A stretch of DNA of 64,000 bases from Chiloscyllium plagiosum (Eukaryota), in assembly GCF_004010195.1 (NCBI RefSeq), contig NC_057718.1:76337606-76401605 (forward strand). The letters are read 5' to 3'. A program made the translations under genes and the position numbers. Under the pieces are notes generated by a model. The model did not search any database, was not told the origin of the DNA, and saw nothing but the letters and a program-made list of their open reading frames with translations. Positions 1-64,000 of the stretch are shown piece by piece (within the stretch, counting starts at the first letter, position 1; every line of letters begins with the position of its first letter).

Positions 1-390
1 AGAGTAAAGGTCACTGAATTGTGGTCACTGTCCCCAAAGTGCTCACTTACCTCTAATTCTAACACCTGGCCTGGTTCATTACCCAGAACCAAATCCAGTA
101 TGGCCTCACCTCTTGTTGGCCTATCTACATATTGTTTCAGGAAACCCTCCTGCACACATTGGACAAACACTGACCCATCTAACGAACTTGAGCTATAGCT
201 TTCCCAATCAATATCTGGAAAGTTAAAGTCCCCCATAACAACCACCCTATTACTTTCACTCTTCTCTTGAATCATCCTCGCAATCCTTTCTTCTACGTTT
301 CTAGGACTATTAGGAGGCCTGTAAAAAACTCCTAACAGGGTGAGCTCACCTTTCCTATTCCTAACCTCAGCCCAAACGTCCATCGTCCTT
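1..390 (-). mobile_element. CR1 LINE ORF2 fragment (AP-endonuclease domain)
   Basis: Minus strand reads ..VMGDFNFPDIDW..CVQEGFLKQYVDRPTRGEAILDLVLGNEPGQV..HFGDSDH.., typical CR1 endonuclease motifs. Confidence 0.85.
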
Positions 391-854
391 TCCACAGGAG
401 TTGTATCCTAGTCTAAACAATTTATGTTCATTCATCAATGACCTTCCATCAAAATAAGTTCAGAAGAAGGGATTGCTGATTGCTCATTTTTCAGGACCAT
501 TTGTGCCTCTTTGGTTATTGAAGCATGCAGCAAGGATTAGACAACATTAGGTTTGGGCTGCTAAATTGCAAGTAATATTCACATTACAGAAGTGCCAGAC
601 AATGACTATTTCTACAGGCTTCAAGATATTTATTTTGTCAGGACTCAGATCTTTTTGAGGTTATCTGTGGGTTACGTTTTGCTTTTTGAGGGTGATCTTT
701 GGTTTTTATTGACTGCCTTTTTTCATTCTACCTAACGCCTTTATCAGATAGATAAGGTAGCATCTGTATATATACTTAAAATGTCTATGCAAATATATTT
801 ATATAATTATGTATTTTATCCCTGATCCAAAATTGTAAGGATAAGAAGAAAACA

Positions 855-1165
855 CAGAATCCCTACAGTTTGGAAGCAGGCCATTCAGCCCATCGTGTCC
901 ATAATGATCCTCGGAAGAGTATCCTACCCAGACCCTGCCCTCTACCCTTTCCCATGGCTAATACACCTAGCCTGCACACCCTGAGGCAATTTAGAATGGC
1001 CAGTCCACCTAAGCAACACATCTTTGGACTGTGGGTGGAGCACCAGAAGAAACCCATGTAGGCATGGATAGAATGTGCAAACTCCATACAGAGAGGCACC
1101 CAAGGGTGAAATTGAACCTGGGTCCCTGGCATTGAGAGATAACAGTGATAACCACTCAGCTACCA
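855..1165 (-). mobile_element. HE1-type tRNA-derived SINE
   Basis: Reverse complement has a tRNA-like head (TGGTTATCAC..GGTTCAATT), the body shared with other copies in the window and a CR1-like 3' tail. Confidence 0.85.
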
Positions 1166-1659
1166 AGACTATATCTAATTGGAATACTCCTTCAATTTGG
1201 CACAGGGAAAATGGGTCAAATAGCCATCTTTTGTGCTGTAAAACGTAATGGAATAATCACATCCGTCCTCAGTTTTTTATTAACTTCTTGGCTTAAAACG
1301 TGCAGCCAAGCATGCAGCATCACTTCAGATCAACGTTTTTTTGGTTTGCCATGAGATATAGACAAAAGTAATAAGGGCATGTCCTTATTAATTAATCTTA
1401 ATGGCATGATATCAGTCGTCTAAAAGGTCAATCATCTATCACACATTTTCATCATTAAGGGTGACTTGAACCAGGTACTAACAGCAATGCAATTCTGGTG
1501 GCATCTCCTTGTGGTCAGAGGGCTGATCAAGGTTATTGTTTTTAATAGAAAGTTGTTATAGTCTTCTTAGGCAAAAAGGGTAAGAGACTGATCACAATGG
1601 TGGAACTTGTTAAAATCTCTGCCTTAGGCACTAATACATGGTGAATGATTTGAAGGCAC

Positions 1660-3290
1660 AAATAAAGGTAATTGGATAGAATTCGATTGCCATGACAAAG
1701 ATGTGGTTATAGAGTGATCAAGACTGGTCAATGTTCAAAAATTTTCATCATTTAAGAAGCATATACAAAAAGAAAAGGAGGTGGGATACAAGATAAGATC
1801 AGTACTTGAGTGAAAGAGAATCTGGGATCAAAGAATTAAGGTGTAGAATCAGTTTGGATGGAACTAGGAAACAGAAAGTGCAGCAAATATTCTGTTCCTT
1901 ATCAGCCATCAAACAGTAGTTGTAACAGTGAGCATGGTATAAAACAGAAAATTACAGCTCCATGTAATAATGGGTGACTTAAATTTATATACAAAGTAGG
2001 TAGACCTAATCTGAAACTAACATCTTAAATTTTAACAAAGAGAAGTATGAAGATTCGAGGAGCAGGCTGCCTATGGTGGATTGGAAAACACATTGATAGA
2101 TTTGATGCTAGACTGGCAATGACTAGTATTTAAGGAAGTATTACATGGTCTCCAACAAATATACATTCCATTAAAACATAGAAATCCAAAATGAAAGGTG
2201 AATTAACTGTGGCTAACAAATTAAAGATGGTTTTAGTTAAAAGGAAGCTGTCAGAAGTGAAGATTGGGAGCAGTTTACAATCCAGAAAAAGATGATCAAG
2301 AAAAGATAAAGAAGAATATGAATGCAAACTTGTGAAATACATAAAAGTGGACTATGAAAGATTCTTTAGGTATATGAAAGGAAAATGTTGAGAAGGACAA
2401 TGTGGATCTATTACAGGGAAAGGCAGGAAGTATTTTTAATGGATTATAGAAAAATGATAACAAAACTAGACAATTACTTAGTGTTGTCTTCATGGAGGAA
2501 GATACAGAAAATCTCTTAGAAATGATAGGGAACCCAGGGACTGATATTAATAGTTGGTTCTTAAAAACATCAACTGGATTGAAGGATGTAACTGGACAGA
2601 ATCAACATGGATTAATGAAAGGGAAATCATCTGTGATAAACCTATTCAAGTTTTTGAGGATGTTACTTATAGCATAAATAAAGGACAACAGTATTTGGAT
2701 TGTCAAAAGGCTTTTGATAAAGTCACATATAGGAGGCTAGTAAACAAAATCGGAGCACATGGGATTGGAGGTACTATACTGGTATGTATTAAGAGCTGGT
2801 TAACAGATAGATAACAAGCAGGAGGCATAATTAGGCCAATCTCATGGTGGCTGGCTGTTACCAGTGAGTTATCACAAAAATGTATGCAAGTTCCATAGCT
2901 GTTCACAATTTATTAAGAATGGCTTGAATGTGGCAACTAAATGTAATATTTCAAAATTTAGTGGTGATGCAGAGCTAGGTGGGAACCTAAGTTGTGAGGA
3001 GGATGAAAGGAGGCTTCAGGTGGATTTGGACAAACAAAGTGAATGGGCCAGAATATGGCAGATAGAATAGAATGTAAATAAGTTTGAAATTATCCACTTC
3101 AGTAGCAAAACAAAATAGTAAGGCCAAGTATTTTTAAATGGTGAGACGTCAGGAATTATTGATATTCAAAGAGACCTTGATTTCCTTGTTCAGGATCTTC
3201 TGAAAGCTAGCTTATTCGTGCAGCAACCAATTAGAAAAGCACGTCACAAAGGGATGTCAATACAGGGATAACTGTTGCAATTGTATGGAG
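1660..3290 (+). mobile_element. Highly degenerate CR1 LINE ORF2
   Basis: Fragments NQHGLMKGKS, YLDCQKAFDKV, ISKFSGD; many stops and frameshifts. Confidence 0.8.
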
Positions 3291-3939
3291 CTTGTTTGTC
3301 AAAATGTGTCAGACCTATCATCTAAAATAAATAACTGCTCTAGTTCCTCCACTCTCAGGTTCTATCCCTTGCAATCATGTGCTCCTATAGTCATAGGTCT
3401 GTCTCTGAAGAAATAGTAACAGCAGGATGGGAGAGGCCTATAATTGGAGGAACTGGAGCAGCAAGCATGAAACAGATGGAATCTTTGATTGATGGAAGAG
3501 CTGCATGGTTCTCTCCCATGCTCAGTACAGCTCAAATCAAACTCAGTGTTATTTCCCTGTGTCCTAAGGAGACAACTGCTCTTATTATTGTTCAGTCCTT
3601 TTGGGCCATGGAAGATCCATATTGTAATTGTACAGGTACAAGATTTCTTGAACTTCTTGTGAATTGACTTGCTTTCTCTTTGTGTGTTCAATACTATTCC
3701 AGCAAAAGAGATTCTGATCTCCACCTCTTGGTAATCAGCAGCATTGCCATTGCTGGATATCCCACCAGCAAAATCTTGGAGAGTTAGCACTGAGCAGATA
3801 TTGAACTGGCCATAAGTCATAGTTGTACCTAAAAAAGCAAGACAGAGCTTGGGAATTCTGCGGGGAGTAACTCATGTTCTGATTCTCCTCAGTCTGTCCA
3901 CCAGAGGTCAGGAGAATAATGGAAAATTTTGACAGTGTG

Positions 3940-4390
3940 TAGCTCCCAACAACATTCAAGAAGCTCAATACCATTCAAGAAGTATTATCTGCCTTTTTGG
4001 TATTTTATCTGACTCTATGACCTTAAACACTGACTCCCTTCACCACAGGCACAATGACAGTATTCTGTACCAGCTACAAGATGTAGTGCAACACCTCCGT
4101 AAGCCTCTTTAACAGAAGCTTTAAAACTTGTGATCACTACAACCTAGGCAGGACAGGAATGTAGATGCATAACACCACGAGGAAGATCCTTTTCAAACTA
4201 CACACCATTCTGACTTGGAACTAAATTGCCATTCCTTATCGACAGCATTCCAAAATGCTGGGACTCACTTCCAAATAACATTGTATCAGACTGTTGTGAA
4301 CACAAAACCAATTCACCACTGCTCTATGAAATGCATTTAAGGATGAAAAAGAAATGCTGACTTTGCCAGCAATGTTCAAAATCCAACATT
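3940..4390 (+). mobile_element. Degenerate 3' end of the LINE family also seen at 38820-41275 and 59320-59750
   Basis: Visible similarity to the reverse complement of 38830-39300. Confidence 0.6.
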
Positions 4391-4474
4391 TTTTTTAAAC
4401 AGCATTATGCTTTCAAACCAGGCACTATCAGAATGTTCACCTTGTATTCAAGTGATAATCACTAGTTTGATGGA

Positions 4475-4822
4475 GTTAAAAATCACACAACACCAGGCTA
4501 TCATCCAACAGGTTTAATTGGAAGCACTAGCTTTCGGAGCGCTGCTCCTTCATCAAGTGGTTGTGGAGTACACAATTGTAAGACACAGAATTTATAGCAA
4601 ATTACATCACATTTACAGTGTGATGTAACTGAAATTATACATTGAAAAATACCTTGATTGTTTGTTAAGTCTCTCATCTGTTAGAATGACCATGTTAGTT
4701 TCACTTTTATATGTAAATCACAAAACTTTTTTAAAAAGTTACATCCTCAGGTTAACTTTAACAATTGCACACAGGATTTTTAACTTTGTACATCCCAGTC
4801 CAACACCAGTCTCTCCAAATTA
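4475..4822 (-). mobile_element. PLE-derived non-autonomous element (family B) with inverted terminal tail and mutated hammerhead
   Basis: Starts GTTAAAAATC. Minus-strand TTGATGA-AGGAGCAGCGCTCC-GAAAGCTA at ~4528-4556. Inverted GATTTTTAAC-TTTGTACATCCCAGTCC tail. Flanking direct repeat TTTGATGGA at 4466-4474 and 4826-4834. Confidence 0.8.
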
Positions 4823-4944
4823 TAATTTGATGGAAAATGCATTAGTCACTTTCCTATTGGAAATCACATGTTCAAGCAAAACAAAATCACAGAAAATCTT
4901 TCAGGGACAAATGTTATCATAATTTCTATCAATTTTTTAAGATG

Positions 4945-5800
4945 CTGTGACCATGACAGACTCTCATCAAACTTGGGGATTAAATAGGCAATCTTGAATA
5001 CTTGAGCCCTTAAGTCTGAGTTAGGTCTTACTAGAGCTACCTTCAGTCTCCCTTCTCAGTTCAAGCTGTTTCAATTTAACTCCTTTTCTCATTTTCCTTC
5101 ATGGAATTCCCTTTCTTTCTCCATCCTCTGTGCTGTCTGTACTTCTTTTAACTAATTTTGTTTCCCTTTTTCTTTAGAATTTTTGTTCCAACCTTAGCTG
5201 TTCCAATTTTACAAGATGTGTTCTGCAATCCTTAGTTTCATCTCTAAGTACTTTGTTGCCTTGCAATTTCTTTTTCCTGACTTTTGGGTAGAACACAATC
5301 TCTAAGTGCCTAGATAGCCCTTTTAATTCTTCCAAGGAAAATGTTTTTCGTATTTTGTCATTTTTTTCCCTGCATTAAGCAGCATTAATGGCAAGTGTGG
5401 ACACCTTAATACCTTTAATATTAGATTCAAGAAAATTGTGTTGCAGTCTCTCTATTTGTTAAACCAATGTTTGAAGGAACAATTTATTTTCCTCACGAGC
5501 ATTTACTTCTTTGCCAATAAGAAAAATGCTGGAGTCAAAGCCTCAAAATTTATTAGTCCAGGTGGAGAGGAGAAATTAACTCCCCTCTAAATCCCACCAA
5601 ATGTTTTTATTTCTTTTTAGCATGCAGCTTTCATGCTTCAGTTAGAATGTAATTAACTAAATCAAAGGAAGGAGCCAATTTCAATGGTTTGCTACGTGAA
5701 GGAAAACTGAATTTTATTATTTTATTACCCATACTTAAGTATAACATAACATAACATAACTCAACATCAAAAACACAAACACAGGTAAAATGTTGCAGTG
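4945..5800 (-). mobile_element. Probable decayed LTR-retrotransposon (gag-like/LTR) remnant
   Basis: Minus strand is purine-rich and gives K/E-rich coiled-coil-like peptide fragments with stops; no intact ORF. Confidence 0.35.
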
Positions 5801-6719
5801 TTCCATCTAAGTTCCCTAGATTTGTCTCAATCTGTAGTCAGCTGAGCACTAAAGCCATTATACGTTATCATTTGTTCTCTTGAAAAATCTCAGCCCATGA
5901 AGTCTTGAATATTAAACTGAGACAAAAGTATTTGAAAATCAATATTCTGTGTAACAATACCTTTCAACAGAAAAACTCAGGGTGGAAACTTTGCGGTCCC
6001 TGAACTAGGCTATGGTTAGAAAGTCTGGGAAAACCACCTGAGATGTCAAGTGAACCTTTCTCGACAACCAGATGAAGTCGCATTTTCCAAGCAAGTCCTC
6101 TAAATAGAGACAATTCTTATGAGTGTAATGAGAAGCTTATTATTGTGGTTAACACTCATCACTCTCCATAGTACCTAATTTCCCCTTGTTAAAGAACTCT
6201 CCCATTCTCCATATACCAGATAAAAACTATTCCTTAACAGGAATGTCTGAACAAGTACCTGGCAATTCCAATTCACCTTGAGACCTTTATTTAGGTACTC
6301 ACATTAACTTGTCATGAATAATCCAGGAATACTGCCATATCTAACTGTTAGTCAAACTGGGTTGCACAATGGAAATCAAGCCTGCTATTCTGAGTCACTG
6401 CAAAAGTACCCCTCCATCTCCACTCTTAGGCTTGTGGGAATTTAATACAAGGAAGGTGGGCATGCTTCCAGACAGGATCCCTGAATATTTGAATATTTAA
6501 CTTTCTCCACTTCTTGTGAGGTAATTGTGAAACAAATTTATTCATTTTGCTTAAAACAAAATTGATATTGATTTAAGGCACCAGTAATTTTATTAAATCA
6601 TGCATTTGTTCACTGACAATGAACGACCATTGAATATCTGCTAATACTGACGGTTTATTTATTTTAAATGCGTGATTTTAATAGAAGGCAGATTATTTAT
6701 GGGAATTGATTCACCGATG

Positions 6720-6817
6720 GGATGGAGCGCACGCGCATTATATTGGTTTAGCAGAGGGGGGTCAGTTTGATGTGAAGGACGCATGCGCGCTTTGATGCTT
6801 GGCCGGAGCGGGTAAGT
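6720..6817 (+). promoter_or_regulatory. CpG-rich promoter / candidate first exon A
   Basis: NRF1-like GCGCACGCGC 6727-6736 and ACGCATGCGC 6779-6788, inverted CCAAT (ATTGG 6742-6746), splice donor G|GTAAGT at 6812; CpG-rich against a CpG-poor background. Confidence 0.65.
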
Positions 6818-7164
6818 GAAGGTTAGACTGATATTATAAAGTAATCGGGCATCAGTACAGAAATGAGGGTCAATTGGGATTCGTTGCCTATTTAACTATG
6901 GGGCGTATTTCATGACTGTAGGCATTTGTATTATCAGTAGGATGCACGAAGAGATTTGAGAAAAGGTTGGGTAACCGGAGACCGTTACAGTGAGTGGTTA
7001 TTTGTCCTGAGACGTTAGCTCTCTTTGTTTCCCCAGAAACGCTACCCCACCCGAGTATTTCCAGCATTTTTTTTCTGTTTCAGATTTCCATTATCTGCTT
7101 TTGTCAGGAAATATTAACGGGCGTTCTACCATCTTGTGTTAGGAAGATGGGTGTTTCTCTGCCT

Positions 7165-7352
7165 CATACTGCGCAGCCGTTCCGCCATCTTGAGATAGGC
7201 GGGTATGACTGTCATTACTGCGCATGCGTTCTGCTGTCTTGTGGGTTGGCAGTGAGGGTTTTTTTTGTCTCTGGGTCGTTGGAAACTGGATACAATGAGT
7301 AGGTTTTAGAGATTGTTCTGCCCGGAAATTAGGCATTCGTTCCGGGGTGAGT
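7165..7352 (+). promoter_or_regulatory. Second promoter cluster / candidate first exon B
   Basis: YY1 CCGCCATCTT 7182-7191, NRF1 TGCGCATGCG 7219-7228, ETS CCGGAAAT 7322-7329, splice donor G|GTGAGT at 7347. Confidence 0.65.
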
Positions 7353-7949
7353 GAGCGTATTGGTGAATGGATGGTTTTACTTAAAATGCTTGTTCCTCAA
7401 GCTTCAAATCGTCGGGTCGTAGCATGGAATTTGAATATTGCCGAAGAGAGGGAGACTTTGAAGCCTTTTGCCCTGTATTCATCACAACGAAACTCGGAAA
7501 GGCAAATATCTCAAAAAGTTGAACAATCAGCAAATCGTCCCCGTTCAGGTTGCTGTCGTTGCAGTGGCTACCCAAGGCTTTTCAATCACGATAGTGTTGT
7601 TGACTCAAAAAGTTGCTCTGCTTATCATTTGATCAAGCAACGTCATCTGGATTTCAATTTTTGTGATGATGGTTACTTAGACCCAACATTTTAGCAGAAT
7701 GGTCCTGTGATTGCTCGTAATAGAGACAGTTCAGTCCAGCTCTTGGTTACAGTGCCCAAAGCGAAGTGTATGTTGATGGCTGTGACCCTGTGATTGGGCA
7801 ATACGTGCCATATGACCACGTGTGTTTAGTGCCAGTGTGAGATAATCAGTTCAGCTCGAGCATGGATTACACTCGCCAGAAGCAACATCATTCATATGTA
7901 TCCATTTTCTGCAAACAAATGAAATGTGTTCAAACCTGGGAGCTTGAGG

Positions 7950-8372
7950 ACCCTAAAGTCCCACCATAAATCTTTATTTCCAGTCTACTTTAGCCAAGTC
8001 CTCCCTCATTCTATTTCAGTCTCCCTTGTTTAAGCACAGGATTGTTGTATTGGATTTTATCTTCACACTCTCCACCTGTATTCTAAATTCAACCATACTG
8101 TGATTGCTCCTTCCAGAAGATCCCTAACTATGAGGTCATTAATTATTCTGTCTCCTTACACAGGACCAGATCTAGGATCGCTTGCTCCCTTGTTGGTTCC
8201 ATTTCACTCAACGAACTCCTCCTCAAGGCTACCCTGTCCGAGCTGGTTTGACCAATTGACATGTAGGTTAAAATCCCCCACGATAATTGCCACACAGTTT
8301 TTACAGACTTTAGTTATTTCTTTGTTTATTGCTTGCCCCAGTGTGCTGTTATTATTTGGTGGCCTGTAGACT
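7950..8372 (-). mobile_element. CR1 endonuclease fragment
   Basis: VYRPPN..IIVGDFNLHVNW in ORF 8204-8437. Confidence 0.85.
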
Positions 8373-8904
8373 AGAATTTCTAATTTCCACCCAAATGGAG
8401 CAGGATTTTCAAAGCAATTTTTCAAAGTGCTCAGCAAACGTTTATTCCAGCTGTAAATAAATTCAATGCATGTACATCTTTTGACATGTAATTCAGGGCG
8501 AGTTGCTACTATTGTCTGTAAATTTTTACTGAGATGGAGAAAAGATGATTCCAGAAAACTGTTAAAATATTGTGTATGAAGGGAGTATTTGTTTATCCTC
8601 AGACTTAGACATGTGGTGCTTCAGAGTTGTTCATATCAGCTTATTCACATTCAACAACGGAGCTGAATTATGAAGGCATGCTGCGATTCATTTGGACCAA
8701 TCATGGTTGGGAAATTGCACAAAGGGAAACAACCCGAATCACCAATTTGATCAATATTAAAGAGAAAGTATCTAAAATAAACGCTTTCTGCAATTTCATC
8801 CAAATCTATTTCTGCAAATGTGGCAAGTGGCAATTCCCATTTCATATGCTCAAGATGAAAGCTTGAGTCAGAAATCCTGCTGAATAAGAAAGCAGAATTT
8901 CTAT

Positions 8905-9410
8905 GAATAAAACAAAGAACTGTGGATGCTGGAGGTTCTACAATAGAAACAAATTGCTAGCAAAACCCAGTCTGGCACTATCTTGTGAAGAGAAAGCAGA
9001 GTTAATGTTGAGTCCAGTGACTCTTTAGGAGTTCTGATGAAGAGTCACAGGACTCAAAATGTTAAGTCTGCTTTCTTCCACCAGGTTAAAAATCTCACAA
9101 CACCAGATTATAGTCCAACAGATTTATTTCAAAGCACTAGCTTTCAGAGCACTGATCTTTCTTCAGATGGTTGTGAAGCAGGACCATAAGGCATAGATTT
9201 TATAGCATTCTATATCTTATAGTCCTGCTTCACAACGACCTGAAGAAAAAGCGGTGCTCGGAAAGCTAGGAAACACTGTTAGACTAAAACCTGGTCTTGT
9301 GTGATTTTTAACTTTGTCCACCCCAGTCCAACATTGTCACCTTCACACTATTCTTCTACCAGATACTGCCGGACCTGTTGAGTTTCGCCAACAATTTCTG
9401 TTTTTGGTGC
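8905..9410. mobile_element. Palindromic PLE-derived hammerhead element (family C) interrupted by a family B palindrome at 9085-9350
   Basis: CTGATGA-AGAGTCACAGGACTC-AAAATGTT from 9034 (core mutated), mirrored on the left. Inner element is flanked by TTCTTC(C/T)ACCAG at 9073-9084 and 9351-9362. Confidence 0.75.
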
Positions 9411-9624
9411 AAAACTTATACTTGGTGTTGAAGTTTGAAAAACCTAGATGTTTGCCAGCTATACTGTGCTTACAATTCAGATTTTATTCTTTGTTCTCTT
9501 TCACCCTTCTTTCCCTTATTCCTGATGCACTTGTTTAGAGAGTGAGCATTCGTTTGGTTGATTTTCTTTGGATTGAAAATGTCTACCTGTTTTGCCCATC
9601 TTATACTTAGTATGTAGGTGGCAT

Positions 9625-9881
9625 GATGAGGTGCCAGTATTGGACTGGGGTGGACAAGGTCAAAATCACATACACCAGGTTATTTACTCTCTCCGTCTGA
9701 CACTTTTGATCACTTGCAGATTTACTCTCACTATATGATACTTTTCAGTGTCGACACTCCGCTCACATGATTTGTATGATCTTTTGATCTCTCTGCCTAT
9801 AAATTCTGTGCCTGTGTGCTTCTCTTCACTTCACTTGGCAAAGGTGCAGTGCTACGAAAGCATGTGATTTCAAATAAGCTT
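9625..9881. mobile_element. Older family B-like PLE-derived insertion
   Basis: Inverted tail TGGACTGGGGTGGACAAGGTCAAAATCAC on the left, decayed hammerhead on the right; TSD TATGTAGG(T/A)GGCAT at 9611-9624 and 9882-9895. Confidence 0.7.
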
Positions 9882-9972
9882 TATGTAGGAGGCATTTATT
9901 CTTAACTGTGAGTTTCTCTTTTCCCCTTCACTGCTGCTAATTTGTTTAATAACAAAGCTGAGTTTGGAGTTA

Positions 9973-10103
9973 GGTAAAAACAAGGGCTGCAGATGCTGGA
10001 AACCAGATTCTAGACTAGAGTGGTACTGGAAAAGCACAGCAGTTCAGGCAGCATCTGAGGAGCAGGAAAATCAACGTTTCGGACAAAAGCCCTTCATCAG
10101 GAA
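9973..10103 (-). mobile_element. Solo PLE terminal repeat (family A) with minimal hammerhead
   Basis: Minus strand TTC-CTGATGA-AGGGCTTTTGTCC-GAAACGTT-GA; perfect 13-bp TSD GAGTTTGGAGTTA at 9960-9972 and 10104-10116. Confidence 0.85.
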
Positions 10104-11439
10104 GAGTTTGGAGTTACCTCATTCATTCAGCCTGATAAGAACTTTGCATTAGTTTGGTTTAAAATAAAATAATTTGCCTGTTTCTAAGTACACCCATCTA
10201 ATAAGGGGTGGTGTCTTTTTTTTCTAATAGGCAAAACAGATTTCTTTGTAATAGAAAAGGTTCTAAAATCTTTAAAAGCTCATTTGGTTAAAATTCAGCT
10301 GATCTGGAATTTTTCTCCCCGTCGCTGGAAAAGACTGTTCCTGCTGGTGGAAGCCTTGGGAACATCAGCATGTAAATTATGGTAATTGGTGATAGAAGTC
10401 AAGGAGAGACATATTCATGCAACAAGTGGTTGGAATCTGAAAATGCAAAGCTTATGTGTGTAGTGAGGTAGGTTCAGTCGAGGCATTTATTTGGGAATTG
10501 GATATTTCCCTGAAATACAGGGCTACAGGGTAAAGCCAGAAATGGGACTTGAAACATCGCTGCTTAAGACTGGTTGACTGGCTTCCTCCTGTGTTGTAAC
10601 CATTCTGTGGTTCTGTTTAATTCTGGTTTGTTCATCCTGTTTTTTTATCACATCCTAACAAATTTGGGAGTTCTGTCCAAGAATTACAGAAATAAACACT
10701 CATGTTTAGTTAACCATCAAAAAGCCTTTGTTACTCCTTTGTGTAGATACAATAATCAAGCATCAAAACACAAATTTAGAGTGGTAAAAAGGAACATGCT
10801 GCCTATGACTGGTCAGAGATATTTGAAGAAGACTTTTAATTGATTGGATTAACTCAGAACTGCAGCCGTAACATTTAAATGTTGATGTCTTATATAGTTA
10901 CAACCAACATGTGCTAAATCAAGCATATGGATCTTCACTATCTGGTTGCCTTTGTTTTTATTTCAGATCAACTAAGTGGGCAATTGTCCAGAATACTTAG
11001 TTATTTGCTATTAGTTAATTGCACTTGCAAGCTCCAGAGCATTCGGGAATGTATGCACACGTTTGCATTTTCAGACTCCTAATGCCTATTTCAAAGTTAT
11101 TTGATAAGCTTCCATTGTCTTAGTAGTGATACGACTAGGTGCAGAAATGGGCCATACAACCCCTTTGTGTCTGCACCACCAGTCAATTGTTCATGACTCG
11201 GCTGATTATTCTGAACTCCAGTTTCCTGACTTGTTTTTTCCCCCTCAAATCTTCTCATGTATTGCAGGATTGAGGGAGGATAGTAACTGAGTTTTTGCAA
11301 TTGCATTATAGTTTGATACAGATCCCATTTGAATAAATTTGTTTATTATTCAGCACCAGATCTGACCCATACTACTATGAGTTATTTTGCTCTCCCAACT
11401 ACTTAACCATTCCTCTAAAACAACTTCTGAGGACATTAA

Positions 11440-11990
11440 AGGAAGAATTTGCATTATTATGGTGCCATTAACATCAGGTACTTCTCAGTCTTCACAGGAA
11501 CATTATTAGACAAAATTTAATATTAAATTACATATTACATATGGGCATATGGCAAAAAGAGTTACGTTTTAAGCAGCATGTTAGAGGGGAAAACAAAAGT
11601 TCAAACTTCTGGGCAGGAATACTGGGTGTTATGACCTCAGCAGCTGAGAGTATACCTTTCAAAGACATTTAAAGTCAAGAGTGATGAAAAGAACCAAATC
11701 CGAGTGCAACTGGAATATGTTAGAGATGGGTAGGCATAACGACCTAGAGGGCTGAAAATAAGGATGCAAATTTTAAACTCATGACCTTGTTTAACCAGGA
11801 GCCAGTTTTGATGGGTGATGGATGATGGGTTTTGATGCAAATTAAAGTACAGACAACAGAGTTTGGATAAGCTTATTTTTAAGGCAGGATGTGGGAGGCA
11901 GCCAGGAGTGCCTGCAGATTTTTTCAACTTGAGAGGCAACAGACATAGTTGACAGTTCCATAAGCAGTTGAGGAGGAGGTGAAAATAGAT
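11440..11990 (-). mobile_element. Old L2-like LINE 3' fragment
   Basis: Degenerate tail motif resembling the reverse complement of the SINE 3' end at ~31440-31485; heavily decayed. Confidence 0.45.
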
Positions 11991-12902
11991 TCATTCTGCG
12001 GCAATGAATTTTCCAGGTCGAGATTGAACATTTCTTAGAATAACTAATGTGTGGTGGAAGAGGAAAGTTTCAGCAGAACAGAATCAAAACAAAGTCCACA
12101 AATAAAAATAAGGCTAAATGGAAAATTTGAGAAACTGAGTTATATTAAAAGATGGAAGGCTAGAATTTTTAAAATGAGCACAGTAGCAGGAGTTGCCTCT
12201 GCTGAAGCTTTATAATGCAATGGTTAGACTACACTTGGGGCATTGTTCAGTAAATGCAAGGATTTGAGCAAAGCATATAAGTCGAACCCTCAGGTAATTA
12301 AGATGACTTTCAGGGAAAGGTTACAGAAGCTTGGAAAGAAGTTAAAATGTTAATAAAGTATGAAATAAACCATATTGAAGTGAACCTAGACTTGTACTTC
12401 TCAACTGTGTAGCATCAAGGGCAGGTGGAAATAAGGAAGAAATAAATTTTAGTACATCTTTACCGAGAGTGATAATATTTCCATAAACTGTCTGGTGAAG
12501 TACTTTAGGTAAAAGACATATGTATTAAAGGGAGTGTTTGAATTGTACTGTATATTCAGGCTGGAGTCTAATGATTATAATACAGTAATTCACGGTTGGA
12601 TTTACAATAAGTGCATGCAATCATTTTAGCTCAGCACCAAAAAAGAAGTTCTAATTGAATAATACAGGTAGTTTATATCTAGAGTAACAGGATGTTTATA
12701 GTGATTTGGATTGCAGTCCAATGTTCTTCAGAGTGTTTATACATAAAACAGGTGGCAGAGAGCTGGAATGTAGTTAATGTGGACTACTAGGCATTCGAGC
12801 ATTTTTAGTTGATCACTTTAGGTGATTCATTTAAAAATAAATGAATATCTATGTATGTGATTTAGATTATTCTATCGACTAATTTTCAATTTGCATATTT
12901 TT

Positions 12903-13198
12903 CCAGGGGTGGAGGAGTCTAAAACTAGATGGCATAGTTTTAAGGTGAGAGGGAAAGATTTAAAAGGGACCTCAGGTCAACTTTTTCATGTAGAGGCTGA
13001 TGCCTGTATGGAATGAACTGCCAGAGGAAGTGGTGGGCTGATACAATTTCAACATGTAAAGGCATGTGGATGGGTATATGAATAGGTTTGGTTTAGAGGG
13101 ATATGGGTCAAATGCTGGCAAATGGATTAGATTAATTTAAGATATCTAGTTGGCATGGACAAATTGGACTGAAGGGTCTGTTTCAAGACTGTACATGA
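12903..13198 (+). mobile_element. CR1 3' end (5'-truncated)
   Basis: Same terminal sequence as 15458-15660 and 58400-58683. Confidence 0.8.
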
Positions 13199-14187
13199 CA
13201 CACAAGACACCATTTACCAACCAAGGAACAAAATTTGTATAAGACCAGACTACAGAGTTAATATTCAGTTCACTAATGGATTCTCTGATTGGCAGTACAC
13301 ACTGATGGGCCAAATCTATGCTAAATCTACTCTTGTCCCACTTTCCAGCACTTGGCCCATAGCCTAAAATGTTTAGTTATTTCAAATGCTCATCCAAGTA
13401 CTTTTTAAAGGTTGCAAAGTTACCTATCTCCATTACTGTTCCATGCAATGAATTCCAGACCCTCCAGAGATCCTAGCAGCCCTGCCATTTTTCTAAATAA
13501 TAGATAATAAATCTTACTATTGTAAAAAAAATATATTGTTGCCAATAAACTTATTTAAAATTGCTAGGTGGGACTCAGTAGTTACTCCTTTCCCTTCTCT
13601 TAGCATAGGTCTGGTCCATAACTGTGGAGAAAAGGCAACAGTAATACTCTGTGTTAGTTCCTAAAAAAAACTCAGTACTTACTCTCACCTTGGTCATTCC
13701 TGATGGCATGGCCCCTATCTCCACTCGTCAAAGTTCAAGATACAGTGAGTTAAAAAGATGTGGTAGACAACTGGTTTATCCTTCCACAGACTAATTTAAT
13801 TGGATCACATAGAGTAGTTCTGGGTATTGTTTGTGTCCTCTAATACTATTCACTGCTCAGGATCATACTGGAACCCAAAGCTAATGGCTTCTTTTCTCTC
13901 CTGCAAAGCGTCTTTTCAAAAGTCTGTTCCTTCGGCCCTTACTTCAATAATAAATGTGAGGAACTCATGGATTTCTTTAGTAACCGATGTTAAAGCCACT
14001 TTATCAGTACCTCTGCTGTATTCCTCCCCCTGTCCAAATTTCAAAAATGCCCCTCTGCTCTGGTCCTGAACTTGTATCTTTCTTAAATTTTGCATCTCTC
14101 TTTCCCTTTCTGTTCTCATTATCCACCTTTACTCCCCTGATTTTATTCCCATTAAACTGTTGGCCACCCAACTTCCCCTCCTTGTCT

Positions 14188-14263
14188 AGAACATAGAACA
14201 TAGAAGAATACAGCGCAGTACAGGCCCTTGGGCCCTCGATGTTGCGCCGATCCAAGCCCACCT
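14188..14263 (-). mobile_element. 76-bp CR1 3'-terminal insertion with 50-bp flanking duplication
   Basis: (AGAACAT)n tail; matches the reverse complement of 49305-49383; identical direct repeats at 14138-14187 and 14264-14313. Confidence 0.9.
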
Positions 14264-14414
14264 TGATTTTATTCCCATTAAACTGTTGGCCACCCAACTT
14301 CCCCTCCTTGTCTCTATGTTAAACAATATTGTTGATGAATCTTGCTTCAGGATTTCATCCTCCCTCCTTTATAGTCTGTTACCACCCCTCTCAGAAAAAA
14401 TTGATTCCTTAATC

Positions 14415-14735
14415 GGGGCGGCACGGTGGCACAGTGGTTAGCACTGCTGCTGCACAGCGCCAGAGACCTGGGTTCAATTCCCGCCTCAGGCGACTGACTG
14501 TGTGGAGTTTGCACGTTCTCCCCGTGTCTGCGTGGGTTTCCTCCCATCATCCAAAGATGTGCAGGGTCAGGTGAATTGGCCATACTAAATTGCCTGTAGT
14601 GTAAGGTAAGGGGTAAATGTAGGGGTATGGGTGGGTTTCGCTTCGGCGGGTCGGTGTGGACTTGTTGGGCCGAAGGGCCTGTTTCCACACTGTAATCTAA
14701 TCTAAATCTAAATTTAATCTAATCTAAATCTAATC
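14415..14735 (+). mobile_element. HE1-type SINE, near full length
   Basis: GGGGCGGCACGGTGGCACAGTGGTTAGCAC head, B-box-like GGTTCAATTCC, (AATCT)n tail. Confidence 0.9.
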
Positions 14736-14736
14736 C

Positions 14737-15148
14737 CAGCATGGCTAATCCACCTAACGTATTCATCTTTGGGAAAGTTTAGCATGGCCAATCTGCCTAA
14801 CCTGCACATCTTTGGACTGTGGGAGGAGTGGCTCAGTGATTAGCACTGCTGCCTCAAAGTGGCAGGGACTTGAGTTTCATTCCAGCCTTTCGTGACTGTT
14901 TGCGTGTTCTGAGTGTCTGCATGGGTTTTGTCGGAGTGCTCCAGTTTAATTTCAGTCCAAAGCTATACAGATTGGCCATGTTAAACTGCCCTATAATTTC
15001 CAGGAATGTGCAGGTTTGGTGGGTTAGCCATGATAAATGTGGGGTTATGAGGATAGTGTGGGGGACTGGGTATGAGTGAGCTCTCTTCAGAGGGTCAGTG
15101 CAGACCTGATAGGCTGAATGTCCTCTTTCTGTACTGTAGGGATTCTTA
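14737..15148. mobile_element. Further HE1-type SINE pieces (minus fragment ~14737-14825, older plus copy ~14828-15148)
   Basis: Body motifs shared with the 14415 copy in both orientations. Confidence 0.75.
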
Positions 15149-15457
15149 GGATCATAGAATAGAAACAATATCCTTGCAAACTTCCAAATTCCCATTCCTT
15201 TACAAGGAGTTTGAACATGTAAACATTCCATGTTTGAAACCTTCTAATCTTTTCCAAAGCATCAGTGTGTTGGTATCCTACATTTTAAAGCATGTTCTAA
15301 TCGTGCATTTTTCTTTTAGTGCAGTTTGTAAATAGTGGAACATGACTGAGTAGTGCTGACTTCATTTTTGTTTCAGTATAGCCACTGCATATGCACCAAG
15401 AACCTTTTACATCTCTCCATGCTCAATCTTTTTTTAAACAAAGACAGACGCATACAG

Positions 15458-16260
15458 AAGGTGGTGCGTGTCTGGAATGAACTGCCAGAGGAAGTGGTGG
15501 AGGCTAGTACAATTGCAACATTTTAAAAGGCATCTGGAAGGGTATTTGGAGGGATATGGGCCAGGTGCTGGCAGGTGGGACTAGATTGGGTTGGGATATC
15601 TGGTCGGCATGGACGAGTTGGACCAAAGGGTCTGTTTCCATGCTATACATCTCTGACTCTAAATGTACAGATTATTTCTTAAATGGTGGGAGGCTGGAAA
15701 GTGTAGATGATCAAAGGGCCTGAGGTATGCTTCTCAAAGTCACTGATAGTTAACATAGAGGTTCAGAAAGCCTATTGGATTTTATTGCAAGAAGATTTGA
15801 ATACAGGAGTAGTTCAATTATGCTTCGATTGTAAAGGAGTTTGGTCATACCACACCTGTTGTGCTGTGTGCACTTTTGGTGTTTTTATCTCTGGTAAAAT
15901 ATTTTGGCTACTGAGGGAATGCAACGAAGTTCACCAGACTTGTTTCCAGGATGGCAGGAATGCTGTATGAAAAGAGATTGAGCAAACTAAATCTGTATTC
16001 TCTCGAGTTTCAAGAATGAAAGGTTATCTCATTGAAACCTATAAAAGCATAAATGTTTTTACTTAGAGGATTGTGAATCTTTGTAATTTTCTACCATAGA
16101 GAGCTATGAAAACTCACTGCTTGTGTATCTTTAAGGTAGGGATTCGATACATTTCTGATTACCAATGATGTTCAGGATTTTGGGGGTTCGTGGGCAAAAG
16201 GTGCTGAAGTGTTCAATCAACATTGAATGACAGAGACTGATGGGCTGAATGGCTTACCCT
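15458..16260 (+). mobile_element. Young CR1 3' end (15458-15660) followed by an older CR1 3' region
   Basis: CR1 terminal sequence TGGACCAAAGGGTCTGTTTCCATGCT, then decayed RT C-terminal region. Confidence 0.75.
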
Positions 16261-16374
16261 ATACTTCGCAATACCCCTGTTTTATACTGTAGGAATGTTT
16301 GTAGTTTACATCTAAGGACATGCCTGTGGCCTACCCCATTACTCATCCTAAAGTATGGCTTCAAGCCCTAGACA

Positions 16375-16612
16375 AAAAGGTAAAAACAATGACTGCAGAT
16401 GCTGGAAAGCAGAGTCTAGATTAGAGTGGTGCTGGAAAAGCACAGCAGTTAAGGCATCCTCCAGTCTTCTGGGACTACTCCTGTAGACAAAGAGGACATA
16501 AAAATCGGGCAAAAGCCCTTCAGGAATATAGCTTTTGCCTGAAACGTCAATTTTACTGCTCCTTGGATGCTGCCTGAACTGCTGTGCTTTTCCAGCACCA
16601 CTCTAATCTAGA
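16375..16612. mobile_element. Palindromic PLE-derived element (family A)
   Basis: Inverted arms TCTAGATTAGAGTGGTGCTGGAAAAGCACAGCAGTT / AACTGCTGTGCTTTTCCAGCACCACTCTAATCTAGA; GAAACGTC retained; perfect 16-bp TSD CTTCAAGCCCTAGACA at 16359-16374 and 16613-16628. Confidence 0.85.
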
Positions 16613-18352
16613 CTTCAAGCCCTAGACATACATTTTCAACTGGAACTTATATGGTATTAGCTATTGAGACAAGTAGAATATTGCCATGTCTGGCTGAAAT
16701 TATTTTTGAATGCTTTATCACCTCTTTCTTCGTCCAAGTGCCCTGTCAATTGCACTCCCAATGTGCCCATTTTCACAGTACACCTGCTTCATGCCCTAAC
16801 AAAGCAATCGGGTGTTTTGTTCGCAACAGTTTTTAGTTGACAGTCAAATAGCCTTTCTCCTCATTCAACAATATTATACAAATAAGCTAAAGTAGTTAAG
16901 GTATACAGTAATTTTCAATGACACTTTACTTTATTTTTCCGATTGCTTGTGGCAGTTTTGAGAAGATTAATTTTTAATTCTGGAGACACCAAAACAAACC
17001 TGAAGAGTTGACAACCCATGTAGAAAACATTAGGTTAAAATGTGGAGAGACCATGATTAAATGAAGTATAAAGTAACTACACAATATATGCAAGGTGGAA
17101 AGCTGGATTAAATTACGCTTTTATGGACAGGCTCTCAGACCCTGCAGAAATCAGGCAGCTGAAGGAAGGGCTAATGAAGGAACAAATCACTTCCTGGGTT
17201 AAACTGAAAAAACGTAGGGTATGGCTGTTAGCTTGCACATCAGGCTACAAAGCAGCCAGAAGAAAAATACTCAGATTCTGCAGATTGCCTGACTCTTAAT
17301 TTGCAGGGAAATCAGTGGCTATAAAACACAAGAAAGGAAAGAACAAAGAAGGAAACTGATCAAAGAGCAGAAACAAGCAGAAAAAAATCAAGTGATTGAA
17401 CAAAAGCAGTCAAGAAGGAGACAAAGAAATTAGGTAAGTCTCTGGATTGTGAAGGGACACGGGGAAGAACAAATATTGCCAAATATGAAAGGAACGAGCT
17501 ATGAGGAATCATGAGAGATAATTGAACTTTACATTCTGTGAAGAAAGCAGTAATTTGAGAGGGAAGATCCCGTTGAAATATTAAATGTTTAAAATTAAAT
17601 AAAGGAAGGACCAGCAGACAACGTTCAACGCTAGAATAAAGCATGTTTCTGCAAAAGTGGTTTCTCGTGATAAATGGTTTTAAAATTGCACTTCACAAAT
17701 AATGCATTTTGAATAAGTTGGCACATAGAGTAGCCTAGTTATAAGTGCCAGAGTTTTTTTTTCTAAAAAAAGAATGCAGTTACAGATGATCCGGGGAGTT
17801 CAGAGAGCTTCAATGTTATCAACATTTTTACTTCTTTAATTGGATTGGGTAGATGAGTTAATTGAGGTGATATGGTTAAAGTTGCAGAGGAAAGGAGTAA
17901 ATAAGTTTTTATGAAAACAAAAGCCACTAGATTTTAGAACAATGAATGAACTGAAGTGAATGAACTGAGCAATTAACACACAGACCTATTGATCAGCAAT
18001 GGAATTTTATGACCAAGCTATGGACAGCAAAGTAGAGTATGATGAGAATAAAAACATTTATCTTAAAGAAATGCAAGTGCTCTATAAATTTGTCAGACAT
18101 TTCTTTTAAAAATTAAATGTGAAAAGTCCAGGAGAGGAGTAAGTGGTAGTGGAAAAAGGTTAGGTAATCATCAGGAATTGATAATTGTAATTGATTACAA
18201 TAACTACTTTGCTTATGAAAAATGGTCTTGGGAAGAGTTAATTCCTCAATTGGTTAAAAGGGAGATGAAATGCAATGATAGAACACATCTGGAATACTTT
18301 CAGCAATTTTGACAAAACCTTTCGGCAAGATCTAATAGCCTTAGAGGTGATG

Positions 18353-18574
18353 ATTTGGAGATGCCGGTATTAGACTGGGGTGTACAAAGTTAAAAATCAC
18401 ACCATACCAGGTTATAGTCCAACAGGTTTAATTGGAAGCACTAGCTTTCAGAGCGCTGCTCCTTCATCATGTGGTTGTGGACCACCTGATGAAGGAGCGG
18501 CGCTCCGAAAGCTAGTGTGCTTCCAATTAAACCTGTTGAACTATAACCTGGTGTGGTGTGATTTTTAACCTTTT
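18353..18574. mobile_element. Palindromic PLE-derived element (family B) with intact hammerhead core, inserted in an old CR1
   Basis: Arms ~18389-18475 and 18481-18569; CAC-CTGATGA-AGGAGCGGCGCTCC-GAAAGCTA-GTG at 18483-18517; TSD TTAGAGGTGATG at 18341-18352 and 18575-18586. Confidence 0.88.
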
Positions 18575-18724
18575 TTAGAGGTGATGTAGCATAGAATTAT
18601 TAGAATGATACTTGGTCTCTCAGGATTAAGCTAAACTAGACGTGTACTGCCTCAGTTTTAAAAGGTCTACAGGGTTATTGAATTAAATTTTGAATATATT
18701 ATGGGGAACAGATAAAAGGAACTT

Positions 18725-19558
18725 GTAAGAAGTTGCATCAAGACACTATTCAAAAGGGCCACAACACACTGCAGTACACCAGAACTGCAAAAAGAGGAAA
18801 AAGAACACCTATACAATGTATTCGCCAAAAACAGATACCCGCGCAATTTCATTAACAGATGCCTAAGGGAAAGACAACGGAACGAGGACGTGCCACAACC
18901 CAAAGGACTAGCCACACTACCATACATCAAGAGCATTTCCAAACTGACAGCCAGACTACTGCGACCACTAGGACTCATAACAGCACACAAACCAACTGCC
19001 ACTCTCAGACAACAACTCACCAGAACGAAGGACCCGATACCCAGCATGAGCAAAACCAATGTAGTGTACAAAATCCCATGCAAGGACTGCACAAAACACT
19101 ACAAAGGACAAACAGGAAGACCGCTAACGATCCACATCCATAAACACCAACTAACCACGAAACGACACAACCAGCTATCCTTAGTAGCCACACACACAGA
19201 TGACAAGCACCATGAATTCGACTGGGACAACACTGCTATTATAGGACAAGCCAAACAGAGAACAGCCAGGGAATTCCTAGAGGCATGGCACTCATCCACA
19301 GATTCAATCAATAAGCACATCGACCTGGACCCAATATACCAACCACTGCAGCGGACAGCTGGAACTGACAACCAGAAGTGGCAGATTCAAACCACTACAA
19401 ATGCCGGAAGAAAGATCACAGAAGCGCTTCACAGGAGGCTCCCAAGCACTGAGGATGTCACCTAGACAGGGGACGAAACGTCTGCAACACAAATTCCCAG
19501 CTCGGCGATCAGAACCACAACAACGAGCACCCGAGCTACAAATCTTCTCACAGACTTT
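18725..19558 (+). mobile_element. 5'-truncated Penelope-like retroelement (RT thumb/linker, GIY-YIG endonuclease and 3' terminal repeat)
   Basis: ORF 18890-19465: LPYIK..AHKP..NVVYKIPCKDCTKHYKGQTGR..H..REFLEAWH..SIN. Confidence 0.92.
19446..19485 (+). ncRNA. Minimal type I hammerhead ribozyme motif
   Basis: GCA-CTGAGGA-T-GTCACCT-AGAC-AGGGGAC-GAAACGTC-TGC: core boxes intact, 3-bp stem I, stem II with one mismatch, palindromic ACGU stem III. Confidence 0.85.
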
Positions 19559-20160
19559 GAGTATCTTATCTCACTCAACCAATTCAGAACAAATTTTCTT
19601 TTGTATCTCCCTTTGCTTCTGTGGCAGCAGCATCAGAGAAGAATTCGGGTTCCTGGCAGCTTCTGCACTGTCAAAGCGGTCCTAGCGCCGAATCATGGCT
19701 GCTGCAGAGTTTAGGTTCCTGAATGCATCTGTGTCCAGTGCACCTTCAAGGAGGTGACAGCAGAGGCGAGTTTGGGCTAGTAGGAGATCCTGCGTATCGG
19801 CAGCGGCTACATTGGAGAGGTTGGTCTGAAGCAGACTCGTGGCAGTAGTGGTGTCTCGTTTGGGTTGGTGTGATACCTGACAGCAGCTGTGAGGTCTGTA
19901 TTGGTGAGGTCCATCAAGGACTCAAAGTGGTGAGGGCATCTGTGGAGGCTATATGTTGCCGAAGAGGGGCCACTTTCATTTCAGCAACATGGCAAAGGAG
20001 ACTTAGGCCACGGGCTTGGTAGTCAGGCACATGATGGCACACTTAACATGAAGTACTGTAAAGTTGGATACTATTTTATTTCTTCCTTTTTTCTGCCTTT
20101 ATATTCTTTGTTTAGGTTTTTTTTTGTTTTAAGATGGCGCCAGAGAGTGGCGAAACTATA

Positions 20161-21735
20161 CAATGCTGGATGACTAAAGAAATTGAGGGTTTGGTTAAGA
20201 AAAAGAAGGAAGCATATGACAGGTATAGACAGGATAGATCGAGTGAATCCTTAGAGTATAAAGGCAGTAGGAGTATACTCAAAAGGGAAATCAGGAGGGC
20301 AAAAAGGGGACATGAGATAGCTTTGGCAAATAGAAATAAGGAGAATCCATAGGGTTTTTACAAATACATTAAGGACAGAAGGATAACTAGGGAGAGAATA
20401 GGGCTCCTCAAAGATCAGCAAGGTGGCCTTTGTGTGGAGCCGCAGAAAATGGGGTAGATACTAAACGAGTATTTTGCATCAGTATTTACTGTGGAAGAGG
20501 ATACGGAAGATATAGAAAGTATCGAAATAGATAGTGACACCTTGCAAAATGTCCATATTCCAGAGGAAGGAAATGCTGGATGTCTTGAAATGCATAAAGG
20601 TGTATACATCCCCAGGTACCCTAGAACTCTGTGGGAAGCTGGAGAGGTGATTGCTGGGCCTCTTGCTGAGATATTTGTATCATCAATAGTCAAAGGTGAG
20701 GTGCCAGAAGACTGGAGGTTAGCTAACGTGGGTAGTAAGGACAAGCCAGGGAACTGTAGACCTGTGAGCCTGACGGTGGTGGGCAAGTTGTTGGAGGGAG
20801 TCCTGAGGGACAGGATGTACATGTATTTGGAAAGGCAAGGACTGATTAGGGATAGTCAACATGGCTTTGTGCATGGGAAATCATGTCTCACAAACTTGAT
20901 TGAGTTTTTTTGAAGAAGTAACAAAGAAGATTGAGGGCAGAGCAGTAGATGTGATTTATATGGACTCCAGTAAAGCATTCGACAAGGTTCCCCATGGGAG
21001 ATTGGTTAGCAAGGTTAGATTTCACAGAATACATGGAGAACTAGCCTTTTGGATACAGAACTGGCCCAAAGGTAGAAGACAGAATGGTGGTGGAGGATTG
21101 TTTTTCAGACTGGAGGCCTGTGACCAGTGGAGTGCCACAAGGATTGGTGCTGGGTCCTTTACCTTTTGTCATTTACATAAATGATTTGGATGTGAGCATA
21201 AGAGGTACAGTTAGTAAGTTTGCAGATGACACCAAAATTGGAAGTGTAGTGGACAGCGAAGAAGGTTACCTCAGATTACAATAGGATCTTGATCAGATGG
21301 GCCAATTGGCCGAGAAGTGGCAAATGGAGTTTAATTCAGATAAAAGCGAGGTGCGGCATTTTGGTAAAGCAAATCTTAGCAGGACTTGTCCACTTAATGG
21401 TAAGGTCCTAAGGAGTGTTGCTAGGAGTGCAGGTTCATAGCTCTTTGAAAGTGGAGTCGCAGGTAGATAGGATAGTGAAGAAGGCTTTTGGTATGCTTTC
21501 CTTTATTGGTCAGAGTATTGAGTACAGGAGTTGGGAGGTCATGTTGCGGCTGTACAAGACATTGGTTAGCCCACTGTTGAAATATTGCGTGCAATTCTGG
21601 TCTCCTTCCTATCGGAAAGATGTTGTGAAACATGAAAGGGTTCAGAAAAGATTTACAAGAATGTCACCAGGGTTGGAGGATTTGAGCTATGGGGAGAGGC
21701 TGAACAGGCTGGGGCTGTTTTCCCTGGAGCGTCAG
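20161..21735 (+). mobile_element. CR1 LINE ORF2 (RT), disrupted
   Basis: [55 protein letters not shown]. Confidence 0.95.
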
Positions 21736-21875
21736 ACGCTGTTGCTCCAGCCAATCTGTGCAGTCTGAGAGGAGCTGCAGACAGACACTCTTCCTGCAGA
21801 TGTAGGTGTTGGAACTGTGTAAACTATCCACAGTTTCCAATATCTCCCAGAGAAGTGTATCACCCCACAAACTGC
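21736..21875 (-). mobile_element. CR1 ORF1 zinc-finger/leucine-zipper fragment
   Basis: YICRKSVCLQLLSDCTDWLEQQ. Confidence 0.6.
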
Positions 21876-23394
21876 CTCTTCTAATCCTCTGATGATTACT
21901 GGATTTAAAAAAAGGAAATAAATGGATAAATCTTCTCTACCTTTCTACTGATCGATCATATTGTTCATGAATGCGGTGAACAGTTGAGATCCCACCAGAG
22001 ATTCTTGAAAGGTGTCACGTTAGTGTTTACCCATTATTCCTACTTTCAGGCCCAAAGATTCTGATCAGGTTTGGACACTGTTTCTGATCCTGATCTGATT
22101 TTTAAAAAACCCATTTACCTTTTGATGACTTAGGTGCTGAAAATTTCTGAACAAGGGTCTCCTATTACATATCTGTTCAAAAATTCCATAATTCTGCAGT
22201 ATGGAAGTACATTGCTGAAGCCAGCATTCATTGCATTGTGTATGGTAAAGTTTAAATGTCCAACAAACAGTTTGAAAGCTACTGAATATGTAAGATTAGT
22301 AAGGACAGAGTTTGGGAAATGGAGTGGGGTGGAGGGAGGAATCATAGGAGCAAGTGGATTAGGGGTGGTGGTGCCATGTGAGTGGGTAGTGGTGGGATGC
22401 CAAATGTGTGAGAGCATTTACAAAGCAGATACGTTGGAGTGGTGCGTCAAGTTCAGTGACGGAGATTGGTTGAGTCCTAAAGAGGTGGGTCAGTTCAGGC
22501 CCTGGGGGGGAGATAGGGTTAAAAGGCTGTCTAGGTATGTGGCAGGGGTGGCAATGTTCATGCTCACAAAGAAAAAAGAACAAGAGGGCATAGATTTTAA
22601 AGTGATTTGCAAATGAAGGAAGGGCAATGTGAGAAAAAGCATTTTCACAATCGGTACCCTCACCTTTAACCAGTTGCGGCAAGAGAGTAGTGTCACTCTC
22701 CAAAGCATTATAACAGAAGTTTGGCCCATCTCAAAACAATTTTTGACATGGCAGTCATAGCCCTGAAACTCCCGACTCTACTTGCCACCTAACACCACAT
22801 TTGCTTCACATACTTACCCTTTCCTGGGAATTTTCAATGTATCTTCTGTACAGCTGGACCTTTAAAACTCAAAATGCAGCATGCTGATTGCTGAAAAAAT
22901 GATGGTAGTTTTCTTCAGTGCAGATTTTCTTCAGTGCTTGATTTGTAATTACTGGATATGTTCATCACAGGAACCCCATGTTCAGGAGTCACCAGCACAA
23001 GCTTTTGACTGAGTACATAACCGAAATAGGATTAGAATATTTGGGCCAGTGGCTCAGATGCTTCAACAGAAGGAACTGAGGTGAGAGAAATTTAGTAAGA
23101 TTAAGAGGTAAAAGGCCAAAGATGGTCAAATAAGATTTTTTTTTTAAAACTGCACAGAGCATTTTGGATATATTAGTACTCATTCGATAGCAAGGCCATT
23201 TCAACTTTAAACCAATACCGTGCTAGTAATATAACTCCATAGCAAAGACCTTTACCTGATACTCAGATTATTGAAATGTTAGTCATGGGCGAGGTACCCC
23301 TTAATGTGCTAGGCACAATATTTACTCAAAATCCAGTACCTAAATGCCGATTATGTATTCTGTACCCATTCTGACAGTTATCCATTGAGTGAGT

Positions 23395-23610
23395 AATTTG
23401 GGGCTGGTTGGCTGGAGAGCTACTTTGCAATGCAGAGTGTTGCCAACATAGGTTTGATTCATGCATCAGCTGAGAAGGACTCTCGTTCTCAACTTCTCCT
23501 CTTGCCTGAGGCCTGGTGACCCTAGGGTTAAACAACCACTAGTTGACTCTCCCAGATGGGAACACAGCCATATGGGTCTGGTGGGGCTATGGCAGCTTTA
23601 CCTTTTTTTA
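23395..23610 (+). mobile_element. tRNA-headed SINE-like repeat (a more decayed relative at ~32340-32545)
   Basis: B-box-like GGTTTGATTC; 3' parts similar between the two copies. Confidence 0.5.
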
Positions 23611-25186
23611 AATCTGAGTCTTGAAACTCTAATGAGAGTCAGTTTCCTCCACTCAGTGTTTGGTTTCTACTCAAATTATTATGATAATGGAGCTAGTTAG
23701 TAGATATGTTTCCTAAGTTTTTAGCAATCCATGATATAGAAGTCAAATGTAACTACAGTGACTGTCCAGAGCTTTGATGGCATTGTACAATGATCCTGGA
23801 ATTTAGTATAAATGAATGTCCTGAATTTCTGACTGATGAGGCTGCTGGAATTCTTTTGTTCTGAGGAGCAGTGAACTGATTACTTTGCTTTTAGAAGCTG
23901 CAACCTTTTCCAGTTAACCTACTTGGCAATAGGTACATAAGTTCTATTACTGGGAGATAATTTTTCTCAATCCTCTGTTGATCATTTCAAATTTGTGTAT
24001 AATGTTCACCATATTGTTATGCCTTACAACAAAGATCAGAATGCAAATCCAGGCCCAGGTAGCATTGGAATGTTCTATTTAATGTGAGCACTTTATATTT
24101 TGTGATTAGCTTCTGAACATGCAAGTATCTGTGTTCTGTGATTTAAGACCCACTGTAAAACCTATCTCTTTTACCAAACTTTAGCTGCCTTGCTCAACTT
24201 TTGAATTTGTCAATTTTTTTCCAAGTGTTCCACAAAGTAATTTGGGGCTTTTTTCTATATCAAAGATAATTTTTGGATCTATCTTTGTGTTTTTATGTAG
24301 TTCTGGTGTAATGTTAATTAAAACCTGTAAGTATTCTAATTTATGAACAATAGACACCTAATGAGGGGGACTATTTTTGCTTTCATGATTGGAGTCCAAC
24401 TAAAAGGAGGCTGAGAAAATAAACCAAGTCTCATAACTTAATATAATCTGAAGTTTATATAATAGACATCTGTTTTTTTCCCCATCTTGTAATGAATAGT
24501 GTTTCTTTTTCTCTCTCTTTGACGTACATATATGCCAAGTGTGTTTTCCAGAATACAGCTTTTGAATTTTGTATTCTTAACTTTTTTTTTTAAAAAGACA
24601 AAATAAATTGATTTATACATTCCTTATCATCCAGTAAAATAAGTCTCCTGCAAAGTGCCTAGATACATCAGACAAATCAGAATTACATAGCCAATTAATA
24701 AGTGATTTAAAAATTCCCAAAACTAGTGTAGCGATGCAAAGAAGTTTGGGGAGAGTATTCAAGAACAAACTTTTTCCCCGCTAACGCTATTTGAGGCTTG
24801 AAAATTATGACAGCCCTTTGGTAAAATTCTTTGGTGTCAAAGAGTGTGTGTGAAGAAGATCTGTCAGAGCAGTTGAGGTTTCCAATCCTCAACAGTGTGA
24901 GATGCAGATGACAATTTTCTTTCATGCTTCTGGACAGGGTTGGGTGGAAAGTCATCAAGACATTCTACTCCTGCTTACTATGCACTTATTATTACTGGGC
25001 ATATAGTTATGAAATTGGAAGCTAATGAAAGGACATAATCCAATGACCTAGCAGCTTAACCTCTTTAAATGTTATGAAATCTTTCACAGCAAGGAATCAG
25101 AACCTTGTAGAGAAGAGTAGAAAAACTGACTAAAATAAAATACTGTTTTGTTTTGCAGAAGGACCATTCTGCATAGAGCAGGCAAG

Positions 25187-26413
25187 ATGAATACTGCAGT
25201 TTGTACCACATCGCTGCCCGAAGAACAATTTCATGTAGTTGTCTCAGGGGAAAGTGTTAAGTTTCTGAACAGCCTAACCCAAACTGAAATCTGTCAAGAA
25301 GGAAAACCAGATTCTACAAATTCAGCTGATCAGGGTACTGGTGCTGCTACGTTGGAACTGAAACTATTCAGTAGCACCTCTGAAAAGAGTATTTTCCAAG
25401 ATGTTGCTATAGGATATTCTTCATTTCAGGAGTCACCTTGTGAGACTAGTAATAAGTTGCCCATGTTTCCGGGAGATTTTGTGCAACATGAAGATTTTAA
25501 ATGCTCCCGTTGCGAAAAGACCTTCAAAGAGTTATATTTATTCACTGCTCATCAACGCTTCCACAAGAATGAGGATGCATTGAAATGTAAGGTGTGTGAC
25601 AAAGTGTTCATGCATATGTCGAGTCTCCTGAAGCATCACCGTATTCACACCGGTGAGAGGCCATTCAAGTGCGAGGTGTGTGGAAAGGCCTTCTCCGTTT
25701 CATCAAGCCTGTTGCAGCATCAACGTATCCATACAGGTGAGAAGCCCTTTCAGTGTGATGTCTGTCTGAAGCGCTTTACTGAATCCTCTTCGCTTAAAAC
25801 ACATCAACATATCCACACGGGTGAGAAGCCATTCAAATGCTCTGAGTGTGGGAAGGGTTACAGCAGGTCATCACAGCTGCTCATCCATCAGCTCACGCAT
25901 ACAGATGAGAAGCCTTACCAATGTACTATTTGTCTGAAAGGTTTCATCCAGTTCACCCACCTCACCAATCACCAGCGGGTTCACACTGGTGAGAAGCCAT
26001 TCCAGTGCAACCTCTGTCAGAAGCGTTTTGTCTCCTCCTCCTCACTTGCATCACACCAGTACATTCACACTGGTAAAAAGCCATTTAAGTGTGAGATGTG
26101 CGATAAGACCTTTACGCAATCATCAAACCTCCTGAAACACCGACGCATCCATACTGGTGAGAAACCATTCAAATGTGAGGTATGTGAGAAAACCTTCACC
26201 GTGTCCTCAAGTCTTCTGAAGCACCACCGCATCCACACTGGTGAAAAACCTTTTAAGTGTGACGTTTGCTCAAAATGCTTCATTGATTCCTCTTCTCTGA
26301 CACGGCACCAGCGCATCCACACAGGAGTGAAACCATTCAAATGTGAAGTGTGTGGCAAGGTATTCACAGTGTCATCAAGCCTCTTGAAACATCAGCATAT
26401 GCACAAAAGGTAG
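25187..26413 (+). CDS. C2H2 (Kruppel-type) zinc-finger protein, 408 aa, 11 tandem fingers
   Basis: Uninterrupted ORF with CxxC..HxxxH fingers and TGEKPF linkers; splice acceptor TTTTGTTTTGCAG ending 25158; first ATG (AAGATGA) at 25187; upstream coding exons not excluded. Confidence 0.93.
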   Translation: MNTAVCTTSLPEEQFHVVVSGESVKFLNSLTQTEICQEGKPDSTNSADQGTGAATLELKLFSSTSEKSIFQDVAIGYSSFQESPCETSNKLPMFPGDFVQHEDFKCSRCEKTFKELYLFTAHQRFHKNEDALKCKVCDKVFMHMSSLLKHHRIHTGERPFKCEVCGKAFSVSSSLLQHQRIHTGEKPFQCDVCLKRFTESSSLKTHQHIHTGEKPFKCSECGKGYSRSSQLLIHQLTHTDEKPYQCTICLKGFIQFTHLTNHQRVHTGEKPFQCNLCQKRFVSSSSLASHQYIHTGKKPFKCEMCDKTFTQSSNLLKHRRIHTGEKPFKCEVCEKTFTVSSSLLKHHRIHTGEKPFKCDVCSKCFIDSSSLTRHQRIHTGVKPFKCEVCGKVFTVSSSLLKHQHMHKR

Positions 26414-27104
26414 AAGACCTTCAGCTCTGACACCTGCCAGAAATACTACATTATCTCCTTTTTGGATGCAGTAGTATATCAACACAGGAGGGAATCTATA
26501 CAGCTGTTTCATATTTAGGAAAGGTTTAAGCACATCATACACATTAGCATTCATTCACATGTGACTATCTCCAGTTTTTCACTGCCATAGATTGGCATCA
26601 CTATGACAGAAAAGTTACAGGATCAGTAGGTGAAGTTTCTACTCATATACATTAGTAATGTCAATACAATTTGGACAGGGAAGGGGGCAATCAGCAGAAC
26701 CAGTGCAGAATGTTGGGCAATTTTTAAAAACTGAATTATGCCCAAATCTGCTTAGGTTTGTGTTTTCTGTACTATTTTATGTTAATTCAGAACTCCATTA
26801 GCTAGAATCTGGTCCTGTCCGCAAAACCCTCAGTGGATGTTGCAAGATCTCACAAATTGCTTTTGTTCAGGAAAACTCTTAAAGTTGTACTAATTTTCTT
26901 AGATCACAGCATTAGTGGGCATGTTTTAAATTAATTCCTTTGTTAGTCATTTTCAATGGTTTTAATTAAAATAACATAGAGGTAGAGACTGATTAAAAAT
27001 GCTTATTTTTGCTGATTAAAGATTTTCAGCTGTGTATTTTAGAAAGAAAACTGCATCAAAGACTATTTTTACCAAAAAGGAGAAAAAGAAGCCAATTTTA
27101 ATTC

Positions 27105-27465
27105 TTGTATGACTCATGGGCATCATCGACAAGACTGGCAAGTGTTGTCCATCACTAGTTCTCCTTGATTGGTTTTCTAGGCCATTTCAAAGGGCAGTTA
27201 AGACTTAACCACATTACTGGAGGCCTGCAGTGACACATTGAAGCCAGATCAGGTAACAATGTCAGATTTCTGTCCCTAACATATGCAAGAGATTCGGATG
27301 GTTTTTACAACGGTGTTTACATTGTCGTCATTAGACTAACTCTTAATTCCAGAATTTATTGAATTCAAATTTTTCCAGCTGCCATGGTGGGATCTGAACC
27401 TTTGTCCCCAGAACATTAGCCTATGTTTCTGGACTGTTAGTCTAGTGACACTACCAGTCCACTAG
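27105..27465 (-). mobile_element. Old tRNA-derived SINE with LINE-like 3' tail
   Basis: Minus-strand GGTTCAGATCCCACCATGGCAGCTGG head; tail resembles the 3' end of the 38.8-41.3 kb LINE. Confidence 0.6.
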
Positions 27466-27984
27466 GTAATTACTACCTATCTGCCCTAGTTTCCTGCCAG
27501 ACTGTGCTTGTTTATAGAAAATGTAACACTTTTATTTTTGATCATGCAATTGAATTTGGCAGACATTGAACTATAATCACATCAGTGCAATTTCCATATA
27601 GTCCTTCTGCATTTATATCACAGCCTTCAATCAATCACTCATTTCATAATTAATAAAGCTTTGGAAGCTTACAAGAAATTCAGAATCACTTAAACAAAGT
27701 TATTTTTGTATAGCTCCTTTCATGATCTTAGGATCTTTCAAAATACTTAAGTGCAGTTACTACTATAATATAAGAAACAGGGCAGCCACTTTCCAAGCAA
27801 TAAGCATGAAATAAATTACAAGGCTGTCTGTTTTAAGTTTGACTGTAAATTTGAAACCCATAGAATGAAAGAGTGACAATGTGAATACGTAGGTATCGGA
27901 GTATCAGGAAATAGAGTAATGGTGTGTGGTTTTGTTTTTAGAAACCCAAAACAAAGCATGTCATTACATGGACCACAGGTTCTC

Positions 27985-28375
27985 TTGGCGCATATTAAAG
28001 ATGTATACTTGCGTGTGCAGGGTACAGTTTGAAAATTTGCAGATGACACCAAGCTTGCAAGTATTGTGAATGGTGAAGAGAGGACATAGACTGGTGGAAT
28101 GGACAGAAAGTTGGCAAATGACATTTCTGGGAGATGAATGTGAAATAACTTTTGATGGGAAGAATGAGGAGAGACAACATAAAATAAAAGATATAACACT
28201 AAGAGGTACAAAAGTAAAGGAATTGGTCGTAGATGTGGAAATCCTTAAGTGTCAGTGCAGGTTAAGAAACTAGTTAATAATGCATTTGAGATCCAGGTTA
28301 GTTAGTAATGGATGAATTTCTCTGGCAGCAAGTAGACTTGTGACAATGGACCTTCTGTGCTATAACCATTTATGT
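27985..28375 (+). mobile_element. Degenerate CR1 RT fragment
   Basis: KFADDTKL..LVEWTESWQMTF. Confidence 0.75.
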
Positions 28376-30276
28376 TTCCAGGTGTTAGTTGAGATAGAAA
28401 AATTACAATCACTGCTGCTTAACTTGGGAACTTCATCTCCTTTTGTTATCAGGCCCGAGTTCTTATTTAAAGCTATGATATGTGAACACAAGCATTTCAA
28501 ATGGCACAGTTATGACTGATCCTTCACAATTTGTCAATCAATGGCACCTCTGTTTAATTATGGAATCTACAAAAGAAAATTTAGCTATTCCATGATTGAT
28601 TCAGAATGTTTCAGTAAAAAGTGCATCACTGACTATCTTGCTGACACCTTAAAATAACTCCAATATATAGGAAGAGATGGAATGTAGAGGATCAAATGGC
28701 AACACAAGCACTCCGAAGTCTGCTGTGTTACTGATGCATGTCTGGTTCCTGCTGCAATTGCTTGTTAGAAGCAGGAATTGGATTTCTAAATTCTGACTGC
28801 ATTAAAACAAGTGTGAAGAACCATTGCATAATTACAGTAGCTTTCTTTTGTTATGTCCAGTGAAAATAGTGTTTGTTGCTGATCAATTTTTAAATGTAAC
28901 ATAATTAAAGGGACTAAACACAACTATTAAAATAATGCTTTGCTGATGTGATTTTTCTTCACCTCAAATCTATGTAATATTTAGCATGGAAAATCATTGA
29001 AAGAGATGGAATAAAATAGCCTGAAACACAATCAGTTTTTCTGGAGAGGTTGATGGCTTTGAGTATATGATCCTCCATTTATATTTGTGAAAATGTTATG
29101 CAGACGATTTGTGTACATTAGCAAATGAATGCAAATACATCACATGGTTAAAGAGTGGCTGGATGGGATTCAGCTTTGAAAACCTTCTGATCTTGATGGA
29201 CTGCCTGCATAACTGTTTCTTGTGCTGGTCCTGTCCTTTGTTTTAATCAGCCTCCAGTTTAAGTCAAATTGATGTAAAGTTTATCTTCTCCCAATTGTTC
29301 TAATAGTCTCTTCCTTCTTGGTGCTTGCTAGTTCTAGCTTAGTTTGTGCTTGTAGTTTTACTTCAGGTGAGTTTCATCTCACATGAGTCATGGGGTCCCA
29401 TTGCCTGTTTATAGATTCAACTTCTGATCGTTCCCTATGGTTTTTATTTCTCCTAATGTTACATTGTAGACAGTGATGTTTCTTTGAGAGCAAAGTTTGG
29501 GATCCTGTAGCTCCCATTTCTACGCTCTGTCGATCATGATCAGATAAAAGTAAACAACAACCTGTCTACATCTGTGAACTGTTCAATGCTATCTTGTATT
29601 GTGTAAACTTAAATGATGCATTGAATTGCATAACAATAACTGGTATTTAAAGGGCAAGTGTTCTGAATCATTTTTACTTGCCTGATCTGCTTAAGGTGAA
29701 CTGTCTGATGAAGCAGTTCAACTATGGTGGTATGGGGCATCTGGTGTCTCGTTTGTGTTCATTAGCATTTGTTTAACTAGAATGGTTCAATATTTTAAAT
29801 AAACTCTTAAATCATCTTGAACTCTTAATAAAATATGTCTCTTAACATTAGGTGACAGTAACCTTTTATACTGTTAAATTTCTACCATCTAGCAAAGCTA
29901 CTGTAGTGGAATGTGTGGACATTTCCCTGAATATTTGAATTTTTTTGCTTGCAGTTTTCTGGCATTAAATTACACACTTTCATAATTGTCATGCTTTGCA
30001 AAAGCATGACCAGACTGGAATCAGAAGATTGTTATGCAATGACTTGCCTGCATAGTTTCATTCAACTTCATGACAAAAGGCTAAACATTTAAACATGGCT
30101 TGTATAAATCAAATTCTGAATACTGTTGTAGTTAGAAATTTTGGGACTACACCATGTATTCTGTTATTGTCAGTTGTGATTCGCTAATAGTACTCTTACT
30201 ATTTGAGGCAGAAATTTGATGGTTCAAGGTCTATTGTAGAAACTGAGCACATACTATACTGAAGAAAATGTACTAG

Positions 30277-31193
30277 AGTCATAGAGATGTACAGCACGGA
30301 AACAGACCGTTCGATCCAACTTGTCCATGCCGACCAGATATCCCAACCCAATCCAGTCCCATCTGCCAGCACCCAGCCCATATCCCTCCAAACCCTTCCT
30401 AATGATATACCCATCCAAATGCCTTTTAAATGTTGCAATTGTACCAGCCTCCACCACTTCCTCATTCCATACACGTACCACTATCTGCATGAAAAAGTTG
30501 CCCCTCGGGTCTTTTTTTTTTAATATATCTTTCCCCTCTTACCCTAAACCTATGCTCTCTAGTTCTGGATTCCACCACCCAAGGGAAGAGACTTTGTCTA
30601 CTTATCCTATCCATGCCCCTCTAGAAGGTCACCCCTCCGCCTCCCGATGCTCCAGGGAAAACAGCCCCAGCCTGTTCAGCCTCTCCCTATAGCTCAAATC
30701 CTCCAACCCTATCAACATCCTTGTAAATCTTTTCTGAACCCTTTCACACCATCTTTTCGATAGGAAGGAGACCAGAATTGCAAGCAATATTCCAACAGTG
30801 GCCTAATCAATGTCGTGTGTAGCCATAACATGACCTCCCAACTCCGGTACTCTGTTCTCTGACCAATAAAGAAAAGCATGCCAAACGCCGCCTTCACTAT
30901 CCTGTCTACCTGCGACTTCACTTTCAAGGAGCTATGAACCTGCACTCCAAGGTCTTTTTGTTCAGCAACACTCCCTAGGACCTTACCATTAAGTGCATAA
31001 GACCTGCTAAGATTTGCTTTTCCAAAATGCAGCACCTCGCATTTATCTGAATTAAACTCCATTTGCCACTTATTAGCCCATTGGCCCAACTGATCAAGAT
31101 CCTGTTGTAATCTGAGGTAACCTTCTTCCCTGTCCACTACACCTCCAATTTTGGTGTCACCTGCTAACTTACTAACTATACCTCTTATGCTCA
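30277..31193 (-). mobile_element. CR1 3' portion with terminal tail
   Basis: ORF 30712-31194 WQMEFNSDKCEVLHFG..RPLLEYCLQFWSP; tail CTCTATGACTCT. Confidence 0.93.
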
Positions 31194-31485
31194 CAGAGAA
31201 AATGTTGCTTTGTTGGAAGTGCTGTTTTTCAAATGAGATGCTAAACCAGGACCCTATCTGCCTTCAGGTGAATGAAAAGAATCTTGGTGAGAGGGGTTGG
31301 GTGTGTTGTCACTGGTGTCTTGGTAAGTTAATCTCCCTCAACCAACATCACTAAAGTGGCCTTGCTATGTACAATTGCTGCACTGTCTCCTATGTTGGGA
31401 CAGTGACTATATTTCAGAAGTATTTCATTAATGTCTTGGGATTACCTGAAGTTATAAAAAGTACAATGTAAACACGTTCTTTCAT
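31194..31485 (+). mobile_element. Deu-domain (SacSINE1/AmnSINE-like) SINE 3' part; 5' head at ~30185-30276 separated by the CR1
   Basis: TTCAAATGAGATGCTAAACC..TCTGCCTTCAGGTGAATG..CCCTCAACCAACATCACTAAA motifs; GAAAATGT on both sides of the CR1. Confidence 0.6.
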
Positions 31486-31679
31486 TTTATATTTCAGTGT
31501 CTTGTATATCATCTAATCGATAAACTATCTTCACTGCCTAATAACTAGTCAGGTGACAGCATAACTGGAACTATTAGGTTGTTTCCCCCAGTGTACATTG
31601 TAATGGTTCTACAAATGAGCCTGGAAGTCTGTCTCTCCTGTGTTACTGAAGGAGCACTCTAATTAGGCAAGCTAAACTC

Positions 31680-31858
31680 CAGTTTCCTCCCACAGTCCAA
31701 AAATGTGCAGGTTAGGTGAATTGGCCATGCTAAATTGCCCATAGTGTTAGGTGAAGGGGTAAATGTATGGGAATGGGTCTGGGTGGGTTGCTCTTCGGAG
31801 GGTCGGTGTGGACTTGTTGGGCCGAAGGGCCTGTTTCCACATAGTAAGTAATCTAACT
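31680..31858 (+). mobile_element. HE1-type SINE, 5'-truncated
   Basis: Closely similar to the 3' half of the 54139 copy. Confidence 0.88.
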
Positions 31859-32633
31859 GAAATCATGCGTATAACTGAATATGTATTTACATAATGATTG
31901 TGACTACTTCCTATTGCTCAGATAATACAAATATTTCAGGTTTTATTTTTAATTGAAAAGTAATTCACTTCACAAATCAAAATTCTCACTGAAAGCAAAA
32001 TTTATCTAATTCATTGACTGTTCCCACTGAAATTTGCACAAACACAAAACTTTCTTCTCCAGGTAGCATCCTCAATTATTCAAAGACTCCAAATCTAGGT
32101 AACACTATGGTTTTACTGTGGGTCAGGGAAAAGATGCAGACCACAAATCTTAGCCAGAACAGGGTTTGAACCACACTAATGTGTCATCTAATCAATTGAG
32201 TGAAATGCCCTGCTTTCTGCCTCCAGACCCAAAAGTACAGGTCCGTACATTTCTGATGTATTGAACAGAATACTGAACCTACCCAAAGATCAAGATATTC
32301 CTCTTCATTTGCTCATTGATCCTGTACCTTTAAAGTTGATTGGCTAGAACCAGTGTGAACTGTTATGAAGATAAGCAATTGCTCGAGATCCAAGACTAGC
32401 CTGACACTCTTAATGAAGTAAAAGCAAAATAATGCCCTCCCTTCACCTGATATGTGGTGACTGTCCATTTAAACCACCACCCTCATTTCTCTGAAATAGG
32501 AGAGCAGCCCTATGTTTTGGTAAGACTCTGGTGATTTATTTTTCCATGTGAGGCATTTCAAATATAGCAGCCCCTAGCAGTAGGGGAAAAAAAAATTCAC
32601 ATCCTTGTGACCGAGAATTTCCTTCTATTTCCC

Positions 32634-32922
32634 ATAGAATCCCTACAGCATGGAAACAGGCCCTTCAGCCCTCCAAAGAGTATCCCACCGAAACCCATTA
32701 CTCTACATTTACCCCTAACCTAAGCTCACTATGGGCAATTTAGCATGGCAATTCATCTAACCTGCACATCTTTGGATTGTGGGAGGAAACCCACGTAGAC
32801 ACTGGGCGAGTGTGCAAACTCCACAATCGCCCGAGGCTGGAATGAAACCCGAGGCTGGAATGAAACCCGAGTCCCTGGCGTTGTGAGGTCGCAGTGCTAA
32901 CCACTGAGCTACCATGCTGTCC
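32634..32922 (-). mobile_element. HE1-type SINE with an 18-bp internal tandem duplication over the B box
   Basis: CCCGAGGCTGGAATGAAA repeated at 32830-32847 and 32848-32865. Confidence 0.88.
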
Positions 32923-34939
32923 TAATTCAACAACTCAGCACCGCATGTTGAGTTGACGCAATAAATGCTATTTTCAGTTTATTCAGTGTCCTGGAATGGA
33001 TGGTGTCTAACAATAGAGTATAATGTACTGGCAAGCCATTTCAACACACATTGTCACCCCATCTACCTTTAAATGGTCCAATAGAACTTATGGTATGTAG
33101 TATCAAATCAATAATCATTAAGTACAAGTAACAAAGCAAACCTTTTGCATTGATTTCTTGTATTTTTGTGCACACCTTATGCTCAGAAGGCAAATGAGTG
33201 ATTTGCTGAACAACTAGGCAAAGAACATTCTTCTTCAAAAACATAGGAGAATAAAAACGATTCACAAGTGAGCAGGAAAATAGCTGCCCAACTGTGTGCT
33301 GGAGTGTGAGGACAGGTTGGCAATACATGTACAAAATATTTGAATTGCAGTAAAAGCTTCTAAAGTATGCATCCAGTCCATAATCATAAAAAAAAAATCA
33401 TTCTTGATCATAGTGATACATTGTGAAGGAACAGAAGACATCTAGTACAAAGAGGGTGAAGAAGACCATTGATAATAATTGTGCAAAAATGTTGAATGAC
33501 AGCAGTCAGCGGTAAGGCAACAAAGTTGTCAAACAAGTGCAACTGAACACAATACATACTTCTCTGCATGGGTGTATGATTACCAGATTAGGACAAGTTG
33601 CCAAACCTCCAGAGTGTTTGTCTTTTAAACTCTGTTTGATTGGTTTGTATGATAATTGAATTGGCAACACATGCTTATGTGCAACCATGTATATCTATTA
33701 GGATTAAGTTTTTAATCTTAGTTTTAAAAAAATTGTTTGTTTTACATGGTCAGTATGCCATATACCTTTTGAGGCATGCTCATGATATCATCATTGTATT
33801 GTAGGATATGGTGAGGGTATAAAGATTACAGACTCCACCTTGCATTGGATCACTTGAAATATGGCACCAGACTGGAAGAGTGCTCCTCTGTTATAAACTA
33901 TTAGCTTAGTGTTAGCCCAGATACTTGGGTGTCTGAAGAATCAAACACTTTTACATAATAGTTAATTATAATAAATGTCTCTGGAGTTCTTCAATCCCAG
34001 AATATCCATATCCACATTCTTATGAGAGATAATATAAGCATTGCTACATTGCACAAAACACCAGAAGATACTGATGTGATTTTCTTTCATAAAAGTTGCA
34101 CATTGAACACTACACGATCTTAACAGAGTGAAAATTTTGTCCAGGGGCAAGGGGGTTCCAAATTGGAAGCACGGATTTGCTATGGACCATAGTATGATCC
34201 GTGCACAAGCAAATATAAGTACCTCATTGCAAAGAAGCTCACCAAAGCCCAATTACATCATCATGCTGTACATTGCCACTATGTTCCCAGTTATTTGCAA
34301 CTGGTCCCTGACACAGGCCACATCCTCATTTGCCGTATCTACTCCATCTCGTGCTGAAAGAAACAGACATACCAGTAGCCAGGCATAAACTCAGCAGGAG
34401 GCGGAAGTCTCACAATCACAATAGTTGGGGGGTGGAGAGGCAATAATCTGGTTGAAGCATTTTAACTGGACAAAGCAGCAGTAAAGCAATAGGGTTTTAC
34501 AGTATAACAAGCATTTTCCAGAGCAGAAACATCTTACTGATGTTGATAGCAATCCAGGAATTTGAAGTCAAAAATTAGAAAATCTACAGCCAAGTCCTTT
34601 CAAGATCTTTACTAAAATTCACGATAAATCCACCTTCTCCCTCGGCCAAATCCCCAAATGTTGGAAATAACAGAATTAAATTAAACTCATGAATGAAAAT
34701 ACCAAGATCTCACAGTGGTATCTCTTTTCAGTCAACACCCCAATGCTAGCCTCTCAACTACCAGTCACCAAATCTATGGTGTATCGCAGTGCCTCATCAA
34801 GCTTAAAGGTAACTGTGATAAGCACCTCTAAAGAGGATTTCTATCTCACACTCTGCCAAGAAACATCAAGACTGGTTCAATGAAAATGACTAAGAGATAC
34901 AGGATATAATCAAATGTAAGTGCAAAGCTTTTACAAACT

Positions 34940-36166
34940 TATAATGTCATCATACCCCAAGAGTCTAAGCACATGTTGCTTGCATCTGAGAGAAATGGCA
35001 CAGAATATAGGAGCAGGGCATATAGAGAACATAGAGGAAGTCTTGTTGCAACTTTATAGAGCATTGGTTGGGCCACAGATAGAAGACTGCATGCAGTTCT
35101 GGTCATCACACTATCACAACAATTTGAATGCATTGGAGAGGGTGCAGTGGAGATTCACCATGATGTTGCCTGGGATAGAAATTTTCCATTACAAGGAGAA
35201 CTGGAAAGGCTGAGCTATTTTTCCTTGAGCAGAGAAGACTGTGGAGGGGGGAAGCAGGGACCGGTATCTCATTGAGATATTTCTAAGCTCAACCCATATG
35301 GCTTCATTTGAAGAGTCTTCAAAGATATCTTCCCTCATTTCTGTAGTGACGATGTCCTTTATAAATAATGCAATGCCCCACCTCTCTTATATCACTCCAC
35401 TATCACGTCTGAAAAGTCTTCACTCTGGAATGTTGAGCTGCCAGCCCTGTCCTTCCTTTAACAGTCTTTCCTTTAAATGATTTGGATGTGAGCATAAGAG
35501 GTATTAGTCAATTTGGAAATGACACCAAAATTGGAGGTGTAGTGGACAGCGAAGAAGGTTACCTCAGATTACAACAGGATCTTGATCAGCTGGGCCAATG
35601 GGCAAGTGGCACATGGAGTTTAATTCAGATAAATGCAAGATGCTGTATTTTGGGAAAGCAAATCTTCAACACTTAATTGTGAGGTCCTCGGTAGTGTTGC
35701 TGAACAAAGACACCTTGGACTGCAGATTCATAGCTCCTTGCAAGTGGAGTCACAGGTAGATAGGATAGTGAAGAAGGTGTTTGGTATGCTTTTCTTTATT
35801 GGTCAGCGTACTGAGTACAGGAGTTGGGAGGTCATGTTGCGGCTGCATGACATTGGTTAGACCACTGTTGGAATATTGCTTGTAACCCTGGTCTCCTTCC
35901 TATCGGAAAGATGTTGTGAAACTTGAAAGAGTTCAGAAAAGATTTACAAGGGTGTTGGCAGGGTTGGAGGATTTGAGCTACAGGGGGAGGCTGAACAGGC
36001 TGGGGTTGTTTTCCCTGGAGCGTCAGAGGCTGAGGGGTGACCTTCTAGAGGTTTACAAAATCATGAGGGGCATGGATAGGGGGACAAGATTGGGTTGGGA
36101 TATCTGGTCGGCATGGACGGATTGAACCAAAGGGTCTGTTTCCATGCTGTACATCTCTATGACTCT
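34940..36166 (+). mobile_element. Cluster of CR1 fragments (old plus 34940-35260, minus endonuclease piece 35260-35475, younger plus 3' part 35476-36166)
   Basis: CMQFWS..LERVQ; GGVVDSEEGYLRLQQDLDQL; CR1 terminal tail. Confidence 0.85.
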
Positions 36167-38079
36167 ATGAACAGGTCTCAGCGGTTGCAACAATATTATA
36201 TTCCCATGCGCTGATCAGTGCTCTAAGTGCCATCTGCCTTCTCAGACAGGTTCCCTGTCTTAGATACAATTTAGCTTTCTGGTCCTCCCATGTGCCTTGT
36301 CCTAGCAGTCCTTTTATATCTGATTTCACCTTGCTTCTGACTTTACATCTATTCAGGGAACTGGAAGTGAGATTTGCAGGATGCAAGTTCATAAATAAAT
36401 TGATTGCCAGTATCGTTAAAACAAAAACACCTGAACAAATCTCAGACAAACACAGACTCCTGGCAAGCATCCAGACGGAGGTCCAAACCCCAAACGAGTC
36501 AATCACAACTAACGACTTGCACGACTCTGAGGCAGAGAGTGTCCAGGAAAATCCCAACGATCAGAAACCGCGCCAAAGTGCCAGCCGAAAAACACCGGCA
36601 TCGATCCCTAAGCACAGGGACCCCTTTACTTGCCTTCAACACACTTCATCCACCTGGACACCCCACGCTGGCCTATTACCCGCCCTCGATCTCTTCATTT
36701 CCAACTGCCGCCGAGACATTTACCACTTCAAACTGTCTACCCCCCTCCCTCACTTCGACCTCTCACCCTCGTAACGCGCAGCCCTCCACTCCCTCTGCTC
36801 CAATCCCAACCTCACCATCAAACCAGCGGTTAAAGGGGGTATAGTAGTAGTTTGGCGCACTGACGTCTACACCGCTGAAGTCAGATGCCAACTTGAAGAC
36901 ACCTCTTCCTACCGCCCCCTCGACCATGACCCCACGCCCCCATCACCAAACCACCATCTCCCAGACCATACAGACACTCATCACCTCAGGAGATTTCCCA
37001 CCCACAGCTTCCAACCTTGTTGTCCAGGAACCTCACACCGCCCGATTCTACCTCCTTCCCAAGATCCACAAGTTTGACCACCTCAGCTGACCCATTGTTT
37101 CAGCCTGCTCCTGCCCCACTGAACGCATCTCCACCTACCTCAACACTGTCCTATCCTCCATAGTCCAGGAACTCCCTACATACGTTCGAGACACCACCCA
37201 CACCCTCCGGCCCCAATGCCTCATCTTCACCATGGACATCCAGTCCCTCTCCACCTCCACCCGCCATGACCAGGGCCTCCAAGCCCTCCATTTCTTCCTC
37301 TCCCAACATCCCCGACAGTACCCTTCCACAGACACTCTCATTTGGCTGAACTGGTCCTCACCCTGAACAATTTCTCCTTCGAATCCTCCCACTTCCTCCA
37401 GACCAAAGGGGTAGCTATGGGCCCCAGCTATGCCTGTCTCTTTCTTGATACGTGGAACACTCTATCTTCTGTAGTTACACCGGCACCACTCCCCACCTCT
37501 TCCACCGCTACATTGATGACTGCATCGGTGCCATCTTGTGCTCCCGCATGGAGGTTGAGCAGTTCACCAACTTCAACATATTCCACCCTGATCTTAAATT
37601 CACCTGGACCATCTCTGATACCTCCCTCCCCTTCCTGGACCTTTCCATCTCCATTAATGACGACCGACTTGACACTGCCATTTATTACAAACCCACCGAC
37701 TCCCACAGCTACCTGGATTACACTTCTTTCCACTCTATCACCTGCAAAATTGCCATCCCATATTCCCAATTTCTCCGCCTCCACCGTATCTGCTCCCAGG
37801 AGGACCAATTCCACCACAGAACACACCAGCTGGCCTCCTTCTTTAGACACTGCAATTTCCCTTCCCATATGGTTGAAGATGCCCTCCAACGCTTCTCATC
37901 CACATTCCGCACCTCCGCCCTCAAACCCCACCCCTCCAACCGTAACAAAGACAGAACCCCCCTGGTCCTCACCTTCCAACCTACCAACCTTCGCATTAAC
38001 TGCATCATCTGCCGACATTTCCGCCACCTCCAAACGGACTCCACCACCAGGGATATATTTCCCTCCCCACCCTTTTCTG

Positions 38080-38447
38080 NNNNNNNNNNNNNNNNNNNNN
38101 NNNNNNNNNNNNNNNNNNNNNNNNNNNNNNNNNNNNNNNNNNNNNNNNNNNNNNNNNNNNNNNNNNNNNNNNNNNNNNNNNNNNNNNNNNNNNNNNNNNN
38201 NNNNNNNNNNNNNNNNNNNNNNNNNNNNNNNNNNNNNNNNNNNNNNNNNNNNNNNNNNNNNNNNNNNNNNNNNNNNNNNNNNNNNNNNNNNNNNNNNNNN
38301 NNNNNNNNNNNNNNNNNNNNNNNNNNNNNNNNNNNNNNNNNNNNNNNNNNNNNNNNNNNNNNNNNNNNNNNNNNNNNNNNNNNNNNNNNNNNNNNNNNNN
38401 NNNNNNNNNNNNNNNNNNNNNNNNNNNNNNNNNNNNNNNNNNNNNNN
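38080..38447. other. Assembly gap
   Basis: Run of N. Confidence 1.
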
Positions 38448-38571
38448 TTCCACCCTCCCCTCTGACCTGTCACCTCCATCCCCACCCCCATTCTCCTATT
38501 GTACTCTTTGCTACCTTCTCCGCCCTCCCCCCGCCTCCAACTTCTCTCCACCTTGGAGGCTCCCTGCCTCC

Positions 38572-38606
38572 ATTCCTGATGAAGGATTTTGCCCGAAACG
38601 TCAATT
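38572..38606 (+). ncRNA. Minimal hammerhead motif in PLE terminal repeat
   Basis: CTGATGA (38576-38582)-AGGATTTTGCCC-GAAACGTC (38595-38602); stems weakened relative to other family A copies. Confidence 0.75.
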
Positions 38607-38819
38607 TTCCTGCTCTGTGGTGCTGCCTGACCTGCTGTGCTTTTCCAGCACCACTCTGATCTAAACTACATCTATTCAGTGCCTCATCTACTTGCCATAT
38701 TAGTTTAAAATCTCCCCAACATCCTGAGCAAACTTCCCAGTGAGGATATTGGACTCATTCTGGCTCAGGTGCAACCCATCCAAATTGTACAGGTCTGACC
38801 TACCCCTGAAACTATCTTT

Positions 38820-41275
38820 TCTTTAAAAATGTACTCATTTTTGGGGATGTGGGCATCACTGGCTGGCAAGCATTTATTGCCTGTCCCTCGTTGCCCTTGA
38901 GAAGGTGATGGTGAGCTGCCGCCTTGAACTGCTGTAGTCCATATGCAGTGGGTTGACCCAAAATGCCATTAGGGAGGGAATTCCAGGACTTTGACCCAGC
39001 AACAGTGAAGGAATACTGATATGTTTCCAAACCAGGATAGTGGGTGACTTGGAGGGGAGCTTGAAGGTGGTGGTGTTCCAATATATATTGCTGCCCTTGT
39101 CTTTCTAGGTGGAAGTGGTTGTCAGTTTGGAAGGTGCTGTCTGAGGAACTTTGGTGATTTTCTGCAGTGCCTCTTGTTGATAATGCACACTGCTGTAACT
39201 GAGCATTGGTGGTGGAGGGAGTGGATGCTTGTGGATACAATGCCAATCAAGCAGGCTGCTTTGTCCTGGATGGTGTCAAGTTTCGTGAGTGTTGGGGCTG
39301 CATTTATCCAGGCAAGTGGTGATTATTCCATCACACTGCTGACTTGTACCTTGTGGATGGTGGACTGACTTTCAGGAGTCAGGAGGTGAGATATTCACTG
39401 CAGTATTCCTAAGCCTCTGACCTGCTCTTGTAGCCATTGCATTTATGTGGTGAGTTCAGTTGAGTTTCTGATCAATGATAACTCCCAGGATGTTGATAGT
39501 GGGGGACTCAGTTATGGTGACACCATTGTCAAGAGGAGGTGGTTAGTTTGTTTCTTATTGGTCATAGCCTGACATTTGTATGGCGCAACTGTTACTTGCC
39601 ACTTGTCAGCACAAGTCTAGATCTTGTCCAGATCTTGTATTTGGACATGGACTGCTTCAGTGTCTGAGGCGTAGTGAATGGTGCTGAACGTTGTGCAATT
39701 ATTGGCGAACATCCCCACTTATGATGGAGGGAATGTCATTGATCAAGTAGCTGAAGATGGTTGGGCATAGGACGCTACCCCGAGGAACTCCTACAGAGAT
39801 ATCCTGGAGCTGAGATGACTGACCTGCAACAATTCCGACCATCATCCTATGTGCCAGATCTGACTAACTACTAGAGAGTTTGCTCCCTGATACCCATTGA
39901 TTCTAGTTTTGCGAGGGCTTTTTTTATGCCATACTCACTTGAATGCAGCCTTGATGTCAGGGCTGTCACGCTCACCTCACCTCTGGACTTCAGCTCTTTA
40001 GTTCATGTTTGAATCAAGGCAGTAATAAGTCAGGAGCTGAGTGGCCCTGGAGGAACCCAAACTGGCTATCACTGAGCAGGCTATTGCTTAGCAGGTTGAT
40101 GATATCTTCCATCAATTTACTGACGGTCAACAATAGACTGTTGGGGTGGTAATTGGCTGGGTTGGATTTGTCTTGCTTTTTATATACAGAACATTTGTGC
40201 AATTTTCCACATTGTCTGGTAAATGCCAGAGTTGTAACTGTACTGGAAAAGCTTGCCTAAATGAGTGGCAAGTTCTGGAGCACAAGGTTTCAATCCTATT
40301 GCTGATATGTTGTCAATGCCCGTAGCCTTTGCAGTATCCAGTGCCTCCAAACATTTCTTGTGGAGTGAATGAATTGGCTGCAGAATGGTATCTGTAATGC
40401 TGGGGACTACTGGAGGAGGTCAAGGTGGATCATCCACTCAGCACTTCTGGCTGAAGATTGCTACGAAAGCTTCAGCCTCATCTTTTGCACTGATGTGCTG
40501 GGCTCTTCCATCATTGAGGATGGGGATATTTGTGGAGCCTCCTCCTCCTGCAGTGAGTTGTTTAATCATCCACCACCATTCACAACTGGATGTGGCAGGA
40601 CTTCAGAGCTTAGATCACTTAGCTCTGCTTATCACTTGCTGCTTATGCTGTTTAGCATGCAAGTAGTCCTGTTTAGTGGCTTCACCAGGTTAACATCTCA
40701 TCTCAGGTATGTCTGGTGCTACACCTGGCATGCCCTCCTGCAATTTCCATTGAACCAGGGTTGATCCAGGGCATGATAGTGATGGTTGAATGGGGAAGTG
40801 CCAAGCCATGAGGTTACAGATTGTGCTAGAGTACAATTGTACTTCTGTTGATGGCTCACAGTCCCTCATGGGTGCCCAGTCTTGAGTTGCAAGATCTGTT
40901 CCAAGTCTGTCCCATTTAGTTTGGTGTCAGTGCCACCCAAAATGATGAAGGTTATTCTCACTGTGAAGATGGGACTTCATCTCCACAAGGATTGTGCAGT
41001 GGTCTCTCTTATTGATACTTTCATGGACAGGTGCATCTGCAGCTGGCAGATTGGTAAGGATAAGGTCCAAGTATGTTTTTCCCTTTTGTCGGTTCCCTCA
41101 CCAGCTGCTGCAGATCCAGTCTGGCAGCTATGTCCTGCAGGACCCGACCAGCTCAATCAGTAGTACTGGTGCCAAATCACTCTTGATGGACCTTGTAATC
41201 CCTCATCCAGGGTACATTTTGTGCCCTTGCCTACCACAGTACTCCCTCTAAGTGTTGTTCAATATGGGGGAGTAA
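38820..41275 (-). mobile_element. Degenerate CR1/L2-group LINE ORF2 with 3' end
   Basis: KKQDKSNPANYHP..SDSQFGFLQGHS; 3' end with AATAAA-containing tail. Confidence 0.85.
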
Positions 41276-41277
41276 CG

Positions 41278-42850
41278 ATCCAAAAATCTAAAGCGCTCCT
41301 TCCTGAACCATTCTTTTAACCACGCGTTCATCTGACCTAACTTCTTTTTCCAATACTCAGTGGCAGGTGATACCTGAAGTAATCTGGAAATAACTTTAGT
41401 AGTCCTCCTCTGTAACCAACTACCTCTCTAAATTCTTTTTGCAGGACCTCATTTATGTTTTTGCTCATGTCAATGGTATTGAAATGTACAACTGTTTGTT
41501 ATTCACCCTCTCCCTGCAGAATACCATGCAGCTGCTTTGAGATATCCCTGACCCTGGCACCAGGGAGGCAGCATACCATACAAGAATCTCATTTGCTGTC
41601 ACCGAACTGCCTGTCCGTTCCCCTGAGAATCAAGTCCCCTATCAGTGAAGCTGTCCCACTCTTTTTCCTCCCCTGCAATGCAGCAGAGCCAACCATGACA
41701 CCCCAAACTTGGCTGTTGCTATTTTCCCCTGAGAGACCATCCACCTCTCCAACAGTATCCAACATGGTATATTTACAATGATATCAGGCGTTTGTGAAAT
41801 CCCATCTGGAATATTGTGTCTAGTTTTAATGTCCTTCTTGAGGAAGGATGTTCTGGCACTGCAAGCAGTTCAGAGGAGGTGCACAAGTTTGATTCCAGAA
41901 ATGAGAGGGCTGTTGTTCAAGAAACGGGTGAGTAGCTTGGGCTTGTACTCGCTGGAGTTCAGAAGAATAAGGGGAGATCTGATTGAAGTACATTAAGTGC
42001 TAAAGCGGATAAGATGAATGTTGAACAGATGCTCCCCCTTGTGGAAGAGTCCAGAACCACATGTTATCAATATAAAGTGAGAGAAGGTAGGTTCAAAACT
42101 GAAATAAAGAAAAACTATTTCTCTCTGACAGTTGTGAATCTCTAAATACAGAGTGCAGTGGCGGTAGAATCAATCAACAGATCCAAGAAAAAAAGTCATT
42201 GAATCCCTACAGTGTGGAAACAGGCCTTTTAGCCCAACAAGTCCATTCCAACCCTCTGAAGAGCATCCCACCCAGACCCATTTCCCTAACTAATGCACCT
42301 AACCTACACATCCCTGAACACTATTAGTATGGTCAATTCACCTAACCTGTACATCTTTGGATTGTGAGAGGAAACCCACGCAGACACAGGGAGAATGTGC
42401 AAACTCCACACAGACAGTCGCCCAAGGCTGGAATTGAACCCAGGCCCCTGACGTTGTGAAGCAGTAGTACTAACCACTGAGCCACCGGCCCACCCCCCCA
42501 GCTATATTTCTGATGAAAAGTGAGATGGGGAGCAGCAGGAAAATAGAAATGAGACTATGATATGTTCAGCCATGATCATGTTAAATGACAGAGTGGACTT
42601 GAAGGGCTGAATTACTTACTCCTGCTCCTATTTCCTATGTGCTGTGCATGACATCCTTAGCATCATGGATGTTCCGTAGTGAGTCCATCCACAGTTCCAG
42701 CTACTCTATGTGGTCAATCAGGAGCTCTGGCTGAGCATGCACTTACTGCAAAAATGGTCACCATGGATATTGGAAGTGTCCCTGATTTCCGACCTATTGC
42801 AGAAGGAGCATTCCAAGGGGCTGAGTTCTCCTACCATTTCAAACCTTATC
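41278..42850 (-). mobile_element. CR1 ORF1 pieces (41278-41778, 42640-42850, plus 38670-38812) split by later insertions
   Basis: Minus strand: N-terminal Cys motif (CSFC..CSKC) and esterase-like region (..VCCLPGARVRDI..). Confidence 0.65.
41790..42640 (+). mobile_element. Old CR1 3' end containing a minus-strand HE1-type SINE at 42197-42490
   Basis: LRKDVLALQAVQRR..LGLYSLEFRRIRGDLIEV; SINE head/body in reverse. Confidence 0.85.
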
Positions 42851-43109
42851 AAGTACATACAATGAACTAGGAAGAAATTACCTTAACTCCTCACTCTCTC
42901 TATTTCTAACCATCTAGAAACCGCAAAACTAAGCATTTTTCACTCTTTATCCCACCCGGTTCTAATTCTCAGTACCTGAAGCTGGTTCCCAAATAGACAT
43001 TCATCTCACTGCTTCCCTGTTACATTACCCCAATTGTTTCTCCCTTGTCAGAATGAATAAATATAATCTTTATTCAAACCTGTTTTTGAAGAACAGTCTT
43101 TGTAGAGAT

Positions 43110-43216
43110 TGTAATAAGGTCAGCAAGCTGGACCTCATACAATATTGGTTCCCTAATTGGGGCTGTTAATCTGGTCCAACCAGGAACCCTGGCTGACAGA
43201 TTAAAAAATGAGTATC
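43110..43216 (+). mobile_element. Possible LTR 5' portion (target of the Tx1-like insertion)
   Basis: Starts TGTAATA, has CCAAT-like and TATA-like motifs; family identity recalled, not verified. Confidence 0.35.
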
Positions 43217-43826
43217 CCCAGGAGTTGTTCAGGGAGAGGTGGGCGCCGCAGGGAGTGGAGTGCATCATTTCTCCCTCCAACTCTATTTTGATTTAGTCCC
43301 TACCCACCCCTTCACTGTTTTGATCACACAGCACTGCCCTTTGATGCGAAGGGCAGTGTTTGTCACTGGCCACCCGGGTGTTTTCCTATCTTCCTGGTGG
43401 TGGAAATTGAATAAAAGATTGGTGCACTTTGTGTCTTTCACTGCGTCTCACACCTGCGCGCACACACCATGGGTGCTGGGGATAAAATAAGCACTACCGC
43501 ACTTAGGTGGTAGTGTGGGGGTTAAAGGAAAAAAAAATAAAAAAAATAAAAAATGAGTATCCCCTGGAGTTGTTCAGGGAGAGGTGGGCGCCGCAGGAAG
43601 TGGAGTGCATCATTTCTCCCTCCAACTCTATTTTGATTTAGTCCCTACCCTCCCCCTCACTGTTTTTGATCACACAGCACTGCCCTTTGAGAAGGGCAGT
43701 GTTTGTCACTGGCCACTCGGGTGTTTTCCTATCTTCCTGGTGGTGGAATTTGAATAAAGATTCGTGCACCTTGTGTCTCTCACTGTGTCTCACACCTGCG
43801 CACACACACCATGGGTGCTGGGGATA
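43217..43826 (+). mobile_element. Two tandem 3' ends of an L1/Tx1-like non-LTR element (345-bp period)
   Basis: ELFRERWAPQGVECIISPSNSILI* (43222-43296), 3' UTR hairpins, AATAAA, A-rich tail; second copy runs into the gap. Confidence 0.65.
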
Positions 43827-44326
43827 NNNNNNNNNNNNNNNNNNNNNNNNNNNNNNNNNNNNNNNNNNNNNNNNNNNNNNNNNNNNNNNNNNNNNNNNNN
43901 NNNNNNNNNNNNNNNNNNNNNNNNNNNNNNNNNNNNNNNNNNNNNNNNNNNNNNNNNNNNNNNNNNNNNNNNNNNNNNNNNNNNNNNNNNNNNNNNNNNN
44001 NNNNNNNNNNNNNNNNNNNNNNNNNNNNNNNNNNNNNNNNNNNNNNNNNNNNNNNNNNNNNNNNNNNNNNNNNNNNNNNNNNNNNNNNNNNNNNNNNNNN
44101 NNNNNNNNNNNNNNNNNNNNNNNNNNNNNNNNNNNNNNNNNNNNNNNNNNNNNNNNNNNNNNNNNNNNNNNNNNNNNNNNNNNNNNNNNNNNNNNNNNNN
44201 NNNNNNNNNNNNNNNNNNNNNNNNNNNNNNNNNNNNNNNNNNNNNNNNNNNNNNNNNNNNNNNNNNNNNNNNNNNNNNNNNNNNNNNNNNNNNNNNNNNN
44301 NNNNNNNNNNNNNNNNNNNNNNNNNN
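43827..44326. other. Assembly gap
   Basis: Run of 500 N. Confidence 1.
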
Positions 44327-44641
44327 CATATCCTAATGGAAGTGGACACCCTTGCCAGGCCAACAGAGCTTGGGGGACACTATTTGAGCGAAAGCATTTG
44401 CACAGCCTTACTCAGGACATATCCTGAACAGATGGACTCTAGTCTAGCCCACAGCCAAACCCCAAAACAAAGCCAAGCCTTGACCAGTTACAATTTTCTG
44501 TAGGATTCTGGCCAGCCAGCCATTGTAGTTGCTGCTGGTAAGCGGACTTGAAACAGCTGGAGTCCTACTAGACCAAAATTGAGTAAGATACCTCAGTCCG
44601 ATATCCATGGGATATTCATACCCTGGAAAGTCCACCTTTGA

Positions 44642-45041
44642 GTGCGAGCTGCAGCGGAGGTAAGACGAAGCCGGAACACTGCAACTAAGGTAAGGCAGTT
44701 TTTAAAAAAGAAATTACTTACCAGTAGCGGACAGTGGTGTTTTCCCTTTCACAGAAGGAGCGGGAGCAGCAGGGAAAGTGACGAGGACCAGAGGGGCAGC
44801 CGGGAAGGAAAGCAGTGAGTATAAATACTCACCCTTTGACGCCAACGGCCATTTTGTGTGCGAGCAGCAGCGGAGGCAAGACGAAGCCGGAACACTGCAG
44901 CTAAGGTAAGGCAGTTTTTAAAAAAAATATTACTTACCGGTAGCGGACAGCGGTGTTTTCCCTTTCACAGAAGGAGCGGGAGCAGCAGGGAAAGTGACGA
45001 GGACCAGAGGGGCAGCCGGGAAGGAAAGCAGTGAGTATAAA
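44642..45041 (+). repeat. ~216-bp CpG-containing tandem duplication (almost two units), possibly a LINE 5' UTR repeat
   Basis: Units start GTGCGAGC at 44642 and 44858 and are nearly identical. Confidence 0.85.
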
Positions 45042-45077
45042 AGCGCGCAGGAGAGGAACCCAAGGCACTACTGAGGT

Positions 45078-45602
45078 AGAACTCTAACAAATACAATCCC
45101 AGGATCCTCAGCCGTTCATCATATGTTAGGCCTACCATTCCGGGGATCATCTGTGTGAATCTCTGCTGGACACGCTCCAATGCCAGTATGTCCTTCCTGA
45201 GGTGTGGGGCCCAAAACTGGACACTGTATTGTAAATGGCGCCTAACCAGAGCTTTATAAAGTCTTAGTAGCACCTCACTGCTTTTACATTCCAACCCTCT
45301 TGAAATAAATGACAACATTACATTTGCTTTCTTAACCACGGACTTAACCTGCAAGTCAACTTTTAGAGAATCCTGGACTAGCTCTCCCAGACCACTTTGT
45401 ACTTTGGATTAATGAATTTTCTCACCGTTTATAAAATAGTCCTTGCCTGTGTTCTTTTTTCCAAAGTGCAAGACCTCACATTTGCTCACATTAAATTTCA
45501 TCAATTTCTTGGACTATTCTCCTAAACTGTCTAAATCTTTCTGTAGCCTCCCCACCTGCCTGTCCGCCTAACTTCGTATCATCGGTAAACGTTGCCAGAA
45601 TG
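45078..45602 (-). mobile_element. CR1 RT C-terminal fragment
   Basis: LYKALVRRHLQYSVQFWAPHLRKDILALERVQ. Confidence 0.9.
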
Positions 45603-45621
45603 CCCATCTTCTGAACTCGTA

Positions 45622-45850
45622 CTGGACTCTACCTCCATGCCAGACAGGACTCTATATGCCTCCCCCCACCCTACAGGACTCTAACCCCAACCGAGACAGG
45701 ACTCTACCTACCTACTCTCCCCCTCCCCCAACACCCTGGACAGGACTCTAATCCCTTCCCCTCGCCCGATAGGACTCTACCACCATCGCACCCACACCTC
45801 CACCAGATGTAACTCTCTCTCTCCAACACCCACCCCAAACAGGACTCTCT
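45622..45850 (+). repeat. Array of GACAGGACTCTA motifs separated by variable C-rich spacers
   Basis: Motif or variant at 45622, 45643, 45672, 45695, 45739, 45768, 45838. Confidence 0.75.
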
Positions 45851-45944
45851 TTACCCCATTTCTCCCATAGCAACAGGATGTCTCAGGTCCAATTCTCCTT
45901 CTCCGACATTTCCTCTCTCTGTTCCACCAGGAGATTCTGTCATT

Positions 45945-48900
45945 CCAGTAATTATTCTCTCAACCTCACAGTAATTATTGACTTACTCTGACAAAAATTA
46001 TTCTCTCACTTACTCTGATAGCAATTATTCTCTTGCTTCTTCTGACGGGAGGTAAATAATCAATTGCTTACTCGGACAGTAATTATTTTCTCACTCACTC
46101 TAACAGTAATTACTGCCTCACTCTGCAAGCAATTATTCTCTCACTCTAACAGGATGTAATTATTCTCTCCCTTATTCAGACAGGAGGTAATTATTCTCAA
46201 TAATAATTATTCCCAACAATAATTATTGTCCCACTCTGACAGGAGGTAATTATCCTCTCATTCTAACAGGAGATAACTATTCTCTCACTCTGATGGGAAC
46301 TATTCTCTCACTCTAACGGGAGGTAATTATTCTCTCACTCTGATAGGTCATAATTATTCTCTCACTCTGACAGGAGGCAATTATTCTCTCACTCTTACGG
46401 GAAGCAATTTTTCTCTCACTCTGACAGGATGTAATTATTTTCTCACTCTAATAGGAGGTAATTATTCTCTCGCTGTGAACAAAGAAGAACAAAGAACAAA
46501 CAAAATTTACAGCCCAGGACCAGGAGCTTCGGCCCTCCAAGCCTGAGCCGATCCAAATCCACTGTCTAAACCTGTCGCCCAATTCCTAAGCATCTGTAAC
46601 CCTCTGCTCCCCACCTACTCATGCATCTGTCCATACGCATCTTAAATGAATCTACTGTGCCTGCCTCTACCACCTCTGCTGGCAACGCATTCCAGACATC
46701 CTCCACCTCCTGTGTAAAGTGCTTGCCGCGTGTATCCCCCTTAAACATTTCACCTCTCACCTTGAAAGCGTGACCTCTCATTATTGAATCCTTCACCCTG
46801 GGAAAAAGCTTATCTCTATCTAGCCTGTCTATACCCTTCATGATTTTGTAGACAACAATCAGGTCCCCCATCAATCTCCTTTTTGCTAATGAAAACAATC
46901 CCAACCTACTCAACCTCTCTTCATAGCTAGCACCTTCCATACCAGGCAATATCCTCATAAACCTTCTCTGCACCCTCTCCAAAGCTTACACATCCTTTTG
47001 GTAATGTGGCGACCAGAACTGTACACAGTATTCTAAATGCGGCCGAAAAAATGTCTTATACAATTTTAACATGACATGCCAGCTCTTATACTCAATGCCC
47101 CGCCCAATGAAGGCAAGCATACTATATGCCTTCTGACCACTCTATCCACCTGTGCAGCACCCTTCTGGGTACAATGGACCTGCGCTCCCAGATCTCTCTG
47201 TTCATCAACTTTTCCCAAGGTTCTTCCGTTCATTGTATAATTTGCTCGAGAATTAGACTTGCCTGTATTTTTTGACAGTCCCTTATGCTTTTTGCTACTC
47301 CACCAATCTTCGTGTCATCCACAAACTTGCTGATCATATCAACATTGCCCTCTTCCAGATCATTTATGTATATCATAAATAATAGTGGCCCCAACACTGA
47401 TCCATGTGGAACACCACTGGTCACCTTTCTCCATTTCGAGAAACTCCCTTCAACTACTACTCTCTGTCTCCTGTTGCTCAACCAGTCCTTTATCCATCTA
47501 GCAAGAACACCCTGCACACCATGTGACTTCACTTTCTCCATTAGTTTACCATGGGGAACCTTATCAAACGCCTTACTAAAGTCCATGTGTATGACATCAA
47601 CAACCCTTCCTTCATCTATCAACTTGGTTACTTCCTCAAAGACCTCTATTAAGTTGGCAAGGCACGATCTCACCCGCACAAAACTGTTGCTTATCGCTGA
47701 TATGTCCATTCTTTTCTAAATATAAATAGATCCAATCCCTCAGTACCTTCTCCAGGAACTTTCCCACCACTGATGTCAGGCTCACTGGCCTGTAGTTACC
47801 AGGAATATCCCAAAGACACTTCTTGTACAGGGGGACAACTTGAGCAACCTTCCAGCCTGCCGGCACCTCACCTGTGTTTAATGATGCCACAAAGATATCT
47901 GTTTGGCCCCCAGCTAATTCCTCTCTCGCCTCCCTCAGCAACCTGGCAGGTAATTAATCTCACACTGTGACGGGAGGTAATTATTCTCTCACCCTGACAG
48001 GAGGTAATTATTCTCTCACCATGACAGGAGGTAATTATTCTCTCACAGACAGGAGGTAATTATTCTCATACTGTGACGGGAAGTAATTAATCTCTCACCC
48101 TGACAGGAGGTTACTATTCTCTCACCCTGGCAGGAGATAATTATTCTCCCACTCTGACAGAAGGTAATTATTCTCTCACTCTGACAGGAGGTAATTATTC
48201 TCTCACTATGACAGGAAGTAATTATTCTCTCAATGTGTCAGGAGGTAATTATTCTCACATTCTGACAGGAAGTAATTATTCTCTCACTCTGACGGGAGGT
48301 AATTATTCTCTCGCTCAGACAGGAGGCAATTATTCTCTCACTATGACAGGAAGTAATTATTCTCTCACTGTATCAGGAGGTAATTATTCTCTCATTATGA
48401 CAGGAAGTCATTATTCTTTCACTCTGACAGGAGGTAATTATTCTCTATGACAGGAAGTAATTATCCTCTCACTGTGTCAGGAGGTAATTATTGTCTCACT
48501 CTGACGGGAAGTAATTATTCTCCCACTCTGATAGGAGGTAATTATTCTCTCACTCTGACAGGATGTAATTATTCTCTCACCCTGACGGGAGGTAATTATT
48601 CTCTCACCCTTACAGGAAATAATTACTTTTCCACCCTGACGGGAGATAATTATTCTCTCACTGACAGGAGATAATTATTCTCTCACCCTGACAGGAGATA
48701 ATTATTCTCTCATTGACAGGAGGTAATTATTCTCTCACCCTGACAGGAGATAATTATTCTCTCAGTGACAGGAGGTAATTATTCTCTCAACCTGACAGGA
48801 GGTAATTACTCTCTCACTTTGACAGGAGATAATTATTCTCTCACTGACGGGAGGTAATTATTCTCTCACCCTGACAGGAGGGAATTATTCTCTCGCTCTG

Positions 48901-49210
48901 ACAGGAGGTAATTTTTCTCTCACCCTGACAGGAGGTAATTAATCTCTCATTGACGGGAGGTAATTCTTCTCTCACTCTGACAAGAGGTAATTATTCTCTC
49001 GCACTGACAGGAGGTAATTATTCTCTCACCCTGACGGGAGGTAATTAATCTCTCACTGACGGGAGGAAATTATTCTCTCACTCTGACAGGAGGTAATTAT
49101 TCTCCACCTCTGACAGAAGGTAATTATTCTCTCACCCTGATGGGAGGTAATTATTCTCTCGCACTGATGGGAGGTAATTATTCTCTCACTCTGACAGGAG
49201 ATAATTATTC
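45945..49210 (+). repeat. 27-bp satellite (CTCTGACAGGAGGTAATTATTCTCTCA) with 25-bp variants, split by a CR1
   Basis: Contiguous tandem units at 45945-46476 (degenerate) and 47948-49210 (more homogeneous). Confidence 0.95.
46477..47947 (-). mobile_element. CR1 LINE, 5'-truncated, RT plus 3' tail
   Basis: [43 protein letters not shown]; (TTCTTTG)n tail. Confidence 0.95.
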
Positions 49211-49383
49211 ATTCCCTGCCAGTAGCAGTGGTGGACTCTCCCTCTTTATGGGCATTTAAACGGGCATTGGGTAGGCATATGGAGGATAGTGGGCTAGTGG
49301 AGGTTAGGTGGGCTTGGATCGGCGCAACATCGAGGGCCAAAGGGCCTGTACTGCGCTGTATTTTTCTATGTTCTATGTTCTAT
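49211..49383 (+). mobile_element. CR1 3' end
   Basis: AAAGGGCCTGTACTGCGCTGTA-(TTCTATG)n tail. Confidence 0.85.
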
Positions 49384-49639
49384 CTGATTAGGACCACTTA
49401 AACTGATTAGTGATACCCAAATCAGAACCAATCAAAATAAATGTCTAGTTAAATAGTCATCCAGTTCTAATGGCGGTCGATACTGGCTATGCCATAGCGG
49501 TGATTGCAGAATTTTAATAAAATTCGCTCTGGATCCCAGCCTTTACGTTTGTGCAAGATCTTGTCCAGGACAGAAAACATATACCGGTGATCCTTTGCTG
49601 ATTAAATTTATAACTTTGATTCCAGTCTCTTATGAGAAG

Positions 49640-50315
49640 CAACTGGTTCAGTACCAGTGACTGGTTGCAAGAGATTCACCTAGATTGACTCAACATTTTT
49701 CAATTAGAAAATGGCTGCCTGAATGAAGTCCTAATTAAATACCTGGAAGTCTTCCAGGAAAGTCTAGGGACTATCAAAGGAACCAAAGGCCACCTTGTAG
49801 TTTGCCTAGGAAGCAATTCCATGATTCCACAAGTCCTACCCAGTGCCATTTACTTTACAGACAAAAGTAGAGACAGAAATGAGAAGCCTGGAAAATGAAG
49901 GAATCAAACCAGTCCAGTTTGCAAAATGAGCAACACTGGTCGTACCGATTTTGAATCCCAATGGGTCAGTCTACCTTTGTGGAGATTTTAGAGAAACGGG
50001 TAAGCTACTTTTTGCAGCTGGATAAATACCCAATCCCTCACATGGAGAACTTAATGGCAGTGCTAGCAGGGGAACTGTACTTCACTAACCTGGACATGTG
50101 CCTTGCATACTTACAATTGCACTTGGGCAAAGATTCCCAGAAACATGCTATAATTAATACCCATAAGGGCTTGTACCAATAAACGAGACTGCTATGTAGG
50201 TTATTGTCAGCCTGTGCAATTTTCCTTTGGATGACAATGAACATTTTGCAAGTTGTACCTCAGGTCACCATTTATCGAGATGACATTCTAATAACAGGAA
50301 AACAAATAAGAAGCA
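49640..50315 (+). mobile_element. Decayed Gypsy-type pol (RT) fragment
   Basis: PVPF..LENEGI..VVPI..LCGDF; YPIP..LD..AYLQL..INTHKGLYQ; downstream IYRDDILITG. Confidence 0.85.
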
Positions 50316-50319
50316 ATTA

Positions 50320-50475
50320 TAAGGCATCATGGCAACCCACAAACCCATCAACACACTAAAACAGCAGCTAATTAACTTGAAAGACCCTATACAGACAACA
50401 AGCAAAACTCATGTCATGTAAAAAATACCGTGCAAGGATTGTAACAAACACTACATTGGACAAACAGGCAGAAAT
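50320..50475 (+). mobile_element. Penelope GIY-YIG fragment
   Basis: THKPINTLKQQL..KDP..KIPCKDCNKHYIGQTGR, homologous to ORF 18890. Confidence 0.85.
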
Positions 50476-50869
50476 GCGCAGTTTAGTACTTATTGTTACT
50501 TTACCTACAAGAATAACTTATTTTCTTTATATGTTAATGTCCATCTATCCTTCAGTCTCCTCATGTGTTCAAATTCTACCCACACTGTGCTATTTATACT
50601 CAGTGAGTTGCAATTCCATGATATAGTTATACAGTTGCTTCAGGATCCTGAAGTCCTTGAAGAACAAAATGCTCTTTGTTCAACTCCTGGAGGAATTGCT
50701 GAAACTGGTACTGGGAAAAAAGGTGAGTCTAAATGTCCATGGGCCTGCGGGAGGCAGTTGCTGTAAGATTGAATTCCCAATGACTGATTTAAGAGAATTA
50801 TGTAACATTTATTGTAAGAAGGAAACTAAAAGGACAACATAAACTACTGCAGGACAAGTGTGCCTTTAA

Positions 50870-51098
50870 TTCTGGAGTAGAGTAGTGCTGGAAAAACACA
50901 GCAATTCAGGCAGCATCCAAGGAGTAGGAAAACCCTACGTTTCGGACAAAAGCCCTTCATCAGGACTCCTGATGAAGGGCTTTTGCTGGAAACATCGGAT
51001 TTTCCTGCTCCTCGGATGCTGCCTGAAATGCTGTGCTTTTCCAGCATCACTCTACTCCAGAATCTGGTTTCCAGCATCTGCAGTCATTGTTTTTACGT
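50870..51098. mobile_element. Palindromic PLE-derived element (family A) with back-to-back hammerhead cores
   Basis: Centre TCATCAGGA-C-TCCTGATGA at 50966; arms ~50869-50965 and 50967-51063; 14-bp TSD AAGTGTGCCTTTAA at 50856-50869 and 51099-51112. Confidence 0.9.
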
Positions 51099-53828
51099 AA
51101 GTGTGCCTTTAAGTCTATTAACATGACCAGTAATTCCCCAATCACATTCTACATTACAGCATGTTCTCCACAGCTTACAGTTTTTAAAGGAAACAGTCCA
51201 AGTTCACTCCAAGTTTCTCATTTCCCAGCAGCTATCTCTTTATGGTCAGGACCTTGAAAGGAGGCAGCACCTTTTGAGTTCTCCAGTACGCATGGCAGTT
51301 TCTAAGATATCTATTTAAGACCACCTAAATTTGGCATCAATGGTTAAATATAATGAGTGCATTGTTGCAGTTGAAACATTTTCCATTGACAAACTCCATG
51401 CTTTGGTAATAGGATACTCTCTTCAGCTCAGCACCTTTCCTTTTGCTATAACTTTAATTCAGAGAGCCTGCTGGATGTCAGATCAATTGCTTATTGTACT
51501 AGGGATTAGATGGATGGACAATGATGGAGTACTGGCATTATGAAAAATAACATTGATTAAAGAATCATGAGGGAAGAGAACAACTAGCATGGATGCACTC
51601 TCACAGGAAATGCATCCATTGAAACAACCTGTAATCTCTAGATTTTTGTTTACAATGCAATAACATGTGCTTTATTGTTTAATAATAAAATTAAGAAAAC
51701 ACAAATAATAGAATAACTTAATAATTGCTCTTTATTTCCCTGAAAATTTAATTGGGCAACATCAGTGTCTGCACAAATGTAAGTATCACAACCTTGGGAA
51801 AGGTCAACCTGGTATTGATGGAACTTATATGCTGCTAGCACAAAGTAAAGAAAGTCACTTAACTAAGAAGTATGTATTTTTGTAAGAATCAGTAAGATGC
51901 ACCTTGTTGGATATTCATATTCAACTTGAAAACAGCAATCAATTTACCACGACAGAATATCACATTACAAATGCTTCAACCACTGAATACTAGTTTTATT
52001 TTATAGCTATTTGCCTGTGTTCAACATGGGCATCAGCTGTAGTTTTGTTTTGTGAAGACAAAAGTAATTCAGTACTTATATTCTCCACCTTTTATTAAAA
52101 TAAGCAAATCTATCACCAGAGTCTATATTCATATCTGTCCTTAAGGAAATGAATGGAGAAATTATTCTTTTCTACCATGGTGCAATGGCGTTTCTAAAGT
52201 CCAATTCATAGCAGAGCCCTGAGGTACAACATGGGTTACTGTGAGTGGGAGAGAGGTGACCAGACTGTACAATTCTCATCTGTGTATTCCTCAGTTTCAA
52301 TAATTTCAGATTATTTCCAACTTTGTCCACACGCCTCATATTGTGCCCACTTCATGCTGTTTGAAGCAATCAGCTCATCCCTGACAGTAGCAGCTTGTTT
52401 CCTGGTGCATTTCCAGGATAGATGGCTAATAAATTGCCATACAAGATGCCAGGCATTTCTTCCATGCAAATTTAACACCCACCTATATAGTGAATATGCA
52501 TTGACTTCCCGCACAATATCTATTACAGTTTTGCAGAACTTTAAATATTTCAGGCATTGGTAGAATTTCTAACATTTTACTAGTTGCATACATACCAAAG
52601 TCAAATCATTATTTTTTCTTGAGTACTTCAATAGACTATTTTTATATTTCAACATCTTTTGCAAATTTCTACACGTGCTATTAGATGAATGATGGTAGTT
52701 CTTATGTTTCCATGTTTTGAGACTATCATTGTTGTTTCGCTATGTGACTGATGCTAGGCAATCTTTGGAGAGCTCTAACTGTGAGCATGGTGAGTAAAAC
52801 CATTCATTATGATGTTGTGTATGCTTTTGAATCATATATTGTAATAAGTTATTTAAATAACAGGCGGTTGGGCATACTTTTAAATATTTAAGTAATCAAC
52901 TGTCCCTCAGAATCATTAAGCTTGGAGATCAGGAGGAATTCCTGCAACTCTTATTGATGTTGTATGATTATGTCAAAGATAAAAACCTTAGCCACAATGA
53001 TCTTATGACTGAGCAGGGACACATTACATCAGCAATAACATGTCTTGAATAAAGTAGATGTTAAATGTTATTGTCAATAGACATAGCATATAGCCACCTG
53101 CTGGAAGAGTGAGTTCTATTAATCTTTAAAATAGAATAACAATACTGGTAGCAGAAGTGTGTTCAATTGGAAATAAATGTGAGTTGCTGTATACTGCTGT
53201 GCTTCATGATTCAATCATTTAATTTCATATTGATCATTGAGTTCATTGTTGCTTAAAAGTCCATGTGTCATCGTTAATCTCAGATAGAAAGCAAAAGAAA
53301 AGTTTAGAAGTGTTAGATTGAAGCCAGTTTAATATACGTGTGAAAAAAAGGAACCAATTTTTTTTGTCAACATTACTTCTTTAGAAATACATCATTAAGT
53401 TAATATGAGCTGGACTGGCGCCATATAAATAAACTAGCTTTTTCAGGAATAAAGTTAGGAAATATTGTACACAGAGAGGATGATATAATTTTGCAACTCT
53501 GTTCTGCGAACAACTATTACAATTGCTCATTATAAATCTGAAATTTTATGAATCAAAGCTTTTAAGTGATAATAATTTATATCCCTGAGAACAAAAAGCT
53601 ACACTTGGCAGCAAAAAAAAAGCCATGGGCAGGTAAAGAGATAAGGGGCAGCATAAAATGAAAAGAAAAGCCACAAACCAGAAAAAATCCTGTGGTATGG
53701 AAATGTACAAAGACCAGCAAAGCGCCACAAAGCAGCTTTTTAGAGCAACTAAAAGGGTCTATGAAAGGAAACTTGCCAGACACATCAAAATCAGTGGGAA
53801 GACATCTTATAGTTACATAAAGGGAAAA

Positions 53829-54500
53829 TGACTTGGAGGTGCCAGTGTTGGACTGGGGTGGACAAAGTTAAAAATCACACATACCAGGTTATAGTCCAAA
53901 AGGTTTATTTGGAAGTACTAGCTTTCGGAGCACTGTTCCTTCATCAGGTGGTTGTGGATCATGCTCACAGAATTTATAGCCAAAGGAGTCGTGTCATGGA
54001 GATGTGATATAGTAAACAATCTTAGATTAAAACTATCATCTTTTATAATGGGATATGCTGGTTTCTGTTCTTTGATATATAAATCCCAGAACGACTTTCA
54101 ACTTACATTGTCAAGATAATTCAGCTTTTTACACAATAGGGCGGTACAGTGGTTAGCACTGCTGCCTCACAGCGCCAGAGACCTGGGTTCAATTCCTGAC
54201 TCAGGCAACTGTCTGTTTGCACATTCTCCCCGTGTCTGCGTGGGTTTCCTCCGGGTGCTCCGGTTTTGTCCCACAGTCCAAAAATGTGCAGGTTAGGTGA
54301 ACTGGCCATGCCAAATTGCCCATAGTGTTAAGTGAAGGGGTAAATGTAGGGGAATGGGTTTGGGTGGGTTGCTCTTTGGAGGGTCGGTGTAGACTTGTTG
54401 GGCTAAAGGGCCTGTTTCCACACTGGAAGTAGTCTCAATAAGTGTGAAGTCTGTCTGTGTCCCAATGCTATGTCAGACTGACAAACCCTCTGCGTAGTTT
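53829..54500 (-). mobile_element. Family B PLE 3' fragment with hammerhead, inside an old CR1 and interrupted by an HE1-type SINE (+, 54139-54435)
   Basis: Minus strand CAC-CTGATGA-AGGAACAGTGCTCC-GAAAGCTA-GT at ~53917-53950; body similar to 4475-4770. Confidence 0.8.
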
Positions 54501-56489
54501 TATACAGAAAATGGGTGGTCAAGAACAGTGTTATCTCGCTAAAGACTGAAAGTTGGATATTCTCAAAGACAATATATTGAACAATTACTTTGTCCTAGTA
54601 TTTACAGTAGAAAAGGAAGGTAAATTGCCAGAACTCCTGCAGAAATTAGTAGTGCATCAGGAGCAAGGACTGAATAAAATTAACGTAAGTAAAACATCAG
54701 AAATGAGAAAATTAATGAAATTAAAGAGTGACAAATCCCTGACACTTGATATTTTGACATTTTCCATCTGAGGATGTTAAAGAAAGTAGAGGAGCACATT
54801 CTAGATACCCTAACTATAATCTTCCATTATTCCTATGGAGATGTCGCTCTGGATTGGAAAATTGCACGTCACTCTGCTTTTTAAGAAGTGCCATAGAGAA
54901 AAACCAGGGATTTACAGATCAATTGGTTGGGAAATTGTGGGGAGTGCATAATCAAGGATGGTTCTTAGAGGCTGGGACATTGTCAGATGCCAATGTCCAT
55001 GGACATATTGTTAGTGCTCACAGAGTTTGCCCTAAGATGCTGGTATCCAGTGTTGTTCGGAGCAAGAGGTAAGTTGGATCCACCAGTGCTCACTCTGGTT
55101 TCCTCACTGAGGTCTCCCAGCATCGAGCTTGCTTGGTGAGTTTGGTAAGGTGGGAGGCTGAATATTAATGAGGCAGTTGTGTTGTTAACAAGGCACTTAG
55201 CAAGCCACAGTCAACATCATTTGGCAATTTGTCATTGCTTAGTGAAAATCTCACCACGTGATTTGTGAAAAGCATAAGAGATGGCACGAGTTGCTCCCAA
55301 TATTGAGATGGGTATGGCTGTGCTCGTCACTCAGTTCTACCACACGTCTTACCATGGCCCACATCGCTCAGACATACCCCTGCTTGGATTTTCTTCCTAC
55401 TGACTTTTCCAGATTTGCTGAATTGTTCCATTTACTTCAATTTTTATTTTAGACAGCCAGCAGCATTTCCTTTTGCAATAGTACACTTCAAAAGTGTTTA
55501 ATTGACTGAAGGTCTTTGAGTCATATGAGAATGTGCAAATTTTATATAAGAGCACTTTTTTTTAAGAAGCTGAACTATGGTACAGAGGGTTGAGAGAAAC
55601 ATGATTATTATATCAGACTGCTGATGTCATACTATACTGATGGCTTCAGCAAGTTGTCAGTCATTACAAAATATTTCAGATCAGCTTACAATATCTAAGC
55701 TTACAATGTGAATGAATTTCCAAAATAAGTTGGTTGATTTACCACTGAATGGCGATCGCTATCTCTGCTAGCCAGTCTCAGCATCATTCAGAGATGTAGA
55801 AATTGAGCACAAACTATTTGACTTTGCAATCTAATTGAACTGTGAATTTCTAATGAGTCAATTACTTCAAGTAGTTACCATTCAAACCTTGGAGTTACTC
55901 CATCAGCAAAATAAGAGGCATTTACCTTCCACTTGTAGGAGGCATGCAAAGTAACAGCTATCTTGATGTTCTAGGTGTCCAATTCCAACAACAAAATTTA
56001 CTTTTTAATCCATGACCCCTGTGAATTACTGAAAATTCTTGTGTGATCTGGCAGCATATGTGGAGAGAAAAATAGTTCGTCATTCTCTGAAAAAATGGGG
56101 AATAGTTAAGGGAGACAACAGGAATCAAACTCACCACAGAGACAGGGTTAGTGAGATCACCATGCCACTCCCAATAGGGAAAGCCTGACTTACCAAGCGC
56201 AACTCAAGCACCTAGCTAGACAGCAGAGGGAGACCAAGGACCCCAGGGGTGGAATTCTCATCCACCAAATCTACTTGCCAATTAGAGATACAGCTCTCTG
56301 TGAGCTACAGTACCCCTAGGAGGTACTCCTAGTATGATACCTACCTGAAGCTTAGGATCATTGCTGGATTCCTAGGCACAGATGAGAGATGATGCGGAAT
56401 CTTTAGGTGTGAGTTGCAGGTGAGGGGCGGTGAAAATAAGGGTGTGAGTGGCTCCAGGGGTGCAGTCCTGAGAGAGTATGTTCCAAATA

Positions 56490-59300
56490 GTCCAATTGGG
56501 GAAGTAGCCATATTAGGCCTGGTATTGGGGAATGATCAGGTGATCAGTGGGAGAGCATCTCTGGAACAGTGACCATAATTCTTTAAGTTTTAAGATACTT
56601 ATGGATAAAGATAAGAGTAGTCCTCAGATGAAAGTACTCAATAGGGGGAAGACTAACCAACACAATATTGGACAGGAACTGGGGAATGTAGATTAGGGAC
56701 AACTGCTTGAGGGTAAATCTAGATATGGCATGTGGGAATCTTTTAAAGGTCAGTTAATTAGAGTTCAAGACCAGCATGTTCCTGTGAAAATGAAGGATAA
56801 TGATGGCAAGATTCTGGACCTTGGATGACAAGAGAAATTCAGAGTTTAGTCAAAGAGAATAAGTAGGCTATACATAAAGTTTAGGAAACTGAAGACAGAC
56901 AGAGCCCTTGAAGAATAGAAAGATAGCAGGAGTCAACTCAAATAAAGAATTAGGAGGGCTAAAAGCATAAAATGTTTTTGGCAAACAGGATTAAGGAAGA
57001 TCTTAATGCATTTTATACATTTACAAGGAGCAAGAGGATTACTATGGAAAGGGTAAGTCCACTCAAGGATAAAGGAAGGAATTTGTGCGTGATGCCAGAG
57101 GAAGTGGGTGAGGTCCTTAACAAATGCTTTGCATCAGTATTCGCAAAGGAGAAAAACGTGGTTGATGGTGAGTCCTGGGAGGAATATGTTGATATTCTAT
57201 GGCATGTCAGTATAACAAAAGATGTAGGGTGTTATGAAAAGCATTAAAGTAGACAATCTGGTGGGATCCATACCACAATGCTGAGGAGGATAGGTGAGGA
57301 AATTGCCAGGGCTTTGTACAAAATCTTTGTATCCTCTTTAGCGTTCCCAGATAACTGGAAAATAGTCAATGCTTTTCCGTTGTTTAAGAAGGGAAACAGG
57401 GATAATCTAGGATTTTACAGGCCGGTGAGCCTTATGTCAGTGAAAGAATTATCGGAGAAGATTCATAGGGATAGTTACATTTGGAAAAATATGGATTTAT
57501 TGATACTAAGCAGCATGGTATTGTGAGGGGAAGATCATGTTTCACAAACAGTTTATGACTGTTTTGAAGAAGTGACAAAGATGATTAATGAGGGTGGGCT
57601 GCAGATGTTATCTGTATGGATTTTAGTGAGGCCTTTAACAAGTTCCTCCATGGTTGGCTGATCCAAAAGGTGAAATCACATGAGATCTGCAGTGAGCAGG
57701 TAAAATGGATACACAACTGGCTTGGTCGTAGAATTCAGAGAGTAGCAATGGCAGGATGACTTCCTGATCTGTGACCAGTTGTGTTCCACAGGGATTAGTA
57801 CTTGGATCCTTGTTGTTTATAAAATGTATAAATGAGTTAGAGAAGAATTTCGATGGCCTGATTAGTAATTTTGCAGATGACACAAAAGTTGGGGAGCTGC
57901 GGATAGTGAGGAGGATTGCCAGAGGATACAGCAAGATATAGATAGGCTGGAGGCTTGGGCAGAGAAATGACAGATGGGGTTTAATCCGGACAAATGCGAG
58001 GTGATGTATTTTGGAAAATCTAATGCAGGAGGGAAGTCGACAGTAGCATCAACATTCAGAGGGATCTAGGCATACAGGTCCACAATTCGCTGGAAATGGC
58101 AACACATGTGGATAAAGTGGTTAAGAAGGTAAATGGAGTTGAGAGGTCATGTTGCGGCTGTACAGGACATTGGTTAGGCCACATTTGGAATATTGCCTGC
58201 AATTCTGGTCTCCTTCCTATCGGAAAGATGTTGTGAAACTTGAAAGGGTTCGGAAAAGATTTGAGCTACAGGGAGCGGCTGAACAGGCTGGGGCTATTTT
58301 TCCTGGAGCGTCAGAGGCTGAGGGGTGACCTTATAGAGGTTTACAAAATTATGAGGTGCATGGATAGGATAAATAGACACATTCTGTTCCCTGGGATCGG
58401 GGAGTCCAGAACTAGAGTGCATAGATTTAGGGTGAGAGGGGAAAGATATAAAAGAGACCTAAGGGGTGGTATGTGTATGGAATGAGATGGTAGAGGATGT
58501 GGTGGAGGCTGGTACAATTGCAACATTCGAGAGGCATTTGGATAGGTATATGAATAGGAAGGGTTTGGAGGGATTTGGGCCGGGTGCTGGCAGGTGGGAC
58601 TAGATTGGGTTGGGATATCTGGTCGGCATGGACGGGTTGGACCGAAGGGTCTGTTTCCATGCTGTACATCTCTATGACTCTATGCCATCATCAGTCAAGG
58701 CATAGACAGTCAAAAATGGCAACTCATTTGCAACTGTAGATACCTTTAGTAAGGCCATGTTTGGAATATTTCATTTAGTTTTGATCGCCACAGTACCAGA
58801 AGGATGTGGAGGCTTTGGAGATAATGCAGAAACAGTTTACCAGGATGCTGCCGATTTTGGACAGTATTAGCTATGAGGAGAAATCAGGAAAACTTGGTTT
58901 GTTTTGTCTTGAATGTCAGAGGCTGAGGGGAAATCTGATGGAAGTGTACACAATTATGAGAGGCATGCATAGTTGGAGTTCTTCTTCCCAGGGTAGAAAT
59001 GTCAATTACTAGAAAACATGGGTTTATATTAAAAGGGGTGCAGGGTGGTGAGTTTAATGGAAATGTGAAAGGCAAATTTTCTACACAGAGGGTGAAAAGT
59101 GCCTGGAATGTGCTTCCAGAGAAGCTGGTAGAAGCAGAAACAATAGCAAAATTAAAGAGGCATCTTGACACATATATGAACAGGCAAGGAGTAGAGGCAT
59201 ATGAACTGTGCAGAGGCAAAGATTTTTAGTTTAGAAAGACATCACGTGTCGGCGAACGTTGGGGCCAATGAACCTGTTCTTGTGTTTTACTGTTTTTTGC
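56490..59300 (+). mobile_element. Degenerate CR1 ORF2 with a younger CR1 3' end nested at ~58134-58683
   Basis: PLFKKGNRDNLGFYRPVSL, FADDTK; two separate CR1 terminal tails (58683, ~59300). Confidence 0.9.
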
Positions 59301-59319
59301 TGTGCTTTGCTGTTTGAGT

Positions 59320-59750
59320 AATTCACCTCCTGATTCCCTAAAGATTGTTCACCAGCCACAAGGCACATGTCAGGATGTGATGGCATGCACACTCAGTAGC
59401 AGCTCTGTGTACTGTCTGCAAGATACACTGGAGGAATTCACCTAAAATCCTTAAACAGCACTTTTCAAACCCATGACCACTTCCATCCAGAAGGACAAGG
59501 GCAGCAGACACATGGGAACATCACTATCTTCAAGTTCCCATCCAAGCCACTCACCATCCTGATTGGAAATACATTGTTATTTCTGCACTGTTATTGGATC
59601 AAATTTATTTAACTCCTTCTCTAGTAGCCCAGGTATTGCAGGTTGACAACAGCCTAATTTAGCATTTTAAGAAGACAGCTCACCACCACCTAATCAAGAT
59701 AATAAATGCTGGGCCAGGCCAGTGATGCTCACCTATGGTAAGTGAATTAA
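59320..59750 (+). mobile_element. LINE 3' end (family of 38820-41275)
   Basis: CAGCTCACCACCACC..AATAAATGCTGG terminal motif. Confidence 0.75.
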
Positions 59751-59862
59751 TGTCAAACATTCTTACATATTTCATGTTTGACAGCAGCTGTCAAGTGGTT
59801 GCCAGGAACTTTAAATGTCAGAATATGATAATATGACTGCTTTGAAAAGGGGAAGTGCCACT

Positions 59863-60485
59863 TGTTACAGACTAGACAAATCCCCCCTCCCCCCTTCAAA
59901 TGCATCAGGAGATAGACAAACCTTAACTTTTTCTTATTTAGAGGCAGGTGTAAGGTGTTGTGTTCCAGATCTAATTCAATTTGGTCAAGCTATTCAGCTA
60001 TGAGCAAAACACACTTTATTTCTATTCCACAGTTAAAATACAAAAAAAAGAAAAATTGGTCTAACAGAATAATAGATTATTTAACTCAGAAACAGCAACT
60101 GTTCCAACATTGTTACTTCCCATAAAAACACACTTGGCAAAGGCAACTTGAGTAAAATAGATTGTCTCACATGTACTTTTTCTCCAGTCCTGGAGGAAAG
60201 AACATCAAGAGAAAATACTGGCAGAGACAGAGAACTCAAGCATTTTGCTGTAGCAAGGAGAGATGTATGGCAGCTTCCAAGCCCAACAACTACAGAAAGC
60301 TAAACTAAAACCCTGGTTCTGTGGGAGCCTGAAACCACCCATTAATGCTGCCTGTATTGTTCCAACTTAAAAACAAACAAGCTGTTTACTCTATTGTTTT
60401 GGACCAGGTAGCTTGATACCTACGGTTCAAACCTTCTCTTAAAAAAAGGATAAGATGCACCTCTTAAAGCCATAATATCATCACA
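59863..60485. mobile_element. Probable solo LTR
   Basis: TGT..ACA termini (TGTTACA / TCATCACA), TTTATT inside, flanks CACT / CAAT resemble a 4-bp TSD with one mismatch. Confidence 0.5.
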
Positions 60486-60854
60486 CAATTCCTGGAAAAC
60501 GTGCTCCAGTACTTTACAGTTGGTGAAAACTTTTAAAGTGCACTCATTCTTGCTGTGTAGGCAATTTTCACAGCCCACTTGTACACACCACACACTGAAC
60601 TTATTGCCTGTGTTGGTGACATTGACACTGGGTTAGAAAGCAGGGGCCACTCTATCAGGACCCCTAATCCAATTCTATATCAACAAGCAACTACCTTTTT
60701 ACCTAAACGTTTAAATGTTGGAGTGAAGGCATTGGCTTGCCTGCTCTAAGAGTTTAAGGATAATAAGCCCATCATTAATTGACCATTAATTGGCCAATTC
60801 AGGGAATTCTTGGTCAGGTGATTGCCCCACCATACAATACTGGTGCCTGCCAGC

Positions 60855-61300
60855 CATTTTTTCTGAATTCTTCCTATAGCAGGGTGAACAGAATTATACA
60901 CAGTAATCCAAATTTGGCCTTACCAATATTTTGTACAGCCACAATATGACATCCCAACTTTTGCACTCAGTGCCCTGACCAATGATGACAAGCGTGTCAA
61001 ACAACTTCATCACCACCCTTTCCATGCGATGCTACTTTTAAGGAACAGTGCATCCCTAGGTCTCTCTGTTCGACAATACTCCCCAGGGCCCTAACCTGCC
61101 CTGTGCAAGTCCTTCCCTAGTTTATCTTAACAAATTGCATTATCTCATATTTATCGGAATAACCTCTATCTGCCATTCCTTGGTCCATTGGCCTAGTTGG
61201 TGAAGATCCTATTGTACTCTTATATAACCTTCTTTACTTTCCACTATACACCAATTTTGGTGCCATCTGTAAACCTACTAACCGAATCTCCTATATTCCT
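60855..61300 (-). mobile_element. Degenerate CR1 RT fragment
   Basis: Homologous to 30760-31190. Confidence 0.8.
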
Positions 61301-63189
61301 ATAAGTGCATTTGATCGGATTTAGTTTCAATTTCAGTCAAACTCTTGAACAAGTCTTATTACTGTACTGTCTCTTTAGACTGAAATTAATAATTCATCAC
61401 AGACTTATTGCTGAAACTCCTTCACATTTTCAATAAGATGAATTTTAAAAGCACTTTCAGTCCATCACCGGAGTTGTGTGTTCTAATTCCTGAAATGTCA
61501 GAAATCTTTCTTGGAACTGTTAGATGTTTAGATTTTCAGATAATTCAAAACTAGGCCCCATGAGCTTTCTGATGAACACAAAGGTGGCGCTTTGAACATA
61601 CCAAGTAGTAATTCATGCAGCAACCCAATTATATACAGATTGTTACAAAATGTGAGACTGTATGGTGAAGGTCCAAAGTAAATTGTTAATTAGTTGTTTC
61701 AAAGTATTTAGTATATTGAACAAGTCAGTTCTTTATGGAACAGGAAATTTATTCAATCAGTAAGGGCCTCTGCTTGTTAGATCGTGAACATCAGTGGAAC
61801 ATTAAGTTAAGGAGTCAGGCAGTTCAAGCTGTCTGTTATTCATTGAAATGTTGCAGTTTCAAAAATGCATTCCATGTGTTTTTTTTAAAAAATGCACATA
61901 AGTAACAAGATATGCAAGGAATTTGTTGCAGAGTTTTATAGCAAAATGTAGGAGAAAACTTCAGTTATTTAGTTAGCTCAAGACACCTTCATGGACATAC
62001 AAATGTTATGTGTACTTTCTTTGATTGCAACTTTCTGCACAATTTATTACTTTGCAATACTCCATGAGTTAAATTTCAGTTAACTTTGTGGGATACCACA
62101 ATATGAAGGTATATTTGTGGCTTGATTGGATAGCTGCAGATTGATTGTCAGGGAGAAGTGAAGTCTCCGTTAATGGAATTGCTCAACAATACTTGGGCCT
62201 TTGAAAATGAACCTAGTTTCCAAATGTGTTATGTAACCTCGCTTTCTGAGAATATTGGATCGTCTCTTTGTTTCTCTGGGCATTGTGTGTCTACAAATGC
62301 ATTGTGAGACACCTCTCTTTTTACTAGACCTTTAGTCTCTAGCATCTCTTGTTTATCCTTATCCTATGCTTTCTCACTGTTCAGCTCTACAACATTTTAT
62401 CTATACTTGTGTATGTACAGTTTACGAAGCACAACCCTCTAGTGTGGGGTATTACCCATCCTCCATTGCCTGCTTCTCTCTGCTCTGCTTTTTCCAGAGT
62501 AACAGAGCTATCCTTTGCATATTGCATTATGCTATATCTATCTCTGAACTTCTCTTTTACATGATTTACATAAATCCAGCAATTTATTTAACTATTTCCC
62601 TTGTCATTGTTAGCATTAACATGATTATCATCATTTACCCTCTTAAGGTCTGACTCTGAAATAATGAGATGCTTTAGAACTCTGATTGCTTGCCCTTGCT
62701 TTCCACATAAGGGTGATGTTTCTCTATTTTGTGTAGGATGTTTGTCTGTGTTCCACATTCTGTGGTAATCATACTTCTTGGCTCAAGTAAGATCACTGCC
62801 TTCCAGTTTCTCTTGAACAGTCTATTAAATATGTGTGGTATATGAAATATATTAAGTATATATCATGTGTACACCAGATATGATCATGGTGATCTGTTCC
62901 TTTAAGAAACGTTGCCTCTACCTGACTGTTTATTATCCACGCTTCCTAACTTGGTGGCAAAGTAAATATTTTAAGTTTAATCAAGAGTCTTATCTTCAAA
63001 AAACATATAATCAAGAAAGAACACACTGTACTCACTAATACAGCCTTTCTCTTGGATAGACTTAAAACAACAATTAACTTATCTGATTCTGTGCTGTTTA
63101 CTTCACCCAACAGTTCCTCCAAGATTAGTTGTGAATTTCACTGTTTGTTAATTTTCCCAGCAGTAAAATCCCTTCATCAGGAGTACAGG

Positions 63190-63935
63190 TTAACCACTCA
63201 GGAGTCACCCAGTCTTCTGTCCATGGGTGTCCCCTATTTTATTTTCTGCAATAACCTTTACAGTGGCACCTTATCAAATGTTATCTGGAAATCCTTGAGT
63301 ACACTACATCCACCTGTTTCCCTTCAACCAAAACATATGTTATTTCCTCCATGATAGTCAATAAATTTATTAAATATGATTTATTTCTCACAAAACCATG
63401 CTGTGCTTGATTAACTTTGAATATATCCAAGTGCCCTGCTTTAACAATCGTTTCTAACATTTTCAATATGACAGATGGTAAGCTAACTGGCTTATAGTTT
63501 CTCCCTTTCTGTCTCCCTTCCTTTTTGAATAAAACAATTATATTCATTATTTTCTAATCCCAATCTAATGAGACCATCCCCAAATTATGGAGATTTTGGA
63601 AAATTATTACTAATACAAAAAGTAACTCACTACCTATTTCTTTTAAGATCTTATGATGAAGTCCACTAGGGCCCAAGCACTCACCAGTCGATAGCTCTAA
63701 CAATTTATCAATATTACTTCTTTGGTGATTGTGATTGTGATTGTGATTTTCCTGAGTTTGACCACCTTTTGCATTTCCTGATTTTGTTGCTGTTTCTGGG
63801 ATGTTACTTACATCCACTATATTGAAGACTGATAGAAAACATCTGTTCAATCCCCCTGTCATTTCAATATTTTCCATTATTAATCCTCCAGTCTGACCTT
63901 CTCTTGAACTAGCATTCATATTGTTAACTTCTTTA
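63190..63935 (-). mobile_element. Degenerate CR1 RT fragment
   Basis: LFKKEGRQKGRNYKPVSL..QHGFVRNKSYLINL. Confidence 0.8.
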
Positions 63936-64000
63936 GATGCAAATTAATATAGATTATTCAGAATCTCATTAACTAAATATAAATAATTATAGAAACTCTT

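Follow-up and report, generated by a model that had tools for sequence, protein, structure and literature searches.

Penelope-like elements (PLEs) insert as inverted pseudo-LTRs (pLTRs) with a tail of 30-40 bp, according to the available text of PMC3846280, PMC8557442 and PMC2377424. For PAc (Poseidon, Anolis carolinensis), both target strands are nicked and extended in vitro, the tail is the interval between two internal start sites of the reverse transcriptase (RT), and hammerhead cleavage is dispensable (PMC11167929, available part). In its available results text, that paper takes up neither inverted copies nor the pairing of ends within single inserts. Opposite-strand pairs of minimal hammerheads 100-700 bp apart have already been noted in the available part of PMC4209133. 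In the available texts the tail usually stands at one end. The D. virilis tail, 34 bp long, forms the beginning of the ORF.

Twin priming of LINE-1 was reportedly described by Ostertag and Kazazian in 2001. LINE-1 twin-primed pieces are largely non-overlapping.

The window is the whole stretch of 64,000 nt of Chiloscyllium plagiosum that was analysed (NC_057718.1, positions 76,337,606 to 76,401,605). Its features are given below by position. TSD: target-site duplication. Unstranded: arms on opposite strands. Hammerheads are predicted by pattern scan.

4475..4822, unstranded: family B insert; short arm 4475-4774 (minus, about 300 nt of the element), which nhmmer aligns at E 4e-25 to the copy at 53.8-54.1 kb; long arm on the plus strand (4775-4822), consisting of 10 nt common to both arms and a 38-nt tail; TSD 4463-4474 / 4823-4834.
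8906..9415, unstranded: family D palindrome (older, related to A), with the long arm at the left and the short arm at the right; the 9085-9350 insert interrupts it; a TSD was sought and not found.
9085..9350, unstranded: family B palindrome with the short arm at the left and, at the right, a long arm with 38 nt of tail; TSD 9073-9084 / 9351-9362.
9625..9881, unstranded: family B insert of atypical form; its long arm (minus, 9625-9683) has a tail of 34 nt and does not overlap the sense arm at the right; TSD 14 nt, 1 mismatch.
9973..10103, minus: family A solo copy with a long end (36 nt tail), beginning shortly ahead of the hammerhead core; exact TSD of 13 nt.
16379..16612, unstranded: family A palindrome; the long arm, at the left, has a 36 nt tail and contains about 45 nt of unrelated sequence starting at 16463; the short arm is at the right; exact TSD of 16 nt.
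18353..18574, unstranded: family B palindrome; the long arm, at the left, has its 36 nt tail at 18353-18388, and the short arm, at the right, ends at 18569; TSD 12 nt, exact.
18703..19555, plus: family C, a third, Poseidon-like PLE, 5'-truncated; thumb and GIY-YIG region; hammerhead at 19449; candidate TSD 14 nt, 2 mismatches.
36357..38666, plus: family A copy; frameshifted PLE RT 36601-38078, hammerhead at 38576, short end at 38665; the endonuclease region coincides with an N gap (38080-38447); TSD 13 nt, exact.
50870..51098, unstranded: family A palindrome with the short arm at the left and, at the right, a long arm with 37 nt of tail, both beginning at the same base before the hammerhead core; spacer 1 nt; TSD 50856-50869 / 51099-51112.
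50969..50996, plus: minimal hammerhead motif, family A; also at 38576, 10100 (minus) and 50963 (minus).
53828..54135, minus: family B copy with a long end (39 nt tail); the upstream end adjoins a SINE near 54140; a TSD was sought and not found.
53889..53909, minus: poly(A) signal AATAAA (53904-53909) in the family B repeat, followed by a GU/U-rich stretch and then the short terminus.
53919..53947, minus: minimal hammerhead motif, family B; also at 18486, 9240 and 9166 (minus).

Judged by sequence features, the family A and B inserts are terminal repeats of PLEs with minimal hammerheads. Inverted pLTRs, a one-sided tail (34-39 nt) and TSDs (8 of 9 inserts) are found in both families. Family A encodes a PLE-type RT in a single ORF (frameshifted in the window copy), with 77-81% identity to P0001 (RVT_1 above cut-off) and 158 homologues; it appears Neptune-like by its RT relatives. 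A C-terminal GIY-YIG endonuclease (EN), which in such PLEs has two cysteines between its motifs, is seen in P0002 (identity to the query 80%) and in 57 of 120 homologues. The Neptune-type CX2-5CxxC linker between RT and EN is found in 51 of these 57, the closest shark ones included; the window copy is gapped at both places. This linker motif is also common to Nematis. Pfam gave nothing relevant on 5 + 1 window fragments. The first 244 nt of the family A copy (36357-36600) have no meaningful match among 120 homologues. Family B is assigned to the PLEs by its predicted hammerhead, tail, inverted arms and TSD; the window holds no RT of this family, and no family B copy there extends into coding sequence. 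Neither full-length nor tandem PLE copies occur in the window.

The predicted hammerheads of A and B have the core pattern and a paired helix II. They resemble the metazoan PLE hammerheads of PMC4209133 (helix II is long, helix III is not stably formed, and the cut lies at a palindromic 4-mer), in the available part of which no mention of sharks was found. Family A RNA would be cut after 50996 and family B RNA after 53919, that is, 91-101 nt upstream of the long end and 52-65 nt from the short end. Rfam gave no hammerhead match; its only matches are miRNA-like hairpins below the gathering score, obtained because the inserts are palindromic. Pattern-scan loci of family A elsewhere (2 metagenome, 5 viral) are all 7 chance matches of 21-24 nt; family B has 0 viral loci. 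A MITE or DNA transposon is ruled out by unequal arms, an RT-bearing member and variable TSD length, and an assembly artefact by identical ends in sequencing runs from three organisms.

The preliminary description had proposed two termini about 35 nt apart in both families, with short family B ends at 4475, 9085 and 18569. Its coordinates are correct within 2 nt, and the two classes of end take in all 14 motif-bearing arms, which end either 0-5 nt (6) or 34-39 nt (8) past the terminal motif, none ending at 6-33 nt. Family B: 0, 0 and 5 nt lie between motif and TSD at these short ends, and 38, 38, 34, 36 and 39 nt at the long ends 4822, 9350, 9625, 18353 and 53828 (the last taken to the end of similarity, without a TSD). 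Family A: 0, 1 and 1-2 nt at the short ends 16612, 38665 and 50871, and 36, 36 and 37 nt at the long ends 9973, 16379 and 51098. The count leaves out the right arm of 9625-9881, which lacks the motif and halts some 35 nt short of the short site; this arm does not conform to the rule of two fixed termini.

In 8 of the 9 A/B inserts the flanking TSDs measure 12-16 nt and have 0-1 mismatch, longer than the 8-10 nt of the rotifer examples in the available texts. Scores of true left/right pairs are 10-16; of 56 mismatched pairs, 3 exceed 0, the best at 8. Where the far end was located by wide scan (two inserts), a 13-nt exact match occurs in 1 of 500 random trials.

Read ends were surveyed in three DNA runs, taking the best 6 loose-end rows per run (2221 further rows). 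Among these best rows, loose ends pile up at the long terminus 51096 in 1 of 3 runs (620 contigs) and at the long termini 53828 and 53834 in 3 of 3 (883-1757 contigs). Clip points just inside short termini are found at 51050 (2 of 3 runs) and 53883 (3 of 3), where the consensus dissolves into unrelated flank. Genome-wide loose ends, as best rows rather than a full histogram, fit two preferred ends. The opposite-strand joint 51050-51096 has the tail-to-tail geometry of neighbouring inserts and is excluded as pairing evidence, as are the joints at 50967, which fall on the reference edge; joints 53862/53863 may be short ends or clips. Predicted stem-loops at the termini give z of +0.6 to -1.0 against shuffles in 6 of 7 A/B arms and -2.2 in one; being no better than shuffles in those 6, terminal folding is dropped as evidence for a stem-loop of the kind that PAc has at its start site.

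The inserts are probably 5'-truncated pLTRs of endonuclease-bearing PLEs, made from two internal RT starts with the cDNAs joined head to head. Step 1: the GIY-YIG endonuclease would nick both target strands 12-16 nt apart, the length of the TSDs seen here. Step 2: each 3'-OH would prime at one of two internal sites about 36 nt apart on uncleaved read-through RNA, the tail being the stretch between them. Step 3: the two cDNAs would run toward each other, stop independently (such stops are seen), often just upstream of the hammerhead, and presumably be joined head to head into an asymmetric palindrome. Step 4: retention of one cDNA would leave a solo long or solo short copy with a TSD; both are seen. 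Step 5: the pairing of one long with one short arm would most likely come from two RT subunits on one RNA, one per site, a step held only tentatively.

That the end classes are RT start sites is demonstrated for PAc; we infer it for the shark families by analogy. The likeness lies in two ends 30-40 nt apart and tens of nt downstream of the hammerhead cut, in the use of both target strands, and in the frame-internal end, 111-118 nt in PAc versus 101-106 nt in family C (frame opening at ATG 19455, within hammerhead stem II). PAc is Poseidon-type, whereas family A is Neptune-like and no open frame runs through its tail; for the shark families the case is read from sequence. The available text of PMC11167929, with its tail between two RT starts, bears out the earlier proposals that both ends are priming footprints and that both target strands prime on staggered nicks. 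Together with the arm geometry of the window, where neither arm is always the other's copy, it also supports one reaction for palindrome, asymmetry and TSD.

The arms agree with the predicted pairing, within the window: the palindromes with canonical ends have one long and one short arm in 5 of 5 cases (p = 0.031 at equal odds; 6 of 6 with family D, p = 0.016, post hoc). One of seven two-armed inserts has a non-canonical second end (9625-9881). In 2 of the 5 palindromes it is the short arm that extends further upstream (4475, by about 290 nt, and 9085), in 2 the long arm (16379, 18353), and in one the arms are equal; 4 of the 5 have one stretch of 50-100 nt of the RNA copied in each arm. Since either arm can extend further upstream, a fixed fold-back is excluded and two separate cDNAs are supported. 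Same-insert arm pairs have the top counts of shared private sites (2 in A, 3 in B) or the top identity (94%, 94%) among 15 + 15 pairs, the counts being small. This is expected if they share one template; early gene conversion could be another source. Pairing might be obligate, at somewhat less than even chances: a PLE dimer would sit on one nascent, not-yet-polyadenylated RNA, the distal cDNA displacing or stalling at the proximal one. By the same tentative reading, each subunit would start at a different site, on opposite target strands.

A random choice of start sites by two independent RNPs, with the 5/5 pairing due to chance, is unlikely but remains the strongest competitor, and it touches step 5 only, being compatible with steps 1-4. 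The sample is small, tails are described as 'optional' or 'often' at one end in the available literature, and PAc start sites are alike on both strands (PMC11167929, available part), so that one-of-each pairing is not thereby predicted; the p values above and the resemblance of same-insert arms to one template speak against it.

It is quite improbable that a single priming site is used and that an endonuclease cut at the tail boundary leaves or removes the tail when the intermediate is resolved, although the available text of PMC8557442 calls this most likely. One-of-each pairing would arise naturally, and the D. virilis endonuclease requires the tail for DNA recognition (as cited in the available part of PMC11167929). 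However, PAc cDNAs begin at both tail boundaries in vitro (same source), and all 6 short ends lie 0-5 nt from intact TSDs, which is simplest if they were primed there.

The preliminary description had derived the long arm from the true RNA end, with the short arm primed internally, which is very improbable. In its favour, the long ends fall sharply at 34-39 nt, a faint product seen with PAc had been primed at the template 3' end, and anole RNA-seq read ends coincide with the start sites, though these may be transcribed genomic copies (PMC11167929, available part). Against this, an A-tail is present at 0 of 8 long arms, the hammerhead cut lies 91-101 nt from the long end, many copies in the loose-end consensus run about 4 nt past the reference's long end, and both PAc sites are internal (same source), the D. 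virilis tail being the ORF start. Among the read ends listed, neither starts nor ends of molecules accumulate at the hammerhead cut. Moreover, poly(A) is added to family B RNAs at 53889 and 53892 (poly-T loose ends, 618 and 480 reads, in RNA run X21, chosen by species label), 22-25 nt before the short terminus and upstream of both termini. Host transcripts that use the element's signal, rather than element RNA, may be the source of these reads. Because a working poly(A) signal lies inside the repeat, the template must escape 3' processing.

Self-priming fold-back, in which a cDNA copies itself back and halts about 36 nt short of its own start, has been proposed for PLE palindromic junctions (PMC3846280, available part) and suits the shared private variants and the 1-nt spacer and symmetric centre at 50966, but is scarcely credible as the general route, since a copied short arm cannot exceed its template (those of 4475-4822 and 9085 do) and a tailless arm cannot template a long one; it could be the source of individual inserts such as 50870-51098.

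The comparison to LINE-1 made earlier stands for two cDNAs primed at the target and joined, with an inverted 5' piece in one TSD (PMC10760644, available part), most closely in 4475-4822 (10 nt overlap) and 9625-9881. It fails in that the first cDNA is not primed at poly(A), the second site is fixed rather than variable, and the arms usually overlap by 50-100 nt.

The priming idea is thus largely right but already published, as are the tail and the finding that it arises from two internal RT starts; what is added is mainly an extension of this scheme to two or three shark families, one of them Neptune-like. The inserts differ from published PLE insertions in being reduced to stumps of 130-350 nt. 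Such short TSD-flanked palindromes are very numerous in shark genomes (70,000-84,000 contigs placed on the two-armed stretch per DNA run), and the coupling question is answerable by counting. If pairing is obligate, inverted pLTRs, one-sided tail and TSD would all belong to one coupled reaction, conserved between Poseidon and Neptune-like elements and countable from hundreds of thousands of shark copies. With their poly(A) signal, family B stumps may terminate host transcripts in either direction.

Copies of two terminal repeats of Penelope-like elements (PLEs), family A (Neptune-like) and family B, were enumerated in the window by blastn and nhmmer, which gave four family A and five family B inserts. 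Arm ends are given as the distance between the terminal motif and the target-site duplication (TSD). Family A arms end either 0, 1 and 1-2 nt (short) or 36, 36 and 37 nt (long) past the motif; family B arms end either 0, 0 and 5 nt or 34, 36, 38, 38 and 39 nt past it, the last value being measured to the end of similarity in an arm without TSD. The preliminary description, whose coordinates are all correct to within 2 nt on re-check, claimed two fixed termini; 14 of 14 motif-bearing arms fall into these two classes. This count excludes the right arm of the atypical family B insert (9625-9881), which ends ~35 nt before the short site. TSDs of 12-16 nt surround eight of the nine inserts (control: mismatched boundary pairs score above 0 in 3 of 56 cases, maximum 8; true pairs, 10-16). 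Solo copies with a TSD show either end (9973, long; 38666, short).

Features delimited in the window:
8906-9415: older palindrome with a hammerhead at its centre, from a family akin to A; its right arm holds an inserted family B palindrome.
18703-19555: fragment of a third PLE family, Poseidon-like; ATG in hammerhead stem II; end 101-106 nt into that frame.
53889-53909, minus strand: used poly(A) signal in the family B terminal repeat, marked by poly-T loose ends.

Palindromes with canonical ends combine one long and one short arm in five of five cases (post hoc p = 0.031, taking equal odds). The palindrome at 8906-9415, which has no detectable TSD, is a sixth such case by alignment. No long/long or short/short insert is found among the seven two-armed inserts in the window. 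In a search of openly accessible papers, none was found that gives per-insert pairing counts or links the inverted copy to the two start sites.

The in vitro assay proposed in the preliminary description has already been carried out on a relative, PAc, the Poseidon-type PLE of Anolis carolinensis. According to the available part of that report (PMC11167929), purified PAc makes nicks in both strands and extends each strand; reverse transcription starts internally, at two sites 111-118 nt into the ORF region, and the tail is the interval between the two starts, with which genomic ends agree. The fragment at 18703-19555 shares its hammerhead/ATG layout with PAc. The two-end observation is real, well above chance and accounted for by published work, apart from obligate pairing.

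The long arm was also proposed to be primed at the true RNA end; this is not supported, an A-tail being present in none of the eight long arms. Inferred hammerhead cuts lie 65 and 101 nt (family A) and 52 and 91 nt (family B) upstream of the two ends. RNA structure was sought at the ends of both families and found unsupported. In a poly(A) RNA run, 618 reads have a poly-T loose end at 53889 and 480 reads one at 53892, with AATAAA 12-15 nt before and a GU/U-rich stretch after. The short end is 22-25 nt, and the long end 61-64 nt, downstream of these positions; an RNA cut there could template neither end, so the template must read through. The RNAs ending there may be host transcripts. Palindromic family B copies would present this signal to host transcripts in both directions. 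In the atypical insert, the long arm (9625-9683) starts within ~3 nt of the homologue of this cleavage site, a single case that may be coincidence.

Fold-back is rejected as sole origin, since neither arm can in every insert be copied from the other; two template-copying events are therefore required. In two inserts the short arm extends further upstream: the one at 9085 and the one at 4475, where the extra ~290 nt are genuine element sequence (E 4e-25 against the copy at 54 kb). The long arm does so at 16379 and 18353, and neither does at 50870. In 15 + 15 pairwise comparisons of arms, those of the same insert either share more private sites than any other pair (2 and 3, against 0-1) or are the most similar (94% identity), which weakly supports copying from one template.

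Under the proposed model, nicks staggered by 12-16 nt, a spacing shown by the TSDs, would open both target strands. Each nicked end would prime at an internal RNA site, as PAc does and the shark families probably do. The two cDNAs, whose stops are seen to be independent, would then join head to head. One subunit per start site on a single RNA is a fair possibility, if rather less likely than not. The model resembles LINE-1 twin priming in operation, as described in the available part of PMC10760644, but differs from it in that the poly(A) end is absent and the PLE arms mostly overlap.

The region 50967-54100, which holds one long arm each of A and B, was compared with three DNA contig sets from three organisms and the poly(A) RNA run. 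Among the six best loose ends per run, 53828 and 53834 mark the family B long end in three of three DNA runs, and 51096 the family A long end in one of three and, repeatedly, in the joint table. Among the same six, clip points at 51050 and 53883, just inside the short ends, result from private changes of the reference (the consensus there gives the short motif, then unrelated flank), and the remaining loose ends are two reference-specific mismatches. Past the long ends the consensus keeps ~4 more shared letters, hence a long end spread across a few nt. The positions in these best six, as distinct from a whole histogram, fit two preferred termini. Over the A tail, RNA depth comes to roughly 44% of its value in the arm. 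The family A tail ends in a pyrimidine run (51090-51098), after which the consensus of loose ends in one data set goes on with CTAG, a splice-acceptor-like arrangement.

The family A copy at 36357-38666 encodes a frameshifted RT with 77-81% identity to a protein attributed to Chiloscyllium punctatum. Its nuclease region falls inside an N gap; its relatives carry RVT_1 and GIY-YIG, with a CX2-5CxxC linker in 51 of the 57 having the nuclease core, a mark of Neptune and Nematis in the available text of PMC8557442. Both families have a minimal hammerhead, of a kind reported in PLE terminal repeats (PMC4209133, available part). No family B ORF is found in the window.

Some proteins homologous to the family A RT bear host-gene isoform names. 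Within the TSD of the RT-bearing copy, 244 nt (36357-36600) match none of 120 homologous proteins and no other window DNA, and are possibly captured sequence or an untranslated part of the element. In a family A palindrome, ~45 nt of unrelated sequence (16463-16507, long arm) replace ~22 nt. A decayed hammerhead-like fragment resembling family A lies at 63161-63184 (minus strand). Dispersed repeats, which we take to be like shark SINE/LINE 3' fragments, lie at 14415-14900, 31677-31854, 42201-42496 and 54140-54435, and at 21191-21741, 30274-31195, 35504-36167 and 57965-58682. A long array of ~27-nt repeats spans 43600-49200 (N gap, 43827-44326), and a 421-aa ORF with 84-nt repeats (25148-26413) appears by eye to be a C2H2 zinc-finger array.
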